Origin: an uncultured delta proteobacterium
GTDB lineage: Bacteria; Desulfobacterota; Binatia; UBA9968
Length of the DNA stretch: 64,000 bases
Assembly: GCA_963737905.1 (NCBI GenBank)
Contig: CAVTUQ010000013.1
Span: 32,001-96,000, forward strand
Reading direction: 5' to 3'
The notes under the pieces: generated by a model
Told to the model about the DNA's origin: nothing
Database searches by the model: none
The model's input: the letters and a program-made list of their open reading frames with translations, nothing else
Program-made: the position numbers and the translations under genes
Shown here: positions 1-64,000 of the stretch, piece after piece
Layout of the letters: each line of letters opens with the position of its first letter
Numbering within the stretch: the first letter of the stretch is position 1

Positions 1-698
1 GGTTTTAAGTTCGGGAGACTTTCGAATTTGACGCGGGTTGGCTCTTGATCCTCTGTCGCGACCAACGCTTCCGACGAAGAGTGGGGCAGACTTACTGGAA
101 CCATTTCACGCTTGAACTGCCCGCGTTCCTCCGCTTTAAGCGCCCGCTGGTAACTCGTAGCCGCGAATTCATCCTGCTCTTCCCTGCTGATCTTCAAGAA
201 GCGGGCGCAAATTTCTGCTGCCGCTCCCATGTGAAACTGATTATAAACATCCCACAGCCCGTCATGAATCATACTATCCACGAGTTCTCCCGGTCCCATT
301 CGGTAACCCGTGCGGGCCTTCATCAAGAGATAGGGGGCGTTACTCATGCTCTCCATACCCCCTGCTACGACGGTTTCCACATCACCTACCATAATCGCCT
401 GCGCTGCCAACATCACCGCCTTTAACCCGGAGCCGCAAACCTTGTTAATTGTGGTGCAGGCGACTTCGTGAGCGAGCCCGGCTCCGAGGGCCGCCTGGCG
501 CGCCGGCGCTTGTCCCAGCCCTGCGGATAAAACATTGCCCATGAGGACTTCGTCAACCTGGTCGGCTCTTAAATGCACCCTGCCCAAGACCTCGCGGATT
601 ACCATACTGCCCAATTGCGTCGCGGTGAAGCTACTCAGTTTTCCTTGAAAGCTTCCGATGGGTGTGCGCGCCGCGCCGACAATCACGGCCTGTCTCAT
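1..698 (-). CDS. Acetyl-CoA C-acetyltransferase (thiolase), runs off window edge
   Basis: Not in ORF track. Manual translation from ATG 698 after AGGAGG gives MRQAVIVGAARTPIGSFQG...GQAPARQA...TINKVCGSGLKAV...GGMESMSNAPY, the thiolase motifs with catalytic Cys. Confidence 0.95.
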   Translation of the reverse strand, partial: MRQAVIVGAARTPIGSFQGKLSSFTATQLGSMVIREVLGRVHLRADQVDEVLMGNVLSAGLGQAPARQAALGAGLAHEVACTTINKVCGSGLKAVMLAAQAIMVGDVETVVAGGMESMSNAPYLLMKARTGYRMGPGELVDSMIHDGLWDVYNQFHMGAAAEICARFLKISREEQDEFAATSYQRALKAEERGQFKREMVPVSLPHSSSEALVATEDQEPTRVKFESLPNLK

Positions 699-709
699 GG
701 AATCCTCCT

Positions 710-985
710 TTAAAGCGCTCTTGACGACCTACGTCCGAGAAAATGACGCTGTTTTCTTGAGACAATCGCCGTCACGGCGCGTGCGACAAGAAGCCCGCTG
801 CGAGAAGGCGAGCCGATAGCCCGCTTTCGTAAGTTAGCGCTATCCGGGGTTGCAGGGACAAAAATATTCGGGACGATGGGAGCGTCGAATCGCCGCGGGC
901 GATCGTTGACGGGGAAAAGCCGGGCCGGGCCTGCTTCCCTGTCCAAAGAAGCGATTGGGCTTTTTGGGTCGTGTCTTGCCGCCAC
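710..985 (-). CDS. Possible 91-aa hypothetical protein upstream of thiolase
   Basis: GTG 985 preceded by GGAGGAG; its TAA abuts the thiolase RBS. No recognisable family. Confidence 0.3.
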   Translation of the reverse strand: MAARHDPKSPIASLDREAGPARLFPVNDRPRRFDAPIVPNIFVPATPDSANLRKRAIGSPSRSGLLVARAVTAIVSRKQRHFLGRRSSRAL

Positions 986-1057
986 CGTGGTACTCCTCCC
1001 GGATCGGATGGTTGGAGCCACTCGCTGTTCGAATTCTACCAGAATAAACAATCTGGG

Positions 1058-1076
1058 GAAATGTTGATAACATTTC
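1058..1076. promoter_or_regulatory. Palindromic operator candidate GAAATGTT-gat-AACATTTC
   Basis: Perfect 8-bp inverted repeat in the AT-rich spacer between divergent thiolase and pdhA. Confidence 0.5.
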
Positions 1077-1168
1077 ATGTTAACAATATTTCACTTGGGT
1101 GCTAGACTATTGTTGTAATCACATGCGTTGGCAATCGAACAGTTCTAAAACAAGTCAAGGAGTCCACC

Positions 1169-2248
1169 TTGCCCAGGACAACGATCAAGAGCTTTGAGAT
1201 TGAACGACTTCAGATCTTGGACGGGCAGGGAAATTGTGACGAGGCTTTAAGGCCCGCGCTTTCCGACCAGCAAATCCGCAGGCTTTATGAAAGCATGATC
1301 CTTGCCCGCACCCTTGATGAGAAGGCTTTTAAATTGCAGCGGGGAGGACGACTGGGAACCTACGCCTCGATTCTCGGCCAGGAAGCGGCTCAGGTCGCCA
1401 GTGCGCTGGCCCTCGAGCCAACCGATTGGATGTTTCCTTCCTTTCGCGAACCTGGGGCGTCTATCGTCAGGGGTTTGTCGATTAAAACGATCCTCCAATA
1501 TTGGTCCGGGGATGAACGGGGGAATATCACCTTGGAGGGACAAAACGATTTCCCGATCACGATTCCAGTGTCAACGCAAATTCCCATTGGAGTAGGGGCC
1601 GCCTGGGGCGCCAAACTGAAAGGCGATAAGATCGCCGTCCTCGTGTACCTGGGAGATGGGGCGACTTCGAAAGGAGATTTTCACGAGGGGCTGAATTTTG
1701 CCGGGGTCTTTTGTTTGCCCGTGGTCTTTCTCTGTCAAAATAATCACTGGGCAATTTCTGTCCCCTTAAAGCGCCAGACGGCTGCGGCAACGATTGCGCA
1801 AAAAGCAATCGCCTATGGTTTTCCCGGGATTCAAGTGGACGGCAACGACCCCTTTGCCGTGTACAAAGCAACCGACGAGGCGCTGAAGCGTGCCCGTGCG
1901 GGAAGCGGGCCAACGTTAATCGAGGCTGTGACCTACCGGCTTGGCGACCATACGACCGCCGACGACGCATCCCGCTACCGCAGCAAGGAAGAGGTCGAAC
2001 AGTGGAAAAAGAAAAACCCAATCGACCGGCTGAAACAATATATGGTCTCGAAAGAGCTTTGGGATGAATCCTACGGCCTCAAAACCGCGGCCCAGGCACG
2101 CGAACAAGTTGAAGCGGCGGTGAAAGAGCTGGAGGCGACAGCGCCGCCCCAGCCGCAAGATATCTTTCGCTACACGTACCGAGAAATGACCCGAGAGCTA
2201 AACGAACAGATGGAAGGTTTTCTTAGCGGCAACGGGCGCGGCAAGTAA
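1169..2248 (+). CDS. pdhA: Pyruvate/2-oxoacid dehydrogenase E1 alpha
   Basis: TPP motif GDGATSKGDFHEGLNF...QNN; YRLGDHTTADD; AAGGAG RBS before TTG. Confidence 0.93.
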   Translation: MPRTTIKSFEIERLQILDGQGNCDEALRPALSDQQIRRLYESMILARTLDEKAFKLQRGGRLGTYASILGQEAAQVASALALEPTDWMFPSFREPGASIVRGLSIKTILQYWSGDERGNITLEGQNDFPITIPVSTQIPIGVGAAWGAKLKGDKIAVLVYLGDGATSKGDFHEGLNFAGVFCLPVVFLCQNNHWAISVPLKRQTAAATIAQKAIAYGFPGIQVDGNDPFAVYKATDEALKRARAGSGPTLIEAVTYRLGDHTTADDASRYRSKEEVEQWKKKNPIDRLKQYMVSKELWDESYGLKTAAQAREQVEAAVKELEATAPPQPQDIFRYTYREMTRELNEQMEGFLSGNGRGK

Positions 2249-2271
2249 CCAACCCCGCTCAGGAAAAAAAC

Positions 2272-3249
2272 ATGGCCAAGTTAACTGTGGTTGAGGCGAT
2301 CAACCTGGCGCTCAAGCAGGAAATGGCAAGAGACTCCAGGCTGCTGGTCTTGGGGGAGGATGTGGGGAAAAACGGCGGAGTCTTCAGGGTGACCGAGGGC
2401 TTGCTTGAATTGTTCGGGGAGAACCGCGTAGTCGACACGCCCCTTTCAGAATCCGCCATCATCGGTTCCGCCATCGGGCTAGCGGTCTACGGCTTGAGGC
2501 CGGTTGCCGAGATTCAATTTGAAGGGTTTGTTTATGGCGCCATGGAGCAACTGATCGGTCATGCCGCCCGCATCAGAACGCGATCGCGCGGACGGCGTGA
2601 ATGCCCGCTGGTGGTTCGCATCCCGTACGGCGGAGGGATCCACGCCCCGGAACATCACTCGGAAAGCAATGAGGCTTATTTCGTTCATACCCCGGGACTC
2701 AAGGTTGTGGTTCCGTCGACGCCCTATGAAGCAAAGGGACTGTTGCTTTCAGCGATTCGTGATCCGGATCCGGTTATCTTCATGGAGCCCAAGAGAATTT
2801 ATCGCGCCATCCGAGAAGAGGTCCCGGACGAGGAGTATCTAATTCCACTGGAGCAAGCTCGGGTCGTTACGGAAGGCAACCACGTCACATTGATCGCCTG
2901 GGGCGCGATGCTCCACGTGGCGCTTCAGGGGGCCAAGCTGATGGCCGACCGGGGAATCAGCTCTGAGGTGCTTGATCTGCGCACACTCTCTCCTCTCGAT
3001 ACCCAGAGCATTGTCGAATCGATAAAGAAAACCAACAGAGCGGTCATCGTCCACGAAGCACCGCGAAGCTGCGGTGTGGCGGCGGAGATCATCGCCCGCA
3101 TCAACGAGAAAGCCTTGCTGTATCTGGAGGCCCCGGTAGAAAGAGTCACCGGATTTGATACGGTCATGCCGCTGCCAAGATTGGAGCAGCATTTTCTTCC
3201 CGATGCCCAAAGAGTTGTTCGGGCCATCGATCGAGTGATGAACGCATAG
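2272..3249 (+). CDS. pdhB: Pyruvate/2-oxoacid dehydrogenase E1 beta
   Basis: GEDVGKNGGVFRVT, DTPLSE, EIQF, PEHHSES motifs. Confidence 0.93.
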   Translation: MAKLTVVEAINLALKQEMARDSRLLVLGEDVGKNGGVFRVTEGLLELFGENRVVDTPLSESAIIGSAIGLAVYGLRPVAEIQFEGFVYGAMEQLIGHAARIRTRSRGRRECPLVVRIPYGGGIHAPEHHSESNEAYFVHTPGLKVVVPSTPYEAKGLLLSAIRDPDPVIFMEPKRIYRAIREEVPDEEYLIPLEQARVVTEGNHVTLIAWGAMLHVALQGAKLMADRGISSEVLDLRTLSPLDTQSIVESIKKTNRAVIVHEAPRSCGVAAEIIARINEKALLYLEAPVERVTGFDTVMPLPRLEQHFLPDAQRVVRAIDRVMNA

Positions 3250-3271
3250 ATTCCCCATTAGCAAGAAGCGT

Positions 3272-4465
3272 ATGATCAAGGAATTTCACCTGCCCGACGT
3301 TGGTGAAGGCATCAGTGAAGCGGAGATCGTCAAGTGGCTGATCACCGAAGGCGCGCCGGTTAAAGAAGATCAAGACCTGGTGGAAATCGAGACGGACAAG
3401 GCGATCGTCACTCTGCCCTCGCCGCACTCGGGTAAAGTGTCGACCCTACACCGGCGCGAAGGCGAGATCGTCAAAGTGGGCGACCTTTTGGTCAGCATCG
3501 AAAGTGACAGCGAGAGCCCTACTCCCCTCCCGTCGAAGAAAGATACCGGTACCGTCGTCGGCTCGCTGAGCGACGAAGAGGTCGTCGAGCTACCGGAACC
3601 AGTGAAAGCCACTCCGGCCGTTCGGGCGCTGGCTAAGAAACTAAATGTCGATTTGGGCAAAATTCGCGGCACCGGTCCAGAAGGAAAGATCACCAGAGAC
3701 GACGTCGAACAGACGATCGGGGAGAAGCCGCTCGAGGATGCAACCGATGCTGATACCTATGGTCCCGTCGAAAAGATTCCCATACGCGGACTGCGCCGAA
3801 CGATAGCGAAACGGATGCAAGAGGCACGGCAGCGCGTCCCTGATGTTACGATTTGGGAAGACGCGGATATATCCGATCTGGAAACCGTACGATCGAAGGA
3901 GAAAAAAGGTGCCGCCGAAAAAGGGATCAAGCTAACCTACCTGCCTTTTATCATCAAGGCCACCCTCTCAGCCCTGAAAGCGCATCCCTACCTCAATGCC
4001 ACGTTGGATGACGAAACCGGGCAGATCCTATTGAAAAAATACTACAATATCGGCATCGCGGTCGATACCACCGATGGTCTCATAGTATTTTCCATCAAAC
4101 AGGCCGACCAGAAAAATATTCTCGAGCTGGCCAAAGAGATCAGCGCGCTGGCGGAAAAGGCTCGAAGCCGCAAGCTCGACCTCGCCGATCTCAGAGGAAG
4201 CACTTTTACCATTACTAATTATGGCGTTATCGGCGCGACCTATGGAACGCCGATCATTAATTATCCCGAAGTCGCCATTCTCGGCATCGGCAGAATCCAG
4301 GATCGCCCGGTTGTTAAAAGCGGCCAGGTAGCCATCCGCAAAATCATGCCACTCTCCCTCGCCTTCGATCATCGCGTCATCGATGGCGTCGAAGCCGCCC
4401 GTTTTCTTAACGTCGTGATCCAACGCTTGGAAGATCCGGACTTGATGCTGATTGAAGGCAAGTGA
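3272..4465 (+). CDS. pdhC: Dihydrolipoamide acyltransferase E2
   Basis: Lipoyl ETDKA, subunit-binding ATPAVRALA...GTGPEGKI, catalytic FDHRVIDG. Confidence 0.92.
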   Translation: MIKEFHLPDVGEGISEAEIVKWLITEGAPVKEDQDLVEIETDKAIVTLPSPHSGKVSTLHRREGEIVKVGDLLVSIESDSESPTPLPSKKDTGTVVGSLSDEEVVELPEPVKATPAVRALAKKLNVDLGKIRGTGPEGKITRDDVEQTIGEKPLEDATDADTYGPVEKIPIRGLRRTIAKRMQEARQRVPDVTIWEDADISDLETVRSKEKKGAAEKGIKLTYLPFIIKATLSALKAHPYLNATLDDETGQILLKKYYNIGIAVDTTDGLIVFSIKQADQKNILELAKEISALAEKARSRKLDLADLRGSTFTITNYGVIGATYGTPIINYPEVAILGIGRIQDRPVVKSGQVAIRKIMPLSLAFDHRVIDGVEAARFLNVVIQRLEDPDLMLIEGK

Positions 4466-4482
4466 CGAAGGGCTTTGGAGGC

Positions 4483-5412
4483 TTACAGCGCTCTTCGCCG
4501 ATAGCGTGCGACCGCCGGATTGACCCCAGCTTTTTTCCCTTGATCCCAGAGATAAAATCCCTTGCCGTTCTTTATGCCGTAGAATCCCGCCGCCACTAGC
4601 TTCCGTAACAGGTCTGGAGCTTGATAACTTGCTCCAAGTTCCTTCCGCAAAACCTCGGCAATGGCGAGTGTGGTGTCCAATCCGACAAAATCGAGAGTCG
4701 TTATGGGTCCCATTTTGTGACCCAGACACAGAGTCGTCTTGTCCGCGTCTTCGCAACTCATGATCCCTTCTTCCACGACTTTAACCGCCTCCATCAAAAA
4801 GGGAACAAACATCCGATTGATGCCAAACCCGGCTTTGTCCTCCGAAGCGATCGGTTCTTTGCCTAATTCATGACAGAAAGCAGTAACCCTGCCCCAGGTC
4901 TGGTTGGAGGTCTGCAATCCCCGAATCAGTTCGCAGCCTGGCTGAAGCGGCACAGGATTCATGAAGTGCATCCCCATGAAACAGTCCGGATGCTCATAAG
5001 CGCTGGCAAGGCGGGTAATAGAAATGGACGAGGTATTGGAGACCAAAGTGTTGTCGAAACCCAAGTTTGCAAGCGATCGGATCGTTTCAATTTTGGCACT
5101 CTCGTTTTCCACGATGGCCTCGATCACGATGTCGCATTGTAGAAGCTCTCGGCGATCGGTTGACCCGCGCAATTGCGAAAGAGTCCTTTCCCTCTCGGCG
5201 ACCGGCATGCCAGTCTTACCCTGGGATTTCTCATCGCTCCGGACAAGGCGCTCCAGGCTCTGTCGAATGTGCCTCATGCCTTTCTCCAAAATCTCCGCAG
5301 TCAGATCCACGACGACCACGTCAAAGCCCCGAGTCGCAGCCACCTGGGCAATACCTCTGCCCATTAGCCCAATCCCGATTACCCCGACTTTGCGAATGTT
5401 CGACGGCTGCAT
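4483..5412 (-). CDS. 3-hydroxyacyl-CoA (3-hydroxybutyryl-CoA) dehydrogenase
   Basis: GxGxMGxGIA Rossmann motif, EAIVE, SNTSS, GMHFMNPVP, DFVGLD. Confidence 0.92.
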   Translation of the reverse strand: MQPSNIRKVGVIGIGLMGRGIAQVAATRGFDVVVVDLTAEILEKGMRHIRQSLERLVRSDEKSQGKTGMPVAERERTLSQLRGSTDRRELLQCDIVIEAIVENESAKIETIRSLANLGFDNTLVSNTSSISITRLASAYEHPDCFMGMHFMNPVPLQPGCELIRGLQTSNQTWGRVTAFCHELGKEPIASEDKAGFGINRMFVPFLMEAVKVVEEGIMSCEDADKTTLCLGHKMGPITTLDFVGLDTTLAIAEVLRKELGASYQAPDLLRKLVAAGFYGIKNGKGFYLWDQGKKAGVNPAVARYRRRAL

Positions 5413-5703
5413 GAACCAATCCTCTTTATCGTTACCTTATCCGATCACATCCCCTTACCAACTTCTTAATCGTTTTTTTTCCACGATGTAAAGGCGATTT
5501 CGGATTTTACTGGACTGCTTCGCTGGCTTTGCGGACGGGGGCGGCGGAAATGGCGACCGGGTTGCGCTTATGACTGAGGCGCGTGAACTCAAAGGAGCGA
5601 AAAGATGCTCGAAACAGGAACGGCTCGGCTTACGCGGCGGCAGTTCTGGTGAGTTAGGTGCCGGGGTCTTACTGTTGAGTTAGTGGAAGATCTTGCCCAA
5701 TAG

Positions 5704-6072
5704 TCAGATCTTATCTTTGGCGCGCAATCCTTGGAGGCGTGCCAACATCAGATCTCCGAGATTCTCCGTCGGGAAATGATCTGGAATTGTCATCGGTTCG
5801 GCTCCAAGATTGGCGAGCCGCTCGTTGAGCGCAGCAAGATCAGAGCGTGTTTGCCGATACTCATCCACCTTGGCTCGGCAATTCAGGATGCTCTGGTCAA
5901 TGTGCGCCAAGCAATCCCGCAGAATCGACTTTTGTTGCTCCGACAGACTTCGTAGCCGTTCTACTTCTGCCTGAGCGAACGGCTCCACGGCTGGACGGAC
6001 ACCTCCTTCGATTTGCGCCTGCATACCACCCACCGACCGCATCAGCCTTTCGCAGGCCTGCTGCTCTTTCAT
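5704..6072 (-). CDS. Hypothetical coiled-coil protein
   Basis: ATG 6072 after GAAGGA; heptad-rich helical sequence; downstream of HTH gene. Confidence 0.6.
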   Translation of the reverse strand: MKEQQACERLMRSVGGMQAQIEGGVRPAVEPFAQAEVERLRSLSEQQKSILRDCLAHIDQSILNCRAKVDEYRQTRSDLAALNERLANLGAEPMTIPDHFPTENLGDLMLARLQGLRAKDKI

Positions 6073-6248
6073 CAAGTCCTTCCCAAAACCGGTGGCCGCG
6101 CTAGTGCATCTATGGCTAGACGATTGATGAGGAAATAGCATTAAACCAATCGACGGCCTGGGGGCCAGGCACCTTCTGCTGCTAATAAGAAGCAAGCCGT
6201 ACAGTGACAGCATCAATGTACGGCTCCGAGGAATGATATGGATGCAGC

Positions 6249-6470
6249 TTACTTGCTGGCCATAGCACTTGCTTTCGAGTCACTATCGCCGTTATCCGAC
6301 AAACTCATCGACTTGCTGGACACTAGCTCCAACACATCGTTCCTGCTGAATCTCCAACTCCGGCCAATCCGATTGCCTGGAATCACTCCCCGCTCAGCCA
6401 GCTTGTAGACGGTCTTAAGATGGATCTTGAGCAGGGCAGCCACCTCGGACGGGGTCATTATCTCTTCCAT
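6249..6470 (-). CDS. Excisionase/BldC-like HTH DNA-binding protein (HTH_17 type)
   Basis: IMTPSEVAALLKIHLKTVYKLAERGVIPGNRIGRSWRF; AAGGAG RBS. Confidence 0.88.
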   Translation of the reverse strand: MEEIMTPSEVAALLKIHLKTVYKLAERGVIPGNRIGRSWRFSRNDVLELVSSKSMSLSDNGDSDSKASAMASK

Positions 6471-6531
6471 CCGTTTTGTTCTCCTTCCAACACTTCAAGT
6501 ACTGCTTATTTTCCTATCAACACCTAAGATC

Positions 6532-6548
6532 AGCACAACCCGTGCCAA
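6532..6548 (-). promoter_or_regulatory. Sigma54 -24/-12 promoter TTGGCACGGGTTGTGCT
   Basis: Near-consensus TGGCACG-N4-(T/G)TGC about 60 nt upstream of the HTH gene. Confidence 0.75.
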
Positions 6549-6862
6549 TTAGCCCAAAGGCGTTCCCATAATACCTAAGACACCATATTTCCAAAGAATT
6601 CCATGGCGGGTAGAGAACTCTAGGTAAGCACGATAAAGCGCAGCGAACCGCCTGACATGGACAAAATTGGCCAATCATTACGGTTTTCGGCCAGTCGTCG
6701 TTTTACCAGCTCAGACTATGGCGTATTGTAAACTGAGAACAGAGCGTTGGAGCGAGCGGGCGCAAGGCGCGGAGTTATGTTGATGGGTGCACTTTGATTC
6801 ACGAACTGGGTTTGAAGGGACAACGATGACCCTGTCAAACAGACGTTTATTATACTGGTCCC

Positions 6863-8356
6863 TTAGCCCTTCGTTATATGCGGTCGGGTGTGGCGCGCTT
6901 GCACGGCGGCCAGTTGCTTCTCCCACTTCGCAGAAAAGTGCTTTCGCGTATCGTTGCTTATCTGGCTGACAGCGGGAAATCGATCACGCCATTCGTAGGG
7001 CCGAGTTGCCTCGATGATCATTCGTGAGTTATGGCCCTTCTGGCCGGGAGGAATGATGGGATCGAGGGGGCCGCTCCAGGTACGGCGCAGGATATCAACT
7101 GAGGTGGCGGGATCAGACCTAGTGGCTATCGCCCAGACAACCTCATTTAGATCAGTGATGTCGATGTCCTCGTCTACGACTACCACATACCGGCCCAGGT
7201 AAGCCCCCGCATGACACTGGCAAGCGACTAGCGCAGCCTGTTTGGCATGGCCCGGGTACCGCTGTTTGATCGCCACAACGATCATGAATCGTTGCGCAGG
7301 CGGTGGAAGATACACGCCTCGGATGTCTGGAACGCCGGCTTGCTCCATTCCGTTCCAAACGGTGGCCGCGCGTAAACAGGACCGATACATTCCGTGAATC
7401 GTTGGCTTGAAGGGTGCGGCGCCGCAAATAATAGGATCATTTCGATAATACAGCGCCTTCACTCGCACAAACGGCTCGGCGCGCTGAGCGCTGGCATAAT
7501 AGCCAGGCCATTCGCCAAACGGACCTTCGGGTAACGATTCCCCAGGAATGATTTCTCCCTCGATAGCGATTTCAGCTGTGGCTGGAAATCGGAGCCCGGT
7601 TAAGGGTCCCTCCATTACTTCTATGGGCTGGCCCAGGAGTCCCCCGGTCCAGTCGTATTCGTTAACCCCAAAGGGAACGGCCTGCGACGCTGCGATGAAC
7701 AGCAGCGGATGCTGGCCGAACACCATTGCCACCGGGAAGGGCTTTCCCGCTCGCATCGCTTTCTCATAATGAATTTTGCCGTGCTTGCCGGGAGAGATAT
7801 AAAGACCCACTTTGTCCTTCTCCTGGAGCATCACGCGGTAGCAACCAACGTTTTCCACGCCGGTCTCGGGATCGCGTGTGATCACGAGATGGGCGGTTCC
7901 CAGGTAGCGGCCGCCGTCGCCCTCATGCCAACGCGGGACCGGAAACTTGAGGAGATCAATCTGATCGCCCCGCTCGATATTCTCCATTACAGGACCGGTG
8001 GAAACAATGTTCGGTTTGATCGGTTGAAGCGCCCGCAACTTCGCCCGCAAAGCATCGATCAGAGGAATCGTCTTCAGATCGGTCGGCAGGTTCAAGGTCA
8101 GGGCTGTGCGTTCCAGGGTCTCGAGCATGTTGGCGAGAACGCGGCGATCGGCGGCATATCCGGGAACCGCCTCGAACATGACTGCCGGCGGAGACGGCAG
8201 CCGCTCCAGTATGATTTCCGTCAACGCCCCGATCTCCAAGTCCCAATGAGCACCAGAGATGTGTTCCAATTGTCCCAGCGCTTGCACGCCGTCGAGCCAA
8301 TCGCGAAGGTCACAAGCATTTGCGGCTTCGCGGGTTTTCATTTCTGGCTTTGCCAT
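6863..8356 (-). CDS. UbiD-family (prFMN-dependent) decarboxylase
   Basis: DGGRYLGT, NVGCYR, EGPFGEWPGYY, VVVDEDIDI, WAIATRSDP. Confidence 0.92.
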   Translation of the reverse strand: MAKPEMKTREAANACDLRDWLDGVQALGQLEHISGAHWDLEIGALTEIILERLPSPPAVMFEAVPGYAADRRVLANMLETLERTALTLNLPTDLKTIPLIDALRAKLRALQPIKPNIVSTGPVMENIERGDQIDLLKFPVPRWHEGDGGRYLGTAHLVITRDPETGVENVGCYRVMLQEKDKVGLYISPGKHGKIHYEKAMRAGKPFPVAMVFGQHPLLFIAASQAVPFGVNEYDWTGGLLGQPIEVMEGPLTGLRFPATAEIAIEGEIIPGESLPEGPFGEWPGYYASAQRAEPFVRVKALYYRNDPIICGAAPFKPTIHGMYRSCLRAATVWNGMEQAGVPDIRGVYLPPPAQRFMIVVAIKQRYPGHAKQAALVACQCHAGAYLGRYVVVVDEDIDITDLNEVVWAIATRSDPATSVDILRRTWSGPLDPIIPPGQKGHNSRMIIEATRPYEWRDRFPAVSQISNDTRKHFSAKWEKQLAAVQARHTRPHITKG

Positions 8357-8395
8357 ACAGAACCTCCCTCAATCTGGTACAGTCAGCGCAAGATT

Positions 8396-9394
8396 TTAGT
8401 TTTCAACCTCTTCCCGATATAGCTGGAGCCCTTCCATCACAGGTCTATCATTGATGGAAAAGAGAATTGCCTCGTCGTCGGCAAGATTCTCATGAGAATG
8501 CCATTGCCAAAGGGGTACGACGAAAGAATCTCCCTTCTTCCATTCGAGGTGGCCTTCTCCTACCGCAGTTCGACCTCGTCCTTTGAAAACGTGGTAGAGG
8601 GCCGTGCTGGTATGGCGATGCGCCTTGGTTTTCTCGCTGGCTTTGAAGAGCTGAACCTCGCACGACATCGTCGGGTACGTGAATCCAGCCGTGACCGGAT
8701 TGACGTAGCGCAGCAGCGTACCTTCGTAAGGATCACGGTCGCTGTCGCCCATCGTCTTGAGCGCCTTGTAGGTGTTCTTCCAAGCGTAACGAAAGGGAAC
8801 GCCGCGCCGGTAGATTTCATTCTGCTTCGGCGTCCGTGCAAAGCCCAGACGGCTGAGCGATTCACCGGTTTGTCGGGTGATCGGCTGTTCATCCTTTTCG
8901 TAATCCTCGAAGAACAAAACGTTCAAGGACTGGATCAGTGGTCCATCCAGCCCATCTAACCAGATAATCGGGTCTTCGGATTCGTTGTGGTGATCATGCC
9001 AAGTCCAATTGGGCGTGAGGATTAGGTCGCCTTCTTCCATCGGAAACTTTTCGCCGTCGACAGCCGTGTACGCCCCTTTCCCCTGCACGACGAAGCGGAT
9101 CGCCGCCATGTTATGACGGTGCGCCCGCGCCACCTCGCCGGGATTCACGATAGAAAAGGTGAATTGAAGGGTATGAGAAGTCGACTTGAGCGGAAGGTGC
9201 GGACTCACGAGGCGGATGGCGCGTCGTTCCGCCTGTTCGATACCGATCGTCTCGCTTGCCTTCAACAAGCCGTCAAGCAGCGGCTCCCACTTCCAGAGAT
9301 ACGGCGCCTCCGACGAATGCGACGGAACACGCGTCTTCCAGAACCCAGAGAGCTGATTCTTCTCCAATTCGCTGTCGAGCTCCGTAAGCTTCAT
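8396..9394 (-). CDS. Gentisate 1,2-dioxygenase-like bicupin
   Basis: AERR, AHRH...LILTPNWTWHDH, WLDGLD; second cupin AHRH...PLWQWHSH. Confidence 0.87.
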   Translation of the reverse strand: MKLTELDSELEKNQLSGFWKTRVPSHSSEAPYLWKWEPLLDGLLKASETIGIEQAERRAIRLVSPHLPLKSTSHTLQFTFSIVNPGEVARAHRHNMAAIRFVVQGKGAYTAVDGEKFPMEEGDLILTPNWTWHDHHNESEDPIIWLDGLDGPLIQSLNVLFFEDYEKDEQPITRQTGESLSRLGFARTPKQNEIYRRGVPFRYAWKNTYKALKTMGDSDRDPYEGTLLRYVNPVTAGFTYPTMSCEVQLFKASEKTKAHRHTSTALYHVFKGRGRTAVGEGHLEWKKGDSFVVPLWQWHSHENLADDEAILFSINDRPVMEGLQLYREEVEN

Positions 9395-9414
9395 CGGCTC
9401 ACCCCTTCTTTGCG

Positions 9415-10122
9415 CTAGACTGCTTTTGACATCGCATGAGCCATCCCGCCAAAATAGGCGCGATGGAGATCCATCGACTCCTTGGCGGTATCGAGAACGT
9501 CTTGTTCTCTACCGGGAGCGACATATCTCTCGAGCACGTCAATAAACATGTCCGAATGTTTCACATCGGCCTTGCTATGCGCCGTAAAATTCGGCATCTG
9601 TTCGTCACGAAAGTTAAGATCCCGGCTCCAGATTTTGTAAAGCCGGGTGCAATTGCCGCCGCCAAGGTCGCCCAATAGCCGGTCGTCGTTGGTCCATTCC
9701 GCAATGGTCGAAGCGGCGATCGCCTCCTGCCACGGCCGATTGCGCGCGATCCAGAACCAACCGTAGATCGCCGCCTTGGTGGTCGGCAGCGGCTCGGCGT
9801 TCAGAACCTCATCTACGCTCAGCCCCAGCTCCTTCCCCTGGCGAAAAATAAGATCCAGATGGCCGGCCTTGGAGTGCTCATCTTCGACCAACTCTTCGTG
9901 CTCATGTTCCATGATGCGTTGTTTGACGTCGAACTCGGGACAATTCGCCGCCACCTGCGGCCAAAAATTTCTCCTTTGACGCACGTAAATGCCCAACTGC
10001 AACAGATAAATCCGCGCCCGCTCCGTGGTCATTTCAATCGAGTAGAAATGTTGCATTTCCGGCGATAGAAACAGGTCCCTTACGCAATCTCCCAATCTTT
10101 GCCGCCATTCCTGCGGTTTCAT
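9415..10122 (-). CDS. Heme-oxygenase-like diiron enzyme (CADD/PqqC-like)
   Basis: EHEE...GH...E...HSKADVKH ligand pattern typical of CADD-type HDOs. Confidence 0.75.
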   Translation of the reverse strand: MKPQEWRQRLGDCVRDLFLSPEMQHFYSIEMTTERARIYLLQLGIYVRQRRNFWPQVAANCPEFDVKQRIMEHEHEELVEDEHSKAGHLDLIFRQGKELGLSVDEVLNAEPLPTTKAAIYGWFWIARNRPWQEAIAASTIAEWTNDDRLLGDLGGGNCTRLYKIWSRDLNFRDEQMPNFTAHSKADVKHSDMFIDVLERYVAPGREQDVLDTAKESMDLHRAYFGGMAHAMSKAV

Positions 10123-10371
10123 TAACTTACCTCCCCGATTCTCGGCGTCACCATAATGACGTAATCAAAAATTCTCACGCCTTACTATCTTAATTACTTT
10201 GCGTTGTACAAATAAATTGTCTTCATTTAGCAGTAGCCGATCCCTCAAACCGTTGTCAAGGAGGGTTTGAAGCCGTCGGCTTGGGGAAAAGTATTGTCGA
10301 GTATTCAGCGAAAGCGGCGGATCAAGCTCGTCTCGACTCCCCCCGGAACTAATTAATTTTGCATAGCATAC

Positions 10372-10435
10372 ACCTTTAGTCTTGACTAGAGTCGCACTTA
10401 AAAGTAAAAGACCCACTAGAGTTAGGTCTAAAGTC
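10372..10435. promoter_or_regulatory. Four GACTARAGTC-like boxes (two pairs)
   Basis: Boxes at 10372 (inverted), 10384, 10414 and 10426; 12-bp spacing within pairs, 42 bp between pairs. Confidence 0.45.
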
Positions 10436-10441
10436 GTATAT

Positions 10442-11947
10442 ATGGAGAAGACTTTCCAGCGACGAACCTGGTTTGCAACTGTCGGCATCCAGCTTGGTAA
10501 AATGAGCCGGCCTCAACTCATTTACACAGGGCTGCTCCTGGGCCTCCTTTGCCCTTTAATTTGGGGCGGCTGTAGCCTCCAACAGCCGCCCCAAGAGCAG
10601 CAAATTGGGAACCTGGGTTACTTCGAGTTTCGGGCTCCCGACAATCGCATGAAAGGTGTCATCGTCGGAGCGGCCCGCGGAGTTACCGAACCCGGCTCGG
10701 CAGAATACGCAAGATTGATCAGCAAACGAACCGGCGCCGGTTTTCTCATCGCTTCCGGATTCGCGTCAAAGCGACTGGCGGTTACGCAGCCGCTGGTGCG
10801 CGTGTCTGCGCTGGTGTCTAACGATCCTCTCGACCGAGGAAGTATCTACCGAGAGTTCAAAACTCTACTTCGACAAACCGCCGACGGCAATGTCAAATTA
10901 TATATCGGAGTGCGTTCCGCTGCGCAGGCAGACGCCGTGGATCGAATCGAGGTCGCCACCAGTGGCTTCACGTTTGAGCAACTCGCAATCTTAAAGGAGT
11001 CTTTTACTCGCATCAGAGATGAGGCATTGTCCGGCAGTTCGATACCAAAAATCGCCATCGCCGTGGAACCGTTGGAGAAAATCTCTTGGCGTGTTTCGGG
11101 AGTGAAACATCACGGCGTGCTTATGTTTGCGGAGCGGGGGCTCAATCTTCGCCTTCCTGAAAGCTTGTCCGCAGCGGCGGCCGAATCTTCTTATGTGAAA
11201 ATCCTTTCGGCTTGGATCGCCGAAATTCTCACGCTCCTCGAAGACGATGCTTCCCAACGTGATATCGGCGTCAAGCTGATGGATTACGGCAGAATTGAAT
11301 CCATCCCGTCCAGGAAGCACCAAAATGGCGTTGTCATCGCCGCGCCGCATGGGACTTTTGACGAGCACACGGCCGAACTGGTGAACCAGGTGAGCTATCG
11401 AACGGGCCTCGCAGCTGTTATCGCGCTCGGGTTTACTCCCACCGAGTGCGCAGGATGGCGTATCAACGTCAATCGCCCCACTGAGCGGCTCTATCCCTCG
11501 GATAATATCGAAATCCGTTCCCAGCGGGCGCAAGAAGTCTATCACGCCTTCAAACAAAGTGTCTTGGAAGCTTCACGTGGCAGCCTAAACTTATACGTCG
11601 ACATCCACCAGAACGGTCGGCAAAACAACATTGAAGTCGCAACCATGGGAATTTCCAGGGAAGAAGCCCAGTTCATCAAAAAGATCTATCGCGAAGCCCG
11701 GGATCGGCTCCTCAAGCTTGCGCCGGGAGTAACATCCGTAGATCTGATGATCGAACCCGTCGACAATATCGAAATTGGTGCCTGGGCCGCCAAAGCTCAA
11801 GGTATCTTGGGTTTAGCGCAAAAAAGTCTCCACTTTGAATTTCCTCTTTATAATACGTTGGGATCATCCAAAGCTCGCGAAAGCTATACGGAGATAGTCG
11901 GAGTTGTCTTGGACCAGATCGTTCCAACCTTGCTCGGTGAGAAATAG
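10442..11947 (+). CDS. Exported/lipoprotein with two tandem Zn-hydrolase-like domains (N-formylglutamate amidohydrolase/PghP-like fold); start uncertain
   Basis: Hydrophobic stretch ending WGGC; internal duplication; domain 2 carries AAPHG..D, VDIH and LHFE. Confidence 0.65.
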   Translation: MEKTFQRRTWFATVGIQLGKMSRPQLIYTGLLLGLLCPLIWGGCSLQQPPQEQQIGNLGYFEFRAPDNRMKGVIVGAARGVTEPGSAEYARLISKRTGAGFLIASGFASKRLAVTQPLVRVSALVSNDPLDRGSIYREFKTLLRQTADGNVKLYIGVRSAAQADAVDRIEVATSGFTFEQLAILKESFTRIRDEALSGSSIPKIAIAVEPLEKISWRVSGVKHHGVLMFAERGLNLRLPESLSAAAAESSYVKILSAWIAEILTLLEDDASQRDIGVKLMDYGRIESIPSRKHQNGVVIAAPHGTFDEHTAELVNQVSYRTGLAAVIALGFTPTECAGWRINVNRPTERLYPSDNIEIRSQRAQEVYHAFKQSVLEASRGSLNLYVDIHQNGRQNNIEVATMGISREEAQFIKKIYREARDRLLKLAPGVTSVDLMIEPVDNIEIGAWAAKAQGILGLAQKSLHFEFPLYNTLGSSKARESYTEIVGVVLDQIVPTLLGEK

Positions 11948-12071
11948 CCATGGAGGCGGTCGCGGCGTCAGGGTCAAGGACAACTATAGGAGTTAACTAA
12001 AACATCGACTTGGCATTGCGGCAGCTGGCAGCAACAGAGACCTGAATCGCGTGGTTCTTGGGATTTTGCTT

Positions 12072-13433
12072 ATGCCCAGAGTCCTTGTTATCGAAACGAG
12101 CGATGCGGCGCGGACATTAATTGAAAGCCGATTTGACGGTCGTCTATCCATCGAATCCACGACTACCGTAAAAGCAGGCTTAGACACCCACCAACGAAAT
12201 CCATTCCAGCTAGTCGTCTGGGACACAGTCTCCAGCCCGTCCGAGTGTGTTAATCCTGTTCAGACCCTAAAGAAATTTCTCAAGTGCCATCTTGATACCA
12301 GAATGATCATCCTTTCTGATATCACGGAGCCCAAGACCGTTAGTGTGTGCAGTCTTCCATGCGAATGGCTCCAGCAACCGGTAGATGAGACGGAATTTTT
12401 GGCGCTTGTCGAAGCGGCGCTTCACCGCAACTGTATAGCCGATGGAAGTCGATCCGCGAACATGGAATCGCCCGTCTCGACAAAGTTTGAAGGCATATTG
12501 GCCATTACGCTTACCATGCGACCGGTGCTTCAGCACATCATGAAAGCCGCCGCCGAAGATATTCCTCTCTTGATCAGCGGAGAAACGGGTACGGGCAAGG
12601 ATCTGGTGGCCGCCGCGATCCACAAAAGAAGCAGGCGGAAGCACTTTCCTTACGTGCCCGTCAACATGGGTGCGATTGCGTCTGAGCTTATCGCCAGTGA
12701 GCTGTTTGGCCACGAGAGAGGCGCCTATACAGGCGCCTCCGAATCACGCCCGGGATTGTTTGAACAGGCGCAAGGTGGAACGATCTTGCTCGATGAGATC
12801 ACGACTATTGATGAGAAAACCCAAGTTAGCCTGCTGCGGGTTTTGGAAACCAAAACCGTGCGCCGCGTGGGTGGAGAAAAGGACTTACACGTTGATGTAC
12901 GGGTCATTGCCGCGACGAATGAAAACATCGAGCAAGCAGTCGAGGCCGGGCGCTTTCGAGAGGACCTCTATTATCGCCTCGACGTCTTTCGCATCCACCT
13001 GCCACCGCTACGCGAACGTCAGGGCGCTATCTCGTTACTCACGGATCATTTCGTGGCCCGCTTTGCGGAATCGTATAAGAGAAATATCCGGTTAGTTTCC
13101 CGCGAGACCTACCGATTGATGCGACGCTATCCTTGGCCCGGCAACGTAAGAGAATTAAAGAACGTCATTCAGCGCGCGGTTTTGTTAGCGAAAGGCACCG
13201 AGCTTACACCCGACCTTCTTCCGCAACGTCTAAAGGATGTTGATGACTGTGGGGCCACAAAGTCCACCAAGCAATCCCCTATTCGTCTAGGAATGAGCCT
13301 TGGGGAGGTGGAAAAAGAATATCTTAAGATGACCCTTGCCCATATCAACGGAAACAAGATGAAAGCCGCCTCGATTTTGGGCATCAGCCGCCGTGCGCTG
13401 TATAACAAACTGAAGAGATTCGAAATCCTGTAG
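12072..13433 (+). CDS. Sigma54 enhancer-binding protein with degenerate receiver (EBP1)
   Basis: [43 protein letters not shown], Fis-type HTH. Confidence 0.93.
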   Translation: MPRVLVIETSDAARTLIESRFDGRLSIESTTTVKAGLDTHQRNPFQLVVWDTVSSPSECVNPVQTLKKFLKCHLDTRMIILSDITEPKTVSVCSLPCEWLQQPVDETEFLALVEAALHRNCIADGSRSANMESPVSTKFEGILAITLTMRPVLQHIMKAAAEDIPLLISGETGTGKDLVAAAIHKRSRRKHFPYVPVNMGAIASELIASELFGHERGAYTGASESRPGLFEQAQGGTILLDEITTIDEKTQVSLLRVLETKTVRRVGGEKDLHVDVRVIAATNENIEQAVEAGRFREDLYYRLDVFRIHLPPLRERQGAISLLTDHFVARFAESYKRNIRLVSRETYRLMRRYPWPGNVRELKNVIQRAVLLAKGTELTPDLLPQRLKDVDDCGATKSTKQSPIRLGMSLGEVEKEYLKMTLAHINGNKMKAASILGISRRALYNKLKRFEIL

Positions 13434-13801
13434 CATGTAAAATTTGCCGATGAGCTGCGAGTTTTTCTTCTCGGTAATAGTGCGTCGGCAACTAAACCGA
13501 CAGGAATCTTGATATATCTGCACGCTGAATTTCCAGTATATCGTGTTTAATCCAAAAGCCACAGATGCATAGTCAGAAGATCTGAAAGCGCCTATTCGGG
13601 GCCCGACCCTACATCCTCGGCTGTTGATGACCCCGGTCTCGCCCTACGGGTCCCACCCGTATCGCCCTAGAGTGCGGTGAAGTGCAGCTTGTGTATGTAT
13701 GCTGGCGCAAAAGAAACGGCGGCAGCAAGGCTCTTGCAGAGGCGCCGAGACTCGTACTAAGTTCCGCCTGCGAGATTCGACGCGCCGGGGGGCCAGACAA
13801 G

Positions 13802-15160
13802 ATGACCCAAATCCTCGTCATAGAAAAGCGCGGAGAGATCCGGAGAATGGTCGAGAGTCGCTTTGGCGCTCGACTGGTGGTTGAGTCTGCTCCGACTTTC
13901 ACAACCGCTCGCGAACGCATCGCCCTCGAGCCTTTCGAGATCATTATTTGGGAATTAAGGAGTCCAACGGCGAATGCCAAATTTGCCGAACGTTTTCAGA
14001 AGCTTTCCCGGGAATACCCAACGACCAAACTGGTGGTCGTTTCCGATCAAGACGAACCGGACTTCACCTCGCGTGCAAATATGGGGTGTGAATGGGTTCG
14101 TCAGCCGTTTACCGAGGGCGAACTAGTCGCCGCCATCGAAATATCCCTTGGGCCCAAGATACCACCGCATCAGAGGTTCTCGCCGGGTACGGAAATTGAA
14201 ATACCGATCGAGTTCGATGGGATTCTGGCCGTCAGTCTTGCGATGCGATCCGTGCTTCAACAGGTCACCGAAGCGGCTGCCGAAGATATTCCCGTTTTGA
14301 TCACGGGTGAGACCGGCACCGGGAAGGATCTCGTGGCTGCCGCTATTCACAAGAGAAGCAAACGAAAAAACTCGCCCTTTCTAGCGGTCAATATGGGAGC
14401 CATTGCCTCAGAGCTCGTCGCCAGTGAGCTGTTCGGCCATGAGAAGGGAGCCTTCACCGGAGCCACCGAGGCGCGCGCCGGTTTCTTTGAGCAGGCTCAA
14501 GGTGGAACGATTTTCCTTGATGAGATCACGACGATGGATGAGAAAACCCAGGTCAGCCTGCTGCGAGTTTTGGAAGCGCACACCATTCGTCGAGTGCGGG
14601 GCGAGAGAGATATAAAGGTCAATGTGCGGGTGCTGGCGGCAACAAACCAAGATGTCGAGCAATCGGTAAAAGAACAGCGTTTTCGTGAGGATCTCTATTA
14701 TCGCCTCGATGTCTTTCGCATTCACATTCCGCCGCTGCGGGACCGGCGTGGGGGTGTTTCGTTGTTAACGGATCATTTTGTCTCCCGCTTCGATGACCTT
14801 TATAAGAAGGACGTCCGCGTTGTATCGCCTCATACTTATCGTTTGCTGAGGCGTTATCCCTGGCCTGGCAACGTTCGCGAGCTGAAGAATGTGATTCAGC
14901 GCGCCGTGTTGTTGGCAAAAAGCGCCGAGCTAACTCCCGATCTGCTTCCACCGCGGATTCGAGAGGCTGACGCCTCGAGTACGGCGGAGGCTTCAAGCCA
15001 GACCCCGATTCAAGTAGGAATGCCGCTCGCAGAGATCGAAAAGGAATTCATAAAAATGACCCTCGCGTCAGTAAGCGGCAACAAGATGAAAGCTGCTTCG
15101 ACACTCGGTATTAGCCGACGCGCATTATACAACAAGTTAAAAAGATACGGTCTGCTTTGA
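13802..15160 (+). CDS. Sigma54 enhancer-binding protein with degenerate receiver (EBP2)
   Basis: [19 protein letters not shown], Fis HTH; Glu at the receiver phospho-Asp position (IIIWE); paralog of EBP1. Confidence 0.93.
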   Translation: MTQILVIEKRGEIRRMVESRFGARLVVESAPTFTTARERIALEPFEIIIWELRSPTANAKFAERFQKLSREYPTTKLVVVSDQDEPDFTSRANMGCEWVRQPFTEGELVAAIEISLGPKIPPHQRFSPGTEIEIPIEFDGILAVSLAMRSVLQQVTEAAAEDIPVLITGETGTGKDLVAAAIHKRSKRKNSPFLAVNMGAIASELVASELFGHEKGAFTGATEARAGFFEQAQGGTIFLDEITTMDEKTQVSLLRVLEAHTIRRVRGERDIKVNVRVLAATNQDVEQSVKEQRFREDLYYRLDVFRIHIPPLRDRRGGVSLLTDHFVSRFDDLYKKDVRVVSPHTYRLLRRYPWPGNVRELKNVIQRAVLLAKSAELTPDLLPPRIREADASSTAEASSQTPIQVGMPLAEIEKEFIKMTLASVSGNKMKAASTLGISRRALYNKLKRYGLL

Positions 15161-15394
15161 CTTTGATGTGAACAAAATGCACACCCGATTCGATTGATCA
15201 TCACGTCCGGGCCTTAACTTCAAACACAAATTTATTACGACCTTATCTTCGCTGCCTACATTCTTCACACAAGAGTAAGGGACGCCGCGAATTCTGCATC
15301 CGATGCTGCACAACTACAGAATAATGTGAGTTACGAGCGGCGAGCTTACCGCCTACAAGAACATAGCTCTCCGTTTTTACAAAACAATTTAACT

Positions 15395-15410
15395 TTGGCC
15401 TCGCTATTGC
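15395..15410 (+). promoter_or_regulatory. Sigma54 promoter TTGGCCTCGCTATTGC
   Basis: TGGC-N7-TTGC; identical copy at 36331-36346 (-) before the paralogous gene. Confidence 0.8.
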
Positions 15411-15425
15411 CCTGTGTCACAGGAC

Positions 15426-15926
15426 ATGGCGAAACAGATCAACAAGCTTACTTTCAACAGAGCGTCGTCGTTCTCATTCGAGCCGGATATTCTCGCTCCG
15501 CAACAGTACCTCAAGAATTACCGGCGCACTAGCCCCGCGGAACCCGAAAAGGCGCTCATGCTCGCTGTCCTCGCGGAAGCCGTAGATACTTATCAAAGAT
15601 TCGCGCTATCCGACTCGTTCCGCGCACAAGCGCTTTTTCGTGAAGTGGAAGCCTGGTTTTGGGGCGAAGAGCCCGATTCTCTTTTCTCGTTTCCGAGCAT
15701 TTGCGAGGTATTCGGCCTCGATCCGGGATTTTTGAGACGCGGGTTAATGCAATGGACAGCAAATCGACAGCGAAACACGTCACCGCGGAAAAAATTTCAA
15801 CTACATATGGAGAGAGGTCGTGCTCGCAAGCCTTTAAACACCATTGGAACGAAACCAGCTTCAAACCATTCGGGTAAGGACCGGCGCTGGGATCGTCTGG
15901 TATCGCCGGGTCTGAGTAGCGGATGA
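15426..15926 (+). CDS. Uncharacterised protein with HTH-like C-terminal segment and basic tail (copy 1)
   Basis: EPEKALMLAVL...FREVEAWFW...FSFPSICEVFGLDPGFLRRGL; close paralog at 35866-36315. Confidence 0.85.
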   Translation: MAKQINKLTFNRASSFSFEPDILAPQQYLKNYRRTSPAEPEKALMLAVLAEAVDTYQRFALSDSFRAQALFREVEAWFWGEEPDSLFSFPSICEVFGLDPGFLRRGLMQWTANRQRNTSPRKKFQLHMERGRARKPLNTIGTKPASNHSGKDRRWDRLVSPGLSSG

Positions 15927-15962
15927 AACACGCGGGAGTCATAGCAGGAGGGGCACGGAACT

Positions 15963-16373
15963 ATGCGTGCACAAAACCCGGAACCAAAGAAAATCTTGTT
16001 GGTTTGTTCGCCGGACTGCAACCGCGTGGAGCAACACCTTCTTCATGCCGGTTATTGGGTGACCAAAGTGGGTGAAGGAGCCGCGGCCATAGAACGCGCG
16101 AAGCACGAGCTACTCAATGCCGCTGTGCTCATTTCCACAGGTAAGGAGATGGATTTAGCGGAGACGGTGTTGAATTTGAGGGACGTCAATCCCGCGGTTG
16201 AAATCATCATCATTGCCAATTTGGACAATGCTGAAGAAAAAGCTGCGCAAACGGCTGCCATCGTTCAGGCTCTGCCGGAAACGACCGTTCTGACAGTCAG
16301 GGAGCTCGATCGTTATTTGGCAGCGCCCGCATGGAAAAGGGAAGCCGGCTCGTTAGAGCGACCGCTAATCTAA
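15963..16373 (+). CDS. Stand-alone atypical receiver-like protein (copy 1)
   Basis: KILLV...AAVLISTGKEMDLAETVLNLRDVNPAVEIIII has receiver topology without the phospho-Asp; paralog at 37991. Confidence 0.75.
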   Translation: MRAQNPEPKKILLVCSPDCNRVEQHLLHAGYWVTKVGEGAAAIERAKHELLNAAVLISTGKEMDLAETVLNLRDVNPAVEIIIIANLDNAEEKAAQTAAIVQALPETTVLTVRELDRYLAAPAWKREAGSLERPLI

Positions 16374-16467
16374 AAGTAACGAGGCAAGACAAAAATGACT
16401 AAAGGTTCGATCTCGGGCAAATGAAGTAAAAGAGGCTTTACTCAATTTAATCCAGACAGGAGGAACC

Positions 16468-17478
16468 ATGAAAAAATTCGCAGTGTGGATGGCGCTATTT
16501 CTGTTCAGCGGAATTTTCAGCTTCGCCGTTGACGGCGAGGCCGCAGACACGGTGAAACTGGCTTACGTCTCCGACTCCCCCGCTTCTTCAGCGGCCTACT
16601 GGGTAGCCAAAGACGCCGGGCTGTTTAAAAAGCATGGACTTGACGTGGAGATGCTCTTTATCAATGGAAGTACCCGGAGCGTTCAAAGCCTGATTGGCGG
16701 CGACCTGCAGTTTGCCGGAGCTGTCGGAACTTCCGCCATGAACGGCGCAATGGCTGGCGGGGACATCGCCATTATCGATGGACTGGTCAACACCCTCCCT
16801 TACTATTTGGTCGGTAACCCCCAGATCAAGTCACCCGAAGATCTAAAGGGGAGATCGGCCGCGACTCACATCCCTGGAACCTCAGCGGATTTTGCGTTGC
16901 GTCTGGCTTTGAAAAGATTTGGGATTCCCTACCAGAGTATCAAGGCGGTCATGGTGGGAGGTATGCCTGCGCGAATAGCGGCGGTGACGACCGGGCAATT
17001 AGATTTCGCCGTGGTCACCGAGCCCGGAAAGATCAAAGGGGAAAAGGCCGGACTCAAAATGATCTTAGACATGGCCAAACTCAACATACCCTTTCAGTTC
17101 ACTTGCACGGTAGCGACCAGACAACTGATCCGCGAAAATCCCAAAGCGGTTCAGCAAATGGCTGAAGCGATGGCCGAGGCGATTCACTACTATAAGACCC
17201 ACAAGCCGGAAACCATCAAGATTATGCAAAAGTATTCCCGCGGCCAGAGCCTCAACGTTTTAGAAGGTTCCTACGACGCATACAAGGATCTCTTTGTCGC
17301 AGATACCTATCCGGCCCTAGAAGGGCTCAAGAACACGCTGGAAATTCAGGCCTCCTGGGATCCTAAAGCGGCGCGCGCCAATGCGGAAGATTTTGTCGAT
17401 TTACGATTTGTCGATCAGCTAAAAAAATCCGGTTTCATCGACAAGCTGTATAAGGGCAACCAAATGAGCCGGAACTAA
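16468..17478 (+). CDS. ABC substrate-binding protein, NMT1/SsuA-like
   Basis: Signal peptide; AKDAGLFKKHGLDVE, IKSPEDLKG, FVDLRFVDQLKKSGFI. Confidence 0.88.
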   Translation: MKKFAVWMALFLFSGIFSFAVDGEAADTVKLAYVSDSPASSAAYWVAKDAGLFKKHGLDVEMLFINGSTRSVQSLIGGDLQFAGAVGTSAMNGAMAGGDIAIIDGLVNTLPYYLVGNPQIKSPEDLKGRSAATHIPGTSADFALRLALKRFGIPYQSIKAVMVGGMPARIAAVTTGQLDFAVVTEPGKIKGEKAGLKMILDMAKLNIPFQFTCTVATRQLIRENPKAVQQMAEAMAEAIHYYKTHKPETIKIMQKYSRGQSLNVLEGSYDAYKDLFVADTYPALEGLKNTLEIQASWDPKAARANAEDFVDLRFVDQLKKSGFIDKLYKGNQMSRN

Positions 17479-17547
17479 TAAACAGATCGTCACCGGCTGG
17501 GCGGCCCGCCAGGCGACCGCTACGGTTTGGTGGCGCAGGAGGAGATC

Positions 17548-18574
17548 ATGAACCAAACACGTAAACTGTTGCTACTGTCCCTGGCGAGCGCTTTTCTATT
17601 TTCCTGGTGCGCTGTCTCTCTCGCGCAAGCAAGAGACAATGACGAAATCATCGAAGCGGCAAAAAGCGAAGGCAACGTGTCCTTTTACACCACCATGAGC
17701 TTGTCCCAGAGTAAAAAGGTCGTCGATAAATTCCAACAGAAATATCCCTTCATTAAGCCGGAGCTGTTTCGCGGCGGCGGCGACGAGGTGTTGAATAGAA
17801 TTCTGAATGAGGCTCGCGGTGGCCTCTATGCCTGGGATGTCGTATCGACACGAGGAGATTCAGTTCTGACGTTAATGGATTCTAAACTGATCACGTCCTA
17901 TCGGTCACCTGAAAATAAATTCATTAGCGCGGATCTGGTCGACGACGAGGGCTATTGGACAGCTTATTATGTGAACCCCTATGTGCTCGGCTACAACACC
18001 AATCTAGTGAAAAAAGAGCGATGTTCCCAAAACTTACGAAGAGCCTCGACCTCAAGTGGAAAGGGAGAAAGATCTCCATCGAGGACTCAGCTTATGGTCT
18101 GCTGGAGGGGAACGAGCGCGGCATGGGGTAAAGAACAGGCGGTTGACCTAGTTTAAAGAAGCTCGCGACCAGGAACCCGTCGTCATGAGAGGGAACACAA
18201 ACCGGGTGCAACTCGCAATGGCGGGAGAATATCCTTTAATCATTGCTTACGCACCGACGATACAAAGAGAAACATCTGTAGGCCATCCGATGGATTGGGT
18301 CCCTCTTGAACCTGTGCCGGTTCAGGTCAACCCGATGATGCTTGCAGCCAACGCGCCCCATCCGAACGCGGGGAAGCTCTTCATAGATTTCCTCCTGTCT
18401 AAAGAGGGTCAGGAGATGCTCGTCGGTTTTAGGCGCATCCCTTCCAGGGAGGACATAGAACCCGACCCGCCTCGGCTCTTCAGAGGTTACAAACGGATTG
18501 TCGAGCATCCCGAAGATTATAAAAACTTCAATGAGACGATAAAGCTCTATCAAGAAATCCTCGGCATTCGCTAA
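17548..18574 (+). CDS. Extracellular solute-binding protein (Fe3+/thiamine-like class), frameshifted near 18010-18170
   Basis: AAKSEGNVSFYT, YNTNLVK, APHPNAGKLFIDFLLSKEGQ, split over two ORFs. Confidence 0.8.
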
Positions 18575-18713
18575 GGACAAAAGACAAGTGGGAGGAAAAA
18601 TAAACAGAGGCTGTTTATATGACTTCGATCGCAAAAGCTGTTTGCCAGTCAGCCACCTGTTTTCATTGACAATCGATCCAAGCGCTACGGACGCGAGAGA
18701 TCGGAGGAATACG

Positions 18714-18893
18714 ATGAAATGCGAACGTTGCTTTTACACGGACGGAAAGAACGCGGAATTTAGAGTCCGCAGCGACGTTATCGACCTTAAAGTTTGCCCC
18801 AGTTGCGCTAGCGAAGCGCGTGCGCTTGCGCTCAGCGGTCGAACCACTTCACCGAAGACTTTGGGTTGCGGACGACCGTTCAAAAGAACATGA
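18714..18893 (+). CDS. Small CxxC...CxxC zinc-ribbon-like protein (3' end may be frameshifted)
   Basis: GGAGG RBS then MKCERC...KVCPSCASEARAL. Confidence 0.6.
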   Translation: MKCERCFYTDGKNAEFRVRSDVIDLKVCPSCASEARALALSGRTTSPKTLGCGRPFKRT

Positions 18894-18980
18894 CGGACTT
18901 CAAATTTTTGTCGGATAGTTCTGACCGGAAAGAAAGAAGACAGTGCGAAAGATGAAGCGGACAACATCAACGGAGGTTCT

Positions 18981-20027
18981 ATGATGAAAAAAGCTGCCTG
19001 ACCCTAGTCGGCATCGGGAGCATTTGCTTTTTCTCTTGCTCTGCCCGATGCCTCCGCGGAAGACTTTTACAAGGGCAAGACCATCCGTTTCATCGTCGGC
19101 TACGCGCCCGGCGGCGGCTACGATACCTATACCCGCGCCATCGCTCGCCACATCGGCAAACACATTCCCGGAAATCCTTCTGCCGTTGTTGACAACATGG
19201 AGGGTGCGGGGAGCCTTTTAGCGGCGAATTACATGTTCAACAAAGCCGAGCCCGATGGGCTCACGGTGGGCGATTTCAATAGCGGCATGGTGACCCAGCA
19301 AGCGTTGGGGGCAAAAGGGATCCGGTTCGACGCCCGGAAGTTCGGCTGGGTCGGGTCCCCCGGCAAGGGATGGCCGACATGCATGGTGATGGGATTTACC
19401 GGGCTCAAAACCCTCGACGATGTCATCAAATCGGGAGATCAGCTTAAGTTCGGCGGAACCCGAGCCGGCGCTTCCTCGGATGATTTGCCAAAGCTCATGG
19501 ATGCGCTGATGGGAACCCATCTTCAGGTCATCTCCGGATACAAAGGCACCGGTCCGATACGTGTTGCTCTACAGCGCCGCGAGATCAACGCGCTTTGCTC
19601 CGGCTGGGAATCCATGCGCGTCACCGCGCGCGCCATGCTGGACGCCAAGGGTGATGACAAATTAATTCCTTTCGTAATTCACGGCCACGTAGAAGATCCT
19701 GAGGTTAAGGATCTGCCCCAATACACGAAAGTGATTAAGGGTGAAGAAAATGTGAAGGCCTTCAAGGCCTGGGCCAACCAATATGATTTTCAGCGGCCCC
19801 TGATGGTTCCACCGAAAACCCCAAAAGATAGATTGCAGGTCTTGCGCAAAGGATTGCAAGAAATCGTCGCGGACCCGGAATTTTTGGCGGAAGCAAAAAA
19901 GAGCAAGATGGTCATCGATAAAGTGACCGGCGAGGATATCGAGCGATCTGTAGAGGAAATTTTAACGATTACGCCGGCAGTTAAGAAAAAACTCATGGTT
20001 CTGGCACCGGCCAAGGCGAGCAAGTAA
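18981..20027 (+). CDS. TctC/Bug-family binding protein 1 (frameshift in signal peptide)
   Basis: GGAGG RBS; FYKGKTIRFIVGYAPGGGYDTY; NMEGAGS; FGWVGS. Confidence 0.85.
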
Positions 20028-20093
20028 CGCATCGGAAAAAGAAATGGAGTTTAGAATCCACCGGCTCGGCCGGCAACAATAACGGGAGACTTT

Positions 20094-21099
20094 ATGAATA
20101 AAACATGCATCGGACTGGTTTTACTGCTTTCCCTGTTCGCTTTTCCAGTGAATTCTCACGCGGCGGACCAAGTTCGTTTCGCCTACATCTCCGACTCTCC
20201 GGGGTCCTCGGCTCCCTACTGGATCGCCAAAGAAGCGGGGATCTTCAAGAAGTACGGCCTGGACACCGAACTGATCTTCATCAACGGCAGCACGCGAGGA
20301 ATCCAAAGCATGATCGCCGGCGATATTGATTTTGCGGGCGCAGTGGGCACCTCAGCGATGAATGGCGCTATGGCCGGCGGCGACGTTATGATCGTCGACA
20401 GTCTCGTCAATACCCTTCCGTACTACATTATCGGCAAGTCGAGCATTAAATCACCGGAGGACCTCAAAGGCCGCTCCGCCGCTACGCATATTCCCGGGAC
20501 GTCGGCCGATTTTGCGCTGCGTCTTGCGCTGCGGAAATTTGGCATCGATTACACGGACATCAAAGCTGTCATGGTCGGGGGCGCGGCGGCCCGCGTCGCG
20601 GCCGTGCATCAATGGACAGGTGGATTTTACGATGGTGACCGATTCGGGAAAAATTCAAGGAGAGAAGGCGGGGTTGAAGGTCATCATCGACATGGCCAAA
20701 TTGAAAATCCCGTTTCAATTTACCTGCACGGTAACCACGAAAGCGATCACCCGAGCGCGTCCGCAAACGGTGGAAAGCATGGTCAAGGCGGTGGCCGAGG
20801 CCGTGCATTTCTTTAAGAACAACAAAGAGGAATCCATCAAAATCATGTCGAAGTATACCCGCGGGCAGAAACCCGATGTTCTTGAGGGTTCTTGGGTAGC
20901 CTACAAAGATCTCTTAGTGGAAGACACCTATCCTACGTTGGAAGGTCTGGACGATACTCTGGCAGTCCAAGCCAACTGGGATCCAAAGGCCGCAAAAGTA
21001 AAGGCGGCGGATTTCGTCGATCTTCGCTTCGTCGATAATTTAAAGAAGAGCGGCTTCCTAGAAAAACTGTATGGCGGAGCCAAGCTGAGCAAGTTTTAA
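20094..21099 (+). CDS. NMT1/SsuA-like binding protein, paralog of 16468 (frameshift near 20605)
   Basis: Long identical stretches with 16468 (FAGAVGTSAMNGAMAGGD, KSPEDLKGRSAATHIPGTSADFALRLAL), split over two frames. Confidence 0.85.
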
Positions 21100-21190
21100 A
21101 GACTCTCAGGAGATCAACGGAACCTCACGAAATACGCTGACGGGGGATCACTTCGATTACTAACCTCTAACAAAAACAAAGGAGGATGCC

Positions 21191-22242
21191 ATGAAAAGAC
21201 AAATCACCCTTGCCGCAGTGATTATCGGCGCGGGACTGCTACTTAGTCTCTCCCCTACGATGGCCACAGCCGAGGACTTTTACCAGGGCAAAACCATCCG
21301 ATTTATCGTCGGCGCTCCCGCCGGAGGAGGTTACGATACTATACTCGGACAATCGCGCGCCATCTTGGCAAACATATTCCGGGAAACCCATCGATGGTCG
21401 TGGATAACATGGACGGAGCAGGGTCACTGATCGCTGCAATTACGTTATAACAAAGCTGAGCCAGATGGTCTGTCCATCGGCGTTTGGATCAGCGGACAGA
21501 TTATACGTCAAGCCTTGGCGATAGAGGCCCCAGATTTGACGGCCGAAAATTCGGCTGGATCGGCGCGCCGAGCACGGGGGACCCGACCTGCGCAATCATG
21601 GGTTTCACCGGGTTCAAAACTTGGGATGACGTGCTCCATTCCAAGCGTCCGATCAGAATGGGCGGTGTGCGAGCGGGGACCTCATATGACGATGTGCCGA
21701 CCATTTTAAACAACGTGGCGGGAACAAAATTTGAAGTGATAACGGGCTATCGGGGCACCTCCCCCATCCGTCTGGCGATGCAGAAGCAGGAAGTCGAAGG
21801 GGCGTGCTTGGGGTGGGAATCGATGCGGGTTTCGAATCGAGCCATGCTCGACGCGAAGGGTAATGACAAACTGATTCCCTTCATTACCTATAATAAGAAG
21901 TTTGAAGATCCCGAAGTTAAGGGTCTGCCGCTGTTTACCGAGGTCATAAAGGGCGAAGACAATCTGGCGACGTTTACAACTTGGGCGGCCTCTTATGAGT
22001 TCCAGCGGCCTTTTTCAGTACCGCCGGGAACGCCCCCGGAGCGGCTTGAGACCTTGCGCAAAGCCTTCGCCGCAACTTTGAGAGATCCGGAATTATTAAC
22101 CGAAGCAAACAAGTCTAAGCTCTATATTGATCCCGTATCAGGGGAAGAGGTCGACGGATATGTAAAGCAGATATATTCAATGTCGAAGAAAGTGAAGCAA
22201 AATCTAAGCTTTGGTGAAATCAACCAGAAGAAAAGTAACTGA
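21191..22242 (+). CDS. TctC/Bug-family binding protein 2 (frameshifts 21340-21520)
   Basis: FYQGKTIRFIVGAPAGGGYDT; C-terminal part paralogous to neighbours. Confidence 0.82.
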
Positions 22243-22276
22243 TTCGATCTAAAACATCGCGCGCAAGGAGGATTAG

Positions 22277-23329
22277 ATGATGAAAAGACTTGGACTACTG
22301 GCCGTCACGACTGCGGCGTTTATTGCGACAGGTAACATGTCAAACGTGACTGCCGAAGACTTTTACAAAGACAAGACGATTCGGGTCACCGTGGGCTTGG
22401 CCCCGGGCGGAGGCTACGACACGTACGCGAGAGCTGTTGCCCGCCATATGGGGAAACATATCCCGGGCAACCCGAGTTTCGTTGTCGATAACATGGAGGG
22501 CGCGGGAAGCCTGATCGCGGCTAACTATACTTACAATAAAGCCGACCGCGACGGCACCTTTATCGGGGTATGGAACAGCGCGTATATTCTTTATCAAGCG
22601 CTTGGCGATAAGGCCGTCAGATTGGACGGCAAAAAGCTCAACTGGATCGGCGCGCCCGTCAAAGGCTCACCGAGCTGCAGCATCATGGGCTTTACCGGCC
22701 TCAAGACCATGGACGAAGTTGTCAAGTCCGGGAAGGCGTTAAAGATGGGATCCACCAGGGCGGGTTCTACATATAACGATTTGCCGATGATCTTGAATCA
22801 GACCGTGGGCACGAAGTTTAACGTGATCAATGGCTATAAGGGCACATCGCTAATCACGGTCGCTATGCGATCGAAGGAAATCGAAGGCGGCTGCTGGGGC
22901 TGGGAGTCGGCGCGCGTTACTGCCCGCGCCATGTTGGATGCGACTGGAGACCAGAAACTCATACCGATCCTTGTTCACCGGAAGTGGGAGGATCCGGAGC
23001 TTGCCAACGTACCCATCATACGCGACTACATTAAAGCAAAGGCTGGTGATGATGGCGTGAAGCTTTACAACACCTGGGTCAATCAATATGAGTTCCAGCG
23101 TCCGTGGGTGATGCCTCCGGGAGTTCCCAAAGATCGCGTGGAAATTTTGCGTAAGGCGTTCAAGGCGACTTTCGAAGACCCCGAATTTCTTGACGAAGCT
23201 AAAAAGACCAAACTCGAACTCGTTTACGTTGGCTCCGACGAGATCAACGGTCTCGTGAAAGAGATTCTCAATATTTCGCCGAAGGCAAAAGCGGGACTTC
23301 AGTTTCTAATTCGGAAGACAACGAACTAG
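22277..23329 (+). CDS. TctC/Bug-family binding protein 3
   Basis: VGLAPGGGYDTYAR, NMEGAGSL, PPGVPKDRV. Confidence 0.9.
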   Translation: MMKRLGLLAVTTAAFIATGNMSNVTAEDFYKDKTIRVTVGLAPGGGYDTYARAVARHMGKHIPGNPSFVVDNMEGAGSLIAANYTYNKADRDGTFIGVWNSAYILYQALGDKAVRLDGKKLNWIGAPVKGSPSCSIMGFTGLKTMDEVVKSGKALKMGSTRAGSTYNDLPMILNQTVGTKFNVINGYKGTSLITVAMRSKEIEGGCWGWESARVTARAMLDATGDQKLIPILVHRKWEDPELANVPIIRDYIKAKAGDDGVKLYNTWVNQYEFQRPWVMPPGVPKDRVEILRKAFKATFEDPEFLDEAKKTKLELVYVGSDEINGLVKEILNISPKAKAGLQFLIRKTTN

Positions 23330-23400
23330 CCGTAGTTTCAGCGCTCGGATTTCAGCAGATACCGCCACGAGTCTGAAGAGAAAGCGTTCAAGGAGGAGTT

Positions 23401-24447
23401 ATGAGAAAAATCCTTTTGCTTAATAGTGCTGTCTCCTTTGTGTTCGTCTTCTTTTCGGCGCTTTTGAGTCCGGCTTTAGCCGCGGATTTCTACCAGGGAA
23501 AAAACATTCGCTTCATCGTCGGCTTCGCCGCTGGTGGCGGTTATGACGCCTACGCTCGCACGGTCGGCCGATATATCGGCAGGTATATTCCGGGGAATCC
23601 TTCGATCACGGTGGAAAACATGGACGGTGCCGGGAGCGCGATCGCCACCAACTACATGTACAACAAGGCTGAAAAGGATGGTTTGAACGTAGGTATTTGG
23701 AATTCACAAAACATCTTCAACCAGATGATGGGAGATCCAAGCCTGCGCATGGACGGCCGAAAATTCGGCTGGATCGGTTCGCCCAGCAAGGATTCCGTCG
23801 CCTGCGCTATCATGGGTTTCGCCGGTCCCAAGACCTTCGCTGAAATCGTCAAGTCGAATAAACCCTTACGCATGGGCGCCACCAGGGCCGGCAACACGAC
23901 GCAACTGCCAGAAATGTTAAACCACTGGGCCGGCGCCAAATTTGAAATCATCCGGGGCTATACGGGTACTTCAAAAATTCGTCTCGCGATGCGCTCCCAT
24001 GAGGTGGATGGTGCTTGCTGGACGTGGGATTCCATGAGGTCCACGGCTCGGTCAATGCTCGATGCCAAGGGCGGCGACCAGCTGGTCCCCTTCATCATCA
24101 ATGGTAAGTGGGAGGACCCCGAGGTTAAAAACATCGCCCAGTTTAATGAAGTGATTAAAGATAAGGACAATCTTAACGCGTTTAACACGTGGAACTCAGC
24201 TAACGAATTTGCTCGCCCTTTCTCGCTTCCTCCGGGCTCGCCGCCCGAGGCGCTCAGCATCCTGCGCAAAGCCTTCAAGGCGACGATCGAAGACAAAGAC
24301 TATATCGCCGATGCCAATAAATCGAAGCTTCCAGTCGACTATATTTCCGGGGAACAAGCGGATCAGTACGTCAAACAAATTTATTCAATTTCCCCCGAAG
24401 TCAAGAAGCGGCTTGAATTTTTGGTGAAGAAACCGAAAACCTCCTAG
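23401..24447 (+). CDS. TctC/Bug-family binding protein 4
   Basis: VGFAAGGGYDAYAR, NMDGAGS. Confidence 0.9.
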   Translation: MRKILLLNSAVSFVFVFFSALLSPALAADFYQGKNIRFIVGFAAGGGYDAYARTVGRYIGRYIPGNPSITVENMDGAGSAIATNYMYNKAEKDGLNVGIWNSQNIFNQMMGDPSLRMDGRKFGWIGSPSKDSVACAIMGFAGPKTFAEIVKSNKPLRMGATRAGNTTQLPEMLNHWAGAKFEIIRGYTGTSKIRLAMRSHEVDGACWTWDSMRSTARSMLDAKGGDQLVPFIINGKWEDPEVKNIAQFNEVIKDKDNLNAFNTWNSANEFARPFSLPPGSPPEALSILRKAFKATIEDKDYIADANKSKLPVDYISGEQADQYVKQIYSISPEVKKRLEFLVKKPKTS

Positions 24448-24456
24448 GAGATATCC

Positions 24457-26574
24457 ATGCTGGAATATCTGCAAGCATTCAATCACGGGCTCATCAATGT
24501 CTTGCCCTATTTCACGCCGCACGGCACCGAAACCTTTCTCTACATGATGATCGGCATGGGGATCGGCTTCGTCGTCGGTATCCTCCCCGGTCTTGGCGGT
24601 GCGACGACCCTGGCCCTGATGCTGCCGTTTATCTACAACATGGATCCCACCACAGCGTTCGCCTTTCTGTTGGGCTCCAATGCCGTCACTGCCACCACCG
24701 GCGATGTGACTTCGGTTCTTTTTGGAGTACCTGGGGAAGGGATCTGCGCCGCAACGATTGTCGATGGCCATCCGATGGCCAAGAACGGCGAAGCCGGGCG
24801 CGCTCTGGGGGCGGCGTTAATGAGCTCCCTTGTCGGGGCGGTTTTTGGCGCTTTCATGCTGGCGCTGGCGATTCCCATCGTTAGCCCCCTGGTTCTATCC
24901 ATCGGTTCGGCGGAGTTTTTCATGCTGGCGGTGCTCGGGGTCACCTTTGTCGCCTCGCTCAGCGGAGCCAACGTTCCCAAGGGTCTCGTGGCCGGTGGGC
25001 TGGGGCTGGTGCTGGCGATGGTGGGGCTTGACCCCATTGAGAGCGTGCCGCGTTTCACCCTGGAAGGCTTTTTAGGTGAAGACAATGCGCTTTTTCTGTG
25101 GGACGGCATTTCCCTGATCAGCGTCACCATCGGGCTTTTTGCCATTCCCGAGATTATCGATCTTGCGGTTCAGGGAAGCAGCATCGCCCGCGAGGGCACC
25201 CCGACCAAGCTCGGCGGAGTGATGGAAGGGGTCAAAGACACTTTTAGACACTGGAAGCTCGTGCTTCGCTGCAGCGGCATCGGCGCCTATATTGGACTCA
25301 TTCCCGGGATGGGCGGCGGCCCGGCCCAGTGGCTCGCCTACGCCCATGCCGTGCAGAGCTCCCCCGACAAAGAGCGCTTCGGCAAGGGAGCGGTGGAAGG
25401 GGTGCTCGGCCCCGGCGCGGCGAATAACTCCAAAGAAGGCGGCTCGCTCATTCCCACGCTTGCCTTCGGCGTCCCGGGCAGCGTCTCCATGGCGATTCTT
25501 CTCGGCGCTTTTATCATCCAAGGGATCGTGCCCGGGCCCGATCTGTTGAATCCGGCCAAGTATTTAACCCTTACCTTCTCCTTTGTCTGGATCATCGTGA
25601 TCACCAACATCCTGACCGTAGCGATCTGTTTTCTCTTCCTTAACCAGATGGCCAAGATCACCTTTATCAAAGGGACCTACCTGATCCCGTTTCTTTTGTT
25701 TCTGGTTTATCTTGGTGGGTTTGCCACCAAGAATAGTTTTGGCGACATGCTGTTGATCGTGATCTTCGGCGCCATCGGCTGGCTCATGGTGAAGTTTGAC
25801 TGGCAGCGCCCGCCCTTACTGCTCGGCTTGGTCCTGGGGGGGATCGCGGAGAACAACCTGTTTATTGCCAGCCGCATCTATGGCTACAGCTGGCTCTGGC
25901 ACCCCGGCGTTTTAGTCATTGCTTTCATCATCGTTGCCGGCACGGCTTTTCCTTATTTGCAGGCCTGGTTCAAGCGTCGACGCCAAAAACGCGATCCATC
26001 CGAGATGGCTCAGAAACCGGCCCCGGTCAGGATCGAGCGCCTGCCGATTGCGACCCGCATCGGCCAATCTCTGTTCGCCCTTTTGATCTTGCTAGTCATG
26101 GCTTACGTCGTTTACGAGGCGAAGTGGGGATTCGGTTCCTGGGAACCGCGCGCCGCGCTGTTTCCCTGGACCATCGGGCTACCCTGTCTGGTGCTGGCGA
26201 TCTATGTGTTCATGAAGGATAGCCTGCAATCGACTCGCAAAGTTAAAGCGGAGGGAGCGGCTTTGTGGAGTGAACCCGAGGTCGACCCCATAGTCGAGCG
26301 CCATCGGACCCTGGCCATCGGCTGCTGGATTGTGGGCTTTTTCGTGGCCATCTGGATATTTGGATTTGTCCCGGCCTCTGCGGTAGCGACTTTTCTTTAT
26401 TTGAAATTCGGGGCCGGGGAGAAATGGCCGATATCGCTGGTCTTGACGGCGGTTTGCTGGCTGTTCTTTTTCGGTGTCTTCGACTACGCGCTGCAACTCC
26501 CCTTTCCCACCGGAAGCCTCTTCGAATGGGTCCACATCGATATTCCCGCCGTGCGCAGCGTGTTTTTCAGCTAA
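24457..26574 (+). CDS. tctA: Tripartite tricarboxylate transporter TctA fused to C-terminal TctB
   Basis: GILPGLG, GVPGEG, DGHPMAKNGEAGRALG, AANNSKEGGSLIPTLAFGVPGS; extra 4-5 TM tail ending LQLPFPTG (TctB-like). Confidence 0.9.
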   Translation: MLEYLQAFNHGLINVLPYFTPHGTETFLYMMIGMGIGFVVGILPGLGGATTLALMLPFIYNMDPTTAFAFLLGSNAVTATTGDVTSVLFGVPGEGICAATIVDGHPMAKNGEAGRALGAALMSSLVGAVFGAFMLALAIPIVSPLVLSIGSAEFFMLAVLGVTFVASLSGANVPKGLVAGGLGLVLAMVGLDPIESVPRFTLEGFLGEDNALFLWDGISLISVTIGLFAIPEIIDLAVQGSSIAREGTPTKLGGVMEGVKDTFRHWKLVLRCSGIGAYIGLIPGMGGGPAQWLAYAHAVQSSPDKERFGKGAVEGVLGPGAANNSKEGGSLIPTLAFGVPGSVSMAILLGAFIIQGIVPGPDLLNPAKYLTLTFSFVWIIVITNILTVAICFLFLNQMAKITFIKGTYLIPFLLFLVYLGGFATKNSFGDMLLIVIFGAIGWLMVKFDWQRPPLLLGLVLGGIAENNLFIASRIYGYSWLWHPGVLVIAFIIVAGTAFPYLQAWFKRRRQKRDPSEMAQKPAPVRIERLPIATRIGQSLFALLILLVMAYVVYEAKWGFGSWEPRAALFPWTIGLPCLVLAIYVFMKDSLQSTRKVKAEGAALWSEPEVDPIVERHRTLAIGCWIVGFFVAIWIFGFVPASAVATFLYLKFGAGEKWPISLVLTAVCWLFFFGVFDYALQLPFPTGSLFEWVHIDIPAVRSVFFS

Positions 26575-26600
26575 CGGTTTAATGCAGATCGGAGGACGAC

Positions 26601-27644
26601 ATGCGGAAAATTAGCAACGTTTTTGTCTTTCTATTTATGGCTCTAGTTCTTGCACCTAGCGCGAACGTTAAGGCGGCGGAGTACTATCAGGACAAGTCGA
26701 TCAGGATCGTCGTCGGTTTCACGTCCGGCGGTTTCTATGACCGTTGGGCCCGATTGCTGGCGCGCTTCATGCCAAAGTACATTCCCGGCAAACCGGAGAT
26801 GATTGTGCAGAATATGCCGGGTGCCGGCGGCCTCATCGCCGCGAATTACACCTTTAACGTGGCCCAACCCGACGGCCTGAGCGTGGCCTCGCTTTCCTAT
26901 GGTCTGTATCTCGATCAAATGGTGGGACGCAACGAGGCCAAATATGACATTCGCAAGTTTGGCTGGATCGGCTCCCCGGAAAAAAGCGACGTGCTTCTCT
27001 ACATGCGCTCTGATGCGCCGTACAAGAGTATCGAGGACATCCGCAAGGCCAGCACGCCTCCCAAATGCGGCTCCACCGGCACTTCGGGAACGGACTTTAT
27101 CCTGGCGCGTTTGCTGGAAGACACCCTCGATCTGAAAATCAACACGGTCATGGGCTATCCCGGTGGTAGTGAAATCGATCTGGCGGTGGAAAAGGGCGAA
27201 GTGCAGTGCCGCGGCATGACCTCCGCGCCTTACTTCGGCCGCGAGCCCTTCATTTCTTGGGCCAAGAGAAACTTCGTCAACGTCTTGGTATTCGGCGGCG
27301 TCAAACGCGATCCGCGCATTGCGGATACGCCGACCCTCTATGAGATATTCGACAAGGAGAACACCCCAGAAGAAAGCCGACAGGTCGCGGACGTGATCTT
27401 GCGCGGCGGCGACTTCGGCCGCCCATTGGTCACTCCTCCCGGGACCCCTGCTGATCTTATCAAGATATTGCGCGACGCCCATTCGAAAGCCATGAAGGAC
27501 CCGGCCCTTTTAGACGAAGCCAAGAAAGGCAAAATGGAAGTCGAAGCGGTGAGCGGAGAAGACCTGGAGAAGCTCGCCAACAAGATGATGAGTATGCCAC
27601 CGGCCGTAGTAAAACGAGTCAAAAATGTCCTGGCAGCGAAATAA
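26601..27644 (+). CDS. TctC/Bug-family binding protein 5
   Basis: VGFTSGGFYDRWAR, QNMPGAGG, GYPGGSEIDLAVEKGE. Confidence 0.9.
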   Translation: MRKISNVFVFLFMALVLAPSANVKAAEYYQDKSIRIVVGFTSGGFYDRWARLLARFMPKYIPGKPEMIVQNMPGAGGLIAANYTFNVAQPDGLSVASLSYGLYLDQMVGRNEAKYDIRKFGWIGSPEKSDVLLYMRSDAPYKSIEDIRKASTPPKCGSTGTSGTDFILARLLEDTLDLKINTVMGYPGGSEIDLAVEKGEVQCRGMTSAPYFGREPFISWAKRNFVNVLVFGGVKRDPRIADTPTLYEIFDKENTPEESRQVADVILRGGDFGRPLVTPPGTPADLIKILRDAHSKAMKDPALLDEAKKGKMEVEAVSGEDLEKLANKMMSMPPAVVKRVKNVLAAK

Positions 27645-27710
27645 CGCCGCGCCTGGAAACATCGACGGAAAGGTTCTACACAATTCTGAATTTCGATTGG
27701 AGGTTTCACC

Positions 27711-28751
27711 GTGAATAAACTTGCACTGATCCTAGCTGCGCTTATCTTCTACTCGATTCCCGGAGCAGCCCGGCTGTATGCTCAAACACCCTATTATCAA
27801 GGCAAAACGATTACCATCGTCGCAGGGACCAAAGCTGGCGATGTTTACGATCTCTACGCCCGTATGTTCGCGCAGTTCATGCCCAAATATATCCCGGGAA
27901 ACCCTAACATCATCGTGCAAAACATGGCAGGCGCAGGTTCTATGATCGCCGCCAACTACGTCTATAACGTCGCCAATCCCGACGGGCTAACGATCGGCGC
28001 GATCTTTCCCGCCCTTTATTTCGATCAAATCATTGGCCGGCAAGAAGTCAAGTTCGACTGGAGCAAATTCGCCTGGATCGGCAGCCCAGTCACCTCTAAT
28101 CACCTCCTGTACATGCGTGCGGATACGCCGTACAAGTCGATCGCCGACGTCGTCAAGACTTCGACTCCGCCAAAATGCGGCGCGACCGGGACCAGCTCGA
28201 CCGCCTATTATGTACCGAAGCTGCTGGATGAAGTGATTGAAACGAAGTTCGACGTCGTCCTCGGTTACCAGTCCGGACAGGATATCGACCTGGCGGTTGA
28301 AAGGGGCGAGCTGGTGTGTCGAGCGTTCACCATCACGGCTTTTTTCGCCCGTGAGCCCTTTATTACGTGGCGCAAAAACAACTTTGTGCGGGTGCTCATG
28401 CAAAGCGGCCGCAAGCGGGATCAGAGACTCAAAGAAGTTCCGACCATCTACGAGCTCATGGATCAATACAAGGCCCCGCCGGCGGGTAGAAACCTGACAA
28501 CCCTCGTCCTGGCGGCGGGTGACTTCGGCCGGCCCTACGTGCTGCCTCCCAGTACGCCGGCGGACCGCGTGAAAATTATTCGTGAAGCGTTCCAAAAAAC
28601 CTTGAGCGACGAAGCGGCTTTGGCCGACGCAAAAAAGAAACGCCTGGAGATCGACCCCAGTTCCAGCGACGAGCTGGAGAAATTGGCTAAGGAAGTGGTC
28701 AGTCAGCCTCCCGATATCGTGGCAAAAATGAAAACGCTGTTGGAAAAGTAA
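27711..28751 (+). CDS. TctC/Bug-family binding protein 6
   Basis: AGTKAGDVYDLYAR, QNMAGAGS, GYQSGQDIDLAVERGE. Confidence 0.9.
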   Translation: MNKLALILAALIFYSIPGAARLYAQTPYYQGKTITIVAGTKAGDVYDLYARMFAQFMPKYIPGNPNIIVQNMAGAGSMIAANYVYNVANPDGLTIGAIFPALYFDQIIGRQEVKFDWSKFAWIGSPVTSNHLLYMRADTPYKSIADVVKTSTPPKCGATGTSSTAYYVPKLLDEVIETKFDVVLGYQSGQDIDLAVERGELVCRAFTITAFFAREPFITWRKNNFVRVLMQSGRKRDQRLKEVPTIYELMDQYKAPPAGRNLTTLVLAAGDFGRPYVLPPSTPADRVKIIREAFQKTLSDEAALADAKKKRLEIDPSSSDELEKLAKEVVSQPPDIVAKMKTLLEK

Positions 28752-28832
28752 GTCAAATCACGAACGAACAACTAAACCTAGGCAGGATGGCACGGAGTTC
28801 AACCCTTGGCAGGAGAATAGGAGAGGTATCAG

Positions 28833-29870
28833 ATGCGACAAATTAAAGAGATAAATATCGGGTTACTGACGGTTCTGATGGTCCTTGGCTTCAGCGGCTT
28901 CGTGCAAGCCAATTCTTTGGAGGATTTGGTAGCCGGTGCCAAAAAAGAGGGGGCCTTAGAGCTCTATGGCCCGTCGACCCTCACGCCTCAAGGCGCCGAC
29001 ACGCTGGCGGCGGCCTTCAATAAAAAGTACGGCCTCAACACGAAGTTGACACTTCACCCCTCATTGAACATGACGCGCGACGTGGGAAAACTTGTAGGAA
29101 TGGCCGCCACCGGAGTGGCTCCCGAGTGGGACACGATGATCGTAACGGATGCCCACTATGCGACGCTTTGGCTGAGAAAACTCGTCGAACCCTACGATTA
29201 CAAAAGCGCGGGGGTTGATCCCCAGGTCATTCATTATGACAGCGGGTCAATTACCTTCGCCAACCAGATCGTTCTCCCGGCGTACAACAAGAAAACAATG
29301 CCCGCCAAAGATGTTCCGACGAAGTGGGAGGACCTGCTTGACCCCAAGTGGAAAGGCGGCAAGCTCGGAGTATCCACCGCAACCCATCACTTTGCCCGCC
29401 TGGCGGTGGGAGCCTGGGGCGAAGAAAAAACCGCAAAGTTCGTAAACGACATAGCGAGTCAAGAACCTGTTCTGGGAAGGCTGGCAGAATTATACAACCG
29501 CCTGCTTTTGGGTGAGATATCCATTGCGGTAACGCTTACCGACAGCAATATTAACGAAGCGAAAAAGACCGGCGCTCCCGTGGTATTTGCTGATGCAATC
29601 CAACCGGTGATTTCGCCCGCCTATCAATCAGGCGTCATTAAGGGAGCTACACATCCGAGCACCGGCCATCTCTTCTCGATTTTTCTCACTTCGGACGAAG
29701 CGCAAGATATTTGGGAAAAGTATAACGGCCAGACCTCGGCATTCGTTCCCGGCACGACCGCTTATAAATTTCTAAAGGGCAAACAAGCACTCTTCATGAA
29801 CCAGAATCAAGCCAAGACCGTGGATAAACTGGCGCGACAGTACGGCAAAATGCTCGGCTTTAACAGGTAA
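28833..29870 (+). CDS. Extracellular solute-binding protein (Fe3+/thiamine-like class)
   Basis: AGAKKEGAL, PTKWEDLLDPKWKG, ATHP; signal peptide. Confidence 0.85.
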   Translation: MRQIKEINIGLLTVLMVLGFSGFVQANSLEDLVAGAKKEGALELYGPSTLTPQGADTLAAAFNKKYGLNTKLTLHPSLNMTRDVGKLVGMAATGVAPEWDTMIVTDAHYATLWLRKLVEPYDYKSAGVDPQVIHYDSGSITFANQIVLPAYNKKTMPAKDVPTKWEDLLDPKWKGGKLGVSTATHHFARLAVGAWGEEKTAKFVNDIASQEPVLGRLAELYNRLLLGEISIAVTLTDSNINEAKKTGAPVVFADAIQPVISPAYQSGVIKGATHPSTGHLFSIFLTSDEAQDIWEKYNGQTSAFVPGTTAYKFLKGKQALFMNQNQAKTVDKLARQYGKMLGFNR

Positions 29871-29993
29871 GCGAAAAGTAGTTTATCGCTGACTCTAGTC
29901 TCGCGAATGATGCGGGTAAAATGTTCGAGGACTATGATCATTTTCTCGGATTGCACATAGGATTGGCAGTAAGCAAACTATGAAGGAATTAAG

Positions 29994-31763
29994 ATGAAAA
30001 CCGCTCCCGCGCGGGCGATGCGGCTCGATGTTTTCTCCAGATTCTCCAAGCCGTTCGAACTAGGACAGTACGGCGTTTCTTTTTTCACTGCAGGTTTGCT
30101 CGCACTCCTTATCTTGATCGTGGGCGTGCCCCTTTTGATGGTCGTGCTCATGAGCCTTCGGACGGGCTTTCCCGGTGAGGGGGGGCCACTCACCTTGCAA
30201 AACTTCGTCGACGTCTATGCGGATGTGAGCACTTATGAAGTCCTGGGCAATACGATGCTTTTCGCGCTGGGTTCTGTTGCAGTGGCGCTGCTTTTCGCCA
30301 TCCCGCTGTCCTGGCTTCTCATGCGCACGGATATCCCCTTTAAAAAGACCTTTTATGTGCTGCTCACCGTGGGAATCCTCATTCCGGTTTTCCTACGCAC
30401 AATCGCCTGGATTCTTCTATTAAGTCCCCGCATCGGCTTGCTGAATCAATGGCTCGTAAAGATTTTCAGTTTGGACGGGCCGCCCTTGAACCTCTACACC
30501 ATTACCGGAATGGCTTTTATCCAGGGAGTCTCCTTCGTCCCGGGCGCGTTTTTCATGCTCTCTGCTGCGTATCGCGCGATGGATCCTTCGCTAGAGGAGG
30601 CAGCCTATACCTCGGGCGTCAGTAAACTCACGACATTCCTAAGAATCAATGTCCCACTTACTTTGCCGGCCATTGCCGCGGTTATGGTTTATCTTTTCAT
30701 GACTGGGATTGCCGTATTCGAAGTCCCCGCCATCATCGGACTCCCTGCGAGAATCCTGGTTTTGAGCGCGCTCATCTATACGGCAACCTCTCCACCGACG
30801 GGACTGCCCGAATATGGCATAGCGGGGGCCTACGGCGGCATCATGCTCGTAGCGGGTTTGGCTCTTGCCTATTTCTACGTGCGCCTGGTTAAACAAGGAA
30901 AGAAATTCACTGTAATAACAGGGCGGGGTTACCGTCCCCGCGAGATCGCCTTGCGCCGATGGAAGTGGGTGGCCGTATCTTTTGTCCTGCTTTACCTCTC
31001 GATCGAGGTTTTTGTTCCGTTTCTGGTTCTGCTCTGGACATCATTTATGCCGTACCTTCAACTTCCTTCTGCAGCCGCTTTGAAATCGATGACGCTTAAG
31101 AACTATGTGACGATTCCCGACTACGCGGGTGCTCAGCCCTTTATCAACACTTTTATCCTCATGATCGGGGTGCCCACGATCGCTATGTTTCTCAGCGTTC
31201 TCGTTTCGTGGGCCGTGGTTCGAACCCAAGTACGCTTTCGCGGGATTTTGGATACGGTAGCGTTTTTACCTCACGCGATTCCAAGCATCTTGTTGGCCGT
31301 GGGGTTGGCTTATCTCGGTTTGGCCTATAGAGACTATTTTCCTATATACGGGACTGTTCTTATCATCATGGTGGCCCATGTCATCAACTGGATCGCTTAC
31401 GGTACCAGGACGACTAATAGTGTGATGATCCAAGTCCATCGAGAGTTGGAAGAAGCGGGGAAAGTCGCGGGAGCCTCTACACCACGTGTGGTTTGGAAGA
31501 TCGTCTTGCCTTTGATCGCCGCGGGAGTGCTCAACAGTTGGGTTTGGATCGGCATGCTGTCTTATAGAGAAGTCACCATGGCGCTGACCCTTTATACCAG
31601 GAATAGTGTTGTGATATCGACGGTGGTCTGGCAATTCTGGAGCAACGGTTGGATCCCGCAAGTATCCGCCCTCGGAGTCATCTTGATTCTTTTTGCGCTC
31701 ATTGTAGTAGGCAGCGTGAGAGTCGCGCTCGCCAGGGTCGGCGAGATCGGCTCGGCAACATAA
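29994..31763 (+). CDS. FbpB/ThiP-type ABC permease (two fused halves)
   Basis: Two EAA motifs (SLEEAAYTSG, ELEEAGKVAGA); many TM segments. Confidence 0.88.
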   Translation: MKTAPARAMRLDVFSRFSKPFELGQYGVSFFTAGLLALLILIVGVPLLMVVLMSLRTGFPGEGGPLTLQNFVDVYADVSTYEVLGNTMLFALGSVAVALLFAIPLSWLLMRTDIPFKKTFYVLLTVGILIPVFLRTIAWILLLSPRIGLLNQWLVKIFSLDGPPLNLYTITGMAFIQGVSFVPGAFFMLSAAYRAMDPSLEEAAYTSGVSKLTTFLRINVPLTLPAIAAVMVYLFMTGIAVFEVPAIIGLPARILVLSALIYTATSPPTGLPEYGIAGAYGGIMLVAGLALAYFYVRLVKQGKKFTVITGRGYRPREIALRRWKWVAVSFVLLYLSIEVFVPFLVLLWTSFMPYLQLPSAAALKSMTLKNYVTIPDYAGAQPFINTFILMIGVPTIAMFLSVLVSWAVVRTQVRFRGILDTVAFLPHAIPSILLAVGLAYLGLAYRDYFPIYGTVLIIMVAHVINWIAYGTRTTNSVMIQVHRELEEAGKVAGASTPRVVWKIVLPLIAAGVLNSWVWIGMLSYREVTMALTLYTRNSVVISTVVWQFWSNGWIPQVSALGVILILFALIVVGSVRVALARVGEIGSAT

Positions 31764-31841
31764 CGGGTATGGAAAACATTTGGCGACGGAGAGGCCGCGA
31801 AATAAGCGGGCGAATCTTTGTATCGCATATCAAGGAGGTCA

Positions 31842-32819
31842 ATGATGGATCTCAAAAGACTCTTGCAGGTTATCGGTCTAATTTTGATTCTACCCGCGCT
31901 TGCTGCAGCGCAAGAAGAAATCAAGTTTCCTGTGGCGGCTTCGTCCAAGGTCCTTGGCTTTGCTCCCCTCTGGGCGGCCTCGGGAATGGGGTTTCTCAAA
32001 CGGGAAGGTCTCGACTCCGAAGTGACTGCGATCCGTGGAACGGCGCCAACGATGCAAGCGCTAATTTCCGATTCCATCTATGTCGCGCTCTCAGCCAACG
32101 ACGGGCCTATTGGGCTGGTGGAGAAGGGAATGGACATCGCGATGATCGCCGGCGGAAGCAAAACCACGCACATGATCATGGGGGGCAAGGGATACAAGAC
32201 GTATGAGGATTTGCGCGGCGCGACCATTGGCTCATCGACCCTGACTTCCGGAACCGCCTTTCTGCTTAGACGGGTGCTGAAAACCCAGGGCCTAGAATAT
32301 CCAAGGGACTACAAGCTTGTAAACGTCGGAGGAAGCGGTCCGGCTTTCACTGCTCTCAGCACGGGAAATGTTGCTGCAGCTATTCTCGCCGTTCCGATCA
32401 GTTTTCGCGCTCAGGAAATGGGCTTCAATTTGATCGGCAAGGTCACGGATATCTTTCCCAATTATCTACTCTCAAGTTTTTCGGTTCGACGCGAATGGGC
32501 GGCGGCGCATCGCGAGGAAGTCGTCCGTTTTTTGAAAGCGGTGCTGCAGGCGCGCAAATGGCTTGAGGACAATCGAAAGGCGGGAGCGGAATTTTTAGCC
32601 AAAGAACTTGACATGAAGCCGAAGCTCGCGGAGCAGGGACTCGATTATTATCTTGCGCAACGAGCTTGGGAGCCGGACCTGAGCATTGATCTAGATGGGC
32701 TAAAGACCGTGATTGAGATCTACGCGGAGCAGGCTGATTTGAAAGGTCCCGTTCCCAGTCCGGAGAAGTACGTCGACTTGAGTTACCTTAAGCAGGCCCG
32801 GAAAGAACTAGGTTGGTGA
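31842..32819 (+). CDS. NMT1/SsuA-like ABC substrate-binding protein
   Basis: AAGGAGG RBS; signal peptide; GFLKREGLD, EDLRGATIG, YVDLSYL. Confidence 0.85.
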   Translation: MMDLKRLLQVIGLILILPALAAAQEEIKFPVAASSKVLGFAPLWAASGMGFLKREGLDSEVTAIRGTAPTMQALISDSIYVALSANDGPIGLVEKGMDIAMIAGGSKTTHMIMGGKGYKTYEDLRGATIGSSTLTSGTAFLLRRVLKTQGLEYPRDYKLVNVGGSGPAFTALSTGNVAAAILAVPISFRAQEMGFNLIGKVTDIFPNYLLSSFSVRREWAAAHREEVVRFLKAVLQARKWLEDNRKAGAEFLAKELDMKPKLAEQGLDYYLAQRAWEPDLSIDLDGLKTVIEIYAEQADLKGPVPSPEKYVDLSYLKQARKELGW

Positions 32820-32866
32820 TCATTCCAGGCTACAACTCGATTGAACGACAACGCAAGACTATAAAG

Positions 32867-33115
32867 CTAACGACCGCAAAGTAAATTATAAAGCCACGCG
32901 AATATCGCACCGCCGATCAGCGCATCGACAAACCCCCAAATCAGGCCGATCACACTGCCCGCGGGACTGATGCTGTAGCCGCGGTAAAGATGGCCGATAA
33001 AGGGAACGTAGCCGGTGCTTCCTTCAAAAGCCATAACCCACCAGGTAAGAACAAAAAGACCGATGCCCCAGATCAATGCGCATGTGAGTGCGAAAGCTTT
33101 TACATTCAATTTCAT
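32867..33115 (-). CDS. Small membrane protein of the family often annotated as bacteriophage holin
   Basis: MKLNVKAFAL...YRGY...GSVIGLIWGFVDALIGGAIFAWLYN; GGAGG RBS. Confidence 0.7.
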   Translation of the reverse strand: MKLNVKAFALTCALIWGIGLFVLTWWVMAFEGSTGYVPFIGHLYRGYSISPAGSVIGLIWGFVDALIGGAIFAWLYNLLCGR

Positions 33116-33247
33116 CCTCGGCCTCCGTTTTTGGCTGATAATGCCTTGTGCCTCATCCGTTCCACGCAACAGTCCCTGCAATTTCTGATGGATAAAACTC
33201 TTTCGATCTCCGCAGCTCATGAAGCCACGACACAAAGGCGCCTCGGA

Positions 33248-34150
33248 TCACGGCATTTCAAATTGAAATGCCTCCGGCCTGATGGTCAGGGCAGGACAGC
33301 GCGCTTTCCGGACGACCTTTTCGGCCACGCTCCCCAGGAGCATATACTCTAAGCCGGTTCTGCCGTGCGTTCCCATTACGATTAGATCGGCTTGTTTTTT
33401 CTCCGCCTTTTGCAAAATAGTTGTGGCTGCCTCACCCTCTTCAATGTATTTTTCCCAGTCGGCTTTCTTCAGCGGCAACCCGGCAAGAAAAGACTGCCAC
33501 TCGCTCTCCATGACCTCTGGCGGAGGCGGTGGAAGCGGAACGGACACACCGAAGTCGTCCGCATACGCGACGGCATACAAGGGATACAAATCCACGACAT
33601 GCAAGAAAATGATGCGGCCATGAAAGCTCTCTGCCAAGATGAGGGCTTCCAGGGCCGCTTTCTTAGCGCAATCCGAGAAATCCGTCGGGACTAAAAATGT
33701 TTTAGCTCCCTCACTGAGAGCCTTCTTCGCCACCATTACGGGCACCATGGCCTTACGCACGACTCGCTCGCTGGTACTGCCGAGAAAGTGCGCCTCCGGT
33801 TGGGAGGCACCGCCAACCACGATCAGATCGGCCTGCCACGCGCGACGCGCGATGATCAACTCAACGAATGGTTTGCCGGTTCGCGCCTCGTACTCCACCT
33901 CAAGATGGGCAAGTTCTGGGCTCGCCGCCAACGCCTGAAGTTTTGCGCCGCTCTTCTGGGCGATCTCTTCTAAACTATATGGAGAAGTAAGAGGATGAGA
34001 GATTCTTTGATAGGTATGTTGCGGTTCTATGACATGCACCAGGCGAAGGGCGGCGCCACATCTTTTAGCAAGCACCGTTGCCGATCTTAGCGCTGTTTCT
34101 CCACCAGCTCTCAGGTCATGGCCTACAATAATCCTCTTGAGTTCAGTCAT
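33248..34150 (-). CDS. Tandem universal stress protein
   Basis: Two USP domains: ADLIVVG...LGSTSERVVR and ADLIVMGTHGRTG...LGSVAEKVVR. Confidence 0.92.
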   Translation of the reverse strand: MTELKRIIVGHDLRAGGETALRSATVLAKRCGAALRLVHVIEPQHTYQRISHPLTSPYSLEEIAQKSGAKLQALAASPELAHLEVEYEARTGKPFVELIIARRAWQADLIVVGGASQPEAHFLGSTSERVVRKAMVPVMVAKKALSEGAKTFLVPTDFSDCAKKAALEALILAESFHGRIIFLHVVDLYPLYAVAYADDFGVSVPLPPPPPEVMESEWQSFLAGLPLKKADWEKYIEEGEAATTILQKAEKKQADLIVMGTHGRTGLEYMLLGSVAEKVVRKARCPALTIRPEAFQFEMP

Positions 34151-34188
34151 ACAGAAGACATCTTTCAAACCCAAAGTCGCGTTCAGTG

Positions 34189-34821
34189 TCAGAACGTGTA
34201 CTGTTCGGCCATGTTACTCCCTAAGCGGTCGTGGACCGTGTCCCAGTCGATGTTGGCGAAGAAGGCATCGACATACTTAGCGCGCTCGCTGGGTTTGTAG
34301 TCGAGCAGAAACGCATGTTCCCAGACGTCCATCACCAGTACCGGCCGAAATCCAGCGATGTTGCCGATTTCGTGCAGCGAGATCCAGTGATTCGTCAGAC
34401 GGCCGCGGGATGGGTCTTGGTAGCAAATCACCCAACCCACGCCGCGCATGTTGCCCTTGTTCACGAAGTCTCTTTTCCAATTTTCATAGCGACCAAAGTT
34501 TTCACCAGCCGTCTGATAAAAGCGTGAACTTTGTCGCGGGTCTCCGTCGCCGGCTCTTTTCAGGTTCCCGAAATAATATTCGTGCAAAAGCATCCCGTTG
34601 TATTCAAACCCTAACCGCCGGGTCAGCTCCGAATAAATTTCCATGTCAGATGGCTCGATACTTCCGTTCTTCGAGTAGTGTGACAGTTTATCCATCAAAT
34701 GATTGGTTTCTTTGACGTATCCTTCATAAAGCTTGAAGTGCATCTCTAGCGTGCGGTCAGAGATGCCGTGGAGCCCGCTCAGGTTGAAATGTTTCGCCGC
34801 GTATAAGCCCGTCTCGTACAT
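34189..34821 (-). CDS. Fe/Mn superoxide dismutase family protein
   Basis: HFKLYEGYV, LHEYYF, GWV, DVWEHAF metal-ligand motifs. Confidence 0.88.
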   Translation of the reverse strand: MYETGLYAAKHFNLSGLHGISDRTLEMHFKLYEGYVKETNHLMDKLSHYSKNGSIEPSDMEIYSELTRRLGFEYNGMLLHEYYFGNLKRAGDGDPRQSSRFYQTAGENFGRYENWKRDFVNKGNMRGVGWVICYQDPSRGRLTNHWISLHEIGNIAGFRPVLVMDVWEHAFLLDYKPSERAKYVDAFFANIDWDTVHDRLGSNMAEQYTF

Positions 34822-34929
34822 GGGTCACCTCCTGTCGTTACTTATCTGGGACTATCTTTGGCCTCACCACTGTTTTCCATCGAGCGATCCAGTCATAAGC
34901 GAAGGGGAACGCTCGTTGGCGAGGTACTT

Positions 34930-35286
34930 CTAGCTCAACCGGTGCGAATCTTTCCAGTCCACATAGATCGCAAAGAGACAAACCACTCCACCGATCACCA
35001 AGTTATTCATCGTCGCCAATCTGATGCCGTAATAGTTGTATAAGAGCGGATTGATGAACGTGAGGATGGCCGCGACCGTGACGATCCAATCCGTAACTAA
35101 AATCTCCTCGCTGGTGTGAGAAAAAAGACGCCCGAATGAAATGAGCGCTATGACAAACCCTAGGATGAAATCCTCCCAGGTTGTTTTAAAAACTCCCCTA
35201 TACAAAATTCGCAAAACAAAAGGCGATAGCATGAGCCAAATGCCCAGCACGAGATTCGCCCACAAAAGCCGTCTCAACCCTGTCAC
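34930..35286 (-). CDS. SPW-repeat-like membrane protein
   Basis: WANLVLGIWLMLSPF and a second repeat ending NNLVIGG; AAGGAG RBS. Confidence 0.7.
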   Translation of the reverse strand: MTGLRRLLWANLVLGIWLMLSPFVLRILYRGVFKTTWEDFILGFVIALISFGRLFSHTSEEILVTDWIVTVAAILTFINPLLYNYYGIRLATMNNLVIGGVVCLFAIYVDWKDSHRLS

Positions 35287-35420
35287 CTCCTTGGACTAAA
35301 ATTTCCAGCGTCGCTTTTTCTCATCTTCGTGCAATGGTTTCGCTGGACGTTATTTTTAGATGCGCAAGTCATGTGCATGTTCCGAGGGCTAATCAGATGT
35401 TTTGTCCAACTTTTCTAATC

Positions 35421-35435
35421 GCAAATAGCATGCCT
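35421..35435 (-). promoter_or_regulatory. Sigma54 promoter AGGCATGCTATTTGC
   Basis: GGC-N7-TTGC facing the SPW-SOD-USP-holin genes. Confidence 0.6.
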
Positions 35436-35570
35436 CGAAAAATCCCATGGGCTCTTGTTTTAAATTAATCGCGAGCCACAAAAACGTCACACATGTGTCT
35501 ATTCTGCAGCCATCTGGACACATGGTTCTTGCACGCCGCTAACAATGTCGGGGAATTACGCAAGTCGCCA

Positions 35571-35586
35571 TGGCATGCTTGTTGCC
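35571..35586 (+). promoter_or_regulatory. Sigma54 promoter TGGCATGCTTGTTGCC
   Basis: TGGC-N7-TTGC about 60 nt upstream of a small ORF. Confidence 0.7.
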
Positions 35587-35644
35587 GTGTATAAAACTGG
35601 ACATTTTGCGAAGTGTACGAATCGAGAAGGGAGGTCATCGAACA

Positions 35645-35776
35645 ATGATAACGCAACTAAAATTTCTCCTGCTGTTCGTTGTTCTGATTTTGATGAGTGT
35701 GGATGGCTTCTTACGGCCGGATGGCCGCGGTGGGGTTGGTCATATCGTTGATCAGTATCATCCTAATCATCCCTAG
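35645..35776 (+). CDS. 43-aa single-TM or secreted peptide
   Basis: GGGAGG RBS; MITQLKFLLLFVVLILMSVDG...HPNHP; sigma54 promoter upstream. Confidence 0.5.
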   Translation: MITQLKFLLLFVVLILMSVDGFLRPDGRGGVGHIVDQYHPNHP

Positions 35777-35865
35777 CGCAGAGATTTTCTCGCTGGGAGA
35801 TGGGCTAAGAGCGAATGCTTTCGAATGAAGTTCTGTTTTCGAGGAGTCCTCGACTGGGATTTGCA

Positions 35866-36315
35866 TCAACCCATTTTTTCGACATGATTCGAATTGCCGC
35901 AGGACGTCGGCTTGCGAGTTCGACCTCTTACCGATCGGAATTGAATTCGCCTGCGCGAGGTTGTGCCACGCAGGCGATTTGCCGTCCATTGCATTAACCC
36001 ACGCCGCAAAAATCCCGGATTGAGACCGGAGACATCACAAATACTCCGAAACGAGAAGATACCATCGGCTTCCTCACGCCAGAACCATGCTTTCACCTCA
36101 CGAAAAAGCGCTTGCCCTCGCGGTGATTCGGAGAATGCGAATTTTTGATAGGTCTCCACAGCTTGCGCCAGGACAGCGAACATGAGCGCCTTTTCCGGCT
36201 CCCCCGGCCTAGCCCGCCGGTAGTTTTTCAAATACTGCTGGGAAGCGAGAATATCCGGCTCGTATGGAAGCAGGGATGGTCCGTTCCAATTAAATCTAAT
36301 GATCTCTTTCGTCAT
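35866..36315 (-). CDS. Uncharacterised HTH-like protein (copy 2)
   Basis: Paralog of 15426 (EPDILA.QQYLKNYRR, EPEKALM.AVL, PGFLRRGLMQWTANR). Confidence 0.85.
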   Translation of the reverse strand: MTKEIIRFNWNGPSLLPYEPDILASQQYLKNYRRARPGEPEKALMFAVLAQAVETYQKFAFSESPRGQALFREVKAWFWREEADGIFSFRSICDVSGLNPGFLRRGLMQWTANRLRGTTSRRRIQFRSVRGRTRKPTSCGNSNHVEKMG

Positions 36316-36330
36316 GCGTTCTAGCGAAGG

Positions 36331-36346
36331 GCAATAGCGAGGCCAA
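36331..36346 (-). promoter_or_regulatory. Sigma54 promoter TTGGCCTCGCTATTGC
   Basis: Identical to 15395-15410, with the same 15-nt distance to ATG. Confidence 0.8.
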
Positions 36347-36610
36347 AACCAAATTATTTCGTAGAGACAGACGCTTATGAATTTGGGAAAGAAAAGAGCG
36401 AGCGCCGAAGAGGTTCAACTGTGCGGGATTTGCACACTCTAAAGAGGTCGACGAACTTTGATGTAAAGTATGTAAAGTTTGTTAGCAGAACGAAAATAGT
36501 GACGAGTTAAGCGGTCAAACTCATAAGGCGGATTATTTAAAAAGAATTGTAATTGGACAATTTAGCTTGTTATTGGTATTCCTAGATCCTCGTTTGTAAA
36601 CAAGGGCATC

Positions 36611-37624
36611 ATGGTAAAACCGTCTTCGGCCGCAAGGAACGACGTCTTTTCTCCTCAACCCTACCTGCCAAACCAATTCGAGGGGATGCTTGGAGTCAGC
36701 CTGCCGATGCTGGAAGTATTCCAACGCATCATCGAAAGCGCCTCAGCTGACATCCCGGTCTTGATCACCGGTGAGACCGGAACCGGAAAAGATCTCGTCG
36801 CCGGTGCAATCCACAATCGAAGTAGAAGAAAAGACAAACCATTTATCGCGGTAAACACAGGAGCGATGGCTGCCGAGCTGATAGCGACTGAACTGTTCGG
36901 CCATGAAAAAGGCGCATACACCGGTGCCATCGGTATGCGTAAGGGCAGTTTCGAACAAGCCAACGGCGGCACGATTTTCCTGGATGAGATCAGCACGATG
37001 GATGATAAATGTCAGATCTCCCTGCTTCGCGTATTGGAGACAAAAATGTTTCGTCGTGTGGGTGGCGAGAAAAACATTCGAGCCGACGTGCGGGTCATCG
37101 CTGCGACTAACGAGGACCTAGAGGCGGCGATCAAGAAGAATAAATTTCGTGAAGATCTCTACTATAGATTCGACGTCTTCCGCATTAATCTACCTCCATT
37201 GAGGGAAAGACCCGGCGGGCTTACCGTTCTCACCCATTATTTCTTAGCTCAGTTTGGCGGGGTCTATAATAAACCCCTACGGACCGTCTCCAACGAGACG
37301 CTCCGATGCCTTGAGAGTTATTCCTGGCCGGGTAACGTGCGGGAGCTCAAGAACGTGATCCAGCGAGCCGTCCTTATTGCGAAAGGTGAAGAACTAACAA
37401 CCGATCTTCTCCCGGCGAGAATTAGAACCGCCGGGAAGTCCGATAGGGAGTCTCTCCTGGCAAGCTTTCCGATCCATGTAGGAATGAGCCTTGAAGCTGC
37501 GGAACGGGAATTTATCGCGATGACACTCGCCTCTACTGCAGGGAACAAAAAGAGAGCCGCCTCTATCCTCGGCATTAGCCGCCGGGCTCTTTACGACAAG
37601 CTTAAAAGACACGGCTTGTTATAG
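36611..37624 (+). CDS. Sigma54 enhancer-binding protein lacking an N-terminal sensor domain (EBP3)
   Basis: AAA+ ([19 protein letters not shown]) plus Fis HTH only. Confidence 0.92.
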
Positions 37625-37678
37625 AAGGATAAGAAATATTTGATCTCGCTCAAAAAACTCGCTGCCCGCCGCTCCTCG

Positions 37679-37736
37679 TGTAAGTTATTTGCACACGACT
37701 CACGAAATTTCCTTAAATGTGTGCAAAATTTGCACG
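37679..37736. promoter_or_regulatory. Pair of TGT(G/A)-N9-CAC(A/G) enhancer-like sites
   Basis: TGTAAGTTATTTGCACA (37679) and TGTGCAAAATTTGCACG (37720), upstream of a sigma54 promoter. Confidence 0.6.
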
Positions 37737-37811
37737 CAGGAAACCTTGCACGCAGTACCCCACCCTCGCTTTCATATCATAACTTGCCGGATTGGCGGCA
37801 ATAAGACCGAC

Positions 37812-37828
37812 TTGGCATCTTGGTTGCT
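37812..37828 (+). promoter_or_regulatory. Sigma54 promoter TTGGCATCTTGGTTGCT
   Basis: TGGC-N7-TTGC upstream of the receiver-like gene. Confidence 0.75.
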
Positions 37829-37990
37829 CTAAGTTGGTAGGGGGTTGGACTGGAAATCAACAGCAGCCCTAACACCGTGGCGTGATACATCTTTCGCTGT
37901 GACGTCAACAGATCGGGTTCTGACTCGTTAGTTAAAGACTTGGCAGCACAGCATCTTGCTCCGTTGGCATCTCGGGGTGAGCGGTCTTCA

Positions 37991-38362
37991 ATGAGGATAG
38001 AGAAAATCATGCTCGTAGGCTCGGAAATCCCCCACGCGCTGATGGAGCTACTCCTTGATACGGGGTCGAGGGTAACGAAACTTCCGAGCGGGAAAACAGC
38101 CGTGTCTCACGCCCACCGAGAAACGTTCGATGCCGCGATCTTAGTCTCAACCGGGGAGGAAATGGACCTCGCGGAAACCGTATTCAATTTGAGAGACATC
38201 AATCGCTCGATGGAGATGATCATCGTGTCCGACGGTGGGGATACTGACGAAGGGGCGATTCCCAAGGAAGCTCTCGCGAGTTTCGTTCCCAACGCAAAGG
38301 TCATGACGACACAAGAACTAAAGAAGCATTTCGACTTAGTCATAAAGGTTTCCACAATGTAA
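37991..38362 (+). CDS. Stand-alone atypical receiver-like protein (copy 2)
   Basis: AAILVSTGEEMDLAETVFNLRDINRSMEMIIV; paralog of 15963. Confidence 0.75.
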   Translation: MRIEKIMLVGSEIPHALMELLLDTGSRVTKLPSGKTAVSHAHRETFDAAILVSTGEEMDLAETVFNLRDINRSMEMIIVSDGGDTDEGAIPKEALASFVPNAKVMTTQELKKHFDLVIKVSTM

Positions 38363-38393
38363 TTTCAAAAAGCGACGTTCGGAGGAATCAACT

Positions 38394-39269
38394 ATGGCGA
38401 ATGAAAAAATAGCCGCGGAAGAAGTGCTCTTGGATGTTAGCGTTGCCGAAGCATCGAAGCTCTATAAGTTCTACCTCAACCAAGAGAGCAAAATCCTAGG
38501 AACCAGTGCGGTCATCATATTTTTGCTCGTATGGGAGTTTATGGGTGGCGCCCTGAGCGTTTACAATCCGATCCCCGTTTTGCGAATCAATCCTATGTTC
38601 ATGAGCGCCCCATCGTTGATCTTCAAGGCGGCGGTTACCATGTTCTCTTCGGGAGAGATCTATCATGATCTCAAAATCAGCAGCATCGAGTTTTTCTGGG
38701 GATACGTGCTCGCGGTCATATTCGCCATTCCGTTCGGCATTATCACGGGCTGGTATAAGAGAGCGAGCTACCTCTTTGATCCCTTCGTTAACGCCATGAA
38801 TGCGACGCCCCGGGTGGCCCTTTTGCCACTGGTTATCATTTGGTTGGGAATCGGCATTCTTTCCAAGGTCGGCATCATTTTTCTCGGCGCGGTTTTCCCG
38901 ATGTTGATTAATGCACGGGACGGAGTGAAAACCACGCCACTGAGTCTCATCAATGCTGCGAGGAGTTTCGGCGCCTCGGAATGGCAAGTGTTTAAGAGCG
39001 TCGTTTTCCCTTCCACTCTTCCCTTCGTTTTAACCGGCTTGAGAATCGCTGTAGGGCGGGCACTTGTCGGCGTTCTGGTCGGGGAACTGTATGCGGCCAC
39101 GGCGGGAATCGGTTTCATGATCACCGTGGCGGGCGCAACTTTCCAGACGGACAAAGTTTTCGTCGGCGTTTTGATTTTTGCCATCGCTGGAATTATTCTC
39201 ACCGATATCCTTGATAGGATCGAACACCGGTTTGATAAATGGCGGCCCCAAGTGGGGGCAGCTGAATAA
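38394..39269 (+). CDS. SsuC/TauC-type ABC permease
   Basis: PRVALLPL, NAARSFGAS, GLRIAVGRA...GELYAATAGIG. Confidence 0.9.
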   Translation: MANEKIAAEEVLLDVSVAEASKLYKFYLNQESKILGTSAVIIFLLVWEFMGGALSVYNPIPVLRINPMFMSAPSLIFKAAVTMFSSGEIYHDLKISSIEFFWGYVLAVIFAIPFGIITGWYKRASYLFDPFVNAMNATPRVALLPLVIIWLGIGILSKVGIIFLGAVFPMLINARDGVKTTPLSLINAARSFGASEWQVFKSVVFPSTLPFVLTGLRIAVGRALVGVLVGELYAATAGIGFMITVAGATFQTDKVFVGVLIFAIAGIILTDILDRIEHRFDKWRPQVGAAE

Positions 39270-39322
39270 ATGACCGCTTGTCACTGAGCCGTTTTCCCGC
39301 GACAATACTCAAAATCCTTTTG

Positions 39323-41065
39323 ATGGAAGACGGCAACTCTCACTCACCAATGGTCCGCGAGGCAATCGAAAGTCGCTTCGCGTGGAAGGAATATCGCCTT
39401 CTTTTTTACTCGGTTCTGGTCGGAGTCGCAGGCGGATTAGGAGCACAGTTATTTGTTGGGCTCCTTAACATTGCGACACGCTTACTTTTGGTGGGTATTG
39501 CGGGCTACCAACCACCCGAGCCGGGAACTTTGAATCCGGAGCCTATTATTGGTCCATGGGGCCTTTGGCTGATTCCCGTAGCAACCACTTTGGGCGGGTT
39601 AATTTCTGGAGTCTTGGTTTATACCTTTGCTCCCGAGGCGGAAGGTCACGGCACCGACGCTGCCGTGGAAGCCTTTCACTTCAAGGGCGGTAAAATCAGA
39701 CCGATTGTGCCCCTGATAAAGGCTATTGCTTCCGCGATTACTATTGGCTCCGGCGGCGCAGCCGGACGCGAGGGGCCGACGGCGCAAATCAGCGTCGGCG
39801 TTGGTTCCATTCTGGCAGATTTCTTAGGGCTGCCAGACGAAGAGAGACGGATTTTGGTCCTTGCAGGCATGGCTGCGGGGCTAGCCGCCATTTTCAGATC
39901 GCCGCTTGGAATGGCGATCTTTGCCGTTGAGATTCTCTATTCAGGCATGGCCTTTGAAACCGAAGCGCTGATTTATACGGTCATCGCGTCGGTCGTAGCA
40001 TACGCGGTAAACGGTTTGTTCGTCGGTTGGTCGCCGATCTTTCTTTTCCCCGAAACGGTCCACTTTACCCGGCCCATAGAGCTAGTGGGCTACGCCGCGC
40101 TTGGGATCCTAGCTGGAGTCATCGGTGCCATCGAACCGCCGATCTTCTACGGGATTCGCGATCTATTTCGATCCCTCAGAGTTCCCAACCATGTAAAGCC
40201 CGCCATCGGCGGCCTTTTGCTGGGGTTGTTGGCTCTCGTGGTTCCCGAAGCGATATCCACTGGATACGGTTGGATTCAAAAAGCGATGACCGGGAATTAC
40301 GTCGGCTGGTCTCTGATCCTTCTGGCTCTCGTCAAAATCCTGGCAATGTCCTTAACGATCTCGTCCGGCGGTTCAGGTGGTGTTTTTGGACCCAATGTTT
40401 ACATAGGCGGAATGCTGGGCGCTTGGGTCGCGTATGCCACGGATCAATTCTTCCCCGAGATGGCCCTCAACACCGCTGCTTTCGCCGTAGTGGGCATGGC
40501 CGCCGTATTTGCGGGCACCGCGCGAGTGCCCATCGCCACGCTGGTCATGGTGGCGGAGATGACCGGCGGCTACGGTCTCATCGTTCCCTCCATGCTCGCC
40601 ACGATCATTGCTTTTGTTGTCGAGCGGACGGTCTCCGCGCGTTTCCGATACCCGCGTCTCTATGAAGCGCAAGTCGAGCTAAGATCGGATTCACCGACCC
40701 ATCATGAGAGCATGCTTCGAGCGGCTTTCGCGGTCCTCGAGCGAGGTCCCCTGGTCGACCTTCGCAACGTCACTTTCCCGCATCTCGCTTCGCTCCTCCG
40801 TCATGGCACGCCTATACCTATCCACGGGGGTCAAGGGAGGTTGTTGACAGTGAACGTTGGGGAGCATTCGCAATTAGCGGACCGTGTGATCGCGGACATC
40901 TTCGAGCAATTTCCTGATTTGCTGGCCGTCGCGATTATCCGTGATCAGCACGTGCAACTCCCCCGGGGTGCCACCCGCCTTGCAGGGGGAGATCAACTGC
41001 TCATTGTAGCAAGCGAGACTACGAGCGTGGAAGCTTTCAGGCGCTTGGCACGCAGCCGGGCTTAG
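39323..41065 (+). CDS. ClC-family chloride channel/antiporter with C-terminal RCK_C (TrkA-C)-like domain
   Basis: GHGTD, GREGPT, GGSGGVFGP; tail VAIIRD..V.LPRGATRL..GD.L. Confidence 0.9.
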   Translation: MEDGNSHSPMVREAIESRFAWKEYRLLFYSVLVGVAGGLGAQLFVGLLNIATRLLLVGIAGYQPPEPGTLNPEPIIGPWGLWLIPVATTLGGLISGVLVYTFAPEAEGHGTDAAVEAFHFKGGKIRPIVPLIKAIASAITIGSGGAAGREGPTAQISVGVGSILADFLGLPDEERRILVLAGMAAGLAAIFRSPLGMAIFAVEILYSGMAFETEALIYTVIASVVAYAVNGLFVGWSPIFLFPETVHFTRPIELVGYAALGILAGVIGAIEPPIFYGIRDLFRSLRVPNHVKPAIGGLLLGLLALVVPEAISTGYGWIQKAMTGNYVGWSLILLALVKILAMSLTISSGGSGGVFGPNVYIGGMLGAWVAYATDQFFPEMALNTAAFAVVGMAAVFAGTARVPIATLVMVAEMTGGYGLIVPSMLATIIAFVVERTVSARFRYPRLYEAQVELRSDSPTHHESMLRAAFAVLERGPLVDLRNVTFPHLASLLRHGTPIPIHGGQGRLLTVNVGEHSQLADRVIADIFEQFPDLLAVAIIRDQHVQLPRGATRLAGGDQLLIVASETTSVEAFRRLARSRA

Positions 41066-41296
41066 ATACCAGCCCCGGCGGTGACCCCTAACGATCCTGA
41101 ATCTCGTCATAAAGCCCACTGAAATCGGGGTTGATTTTCGCAAGCATCTGGTTGACACTGGATGCAAACGGAAAGCGATTATCAATTCGAAGGGCCTTAA
41201 ATATCCGTGAAGGTTCACGGTCAGTCTATATTAATGTCGGAAAATCTCTCCGGCGGTAGAACTAAAAAACAATAATGCCGAGGATATAATAGGACC

Positions 41297-42547
41297 ATGG
41301 TAGACTACGATACTGCGTTTCGGCCCTACCTGGCGAAACGCATCGAGCAGATTGAATCGGCGGAAATCGTCATTGGCATTCCCTGTTACAACAACGAATC
41401 TACGATCGTCAACGTGCTTAAACAAGTCAGCCGTGGGTTGGCCAAGCATTACAAGTCCGCACGCTCGGTGATTTTGATTTCCGACGGAGGTTCTACGGAC
41501 GACACCCGGGAAATTGTCCGGGTAGAAGAGATCATGCCATGGCAAGAAAAAGTGGTCTTCATTTATCGCGGCATCGCCGGTAAGGGCACTGCGCTGCGTG
41601 CTATTTTCGAAGCCGCGGACAAACTCAACGTAAAAGCCTGCGCGGTGGTGGACGCGGATCTGAGGAGCATTACACCCGACTGGATAGGCTACCTCTTGCA
41701 ACCGGTGTTGGAGAAGGATTATGACTACGTCGCTCCCATCTATTCGCGCTACAAATGGGACGGCACGATTACGAATAATGTCGCTTACAACCTAACCCGC
41801 TCACTCTACGGCAAGCGAATACGCCAGCCGATCGGCGGTGACTTTGGGCTTTCGATAGACACCATTCGGGCGTATCTCACCCATAACGTTTGGATGACGG
41901 ATGTCGCCCGCTTTGGCATCGATATCTGGATGACGACGCAAGCCATCGCCAGCGGCTGCCGGGTGTGCCAAGCCAATCTTGGCGTGAAGGTTCATGACCC
42001 GAAAGATCCCGGCGTGGCTCTGGGTCCAATGTTCCGTCAGGTGGTCTGGACGCTTTTGACCCTCATGGAACAGCAGGCTCACGTGTGGAAGCAAGTTCAT
42101 GGCAGCGAATCCATCGAGACCTTCGGTTCGACGGAATTTCCCGAGCCTGAAGCGATCAAGGTCGATCAGGAGTTGTTGATCCAGAACTTCAAGCTGGCCT
42201 TCCAGCACTTCGGCGCTCTGTGGAAGGATCTGCTTAGCCCGTCCTGTTATGCCACGGTGCAAAAGCTGGTGGCTTCCGAGCGAAGGAACTTTGTCCTCGA
42301 CGCTGTCTCTTGGGCGCACATTCTTTACGAAATTGCTGCTACCTTTCATCACTGGTCCAAGGACCGCGCCAAGCTGGTCGATCTCACGAGCCCGCTCTAC
42401 GAGGCGCGCGTCGCGTCGTTTATCAATGAGACCGCAGACATGACCACGGCGGAGTCCGAGCAGGTCGTCGAACGGCTGGCGGAGGTTTTTGAGCAAGAGA
42501 AACCCTACCTGCTGAAACGCTGGGAGGCCGGCGAGGGCGAGACCTAA
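41297..42547 (+). CDS. Glucosylglycerate synthase-like glycosyltransferase (Ggs/MGS-related)
   Basis: GIPCYNNE.TI, SDGGSTD, GKGTALR, DADLRSI, DGTITN, IRQPIGGDFG; context with gpgS and gpgP. Confidence 0.75.
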   Translation: MVDYDTAFRPYLAKRIEQIESAEIVIGIPCYNNESTIVNVLKQVSRGLAKHYKSARSVILISDGGSTDDTREIVRVEEIMPWQEKVVFIYRGIAGKGTALRAIFEAADKLNVKACAVVDADLRSITPDWIGYLLQPVLEKDYDYVAPIYSRYKWDGTITNNVAYNLTRSLYGKRIRQPIGGDFGLSIDTIRAYLTHNVWMTDVARFGIDIWMTTQAIASGCRVCQANLGVKVHDPKDPGVALGPMFRQVVWTLLTLMEQQAHVWKQVHGSESIETFGSTEFPEPEAIKVDQELLIQNFKLAFQHFGALWKDLLSPSCYATVQKLVASERRNFVLDAVSWAHILYEIAATFHHWSKDRAKLVDLTSPLYEARVASFINETADMTTAESEQVVERLAEVFEQEKPYLLKRWEAGEGET

Positions 42548-42616
42548 AGCCAAGGACTCTTGCAAAAGCTTTTCGGCGGTTGATATCGGTAAAACTGATC
42601 CGGAGCGCTCTCTTTC

Positions 42617-44467
42617 ATGCAATGCTCGAAAATTCTTCTTCCGCTCGTCCACCCTTCGGAGGCCGGCGACCACTTGGAGTTGGCAGCACGGCTCTTGCAT
42701 CCGAAGGGGAAACTCGTTGCCCTGAAAGTCGTTCGCGTGCCCGAAGAGAGTTCTCTGAGCGAAGGCGCCGGAGCAGCCGTCGACTCGCGGGCAGCCCTGG
42801 ATGAAGTCCACGCGATACTCCCGGACCCGCGGTTCGAGCTCAAGACCTTAGTGCGGGTTTCCCATCGCCTTTCCGAAGGCCTCATTGAAACCGCCGCTCT
42901 GGAAAGTGCCGACTTGCTGCTGTTACCGTGGAAAGGCAGCGCGAGCTCCGAAGCGGTTCTGTTCGGTCGCACCATCGACCGCCTCATTGAGACCCCTCCA
43001 TGCAACTTGCTGGTCGCCCGAGTGGGCGGCCTTTCAAAGTGCAAAAAAATTCTCCTGGCGGTGCGCGGCGGCCCCTACGCGGAATTTGCTCTGCAGATCG
43101 CGGATCAACTCGCGTTTTCCTTTTCCGGTGAAATCACGGTGCTGCATTCTGAGCAACGTTTTGTGTCGCCCGAACTTGGCGAAGAGCTTTACGGGAGCTT
43201 TATCCGCAGATTGCGCTTTCAACCGAGAGTGAGACGGCTCGTGACGGTGCAGGGCCCTCCGCATGAAGTCATACTGCAGGAAGCGCAAAGACATGATCTC
43301 GTAATCATCGGCGCGGGCGCAGGGGCAGAACCGCACTCGTTTGTTCTCGGTCCGGTCGTCGAACAAATCGCCCGCTCCACCGACAAGCCGCTGCTGGTCG
43401 TTAAGACGCCGGAGCCGTTCGCGGCCTGGGGCCAAAACCTCCGATGGGTTCAACCGAAGGCATTGTCCGAGCGGGTCGACCAGTGGTTTGCCGAGAATAC
43501 GTTTCACCGTCAGGAATTCGAAGATCTGGCAAAGCTCGTCGAGTTAAAGCAAAAACAAAATCTCACTATCAGCCTCGGTCTCCCCGCCCTCAACGAAGCG
43601 GAAACCGTCGGCAAAATTATCCAAACTATCAAGCACAAACTCTTCGACGAAATCCCGCTGCTGGATGAAATCGTGCTGATCGATTCAGGCTCGACGGACG
43701 ACACGGTCAAAATCGCGGAGGATATCGGCATTCCGATCTACGTGCACCAGGACATCCTACCCGAACACGGCGGGTTTCGCGGCAAAGGCGAGGCCTTGTG
43801 GAAAAGTCTTTTCGTCCTCAAGGGCGATATCATCGCCTGGGTCGACACCGACATCCATAATTTCTATCCTGGATTCGTCTACGGCCTGTTGGGTCCATTG
43901 TTGCGCGAGCCGGAGATTCAGTACGTCAAAGGTTTCTATCGCCGTCCAATCAAGATGGAGGGAGAGCTGGTCTCCGAAGGCGGTGGCCGGGTGACCGAGT
44001 TGACGATCCGGCCACTGTTCAATCTTTTCTATCCGGAGCTGTCGGGCATGATTCAACCGCTGGCCGGCGAATACGCCGGCCGGCGAACCGCGCTGGAGCG
44101 CGTACCTTTTTTTACCGGTTATGGCGTGGAGACGGGGTTGCTCATCGATCTGTTCAACGAAATCGGCCTGAGCGCGATTGCGCAGGTGGATCTCGAAGAA
44201 CGCATTCATCGCAATCAATCGCTCGCATCCCTCAGTCAAATGGCCTTCGCCATTCTCCAGGTGGTGATGCAGCGGCTGCAGGAAAAAAACCGGATTCAAA
44301 TCATGGACGAAGTCAATCGTTCGATGAAGCTCATCAAGCCCCAACAAAAAAGCTACGCACTGGAGCTCAAGCCGATCCAGGATCGGGAGCGTCCGCCGAT
44401 GATGACCATCCCAGAGTATCGAGCCCAACAAGCCGCACGCCGCGGTGGGAAATGCACTGCCGATTGA
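42617..44467 (+). CDS. gpgS: Tandem USP domains fused to glucosyl-3-phosphoglycerate synthase
   Basis: Two USP-like domains, then LPALNEAETVG, DSGSTD, GKGEALW, GGRVTEL, QPLAGEYAGRR, GYGVE. Confidence 0.85.
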   Translation: MQCSKILLPLVHPSEAGDHLELAARLLHPKGKLVALKVVRVPEESSLSEGAGAAVDSRAALDEVHAILPDPRFELKTLVRVSHRLSEGLIETAALESADLLLLPWKGSASSEAVLFGRTIDRLIETPPCNLLVARVGGLSKCKKILLAVRGGPYAEFALQIADQLAFSFSGEITVLHSEQRFVSPELGEELYGSFIRRLRFQPRVRRLVTVQGPPHEVILQEAQRHDLVIIGAGAGAEPHSFVLGPVVEQIARSTDKPLLVVKTPEPFAAWGQNLRWVQPKALSERVDQWFAENTFHRQEFEDLAKLVELKQKQNLTISLGLPALNEAETVGKIIQTIKHKLFDEIPLLDEIVLIDSGSTDDTVKIAEDIGIPIYVHQDILPEHGGFRGKGEALWKSLFVLKGDIIAWVDTDIHNFYPGFVYGLLGPLLREPEIQYVKGFYRRPIKMEGELVSEGGGRVTELTIRPLFNLFYPELSGMIQPLAGEYAGRRTALERVPFFTGYGVETGLLIDLFNEIGLSAIAQVDLEERIHRNQSLASLSQMAFAILQVVMQRLQEKNRIQIMDEVNRSMKLIKPQQKSYALELKPIQDRERPPMMTIPEYRAQQAARRGGKCTAD

Positions 44468-45288
44468 AAACCAGCCAGCTCATCGTCATCACCGATCTTG
44501 ACGGTACCCTGCTCGACCAAAGGACCTACAGCTATGAGCTCAGTTTACCGGCCCTGCGCCGGCTTCAGGCTGGCCGGATTCCAATTGTCTTGTGCTCGAC
44601 CAAGACAAGCGCCGAAATGCTGCCGCTCTGGCGCGAGCTCGGGCTCAAAGATCCGTTCATATGCGAAAGCGGCGGTGCGATCTATTTCCCGCGCGATTAT
44701 TTGAAAACCTGGGTGAGCGACCTCAAAACCGCGGGGACTTTCGAAGTGCTCGAATTGGGCACCGACGTCCTGCGTTTACGCGTCGCGCTGGGGGCTGCGG
44801 CGGCCGAGTGCCGGGTTAGGTTGCGGTCTTTCGGTCAGATGAATGTCGACGAGATTGCTGCCCTCACAGGACTTCGGCCGGACGAAGCCTTTCGCGCCGC
44901 GAAGCGCCAATACGACGAACCGTTTCTGGTGCAGTCCGGTGACGTTGAGAAATTGTCAGCCGTCCTGCGAGCGCGAGGACTGACCGTCACGCGCGGCGAC
45001 CGCTTCTACCACCTGACTGGCAGCCATAGCAAGCGCGATGCGGTGGTTAAACTGCTTCATCATCACCGCCGCCAATATGGCACCACCGTTGCGGTCGGTC
45101 TGGGGAATTCAGCCAACGATTGGCCCATGTTGTCCGCAGTGGAGCGGCCCCTCTTAGTCAAAAACCCCGACGGAGGCTGGGACCCGACCGTCCTGGAACG
45201 CCTGCCCAATATCGAACGCACCGAAGGGGTGGGGCCTCAGGGCTGGAAAGAAATCATCGACAGGATCTTGGACGAAGCCGCGCCCTAG
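44452..45288 (+). CDS. gpgP: Glucosyl/mannosyl-3-phosphoglycerate phosphatase (HAD IIB)
   Basis: TDLDGTLLD, STKT, GLGNSAND, GPQGW. Confidence 0.85.
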   Translation: MHCRLKTSQLIVITDLDGTLLDQRTYSYELSLPALRRLQAGRIPIVLCSTKTSAEMLPLWRELGLKDPFICESGGAIYFPRDYLKTWVSDLKTAGTFEVLELGTDVLRLRVALGAAAAECRVRLRSFGQMNVDEIAALTGLRPDEAFRAAKRQYDEPFLVQSGDVEKLSAVLRARGLTVTRGDRFYHLTGSHSKRDAVVKLLHHHRRQYGTTVAVGLGNSANDWPMLSAVERPLLVKNPDGGWDPTVLERLPNIERTEGVGPQGWKEIIDRILDEAAP

Positions 45289-45362
45289 CCCGGCATGGTC
45301 CGAGGAAAAACCGCGACACAGTGTCGATATAGGGGATAAGCCTCCGTTGAGTTTGGGCAAAA

Positions 45363-45409
45363 CGTTCAAGCTGTTCAAAACGTTTGTAACGATTTGAACT
45401 ATTTGAACG
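45363..45409. repeat. Hairpin built from 9-nt GTTCAA units
   Basis: CGTTCAAGCTGTTCAAAACGTT-tgt-AACGATTTGAACTATTTGAACG; 18/22 arm match; related units at 58508-58538. Confidence 0.7.
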
Positions 45410-45513
45410 GATGGAACTCTGATGAGCATAGGCTATATTGCCTTCGATCCGGAGAGTTCGTCCCTTGATTGCTGTTTGCCAGCGAATAGGCCTAGGCTAG
45501 GAGCGCTTTGCCG

Positions 45514-46782
45514 ATGAAAATAGTATTCGCGGTTTTGGTCTTATTGTGGCTCGCAACCCAGCCCGCGGCGCCGGCCGAACTCCGCTTTGTCACCTGGCAG
45601 CCGAGCACGGCTTGGGTGTGGGACCAAGCCATCGCCGATTTCGAAGCGAGCCATCCCGGCCTCAAAGTCGTTCGCGAAGTCGGCCCGCATTCGTCAACCG
45701 AATTTCACGACCTCGTCACCCAGAAGCTGCGGAACCGCGACACGCAAATGGACGTGTTTTTTATGGACGTCATCTGGCCTGCCGAATTTGCGGCCGCGGG
45801 CTGGGCGCTGCCGCTGGATGCATTTTTCCCGGCCGCGGAGCGAAAATTATTTTTAGAAGCCCCGATCCAGGCCGACAGCTACGATGGGCGGATATACGGG
45901 GTGCCGGTGTTTGTCGACGCCGGCATGCTCTATTACCGCAAAGATCTCCTTGAAAAATACGACTTACGGCCACCCCGCACTTGGCCCGAGCTGGTCCGCC
46001 AAGCCAGGCTGGTTCTGGCTCGGGAGCGCGATCCCTACTTGACCGGTTACTCGGCGCAGTTCAAGCAATACGAAGGACTGGTGTGCAACATGATGGAATT
46101 TATCATGAGCAACGGCGCCACCTTGTGGAACGAACAGACGCTCCAAAGCACGCTCAACGATGCCAGGGCAAAAGAGGCGGTGCGCTTCGTGCGCGACCAG
46201 ATTATCGGCGCTATCTCACATCGCGGCGTGCTCGCCTATCAAGAACCCGAATCGCTGGCGCTGTTCACCCAGGGAAAGGCGATCTTCCATCGCAATTGGC
46301 CCTACGCGTGGGAATTAGCCAACGATCCGCAGCGCTCAAAAGTTACCGGAAAAGTCGGCCTCCTGCCGTTGCCGGCTTTCCCGGGCCAAAAGAGCGTCGC
46401 CGCCTTGGGCGGATGGCAACTCGGCATCAGCCGCTTCTCACGCAATCCCCAATTAGCTTGGCAATTTGTCGAGTACATGACCAGTAGCGAGATACAGAAG
46501 CGCATTGCGCTCTACACGGGACGGGGACCGGCACGCAAAGCGCTGTACCGGGATCCGGAAATTCTAAAGAAAAACCCTCAGTTCGAGTCGCAGTATGAGA
46601 CGTTCGTTCTGGCCGCTCCCCGGCCGCGGACGCCGGTGTACCTGCCGCTTTCAAACATCATGCAGCGCTATTTCAGCTCGGCCATCGCCATCGCCGACTC
46701 GGACATCGACCGGCTCGCCCGTTCGGCGTCGCGCGACATGGATCGCGTCTTGGACTTGCTGCGCGGGCGGAGGCAGCCGTGA
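45514..46782 (+). CDS. Sugar (trehalose/maltose-type) ABC substrate-binding protein
   Basis: MDVIWPAEFA, LYYRKDLL, QYEGLVCN, FHRNWPYAW, LGGWQLGI. Confidence 0.9.
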   Translation: MKIVFAVLVLLWLATQPAAPAELRFVTWQPSTAWVWDQAIADFEASHPGLKVVREVGPHSSTEFHDLVTQKLRNRDTQMDVFFMDVIWPAEFAAAGWALPLDAFFPAAERKLFLEAPIQADSYDGRIYGVPVFVDAGMLYYRKDLLEKYDLRPPRTWPELVRQARLVLARERDPYLTGYSAQFKQYEGLVCNMMEFIMSNGATLWNEQTLQSTLNDARAKEAVRFVRDQIIGAISHRGVLAYQEPESLALFTQGKAIFHRNWPYAWELANDPQRSKVTGKVGLLPLPAFPGQKSVAALGGWQLGISRFSRNPQLAWQFVEYMTSSEIQKRIALYTGRGPARKALYRDPEILKKNPQFESQYETFVLAAPRPRTPVYLPLSNIMQRYFSSAIAIADSDIDRLARSASRDMDRVLDLLRGRRQP

Positions 46783-47669
46783 TAAAGTCTCAAGACCCGG
46801 TCTGGCGCTTTCTGTTGCCGAGTTTTGTCTTTGTCGGTCTCTTCTCTCTCTATCCGATTCTGGATTCCTTTCACCTGAGTCTCTACCGGATGATTTTGAC
46901 CTTGCCCTGGCTTGGGCAAAAGTTCGTCGGCTGGGAAAACTACCGCGATCTCGCCACCGATCCGGTGGCGCTCGGCTCGCTCGCCACATCGATGATTTTT
47001 GTCGCCGTCACGACTCCCATCGAAGTGCTGTTCGGCCTCGCGATGGCCCTGGTCCTAAACGAATCTTTTCGCGGCCGGGGCTGGCTCCGCGCCATCGTCC
47101 TCGTGCCCTGGGCCGTCCCGACGGTGGTCTCCTCCCAGATGTGGCGCTTCATCTTCAACGACCGCTACGGGCTTTTCAATTACCTTCTGTTCGGCGACGC
47201 CACCCATCGGTACTGGGCGCCGCTGGCGGAACCGGGTCTAGCATTGATGTCGATCATGGTGGCAGACATTTGGAAGACCAGTTCCTTTGCCGCGTTGATT
47301 ATTTTGGCCGGGCTGCAGGTGATTCCGCGGGAGCTTTACGAAGCGGCCAGCATCGACGGTGCCACCGCCTGGCAAAAGTTTCGCCATATTACCCTGCCGC
47401 TGGTCAAGCCCGCTTTACTCTTGGCGCTGCTGTTTCGCACCATCGACGCTCTCAAGGTTTTTGATCTGGTCTTCGTCATGACCCAGGGAGGCCCGGCGGA
47501 CACAACCAATGTCTTGCAATTTTACGGCTACAAAAAGAGTTTCGCCGAAGGGATGCTCGGCTACGGCTCGGCCATCGCGGTCGTGGTGTTCTTACTTTCC
47601 CTGGTATTGTCGATTCTTTACATTCGTTTGCTTGGGACTCGCTTGCTCGGCAAGGAAGGCCGGATATGA
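46779..47669 (+). CDS. Sugar ABC permease (MalF-type)
   Basis: ELYEAASIDGA EAA motif; TQGGP. Confidence 0.92.
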   Translation: MIKSQDPVWRFLLPSFVFVGLFSLYPILDSFHLSLYRMILTLPWLGQKFVGWENYRDLATDPVALGSLATSMIFVAVTTPIEVLFGLAMALVLNESFRGRGWLRAIVLVPWAVPTVVSSQMWRFIFNDRYGLFNYLLFGDATHRYWAPLAEPGLALMSIMVADIWKTSSFAALIILAGLQVIPRELYEAASIDGATAWQKFRHITLPLVKPALLLALLFRTIDALKVFDLVFVMTQGGPADTTNVLQFYGYKKSFAEGMLGYGSAIAVVVFLLSLVLSILYIRLLGTRLLGKEGRI

Positions 47670-48481
47670 GAAAGATCGCTTTGGCCGGCTGCGTCGTCGC
47701 CATCGCCGCGTTGAGCCTGGTGCCGTTTTTGTGGTTTGTTTTAACGTCTGTGAAAAACGCCACTGAGATCAGCGCCATACCGCCGGTCATCCTCCCGAAA
47801 AGTTTTCACTGGGACAACTACCGCTCGGCCATCGACCAATACGGGTTGCTCCACTACATCGCCAACAGCGCCATCGTCGCGTCGGCGACGACATTGATCA
47901 GCGTTGTGATCGCGGCATTGGCGGCTTTTGCGCTGGCCCGTTTCAAGGTACCCTGGGGGCGCTTCTATTTGATGTTGCTCCTGGCGCTTTCGATGTTTCC
48001 GCAGATCGCCATCGCCGGTCCGGTGTGGCGGCTTCTGAGCTGGCTCGGCTGGCTCAACAGTTATCACGGCATCGTTGCCGCTTATATATCGCTCTCCCTG
48101 CCCTTCGCCGTCTGGATCCTGACAACGTTTTTCCAGCAACTACCGTACGATATCGAAGAAGCGGCGCTGATCGATGGCTGCACGCGCTGGCAAGCCCTTC
48201 GCCTCGTGGTGTTGCCTCTCGCCGCACCGGGCCTTTTCACCGCGGCGATTCTTATCTTCATCCATGCCTGGAACGAGTTTTTTTTCGCTCTGATCATTCT
48301 GACATACCCGGCGCGGCAAACGCTTCCAGTGGGGATCGCGCTTTTCCCCGGTGAATACACCATGCCCTGGGGCGAGATTGCGGCGGCGTCCACGATTGCG
48401 ACCCTGCCGCTGGTCGCTTTGACCCTCCTTTTTCAACGACGCATCGTCCAGGGCCTATCGGCGGGAGCGGTAAAAGGCTGA
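47666..48481 (+). CDS. Sugar ABC permease (MalG-type)
   Basis: IEEAALIDG, AWNEFF, GLSAGAVKG. Confidence 0.92.
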   Translation: MRKIALAGCVVAIAALSLVPFLWFVLTSVKNATEISAIPPVILPKSFHWDNYRSAIDQYGLLHYIANSAIVASATTLISVVIAALAAFALARFKVPWGRFYLMLLLALSMFPQIAIAGPVWRLLSWLGWLNSYHGIVAAYISLSLPFAVWILTTFFQQLPYDIEEAALIDGCTRWQALRLVVLPLAAPGLFTAAILIFIHAWNEFFFALIILTYPARQTLPVGIALFPGEYTMPWGEIAAASTIATLPLVALTLLFQRRIVQGLSAGAVKG

Positions 48482-48515
48482 GTCTTGACTTGGCGCGAGG
48501 ATACTGGAGGAAACC

Positions 48516-49616
48516 ATTGCTTCTCTAACCATCAACACACTTTCCAAAACCTTCGGCGATAGGCAGATCTTGAATGAGATTTCTTTTCAAGTCGCCGACG
48601 GTGAGTTTTGTGTTCTGCTCGGACCTTCCGGATGCGGCAAGACGACCCTCCTGCGCATTGTCGCCGGATTGGAAAGCGCCTCCAGTGGCGGCATCGATAT
48701 CGGGAGCCAACGCGTCGACTCCCAGCCGCCACGCGACCGCAATGTGGCTTTCGTATTTCAAAACTATGCCCTCTATCCTCACATGACGGTAGCCGAAAAC
48801 CTTGGATTTTCTCTTCGCCTGCACGGGATGGCGAAAAATGAAATTCAGGCGCGGGTCAGCGAAGTGGCCAGGCTCCTGGAGATCCAGGAGCAACTGCAAC
48901 ACAAGCCTCAACAACTGAGCGGCGGCCAAAGGCAACGAGTAGCGCTCGGACGGGCGATTGTGCGGCGCCCGCAGCTTTTTCTTTTCGACGAGCCGCTCTC
49001 CAATCTCGATGCCACGTTAAGAGCCAATATGCGCGTCGAGCTGGCCAAGCTGCACGAGCGTTTGGGCGCCACGATGCTTTATGTCACTCATGACCAGGCC
49101 GAAGCCCTGACCCTGGGCGAAAAGATCGTCGTTCTTCATCGCGGCGCGCTCCAGCAAATCGGCACTCCCGCCGATATCTATCACCGGCCGAGCAACCCCT
49201 TTGTTGCCGCTTTCGTTGGCCATCCGCAAATGAATCTGTTCGAGGGCCAGCTGGACGAAAGTGGCACGTCCCTGAAAATAGGAAAAATTAGCCTCGATTT
49301 GTCGAACATGCGTTTGAATAATCGCTCCGCTTATAGCGGCGCACGGGTCACCCTCGGTATCCGCCCGGAAGATTTCCATCTCTCTAGCGCAACGGATCAG
49401 TGGATTTCCGGCAGCGCCGAGTTTGTCGAAGACTTGGGTTCGGACTGCTTCGTTCATCTATCTTGTGGGGATCTGGAGCTGGTTGCGCGTTTGCCTGCGC
49501 AGCACCCAATCAAGCGCGGCGATCGGTTAACCTTGAAAATCGATCCCCAGCGCGCGCATCTTTTTCATGAAGGGCGGCGGGTCGAAGGCGTGAGCAAGGC
49601 CAGCGGGAAACTCTGA
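48516..49616 (+). CDS. Sugar ABC ATPase (MalK-type)
   Basis: GPSGCGKT, FQNYALYPH, LSGGQRQR, DEPLSNLD; frame extends upstream to ATT 48516 behind GGAGG. Confidence 0.92.
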   Translation: MASLTINTLSKTFGDRQILNEISFQVADGEFCVLLGPSGCGKTTLLRIVAGLESASSGGIDIGSQRVDSQPPRDRNVAFVFQNYALYPHMTVAENLGFSLRLHGMAKNEIQARVSEVARLLEIQEQLQHKPQQLSGGQRQRVALGRAIVRRPQLFLFDEPLSNLDATLRANMRVELAKLHERLGATMLYVTHDQAEALTLGEKIVVLHRGALQQIGTPADIYHRPSNPFVAAFVGHPQMNLFEGQLDESGTSLKIGKISLDLSNMRLNNRSAYSGARVTLGIRPEDFHLSSATDQWISGSAEFVEDLGSDCFVHLSCGDLELVARLPAQHPIKRGDRLTLKIDPQRAHLFHEGRRVEGVSKASGKL

Positions 49617-52491
49617 AAAACCTTTGCGAGAGGTAAGAGGTTTCTTCCTTCCGAAAGAATGACGCTTAGCTCTTCGCCCGTAAAGATATTCAGCCAACAT
49701 TCGGGAACGCCCTCGGGCAGCACAAGGGCACTGAAACCCCACGTTTCTTCCCCTAAGGGTGGGCGTTCTGGTTTGAGGATTGGCGTGATCAGCCGGGGCA
49801 CCGCCACCAAAGCCCCGATCTCGCCCCTCTGCCGCGCAAAGGCACAGATATGATCTCTGGCACCGTCAGAAGTATCGATCGGGAGATAACTTCCTTCTTC
49901 AAACAGCGGCCTTTGGGAGCGGCGAAAACTCAAACCCTTGTAAGTCACGTAGAGCTTGATCCTGCCGTCCACCCAACGCGTAAGCAGATCTTGAATAAGC
50001 GAAGCACGGTCTTCTTTCTCTCGCTGCTTTAGCTCTTCGAGGAGCTTTATCCGTTTGTCGAAATCCACTGGCCGGCGGTTGTCGGGATCCACCAGGCTAA
50101 AATCCCAGAATTCTGTCCCTTGGTAGAAATCCGGGACCCCAGGCGAAGCGATCTTTAGAAGCGTTTGCGAGAGAGAGTTCAACATGCCCGGGTAAGCGAC
50201 CCTTCGATGAAAGGACATGAAGTCGCTCATAAAGCTATTCTCCGGGTCGGCAACCAGGACTTCCTTGACGAACTTGCTCACCGCGCGATCGTAGGCCTCG
50301 TTCGGGTTGACCCAGCTGGTGTGGACTTTGGCTTCCTTGATGGCTTTCTGCATATACGCGCCCATGCGCTCGCGAAAATCGGCAAACTCCTCGGGGCCAT
50401 ACGATGCAGCCGGCCATGCACCTACCAGGGTCTGATAAAACAGGTATTCATCGTTATTGTCGGGTGCAAGGTCGGCACCTACTTGAGATTTTTTGTCGGC
50501 GTTGAGCCTGCTCCAACGTTCCAGGGCTGCGCCCCATTCCGCAGGGATCTCAGACAGCACGTTAATACGTGCCCGCACGTCTTCGCTGCGCTTGGTATCG
50601 TGGGTGGAGGTCGTGAGCATCGAGTGCGGCCAATGCCGTTGGCGGTTGGCGTTCTCGCGATGAAACGCTTCCACCGACAGCCCGAACTGCTCGGGATCAC
50701 CCCCCACTTCGTTCAACGAGGTCAAGCGATTAAATGCGTAGAATGCCGTGTCCTCCACAGCCTTGGCCATCACCGGTCCCGTAAGTTGTTGAAGCTCTAA
50801 TACAAAGTCGATCACCTGCGGCCGGTCCTCGGCGCGGAAATGTCGCAGGTTTCTAAGCAGCAGCGTGTCCTGAATGAAAGTCGAAGAGCGCCCGTGCCGT
50901 CCGAGGGTTCCGCCTCTTGGCCTCTTCCACAGCGGCCTCGATATATTTCTGGTCTCTTTCTAACACCGTGGCCGTGGTCGCATTATTGTAAGTCCGATAA
51001 ACGGAAAGACAGGCGATGACCTCGCGAATAGCAAACGTGAGGCTATTGAGAGTGAAGTCTCGATAGTGACGGTTCCTCTCGGAGATGCGATCGAGTTGAT
51101 GGCTCAGGGAGTTGATCTCGCTGGCCAGAGAAATCAACATGATCATTTTTTTTGTCGAGTTGATCAGATTTCCAAAATCGATTTTTCTTCCGATGAACTC
51201 TCTATAGATTTTGTCAACGATATCGCAGTTGGCAGGCTCGGCGAAGATGCCGTTGACGTTATTCAAGAAGTCATAGCCGGTGGTGCCATAAACTGCCCAG
51301 TCTTCTGGCAAGGATTCTCCTTTTGAAAGAATCTTCTCGGCTACCACATATAACGGCCACGGAGGTGCCTGTACGTGGTCTGGATTCAGAGTGGCATCAT
51401 GAAGCGCCTGGGGCCGCTCAGAGCCATAGCTTTGCTGGAGCTGTTGGAAATAGGCCGCCGGGTCCCACAAACCATCCGGGTGATCCACACGCAGGCCGGT
51501 GGCTTTTCCCTCCCGAAGAAGCCGCAAGATGAGCTGGTGCGTCGCTTGGAAAACCTCGGGCAACTCCATGCGGATCGCCGCCAGTTCATTGATGTCGAAA
51601 AACCGCCGGTAGTTGATCTCCTCACCGGCGACCCGCCAGAAAGCCAGCCGATAGGGCTGCGCTTCGATTAGTCTATCCAACCGATCAAAGCTCTGGGGCT
51701 CGCCCGCCGTGCCATTGAACTCCCGCAGGGTGGTGTCAATGGCGCTTCTCACTAAAGGGCTGGCTTGGACGAGCGAGGCGATGCGCCGTTTGATAACCTC
51801 TTTTTCCCGGTTACGTTCTTCGCGCTTTTCCGGGTCCGACTCGGTGCGCTCCGGAAGGTAGCTTATGGCAGTCAGGATGCTCTGGAGCTCCTGCAGCGAC
51901 TCATTGTCCTTTCCCAGGGTTTCCGCCAAGCGGTCGAGCCGATATTCAAGGATGCTGCTATAGCTGCCGGGCGCCAACGGGAGCTTAGTGTCGTAATAGT
52001 AGATGAAAAAGGCTCCGTCCTCGTAAGCAAGCCTTAGTTTGCCATCTTCCAACACGTTGCCGTATTGGTCCTCCAGGATAGGGAGCAATACCTTGTTCTC
52101 CAGCTGCGGATTCACCGGGTGCCAGTCGATGTCGAAATAGGACGCGTAACTCGAGCTGGGGCCGTTCTCGAGCACATCCATCCACCAGGCATTGCAGGTT
52201 TGGCCGATGACCATGTGATTGGGCACTATGTCGAGAATAAGCCCCAGGCCGTGCTTGCTTAAGGTTGAGGTGAAGGCCTCGAAGTCTTCCTCACTGCCGA
52301 GCACAGGGTTCAACTGGCTGTGATCGCAGACGTCATAGCCGCTATCGCTATTGGCTGGCGTCTTGAGCAAGGGCGACGCATAGCAGTCGCTGACTCCCAA
52401 GATCATGGAGGTAGGGCACGATGGCCGTGGCATCGGGGAACCTGAAAGCGCGGTTGAACTGAAGCCGGTACGTGGCCGTCGGGATGCGCAT
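49565..52491 (-). CDS. treY: Malto-oligosyltrehalose synthase, with frameshifts near 52400 and 50880
   Basis: [67 protein letters not shown]. Confidence 0.92.
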
Positions 52492-52581
52492 AGGATTTTT
52501 TCTATCAGGTTGAAAGCCTGCTCGCCAGCATCGGGAGGGCCGACTAGCAACTCGAGGTCCAAAACGCTAAACTGCTTTTAC

Positions 52582-52931
52582 GGGGGCGATGTGGTTTCGA
52601 CGGGGGTGGGAAGTCAAAGTGGCATGCCGGGGTTCTGTTATCCCGTTAAACAAACAGATCTGCAATTTAAACGCAGATAATTTTGAATACGCCCTAGCTG
52701 CCTAATCGCAGTTAGCGTCTTACCGGCTTTCTCCCACGGGGTTGGATAAGACGTCATTTAGTGGGATTGGCTGATTCCTCTGCCGGAGGGGATGAGGCTG
52801 AAATCCAAACCGGCTGGCTCCGAGAGACCTTGCCGCTGGGGGCTCAAGGAGCGAGATCAAAGCATCGGCTAAGCATGTAGTCATATTTGGCGGAAGACCT
52901 TCGGACGGGGGTTCGATTCCCCCCGCCTCCA
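52582..52931 (+). ncRNA. ssrA: tmRNA; tag peptide (A)ADNFEYALAA at 52673-52705
   Basis: 5' GGGGGCGA...GGTTTCGAC; 3' GACGGGGGTTCGATTCCCCCCGCCTCCA; tag ORF ending ALAA-stop. Confidence 0.96.
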
Positions 52932-53342
52932 GTTATCCTAAACCATTTATTTTACTAAAGATTTTCGTCCAGTGGCGAGACCACTCTTCTCTTCACTAGA
53001 AAAGTCTTCGTCCAGCGTCGGACGATCAAAGGACTATCCTCTAGGTTGGAGTTTGCCAAAGAATTTTGGCTCGCTCCAAACGAGGCAAGAAAGACTAAGT
53101 GCTAGACTGGCTTCCTCGCCGGGATCGCTTTTATTAAGTCTAAAGCGTAGCATCTCCGCGGGACCAGAATTCTCAGTTAAAGACTAGAGCGGCAGCGCCG
53201 AATCGGAATTGCCGGGGAAGTCAGCACTTCAATCTATGCGCTGACTACCAGTCGTAAGATGAGTTCCAAGGTGCTAAAATAATTTTTTTTTCGGCGAAAC
53301 ACTTAAGAATGAAAGAACGCTACTCCTCGACAGGAGGCCAGC

Positions 53343-53594
53343 ATGCCGAGAGTGACATTAGAGTTACCCGAAGAGGTCTTTTCAGCCTTGCGGCGCTCGC
53401 CGGAGGAGTTTGCGCGCGATCTACGACTCGCGGCCGCTATCCACTGGTACGAGCGAGGAGAGGTCTCCCAGGAAAGGGCTGCCCGTATCGCAGGTATGGA
53501 CCGGACTGACTTTCTCGCTGCGTTGGCCCGTGAGGGGGCGAACGCCTTTGTCGTGGACTTCGACGATTTGAAACGGGAGCTTGAGCGTGGCTGA
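53343..53594 (+). CDS. UPF0175-family antitoxin
   Basis: LRLAAAIHWYERGEVSQERAARIAGMDR.DF; overlaps the PIN gene. Confidence 0.85.
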   Translation: MPRVTLELPEEVFSALRRSPEEFARDLRLAAAIHWYERGEVSQERAARIAGMDRTDFLAALAREGANAFVVDFDDLKRELERG

Positions 53595-54072
53595 GCGGCC
53601 CGCTGTGAACGCCTCTCCTCTGATCTTTTTATCCCGAGCCAGCCTGCTTAATCTGCTCAGATTGGAAGCGAACGAGATCGTTGTTCCCGAAACCGTTGCG
53701 GAAGAGATTCGACGGAGAGGGAGTGACGATCCTGCTGCTCAGGCACTTGAAAAGACCGCGTGGCTCAAAGTTATCCAAGCGCCCCAGATCCCGGACATCA
53801 TACGGGCATGGGATCTCGGTGAGGGTGAGGCATCGGTTCTAGCGTGGGGATACGCTAATGCGGGAACAGTGGTCATCGTAGACGATCTCGCTGCTCGCCG
53901 ATGTGGCGCGACGCTTGGAATTCCTGTTCGAGGGACACTCGGTCTCATCTTGACTGCAAAGAAAAGAGGTGTGATTCCTCAAGCCCGACCTGTGCTTGAA
54001 AACCTGCGGCGGTCCGGCATATATCTGTCCGACCGTATCCTCGACAAAGCCATTAAGTTGGTTGACGAGTGA
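53581..54072 (+). CDS. DUF3368-type PIN-domain toxin
   Basis: VNASPLIFL, DLGEGEASV, VDDLAARR, GTLGLI. Confidence 0.85.
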   Translation: MSVAERPAVNASPLIFLSRASLLNLLRLEANEIVVPETVAEEIRRRGSDDPAAQALEKTAWLKVIQAPQIPDIIRAWDLGEGEASVLAWGYANAGTVVIVDDLAARRCGATLGIPVRGTLGLILTAKKRGVIPQARPVLENLRRSGIYLSDRILDKAIKLVDE

Positions 54073-54384
54073 AAAACGCCTGGAAGCTTCTCTGCGTCAC
54101 CGACAACAGACTCGTCCGCTAAACAACCTGCTAACAAAACCAACGGGGCTCGTATGAGGCGGCTTCTGCATCCAGTCCAGCGGAACGACGGGGGAGCACA
54201 CTCACCGCTGGCGCTCCCACCCTTAATCTTGGCCGCAGCAACTTCTATCACTAATAGTTTCCTTGATCCCGCTTCGAGTGGGGTAAGGGGGGTTTAGGCA
54301 TGTTGCGTCAAGGCTTACAGCGCAATAGGATCAATGTCGCTCTCTAAGCAAACCTGCGGATCGCCTTCGCGTGGCTGTCGTGGA

Positions 54385-56876
54385 ATGGACTTGCCGGAAA
54401 AAAAGATGATGCGCGAGTTAGAGAAAGCTATCGAAGAGATAGAGAGACTGCGTCAGGAGAATAGCCAGCTTAGAAAAAAGCTAGGAATAGAAGTCTCTGA
54501 AGCGAAGGGCGGATTACAATCAATCAGCGGCTAAGCTTCTCTCAGCGCCCGACGCTAGAGTTGAGAGAAACTCAGGAAGCCAGGAGCTACGGAGGAACAC
54601 GGGCTCTCGACTTTTGCAGGAACTCGCCGAATCGATTCCAATGTTTCGGCTCAAGAAAAGATAAAGTTGTTTCGGGCGCTCTTCAGGGGCAGAGAGGATA
54701 ACTATGCAGTATTCTGGTTTAATGAACGAACTGGAAAGAAGGGATACTCGCCAGCTTGCGAGGATCCATGGAGTTCAAGGAAAGGAAAGCCAAAGAAATA
54801 TCTTCCTTTGACGGATGAAGTTATTCTTAGCCATCTGACGTGGAGAGAAAATCATCGGTGTTTATCCGTTGCTTAAAGATGATACCTGCTGGTTCTTAGC
54901 TTGTGATTTCGACAAGGAAGGTTGGACACTTGATGCTTTGGCCTTTCTGAATATCTGCAAAGAGTACGGAGTGCCAGCCTATCTGGAACGATCGCGGTCC
55001 GGAAATGGCGGTCACGTTTGGATCTTTTTTTCCGTGCCTGTGCCTGCCACCTCAGCCAGGCAGCTCGGGATACGCCTTCTTAAGGAAACCATGGTGCTTC
55101 GCGCGGAGATGGATCTCGCCAGCTACGACCGTTTTTTTCCCAGCCAAGATTTTTTGCCACGAGCGGGGTTTGGTAATCTCATCGCCTTGCCATTGCAGAA
55201 GAAATCTCGTGCTTTGGGAAATACAGAGTTCTTAAATCCTGGTGGGCCTGAACTCCGTCCCTGGCCGGACCAGTGGGCCTTCTTAAGTCAGATCAAGCGG
55301 CTTGGACCCTCCCAGGTAGAAGCGCTGCTTAAAAGAGTCCCGCCAGTGTCAGTTGGACCGGGTAAACTGGGAAGCGTATCCCCGGCCATACGCGAAAGAT
55401 ACCCAGCCCCCAAGCAGATCCGCTGCAGCTCTTGGGTCCACATTGAGCATAGAAAAATCTGGGATTCCGCCATGGCTGCTCGCTCAAATTAAGCAACTCG
55501 CGTTGCTCCACAATCCGCAGTTCTATGAACGCGAGAAACTGCGTCTATCCACGTGGCGAATTCCACGATTCATTAAGTGTTACGAAGAGGACGTTAGCCA
55601 TATCCATCTGCCAAGAGGTACGGCTGGAACAGATAAAGGAAATCGTAAAGAGAGCGGGCAGTAAGGTTTCTCTGTATCGACCAGCGGCTGGCACCTGAAG
55701 AAGTTAGCCTTAAAGTTTCTAGGCTCACTGATGCCCTCACAAAGGAAGGCCATGGAGGCCATTCTTAGCCGTATGACATGGGAGTCCTGGTCGCGCCACC
55801 CGGAGCGGGCAAGACCGTCATGGGCTGCTATGCGGTTGCAGAGAGAAACGTGCCTACACTAATTCTGGCGCATCGAAAACCCATCCTGGATCAATGGCGT
55901 ACTCCAGATCGGGGAACTTTTGAGTCTTTCCTTCCCGCATTGTCGGCCAAGTGGGAGGCGGAAGAAACCGGCAAACAGGTGTCATCGATTTGGGCATGAT
56001 GCAGAGTCTCAAACGCTTTGATGACCTGGAAACCTTTTTCTCCAAATACGGATTTATCGTGGTAGATGAATGTCACCATTTACCTGCTTTCACGTTTGAA
56101 GCTTGCGTCAAGAAAGCGCCTGTCCGGTACATCTTGGGTCTCACGGCAACACCTTACCGTCGTGACGGCCTGCAGGAGATTATTACCTTGCAGTGCGGAT
56201 CAATTCGCCACACAATGGAGCCCATCGAGAACAGTTTCTCCCGAACACTTTTCGTTCGCGAAACTTCGTTTACCTATTCGAATGATGGCGACCCTCCGAT
56301 ACAAGAGATTTTTCGCAGCCTGGTCAAGGACGACGCACGGAATGAGTTGATTCGGGAGGATGTCCGCCAGGCGCTCACTGAGGGAAGGCGCTGTTTGATC
56401 CTGAGCCACTGGAAAGAACACTGTGAGCTCCTTGCAGACGGATTGCGGCAGCGCGGCAAGACTCCGTTGGTTCTGACCGGAAGCCTGGGCAAGAAAACAC
56501 GCTCTGCCATTTTAGGGTCGATTCAGGAAATGCCTTCTGACAGCGAACTCCTCGCCATAGCAACCGGCCAGTACTTGGGCGAAGGCTTTGACTGTCCCAA
56601 GTGGACACGCTCTTTCTCGCCTTCCCTCTGTCTTTCAAAGGGAAGCTTGTTCAATATGTGGGCCGAGTTTTGAGAAGCCACGAGGGCAAGAGTAGCGTGA
56701 GAGTCTACGACTATGTGGACACACAAGTGCCAATTCTGAGAAAGATGTACGCGAAACGCCAAAAGACCTACAGATCCCTTGGATTTGCTTCCGAGAAGGA
56801 CCAAGCAAAGGAGTCTTTCAAAAAGACCTCCGACACCACAGGGATTCCCACAGAACTTTTTAGCTCAGGTTCGTAA
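54385..56876 (+). pseudogene. Archaeo-eukaryotic primase (TOTE-type) fused to SF2 helicase, multiply frameshifted
   Basis: FRGRED, GYSPAC, WFLACDFDK, ERSRSGNGGHVW, GNLIALPLQ; APPGAGKT, DECHH, TATPYR, GEGFDCP, QYVGR in successive frames. Confidence 0.8.
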
Positions 56877-56957
56877 GCGAAGCCTTCTGTGAATTCAAAG
56901 AGATCTTTTTCGGTACTTCTTGCCAGGCTTTCGTCCGTCTCCCCTGGTGGCTTCAAA

Positions 56958-57215
56958 TCAAGACGCTTGGCCTAAATAGCAACCTGAAGCAACTCTGAAC
57001 GCAATACTACGCCTCCCGGCTTGTTCCCCGCTTTGTTGTATTGGCGCCACGATGCGCTGAATTTTGTCGCTTAACCGCTGAATCGTGACGGCATCTTTAT
57101 CTCTGCCGGCGAAAAACGCTAGCCATCGAGTTTCACTTCGTGGAGCCACTCTCGCCCACGGGGATATTCTGCGCGGCGAGCGCAGGCATCCGGAATGAAA
57201 ATCGTATCCGGTTTT
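56958..57215 (-). pseudogene. Relic of ATP-dependent DNA ligase (LigD-type)
   Basis: WLHEVKLDG*R, the KxDG motif followed by a TAG where Tyr is expected, then decay. Confidence 0.6.
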
Positions 57216-57324
57216 ATCTGTTTCTTTGCCAATTCTAGCGCTAAACATCCGTTGTTCACGAGGCCGATGGTTGTGTTATGGATAGCGTAAAAGTCGCTGC
57301 TTTGCTCGCAAGGAGGAAGCACAC

Positions 57325-58485
57325 ATGCGCCAACGTTTTAAGATTTTTGATTCGGATACGCACCTCAGTCCAAATGCGGAAACCCTGGAGCCCTATTTCG
57401 ATGCCAATATGCGCAAGCGGCTGCCAGAGTGGGAGAACTGTAAAGTTCCGTTTCGTGTAGGCTGGGCCGGCGAGACTTTGGAACCGCCATATCGTCACCG
57501 CTATCAGTTTACGAAAAGATCCGGCTGGCGTGAGAAACTGCGGATTTTAGGCGAAGCGGGTCCGAGGGAACAGGTTGAGCGGCCTCACCCGAAATTTATG
57601 GGTAGCCGCTTTCCGACACCGGGCGGCTCCGATGACAATGTCGAAGCGCGCATTCGAGATATGGATGAAGAAGGAGTAGATGTTCAGCTCATGCTTCCTG
57701 GAACGCCTCCGGCTTCGGACGACGTTGAGATTGAGATTGGATTTATTCGCGCGAATCACCGCTTTACGAACGACTTTTGCAGTAAGTATCCACATCGGCT
57801 CAAATCTCTCATCGTGGTGAGCAATAAAGCGATTGACGTATCAGTGGAAGAAATCAAAACATGGGCGAGCGCGCCATGGGCCGCCGGGATCTATCCTCAC
57901 TTGGATGAAGGAGTTCCCATCGATCACCCCGATCTGGAGCCGATCTGGGCCGCGGCGAACGAAGCAGGACTCTGTGTCGCGCATCACAGTTTTACCCAAG
58001 GTTATCCTGGCCACCGCGACCTCTGGGACAACCCGTTCATTGGCCGGACTGCCTCGCACCCGTGGGGTGCGATGAGAGCCATGACAGCATTCTTCGGCGC
58101 CGGTATCATGGATCGATACCCGAATATTCGCTACTGCATCCTCGAGTCCGGCTTTGGCTGGCTGCCGTTTTGGGGAGCGCGTATGGACGATCAAAGCGAC
58201 TACATCTCTTACGCACTGCCGCAGAATCTGGCTCACAAACCTAGCGAGTACATGACCAGCGGGCGCTTTTTCGCCAGCCTGGTGATCCATGAAGGGGAGA
58301 AGATGGCCAAAATGGTCACCGACTTTCTCGGCGACGGCTTGCTAATGTATTCGTCCGATTACCCCCACGCTGAATCCCGCTTTCCCGAGTCCACCGACAA
58401 GGTACTGGCGTGGAAATCTCTGGGCGATGACGTCATGCGAAAAATGCTCTGGGACAACGCGACGAGATGCTTCGGAGAGCCCTAG
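57325..58485 (+). CDS. Amidohydrolase family 2 protein
   Basis: DSDTH, DMDEEGVD, LESGFGWLP, YSSDYPHAE, LWDNA. Confidence 0.88.
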   Translation: MRQRFKIFDSDTHLSPNAETLEPYFDANMRKRLPEWENCKVPFRVGWAGETLEPPYRHRYQFTKRSGWREKLRILGEAGPREQVERPHPKFMGSRFPTPGGSDDNVEARIRDMDEEGVDVQLMLPGTPPASDDVEIEIGFIRANHRFTNDFCSKYPHRLKSLIVVSNKAIDVSVEEIKTWASAPWAAGIYPHLDEGVPIDHPDLEPIWAAANEAGLCVAHHSFTQGYPGHRDLWDNPFIGRTASHPWGAMRAMTAFFGAGIMDRYPNIRYCILESGFGWLPFWGARMDDQSDYISYALPQNLAHKPSEYMTSGRFFASLVIHEGEKMAKMVTDFLGDGLLMYSSDYPHAESRFPESTDKVLAWKSLGDDVMRKMLWDNATRCFGEP

Positions 58486-58599
58486 AAGGGTTTCGGAACG
58501 AAACCGCCGTTCCAGGTTCAATGTTCAAGGGTTCAAGTAGGAGAGCGCATTTCAGTTATCAGATTTTGGTTCATCGTTCAGTTCGAACCGGGGGATGTT

Positions 58600-59637
58600 A
58601 TGGGAGAGATTCTTGGTATTGGTTGTAGTCACGGGCCGGGAATTACGGGGCCGCTGACGCGTCTAACGGATATTTACTTGCGCCGCAATTTGCAAAGCGA
58701 ACTTACCCCGGTTCATATGAAGGATCCAAAGAATTGGCCGAGAAAGATGCAGGAGGAGTGGGACGGCGATGAAGGGTTAGCTTTCGCTGCGGAGTACCAA
58801 CGCATACTACAGCCGGCCTATCGAAAGGCCCGTGAGTGCATCGATGAATTCAAGCCAGATTTTGTTCTCATTTTTGGTGACGACCAGTATGAGGTTTTCA
58901 AAGAAGACTGTATTCCACCCTTCGCTGTCTTTGCTATCGATAACATTCCAATGAAAGATTCGCCTGACTATAAAGACGAGAGTGCGAGCATCAAGGGAAG
59001 TAAGCAGATCGGTAATTATTTGGTCCATGGGTTGGTGACAAAGGGATTCGACGTGGCTTGCTGCTGGCGTCTGCGCAATCAAGAGAAATACGGGCATGCC
59101 TTCACGACAACGATTCAGTACTTGGACCTGGAGAAGAGAGGCTTTGACTACCCAATTATTCCGCTGACTGTAAATTGTTATGGACGCGATCTGCGTGTCC
59201 CCAATGATCAGTATCCAGTCACGAAGTTGATGGGTCGGCGTTTAGAAAACGTTTCTGTGCCGCCACCTCCCTCGCCACCACCCTGGCGTTGCTATGATCT
59301 TGGTAAGGCCGTCACGGAAATTATCAAACAAAGTCCCTGGCGCGCGGTTGTTATCGGCTCGTCCAGCTGGTCACATGCGTCGCTCACAACGAAGAACTAT
59401 TATTTATGGCCAGACGTAGAAACAGACCGCCAGCGATTTGCAGAACTGAAAAGCGGTGAGCACCGGAAGTGGCGGGGGTTGGACGCAGAGTTGATCCGAG
59501 ACGCCGGTCAACACGAGTTCTTAAATTGGATTTGCTTGGCTGGTGCCATGGATGACCGCAAGGCCGAAATCCTGGCTTGGGCAGAGTGCTACATCTTCAA
59601 CTCGAGCAAATGCGTGTGCCTTTTTCGCCCTACCTGA
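58600..59637 (+). CDS. LigB-family (class III) extradiol ring-cleavage dioxygenase
   Basis: GIGCSHGP, FGDDQYE, GHAF, SSSWSH, GQHEFLNW. Confidence 0.8.
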   Translation: MGEILGIGCSHGPGITGPLTRLTDIYLRRNLQSELTPVHMKDPKNWPRKMQEEWDGDEGLAFAAEYQRILQPAYRKARECIDEFKPDFVLIFGDDQYEVFKEDCIPPFAVFAIDNIPMKDSPDYKDESASIKGSKQIGNYLVHGLVTKGFDVACCWRLRNQEKYGHAFTTTIQYLDLEKRGFDYPIIPLTVNCYGRDLRVPNDQYPVTKLMGRRLENVSVPPPPSPPPWRCYDLGKAVTEIIKQSPWRAVVIGSSSWSHASLTTKNYYLWPDVETDRQRFAELKSGEHRKWRGLDAELIRDAGQHEFLNWICLAGAMDDRKAEILAWAECYIFNSSKCVCLFRPT

Positions 59638-60052
59638 TGTGAACACTGAGCGATGGTGTTCGGCGGCTTAGTGGGTTGCCGTGAGGCGTGTACGAGAGGT
59701 CGAACTTCTCGGCGAGCGCGGCAAGTCGAGGATCCGCGGTCCAGAGCCGGTATCGACCGACGATAGCCGAGGCCAGCAAGTGGACATCAATCCATCCGGC
59801 CCCTTGACCATGCAGACGGCGCTCCCGTACGAAGGCGACGACATCTCCATGCGGAACCGGGGTTGCCTGGTGCATCTGCTCGTAAGCATCGAGCAGCTTT
59901 CTACGACCGCCTTTGTCACCGATAAGTAGTTCACCAAAAACGAGTTCGTGGCCAGCTACTTCGTCCCTCTCCAGCAGAGAATCGAGTTCGGTGGCGTAGG
60001 GTTCACGACCCCTGAGGAAGCGAATCCACACCGACGTGTCGACAAGCACCAT
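59630..60052 (-). CDS. vapC: VapC PIN toxin
   Basis: VLVDTSVW, VFGEL, GWIDVHLLAS, LWTAD. Confidence 0.9.
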   Translation of the reverse strand: MVLVDTSVWIRFLRGREPYATELDSLLERDEVAGHELVFGELLIGDKGGRRKLLDAYEQMHQATPVPHGDVVAFVRERRLHGQGAGWIDVHLLASAIVGRYRLWTADPRLAALAEKFDLSYTPHGNPLSRRTPSLSVHIR

Positions 60053-60267
60053 CAGGCAGCGCGGCGCTTGCGGGCGGCGGATTCACGGCGTCTCGGAATG
60101 TCCTTGGCCTTCGGCTCCGAGCCCCTCAGGGCACGTAGGCGCTCATACGCAGCATGACGGACCAGAGCCTCGAGGCCGAGGCGGACCGTGTCCGTGTCTG
60201 TCCCTGCGCCAGACGCGAGCTTCGCCTCGCTAAGAAGCTTTTCATCGATGTGCAGGGTCTTTTTCAT
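60052..60267 (-). CDS. vapB: VapB antitoxin
   Basis: MKKTLHIDEKLL...TDTVRLGLEAL; coupled to vapC. Confidence 0.85.
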   Translation of the reverse strand: MKKTLHIDEKLLSEAKLASGAGTDTDTVRLGLEALVRHAAYERLRALRGSEPKAKDIPRRRESAARKRRAA

Positions 60268-60280
60268 ACAGATGATAATG

Positions 60281-60294
60281 CCATACTTGTATGG
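60281..60294. promoter_or_regulatory. Palindrome CCATAC-tt-GTATGG, probable VapBC operator
   Basis: Perfect inverted repeat 13 nt upstream of the vapB ATG. Confidence 0.55.
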
Positions 60295-60354
60295 TAGAAA
60301 CAACCAGCACGGATTCAACGGCGTATCGCGCGCTTTACACAACCGCTATCTCGA

Positions 60355-60775
60355 GGGGGCGTTCAATACACAATTCCGACTGCCCCAACTGCGGCGGCGC
60401 CTTGAAGATCATCGCCTGTCCTTCGAGCACTGCGTCGAAGAGCCGCCATCGAAGATCCGCCGGTGATCGTCAAGATCCTCAGCCAGCTGGGCCTGCCATC
60501 CGCGCCCCGCCGCGTGCCCGGCGCGTCGAGTCGATCTATTCCAGACGATCTGAGGAGCCGAAAACCGCTTGCCAACGCAAGCCGACGGCGCCGCTCGCTC
60601 TGAGTTCGAGCGAGCGGCTGCCATAAAGGAACCTTTCGCGCGCCTCCCGACCGCTCTCCGCCGAGCCGCCCGGCACAACAGTGGGTTTTTCATCAAGCAG
60701 AAAAGGAATTGACAACTCTCCCGGTCCTGCGATATGGCTCCGGTCATAGAAAAAGGTGGTTTAAAATTCCTATCC
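60355..60775 (+). mobile_element. IS91/ISCR-type 3' remnant with oriIS-like end (copy 1)
   Basis: CPNCGGALKII...VIVKILS.LGL..APPR C-terminus; end GGTTTAAAATTCCTATCC. Confidence 0.75.
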
Positions 60776-60839
60776 ATCTTGCGTTCAATTTTTTCGAGCG
60801 TACAATCCTTTCAATATTTTCACTTCAAAGGAATGTGTT

Positions 60840-61351
60840 TTGGTCTGCGACCGTAAAAGAGAGTTGGAAGCAGCGAAAGCCAAAGCTGACTTGAGAAAAG
60901 TGTATTCCCTCTCTTTGGGTCTGTTGCGTTCGGACGCTGCGCACGAAAGTTTCCAGAAAGAAATGTCAGCCCTGAAATCGAGTGGGCAAACTTTAGATCC
61001 AGCCTCGATGATTTCAGCCGTCGAGCAAGTCCAAAGCAACACTCTTACCCGTTCTAGAGATCTACTCGATTTTTATCTTGCTGCTTGTATGCCGTTGTGG
61101 AAAACTGGACCGAGTGGAAGTTTACCGATCCAGACGTGGACAAACTTTTAAGTAGCCCTAACTTAAACATTCTCGAAAAGTATCGTCACACAGTATTCCA
61201 CATTGAAAAGTTCAACGCGAAGGGAACATTGAATATGCTCAATCAACCCGAAGTTCTCTCGTGGGCGCAAGAACACTCTCAGAAGCCATACGGCAGTCCC
61301 TTTGTAAGAAGTTCCCAAACTCCGGGTGAGAGCGGCCCGAATTACCATTGA
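60840..61351 (+). CDS. HEPN-like protein (Rx4H), frameshift near 61085
   Basis: Two frames join into FYLA..YAVVENW...DVDKLLSSPNLNILEKYRHTVFH; AT-rich. Confidence 0.55.
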
Positions 61352-61423
61352 CACAAAAATACTCTCTGGGTCGCTTATGAGAGGTAAAATTAGAGGCAAC
61401 CTCTGTCACCCGATTTCTGAAAC

Positions 61424-61984
61424 ATGGACATTAGTAACTACGTAGAAGAACTCCGCCTGACTATGATTGGCGCAGGTTTGAACTATGATATTTGGCGGGT
61501 TTACACGAACCCCGATACCCGAAAAGAATACCTCCGAACAATGAACAGGTATCCGCTCTTTTTTACCAATTCTATACACGCTCACTTCGTAGCGATGCTC
61601 GTCGCTCTATATCGGGTCTATGAGACACGTCCGGACACTTACAATATTCCGGCTCTGCTGAAACACGTTCAGACAGAAAAGATCTTGCCTGAGCATGTAG
61701 TAGCTAAGCTTCAAAAGAAGTATGAAGAAGCACAACCACTTTGGAAAAAAGTTAGCATTCTACGAAACAACGCATTCGCCCACAAAACTGTGAAACGCAC
61801 ATATGACGAAATCTTCAAGCGAGCCAGCGTGACGCCAGATGAACTTCGGGACCTTATCAAAGATACTAAGGCACTCTTAAACGAGTTCACCCATGCGTGG
61901 AAAAAAGACTTTCATGCCTTCAATCTCAACGCTACGGATGACACAAAAGCGTTATTAGAGGATCTCAAATCGATCAAGTTCTGA
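61424..61984 (+). CDS. AbiU2-like HEPN-domain protein
   Basis: Helical protein with LYRVYE...YNIPALL and LRNNAFAH (Rx5H). Confidence 0.7.
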   Translation: MDISNYVEELRLTMIGAGLNYDIWRVYTNPDTRKEYLRTMNRYPLFFTNSIHAHFVAMLVALYRVYETRPDTYNIPALLKHVQTEKILPEHVVAKLQKKYEEAQPLWKKVSILRNNAFAHKTVKRTYDEIFKRASVTPDELRDLIKDTKALLNEFTHAWKKDFHAFNLNATDDTKALLEDLKSIKF

Positions 61985-62005
61985 ACAATCCCTAGGTTGT
62001 CTCCA

Positions 62006-62215
62006 TCATCGTCTATTGAGCCATGCTTCACTTAACGTTTTAAATCGCTGGGCGATCTCATCATCATCATGCTCATCAACCTTCATCGTGCATCGGTACC
62101 ATAGCTGACCGGCCTCCATTATAGTCGCAATATTTTTGCCGCTTAACGTCACCGATATATCATTCAGAAACGCCATCAGTTCCTTTGCTTCAATTGATTG
62201 ATCGGCAAAAAGGTT
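62006..62215 (-). pseudogene. 5'-truncated hypothetical gene fragment
   Basis: AT-rich reading frame interrupted at the IS remnant junction. Confidence 0.35.
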
Positions 62216-62217
62216 TA

Positions 62218-62768
62218 CCCATGGCGTGCTAGCACCCAACGCGAAGTTGCGCAATAAAATCGTTCCCGCTCCGGCAGAGCGTGCCACCGAGCCCCCGAGC
62301 GATCACGCCTGTGCCCAAGGGGAAACACCGCGCATGAGCTGGGCCCGACTGCTCAAACGGGTCTTCAACATCGAACACTGCCCGAACTGCGGCGGCGCTT
62401 TGAAGATCATCGCCTGTCCTGAGCCTCGTCGAAGGGCCGCCATCGAAGATTCGCCGGTGATCGTCAAGATCCTCAGCCATCTGGGCCTATCGACCCGCAC
62501 CCCGCCGCGTGCGCCGGCGCGTGAGTCGATCTATTCCAAACGATCTGAGCAGCCGAAACCCCCCTGCCAACGCAAGCCGACGGCGCTGCTCGCTCTGAGT
62601 TCGAACGAGCAGCTGGATAAAGGAGTTTTCGCGCGCCTCCCGACCGCTCTCCGCCCGAGCCGCCCGAAGCAAAACCGCAAATTTCAGTTAAGTCTCCGAC
62701 AATTGACACGCTCGCTGGTCAAGCGATATATGTCTGGTCAGAAAAAACGTGGTTTAAAGTTCCTATAC
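62218..62768 (+). mobile_element. IS91/ISCR-type 3' remnant with oriIS-like end (copy 2)
   Basis: HGVLAPNAKLR...MSWARLLKRVF.IEHCPNCGG; end GGTTTAAAGTTCCTATAC; diverged direct repeat of copy 1. Confidence 0.85.
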
Positions 62769-62904
62769 ATAGTACGAGGTGACCGGCCGGGGCGGAAAGG
62801 GCCGTGAGATCATGCAGCGGGGCCAGTTCACCCGTGTGGTTCCCCCCCTCCCAAAACGCCCGCACCGCTCTCGGCATAGAGTAGAAGCTCGAAAGGAAGT
62901 TCAT

Positions 62905-64000
62905 TTGCCTCATCAGGACCGTCTCAACATCGCCGTGTTCATCGACTTCGACAACATCGAGATTGGCGTCAAATCGACGCTCGGTGAGAATTTCGACGTC
63001 GGGGCCATCCTCGACGCCTTGAAGGAGCGCGGCGAGGTGGTCACCAAGATCGCCTACGCCGACTGGACGCGCGCGGGCGAGTACAGCCGCCACCTCACCC
63101 AGCACGCCATCCGCCTGGTGCAGCGCAACTTGACGCCCGGCGGCGACAAGAACGGCGCCGACATCAACCTGGCGCTCGATGCCCTCGAAATGGCCTTCAC
63201 GCACCCGCACATCAACGCGTACGTGATCGTCGGCGGCGACAGCGACTTCCTCTCGCTGGTCGAGAAGCTCAAGCAATACGACAAGAAGGTGTTCGTCGTT
63301 GGTGGCCGGGCGTTCACGAGCATCATCCTCCAGCGCAACTGCCACGAGTTCATCGCCTACGAGAACCTGACGGGTGGCCGCCGCTCGGTCGCCAAGGGCG
63401 GCCGCCCGTTGGCGCCCGCCACCTCCGCGCCCATCGCGCAGGCGTTCCCCATCGTGCGGCGCGCGCTGAAGATCCTGTCCGACCGGGAAGTCTCGCCGCA
63501 GACCGGCCTGCTCAAGAGCACGCTGCTCCAGCTCGACTCGACCTTCTCCGAGCGGACCTATGGTGCGTCGTCGTTCCTCGATTTCGTCGAGAAGCTCGCG
63601 CAATCGGGTCTCGCCCAGCTCAAGCACACAGGTCGAAGCGTCATGGTCGAGCTGAACGAGAAGTTCGACGAGAGCGAGTCTTCGACCGCTGCTGCCGTCG
63701 CCGCGAGCCGGCCCGTCGCCGTCGCGGTTCGCGCGGCTCCGCCCGAGGCCGAAACCGAGCCGCGGGTGGTGATGGCCGAGGCCGTGCAGGCGTCCCGGCC
63801 CGCCCCGATCGAGGCACCAGTCGTGCCGGCGGGTGATCAGGCCGACGGGGTCCGCCTGGTGCGCCAGATCCTGACCACTGCCACGGCGGCACGGTGGCCG
63901 ATGTACCTGCGCAACGTCAAGCAGCTCTTACGGGCCGCCGAGGGCGGCTTCGACGAGCGCCGATACGGTTTCATGGGGCTGATCGATCTGCTGCGAGCAT
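62905..64000 (+). CDS. NYN-domain (LabA/DUF88) protein with OST-HTH/LOTUS-like segments, runs off window edge
   Basis: Not in ORF track. TTG 62905 after AAAGGA gives IAVFIDFDN...KNGADINLALD...GGDSDFLSL...CHEFI and FSERTYG. Confidence 0.9.
   Translation, partial: MPHQDRLNIAVFIDFDNIEIGVKSTLGENFDVGAILDALKERGEVVTKIAYADWTRAGEYSRHLTQHAIRLVQRNLTPGGDKNGADINLALDALEMAFTHPHINAYVIVGGDSDFLSLVEKLKQYDKKVFVVGGRAFTSIILQRNCHEFIAYENLTGGRRSVAKGGRPLAPATSAPIAQAFPIVRRALKILSDREVSPQTGLLKSTLLQLDSTFSERTYGASSFLDFVEKLAQSGLAQLKHTGRSVMVELNEKFDESESSTAAAVAASRPVAVAVRAAPPEAETEPRVVMAEAVQASRPAPIEAPVVPAGDQADGVRLVRQILTTATAARWPMYLRNVKQLLRAAEGGFDERRYGFMGLIDLLRA

Follow-up and report, generated by a model that had tools for sequence, protein, structure and literature searches.

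A duplicated sigma54 regulatory module linking enhancer-binding proteins to an Asp-less receiver in Binatia-like bacteria

A cassette present twice in the window

The window, i.e. the whole stretch of 64,000 nucleotides that was analysed, contains two copies of a lineage-restricted sigma54 regulatory module, found so far only in some Binatia-like soil bacteria. What is new is the gene linkage: an enhancer-binding protein (EBP) gene and the genes for two small proteins, which we call famA and famB, are kept together across related loci. The best explanation, and on balance a probable one, is a kinase-free EBP cassette in which famA and famB are switched together with nutrient uptake and feed back on the EBP. 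The same genome encodes rpoN (sigma54).

Seven genes make up the two copies: three EBP, two famA-type and two famB-type. All lie at the coordinates given by an initial annotation that described three gene types occurring twice, and Pfam matches and paralog E-values bear that description out. The genes, with those that follow them, are:

12072..13433, + strand: EBP1, sigma54 enhancer-binding protein (PF00158 E 1.4e-64, AAA_lid_14, HTH_8; GAYTGA loop)
13802..15160, + strand: EBP2, tandem paralog of EBP1 (PF00158 E 2.9e-66; GAFTGA loop)
15426..15926, + strand: famA, helical protein of ~166 aa with a basic C-terminal tail, without a Pfam or NCBIfam family
15963..16373, + strand: famB, 136-aa stand-alone Asp-less receiver (pseudo-receiver), from an AF2 model, Foldseek and a PDB profile
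16468..32819, + strand: array of NMT1-like, SBP_bac and TctC-like solute-binding proteins (Pfam; paralogy and synteny with related locus L105)
24457-26574, + strand: TctA-TctB fusion in this array (Pfam)
29994-31763, + strand: ABC permease in this array (Pfam)
35866..36315, - strand: famA', paralog of famA, divergent from EBP3
36611..37624, + strand: EBP3, 337 aa (PF00158 E 1.7e-65; GAYTGA loop), without an N-terminal input domain
37988..38362, + strand: famB', paralog of famB (ORF opens at 37940)
38394..41065, + strand: ABC permease (BPD_transp_1) and a CLC channel with TrkA_C (Pfam)

The famA and famA' products share 63% identity over 151 aa (E 5e-67) and those of famB and famB' 41% over 111 aa (E 4e-28), values that exclude a chance duplication. 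EBP1 and EBP2 are 58.6% identical; the EBP2 ORF opens at 13682, and the start at 13802 was chosen from an ortholog alignment. The loop motifs and the missing input domain of EBP3, both noted earlier, can be read directly in the translations. Also as noted earlier, the window holds no histidine kinase: none of its 59 ORFs scanned against Pfam (28 + 31) matches HisKA or HATPase_c, nor does any of the 53 proteins that were scanned from the flanks of 10 long related loci.

Linkage in related loci

The linkage can be followed in 72 famB loci, all from uncultured metagenome assemblies and many of them near-copies, which collapse to 52 clusters at 95% identity; 24 of these have at least 1500 nt upstream. 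In this non-redundant set, an EBP lies directly upstream of famB in 21 of 24, famA is adjacent in 11 (9 upstream, 2 downstream), and one or the other is present in 23. Among all 31 loci with 1500 nt or more of upstream sequence, a same-strand EBP is found within 1.5 kb upstream in 28, famA directly upstream in 13 and directly downstream in 3, and either gene in 30. The upstream EBP is absent in 3 of the 24 non-redundant loci and, among all loci, in L026, L109 and L138; famA is absent from about half. A genome of the same family (G206) has an EBP, two genes and then famA-famB. The co-occurrence proposed for the three gene types is therefore found in other genomes.

The EBPs that accompany famB also belong together. 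In a quick tree, EBP1, EBP2 and EBP3 of the window and 25 EBPs of the loci, all linked to famB, form one clade of 28 (SH-aLRT 100, branch length 1.12). The other 28 EBPs of the genome fall outside it, as do 8 that lie close to distant famA paralogs. Tandem EBP genes occur in L121 as well, which has two; most related loci carry one.

The genes behind famB are more varied, usually encoding periplasmic solute-binding proteins and TctA-TctB or ABC permeases. In 6 of the 10 long loci (L105, L107, L110, L120, L121 and L170), TctC, NMT1, SBP_bac or TctA-TctB genes follow famB; G206 instead has unknown genes and a trehalose-phosphatase cluster. In the window, the array at 16468..32819 is the probable cargo of the first module, and the genes at 38394..41065 are probably the first cargo of the second.

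Promoters and enhancer sites

The regions between the EBP genes and famA or famB contain a TGTG-N9-CACA palindrome together with a -24/-12 promoter. The predicted sites are:

15167..15183: candidate enhancer (UAS) palindrome TGTGAACAAAATGCACA for the famA promoter (pattern search)
15396..15411, + strand: predicted sigma54 -24/-12 promoter TGGCCTCGCTATTGCC, 14 nt before the famA ATG
36330..36345, - strand: predicted sigma54 promoter TGGCCTCGCTATTGCC, read on the - strand, 14 nt before the famA' ATG
36420..36436: candidate UAS palindrome TGTGCGGGATTTGCACA in the divergent region between famA' and EBP3 (pattern search)
37720..37736: candidate UAS, imperfect palindrome TGTGCAAAATTTGCACG before the famB' promoter (read by eye; fails the strict pattern)
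37813..37828, + strand: predicted sigma54 promoter TGGCATCTTGGTTGCT upstream of famB' (10 of 11 scored positions match)

The sigma54 promoters ahead of famA and famB had been overlooked in the initial annotation.

The same 17-mer promoter stands 14 nt ahead of both famA-type ATGs. The strict palindrome occurs twice in the window vs 0.84 expected from shuffles, and 22 of the 30 non-redundant regions between an EBP gene and the next gene have a looser form (expected 4.35 per 64 kb). In these 30 regions, the best -24/-12 score is at least 9 of 10 in 20, at least 8 in 24 and at least 7 in 29; among 2000 random 200-nt windows of the genome, scores of at least 9 and at least 8 are reached in 0.45% and 3.1%. 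A same-locus control, contaminated by its overlap with the true sites, gives at least 9 in 7% and the palindrome in 15%. The strict palindrome combined with a promoter score of at least 8 is found in only 4 places genome-wide, two of which are the famA promoters. Over the whole window, -24/-12-like sites are not commoner than in shuffled sequence (9 vs 11.4), so the weight of the famB' promoter comes from its position and from the conserved equivalent in EBP-famB loci. Since sigma54 promoters are conserved ahead of famA and famB, both genes appear to be EBP targets as well as partners, and so would be the first products of a predicted EBP-dependent operon.

famB is a receiver without the phospho-Asp

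Neither famB nor famB' matches a Pfam or NCBIfam family above threshold; Response_reg is unmatched by famB and reaches only E 0.087 with famB'. The AF2 model of famB (pLDDT 79) has 117 Foldseek matches at E <= 0.001, which are receivers, the best being 3crn (E 2.2e-5), PorX, Spo0F and FleR-REC, and a famB profile searched against PDB sequences has the FrzS receiver among its best matches (E 0.0013-0.0023). With strands placed from the model, all five receiver catalytic positions are replaced, including Ser58 at the phospho-site and Cys15/Ser16 at the acidic pair. The model thus supports a receiver fold without the phospho-Asp, and with both sequences it upholds the earlier description of Asp-less stand-alone receivers with a common motif, STG.EMDLAETV.NLRD.N. 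D64, E67, T68, N71 and L72 are invariant and lie close together, on the beta3-alpha3 loop and helix alpha3.

The (beta-alpha)5 receiver fold without phospho-Asp is shared with ALR/pseudo-receivers such as FrzS and RitR; unlike these, famB lies beyond Pfam Response_reg detection, is a single domain and is tied to one EBP clade. Ser at the phospho-site is the third commonest ALR substitution, according to an excerpt of PMC4395418.

famA belongs to a wider family

For famA and famA', too, no Pfam or NCBIfam family scores above threshold, and the earlier suggestion that the two small-protein families are unlike characterised systems stands: neither matches one in Pfam, NCBIfam or the further comparisons. 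famA is not specific to the module. The family is large, with 8100 clusters that are mostly unlinked to EBPs; an EBP lies within 6 kb at 13 of 80 genome loci of the famA superfamily, and 9 of the 11 copies in this genome are in unrelated contexts. In the tree, the module-linked copies do not group as a single clade: labels change 7 times, although the starred branches require just 1 change. Because about half of the famB loci do without famA and most of the superfamily has no EBP link, an action of famA on the EBP does not have to be assumed.

These data bear on the cascade originally proposed, in which the EBPs are modulated by famB and switch on famA, a DNA-binding second-tier factor that controls further operons. 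It would fit the position of famA as first gene behind a predicted sigma54 promoter, its basic tail, a segment (FSF.SIC.V.GL.P.FLRRGL) that looks helix-turn-helix-like by eye, and the 11 paralogs here, each group with its own conserved neighbour (Rrf2/suf at 15 loci, then DegP, AlaDH/PNT, peptidase S49 and LysR), a pattern typical of transcription-factor families. However, the HTH assignment is unsupported by fold or sequence: the structure model, built for famA', has no Foldseek match at E <= 0.001 and a best VIA Z of 6.9, under the tool's stated noise level for helical models, and the best E of the famA profile against PDB sequences is 0.41. As weaker evidence, fusions of famA to DNA-binding domains were not found. 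We regard the cascade as rather doubtful.

EBP N-domains and the source of the signal

The EBP receivers had been called eroded, which holds for the acidic pair and the Lys and, in most orthologs, fails for the Asp itself. In an alignment of 28 EBP N-domain rows, the acidic pair has given way to Glu/Gln and a non-acidic residue, in most cases Lys, Ala or Thr. Only 3 rows have the conserved Lys, but 23 keep the phospho-site Asp. The degenerate, receiver-like N-domain of EBP1 shows this pattern (Asp present, acidic pair and Lys absent) and is unmatched by Response_reg in Pfam even at E <= 10. EBP2 has Glu in the phospho-site column, as first reported, and matches Response_reg at E 0.029 (15 bits vs a cut-off of 30.2, below the Pfam threshold). 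Because most of the EBPs keep the Asp, the term phosphorylation-independent is not established for them, and the N-domain could still be phosphorylated by a kinase encoded elsewhere or by acetyl phosphate.

A conventional two-component output, with an orphan kinase elsewhere phosphorylating this Asp and famA and famB as accessory cargo, would draw on the retained Asp, on the weak Response_reg matches of the N-domains (E 0.013-0.029, below the Pfam threshold) and on hybrid kinases elsewhere in the genome (e.g. L096:6724-9222). It is unlikely given the replaced acidic pair, the rarity of the Lys and the absence of a kinase from the window and the flanks of related loci; moreover, famB linkage is kept where the Asp is missing (EBP2, L120 and two further rows) and where the whole N-domain is missing (EBP3). 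Quite improbable is a role of famB on the transporters instead of the EBP, as a small cytoplasmic adaptor or ligand sensor gating transport or metabolism post-translationally: famB does lie directly upstream of, and on the same strand as, SBP, TctA-TctB or permease genes, and its invariant patch is in a region used by ligand-binding pseudo-receivers (excerpt of PMC12632262), but no other gene accompanies it as closely and constantly as that of the EBP, and the cargo differs between loci (TctC/NMT1 in most, permease and CLC in the second module, others in G206).

Proposed regulation

In the kinase-free cassette that we favour, the EBP would bind the palindrome and then activate the -24/-12 promoter. 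Gene order suggests that famA and famB may feed back on the EBP by direct binding, because both would be made only when the EBP fires. The system would not take its input by His-Asp phosphotransfer at famB, and probably not at the EBP N-domain either. The signal may be the transported carboxylate or a similar solute, entering via the conserved patch of famB or the EBP N-domain. By analogy, the regulatory logic is most likely a feedback of the FlbD/FliX or PspF/PspA kind.

Comparison with known systems

PspF has no N-terminal regulatory domain, and pspA is divergent from pspF with a sigma54 promoter. Similarly, EBP3 is input-less, famA' is divergent from it behind a predicted sigma54 promoter, and the first operon product is helical and, by analogy, could inhibit the activator. 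Unlike PspA, famA is about 150 aa and has no PspA/IM30 Pfam match; there is the extra pseudo-receiver famB, and most orthologous EBPs keep the N-domain. HrpR and HrpS are tandem paralogous EBPs without N-domains, on which the small proteins HrpV and HrpG act in trans. Tandem EBP1/EBP2 (and the L121 pair) with small proteins resemble them, whereas EBP1 and EBP2 carry N-domains and a single EBP is the rule in related loci.

In EBPs of the FleQ-FleN type, as described in the excerpt of PMC12632262, the receiver-like N-domain is unused for phosphotransfer and a partner protein or ligand controls. To the extent of that description, the pseudo-receiver N-domains are alike, and the cassette differs in its second, stand-alone pseudo-receiver beside the EBP and in the absence of a FleN-type ATPase. 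FlbD of Caulobacter crescentus is an NtrC-family EBP whose receiver is without key phosphorylation residues, and its control by the small protein FliX has been proposed (excerpt of PMC3096577). As far as the excerpt goes, both systems combine a divergent-receiver EBP, no cognate kinase nearby and a proposed small partner. With FliX compared by description, the partners here differ: famB is an Asp-less receiver and famA a helical protein. The cargo serves solute uptake instead of flagella, and the genes of both partners stand behind the promoter that the EBP is predicted to activate.

Gene content and conserved linkage

The window holds two copies of a compact sigma54-related cassette whose architecture we consider very probable: gene order, a clade-specific enhancer-binding protein (EBP), a conserved palindrome and sigma54 promoter before famA and famB, the famB fold, and uptake genes. 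famA and famA' are paralogous small helical proteins, and famB and famB' are paralogous small proteins with a CheY fold. The genes, taken from a six-frame listing of open reading frames (ORFs) and Pfam scans, are as follows:

12072-13433, + strand: EBP1, module 1; PF00158, AAA+ lid and Fis-type HTH; loop motif GAYTGA
13802-15160, + strand: EBP2, module 1; PF00158, AAA+ lid and Fis-type HTH; loop motif GAFTGA
15426-15926, + strand: famA, module 1; paralog of famA'
15963-16373, + strand: famB, module 1; paralog of famB'
35866-36315, - strand: famA', module 2; paralog of famA
36611-37624, + strand: EBP3, module 2; PF00158, AAA+ lid and Fis-type HTH; loop motif GAYTGA; begins directly at the AAA+ domain
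37988-38362, + strand: famB', module 2; paralog of famB

The three EBPs score 217-223 bits against PF00158 (cut-off 20.2) and 50-52 bits against HTH_8, the C-terminal Fis-type HTH, with pairwise identities of 58.6-60.8%. famA and famA' are 63% identical (E 5e-67) and famB and famB' 41% (E 4e-28); none of the four small proteins reaches a Pfam or NCBIfam threshold. No histidine-kinase domain is found in the 59 window ORFs scanned, and sigma54 itself (rpoN) is encoded by the same genome on contig C37. The initial annotation had described a duplicated, kinase-free set of these gene types, and its gene set and absent kinase are fully confirmed.

Word-indexed searches connect 74 clusters with famA' and 91 with famB. 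The named relatives are ‘hypothetical proteins’ of Candidatus Binatia MAGs, and both families fall into unnamed Binatota clusters of the ESM Atlas. For the analysis of gene neighborhoods, famB loci were pooled from genomes (14 loci: 12 including L029, plus L026 and L013) and metagenomes (60 loci). Among the 31 with at least 1500 nt upstream, a same-strand EBP lies within 1.5 kb in 28, famA lies between the EBP and famB in 13 and just after famB in three, and an EBP or famA is present in 30. When redundancy is removed at 95% identity, 72 famB loci leave 52 clusters; the linkage implied by the earlier grouping of these genes is conserved in the 24 non-redundant loci that have at least 1500 nt upstream, with an EBP in 21, famA upstream in nine, famA downstream in two, and an EBP or famA in 23. 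Among the 31 loci before this reduction, those with no upstream EBP are L026 and L109, both with famA-famB only, and L138. G206, another genome in this family, has the order EBP, two unknown genes, famA, famB. Unlike the famA family, famB is tightly tied to the EBP. The module is patchily distributed: sampling of the phylum finds famB in 2 of 201 genomes, and sampling of the class in 2 of 101, with this genome counted each time.

The famB-linked EBPs form a separate clade. In a quick tree of 64 sequences, a branch with SH-aLRT 100 and length 1.12 divides all 28 of them from the genome's 28 other EBPs and from eight EBPs near distant famA paralogs. The sigma54-contacting loop reads GAYTGA in 26 of the 28 clade rows and GAFTGA in two. 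Two further EBP genes of this genome, on separate contigs (C11:53502-54959 and C19:168506-169963), encode identical proteins, which may reflect a recent gene duplication or else a copy introduced by assembly or binning.

Regulatory DNA and a proposed circuit

An identical 17-mer containing TGGCC-N6-TTGC is found 14 nt before the ATG of both famA and famA'. The predicted promoter elements, and the candidate enhancer palindromes that each stand ahead of one of them, are:

15396-15411, + strand: predicted sigma54 -24/-12 promoter of famA
36330-36345, - strand: predicted sigma54 -24/-12 promoter of famA', identical in sequence to that of famA
37813-37828, upstream of famB': predicted third -24/-12 element, TGGCATCTTGGTTGCT
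15167-15183: candidate palindrome TGTG-N9-CACA
36420-36436: candidate palindrome TGTG-N9-CACA
37720-37736: candidate palindrome TGTG-N9-CACA, imperfect

Among 30 non-redundant regions between an EBP and the next gene (mean 425 nt), 20 have a best -24/-12 score of at least 9 of 10, 24 of at least 8 and 29 of at least 7; 22 contain the palindrome. As controls, 2000 random 200-nt windows of this genome reach a score of at least 9 in 0.45% and at least 8 in 3.1%, and shuffles of the window yield 4.35 loose palindromes per 64 kb. A same-locus control, inflated by windows overlapping the true sites, gives a score of at least 9 in 7% and a palindrome in 15%. A strict palindrome combined with a promoter score of at least 8 occurs at only four places genome-wide, two of which are the famA promoters. 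Scans for sigma70 promoters and terminators around both modules do not rise above shuffles. A separate good -24/-12 match, TGGCACGGGTTGTGCT, is located at 6532-6547 (- strand), upstream of an unannotated ORF (5704-6216, - strand) beside a UbiD-family gene.

With 14 nt between the -12 element and the ATG, the predicted famA and famA' mRNAs would therefore be nearly leaderless, with about 4 nt ahead of the start codon (15396-15428 and 36313-36345). The closest orthologs have 13-15 nt at this place, and more distant orthologs have ordinary Shine-Dalgarno leaders.

In the circuit that we propose, the EBP would activate the predicted sigma54 promoter ahead of famA and famB, so that the two proteins would be made only while the EBP is active. 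They would in turn act back on the EBP by binding, as FliX does on FlbD. We put architecture and feedback together, as the best overall explanation, at slightly better than even; the feedback step on its own falls somewhat short of an even chance. In the comparison with FlbD and FliX, famA and famB match no named family in Pfam or NCBIfam. Another known case is PspA, which acts back on the input-less PspF by binding. The divergent famA'/EBP3 pair, with its input-less EBP, resembles the psp arrangement, but the likeness is in gene arrangement only: famA and famA' match no Pfam family, PspA/IM30 included, at E <= 0.01.

famB has a receiver fold without the catalytic residues

The famB alignment contains 75 of 93 sequences, fragments and near-duplicates having been dropped. 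The AlphaFold2 model based on it (mean pLDDT 79, pTM 0.70) has five strand-helix units as in receivers. In a Foldseek search of the PDB with this model, receiver domains with the (beta-alpha)5 CheY fold head the 117 matches at E <= 0.001; the top match is 3crn (E 2.2e-5), followed by PorX, Spo0F and the FleR receiver, with TM-scores of about 0.6. The profile finds weak matches among PDB sequences, including the FrzS pseudo-receiver (E 0.0013-0.0023). At the sequence level, Response_reg (PF00072) does not match famB even at E <= 10, and scores 13.4 bits on famB' against a cut-off of 30.2.

Catalytic positions were read from the strands of the predicted model rather than from a residue-level structural alignment. 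On this reading, the third strand (residues 53-58) ends in Ser58 instead of Asp, and S58-T59-G60 is nearly invariant in the 75 sequences; Cys15/Ser16 occupy the place of the acidic pair after beta1, Ala/Asn follow beta4, and there is no Lys after beta5. The invariant residues D64, E67, T68, N71 and L72 map to the beta3-alpha3 loop and helix alpha3. The fold together with the replaced residues makes famB, as modeled, a strongly diverged single-domain aspartate-less receiver, which upholds the initial call of a receiver with no phospho-Asp.

According to PMC4395418, Ser is the third commonest substitute at the phospho-Asp site of aspartate-less receivers. A 2025 review describes pseudo-receivers as diverging most at beta3-alpha3 and alpha3, where the ligand-binding ones bind, and defines them by a receiver fold without the residues needed for phosphotransfer (PMC12632262). 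So worded, the definition covers famB; it assumes computational recognition, which for famB works by fold only. A split-off copy of an EBP N-domain was considered as a source of famB and rejected (BLASTP E 1.3 for famB against EBP1 and E 64 for famB' against EBP2).

famA belongs to a large family of small proteins

The famA alignment holds 71 of 76 sequences, and the model based on it is of moderate quality (pLDDT 72, pTM 0.51), with five helices in residues 24-119, disordered ends and a basic tail. With this moderate model, Foldseek finds no PDB match at E <= 0.001. The wide VIA-align search reaches a best Z of 6.9, to unrelated helical proteins, in a range that the tool calls unspecific for helical models, and the best profile match to PDB sequences has E 0.41. 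No longer fused protein containing famA was found, which by the tool's own statement is weak evidence. The initial annotation had labeled famA ‘HTH-like’ and placed it in a cascade as a second-tier regulator. A DNA-binding role of this kind would be compatible with the predicted sigma54 promoter before famA; the label is unproven because no convincing structural relative was found, and we judge such a cascade improbable.

A full profile search extends the family to 8100 clusters at 50% identity (E <= 0.001), or 3614 at E <= 1e-10. The best 150 listed are all small (99-242 aa). Among 45 members sampled from these, none has a Pfam family at or above threshold, and the sole match is dsrm_Ferlin (E 0.00083, 20.2 bits against a cut-off of 27). 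This genome has 11 copies of famA and two of famB, and the nine other famA copies are in unrelated contexts. For famA relatives at 80 genome loci, any EBP lies within 6 kb in 13 and famB in three. Nearest-neighbor ORFs of famA relatives (106 of 150 scanned) are varied, including DegP, AlaDH/PNT, peptidase S49, LysR and HPF.

Several famA paralog groups have constant neighbors of their own. At 15 loci a famA paralog follows Rrf2 in a suf operon (Fe-S_biosyn, SufBD, SufS, Rrf2, famA); one is on contig C2 of this genome (L093:4574-5128, - strand), and the 14 others include L015, L022 and L027. A lipid A acyltransferase-like gene comes next in seven of the 15. Other groups are each associated with DegP, AlaDH/PNT or peptidase S49. 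The window's famA clade has a sister group, in L034, L038 and L041, whose famA is directly upstream of another NtrC-type EBP; the one scanned, from L041, has a genuine Response_reg domain. Sites resembling -24/-12 elements occur shortly before famA in L034 and L041. On these grounds, famA may have been linked to sigma54 before the famB module arose.

EBP input domain

The alignment of EBP N-domains comprises 28 clade members, some of them near-copies. The first position of the acidic pair is Glu in 20 rows and Gln in five; at the second position Lys, Ala and Thr predominate, and three rows have an acidic residue. The beta5 Lys column has Arg in 14 rows, Gln in six, Glu in three, Lys in three, and Ser and Thr in one each. 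At the phospho-site there are 23 Asp, two Ala, one Glu (EBP2) and one Asn, and the site is missing in EBP3. Response_reg gives 15-16 bits (cut-off 30.2) or no match on these domains, with 15 bits for EBP2 and no match for EBP1. Thus, the ‘eroded receivers’ of the initial annotation are apt for the acidic pair and Lys, which are mostly replaced, but not for the Asp, which is kept in 23 of the 28 rows.

Because the Asp is usually retained, phosphorylation of the N-domain may still be possible, judging from the alignment. This would suit an ordinary two-component output with a remote kinase. We scanned 53 of the 118 ORFs in ten long related loci, leaving out EBP, famA and famB, small ORFs and contig-end ORFs, and no kinase domain appears among these 53 flanking proteins; we regard a remote kinase as quite unlikely and continue to prefer feedback by famA and famB.

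Transport genes and surroundings

Downstream of famB, module 1 continues into a 16-kb same-strand array of NMT1-like, SBP_bac and TctC-like binding proteins, a TctA-TctB fusion and an ABC permease. In module 2, famB' is followed by a permease and then a CLC channel. Among the ten long loci, TctC, NMT1, SBP_bac or TctA-TctB genes come after famB in L105, L107, L110, L120, L121 and L170. Direct action of famB on the transporters would fit this adjacency, and we consider it very unlikely, given preferential linkage of famB to the EBP; control of the EBP is the role that we favor.

Four solute-binding protein genes in the array (17527-18574, 19026-20027, 20067-21075 and 21176-22242) shift frame midway relative to intact orthologs in L105; either these genes have decayed to pseudogenes or the MAG, which is 87.5% complete with 6.7% contamination, is misassembled there. 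After module 2, positions 41297-46782 encode a GT2 glycosyltransferase, a Usp-GT2 fusion, a HAD hydrolase and an SBP_bac_1 protein. This region is syntenic with L174:11600-16537, which follows famA-famB in G206, where a trehalose-phosphatase is added. It resembles a compatible-solute or sugar cluster and may be further cargo of module 2.

Significance

To our knowledge, the control of sigma54 activators with dead or missing receivers is understood in few cases: FlbD/FliX, FleQ/FleN, PspF/PspA and HrpRS/HrpV. Each element of the cassette belongs to a known kind (EBPs with dead receivers, small proteins acting in trans, aspartate-less receivers); what is new is the way they are combined, together with the two families that Pfam lacks and the autoregulated layout. 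In literature searches, no paper joining Binatia with sigma-54 was found, none on the tripartite tricarboxylate transporter and sigma-54 concerns such a module (judged by titles), and no free pseudo-receiver paired with an EBP was found among the papers listed (judged by titles and abstracts). The 2025 review calls the switching of bacterial pseudo-receivers ‘a mystery’ (PMC12632262).

In the most far-reaching version of our proposal, the free aspartate-less receiver famB, with or without famA, would represent a new kind of controller that acts in trans, and independently of kinases, on a dedicated EBP clade. Made from the EBP's own sigma54 target promoter, it would give rise to a switch, self-limiting or self-locking, gating solute uptake by TTT/ABC systems. 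We hold this only tentatively and think it rather doubtful, as we do the accompanying idea that famA founds a large family of small operon-specific regulators. If true, famB would be the first free pseudo-receiver controlling a bacterial EBP, and the famA family, with its thousands of clusters, would be a very large one that had gone unrecognized. With a single EBP, enhancer and promoter and only one or two small proteins, the cassette is a compact and conserved example that lends itself to transfer for experiments, and EBP3 is a natural input-less variant beside full-length EBPs. It offers a first functional handle on two Pfam-less families of uncultured Binatia-like lineages, and a handle on the regulation of their very large TctC/NMT1 binding-protein arrays.

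Other features of the window

Directly upstream of EBP1, a 521-aa ORF (10382-11947, + strand) has an N-terminus resembling a signal peptide and lipobox; it has no Pfam or NCBIfam family, and the other loci examined do not have it ahead of the EBP. Positions 53581-64000 form a patch of defense and toxin-antitoxin-like genes, several of them short:

DUF3368 gene
54869-55492: TOTE-system AEP fragment
ResIII fragment
59630-60052: PIN
61424-61984: HEPN AbiU2
from 62779: NYN/OST-HTH

At the very end of the window, G+C climbs to 0.62.
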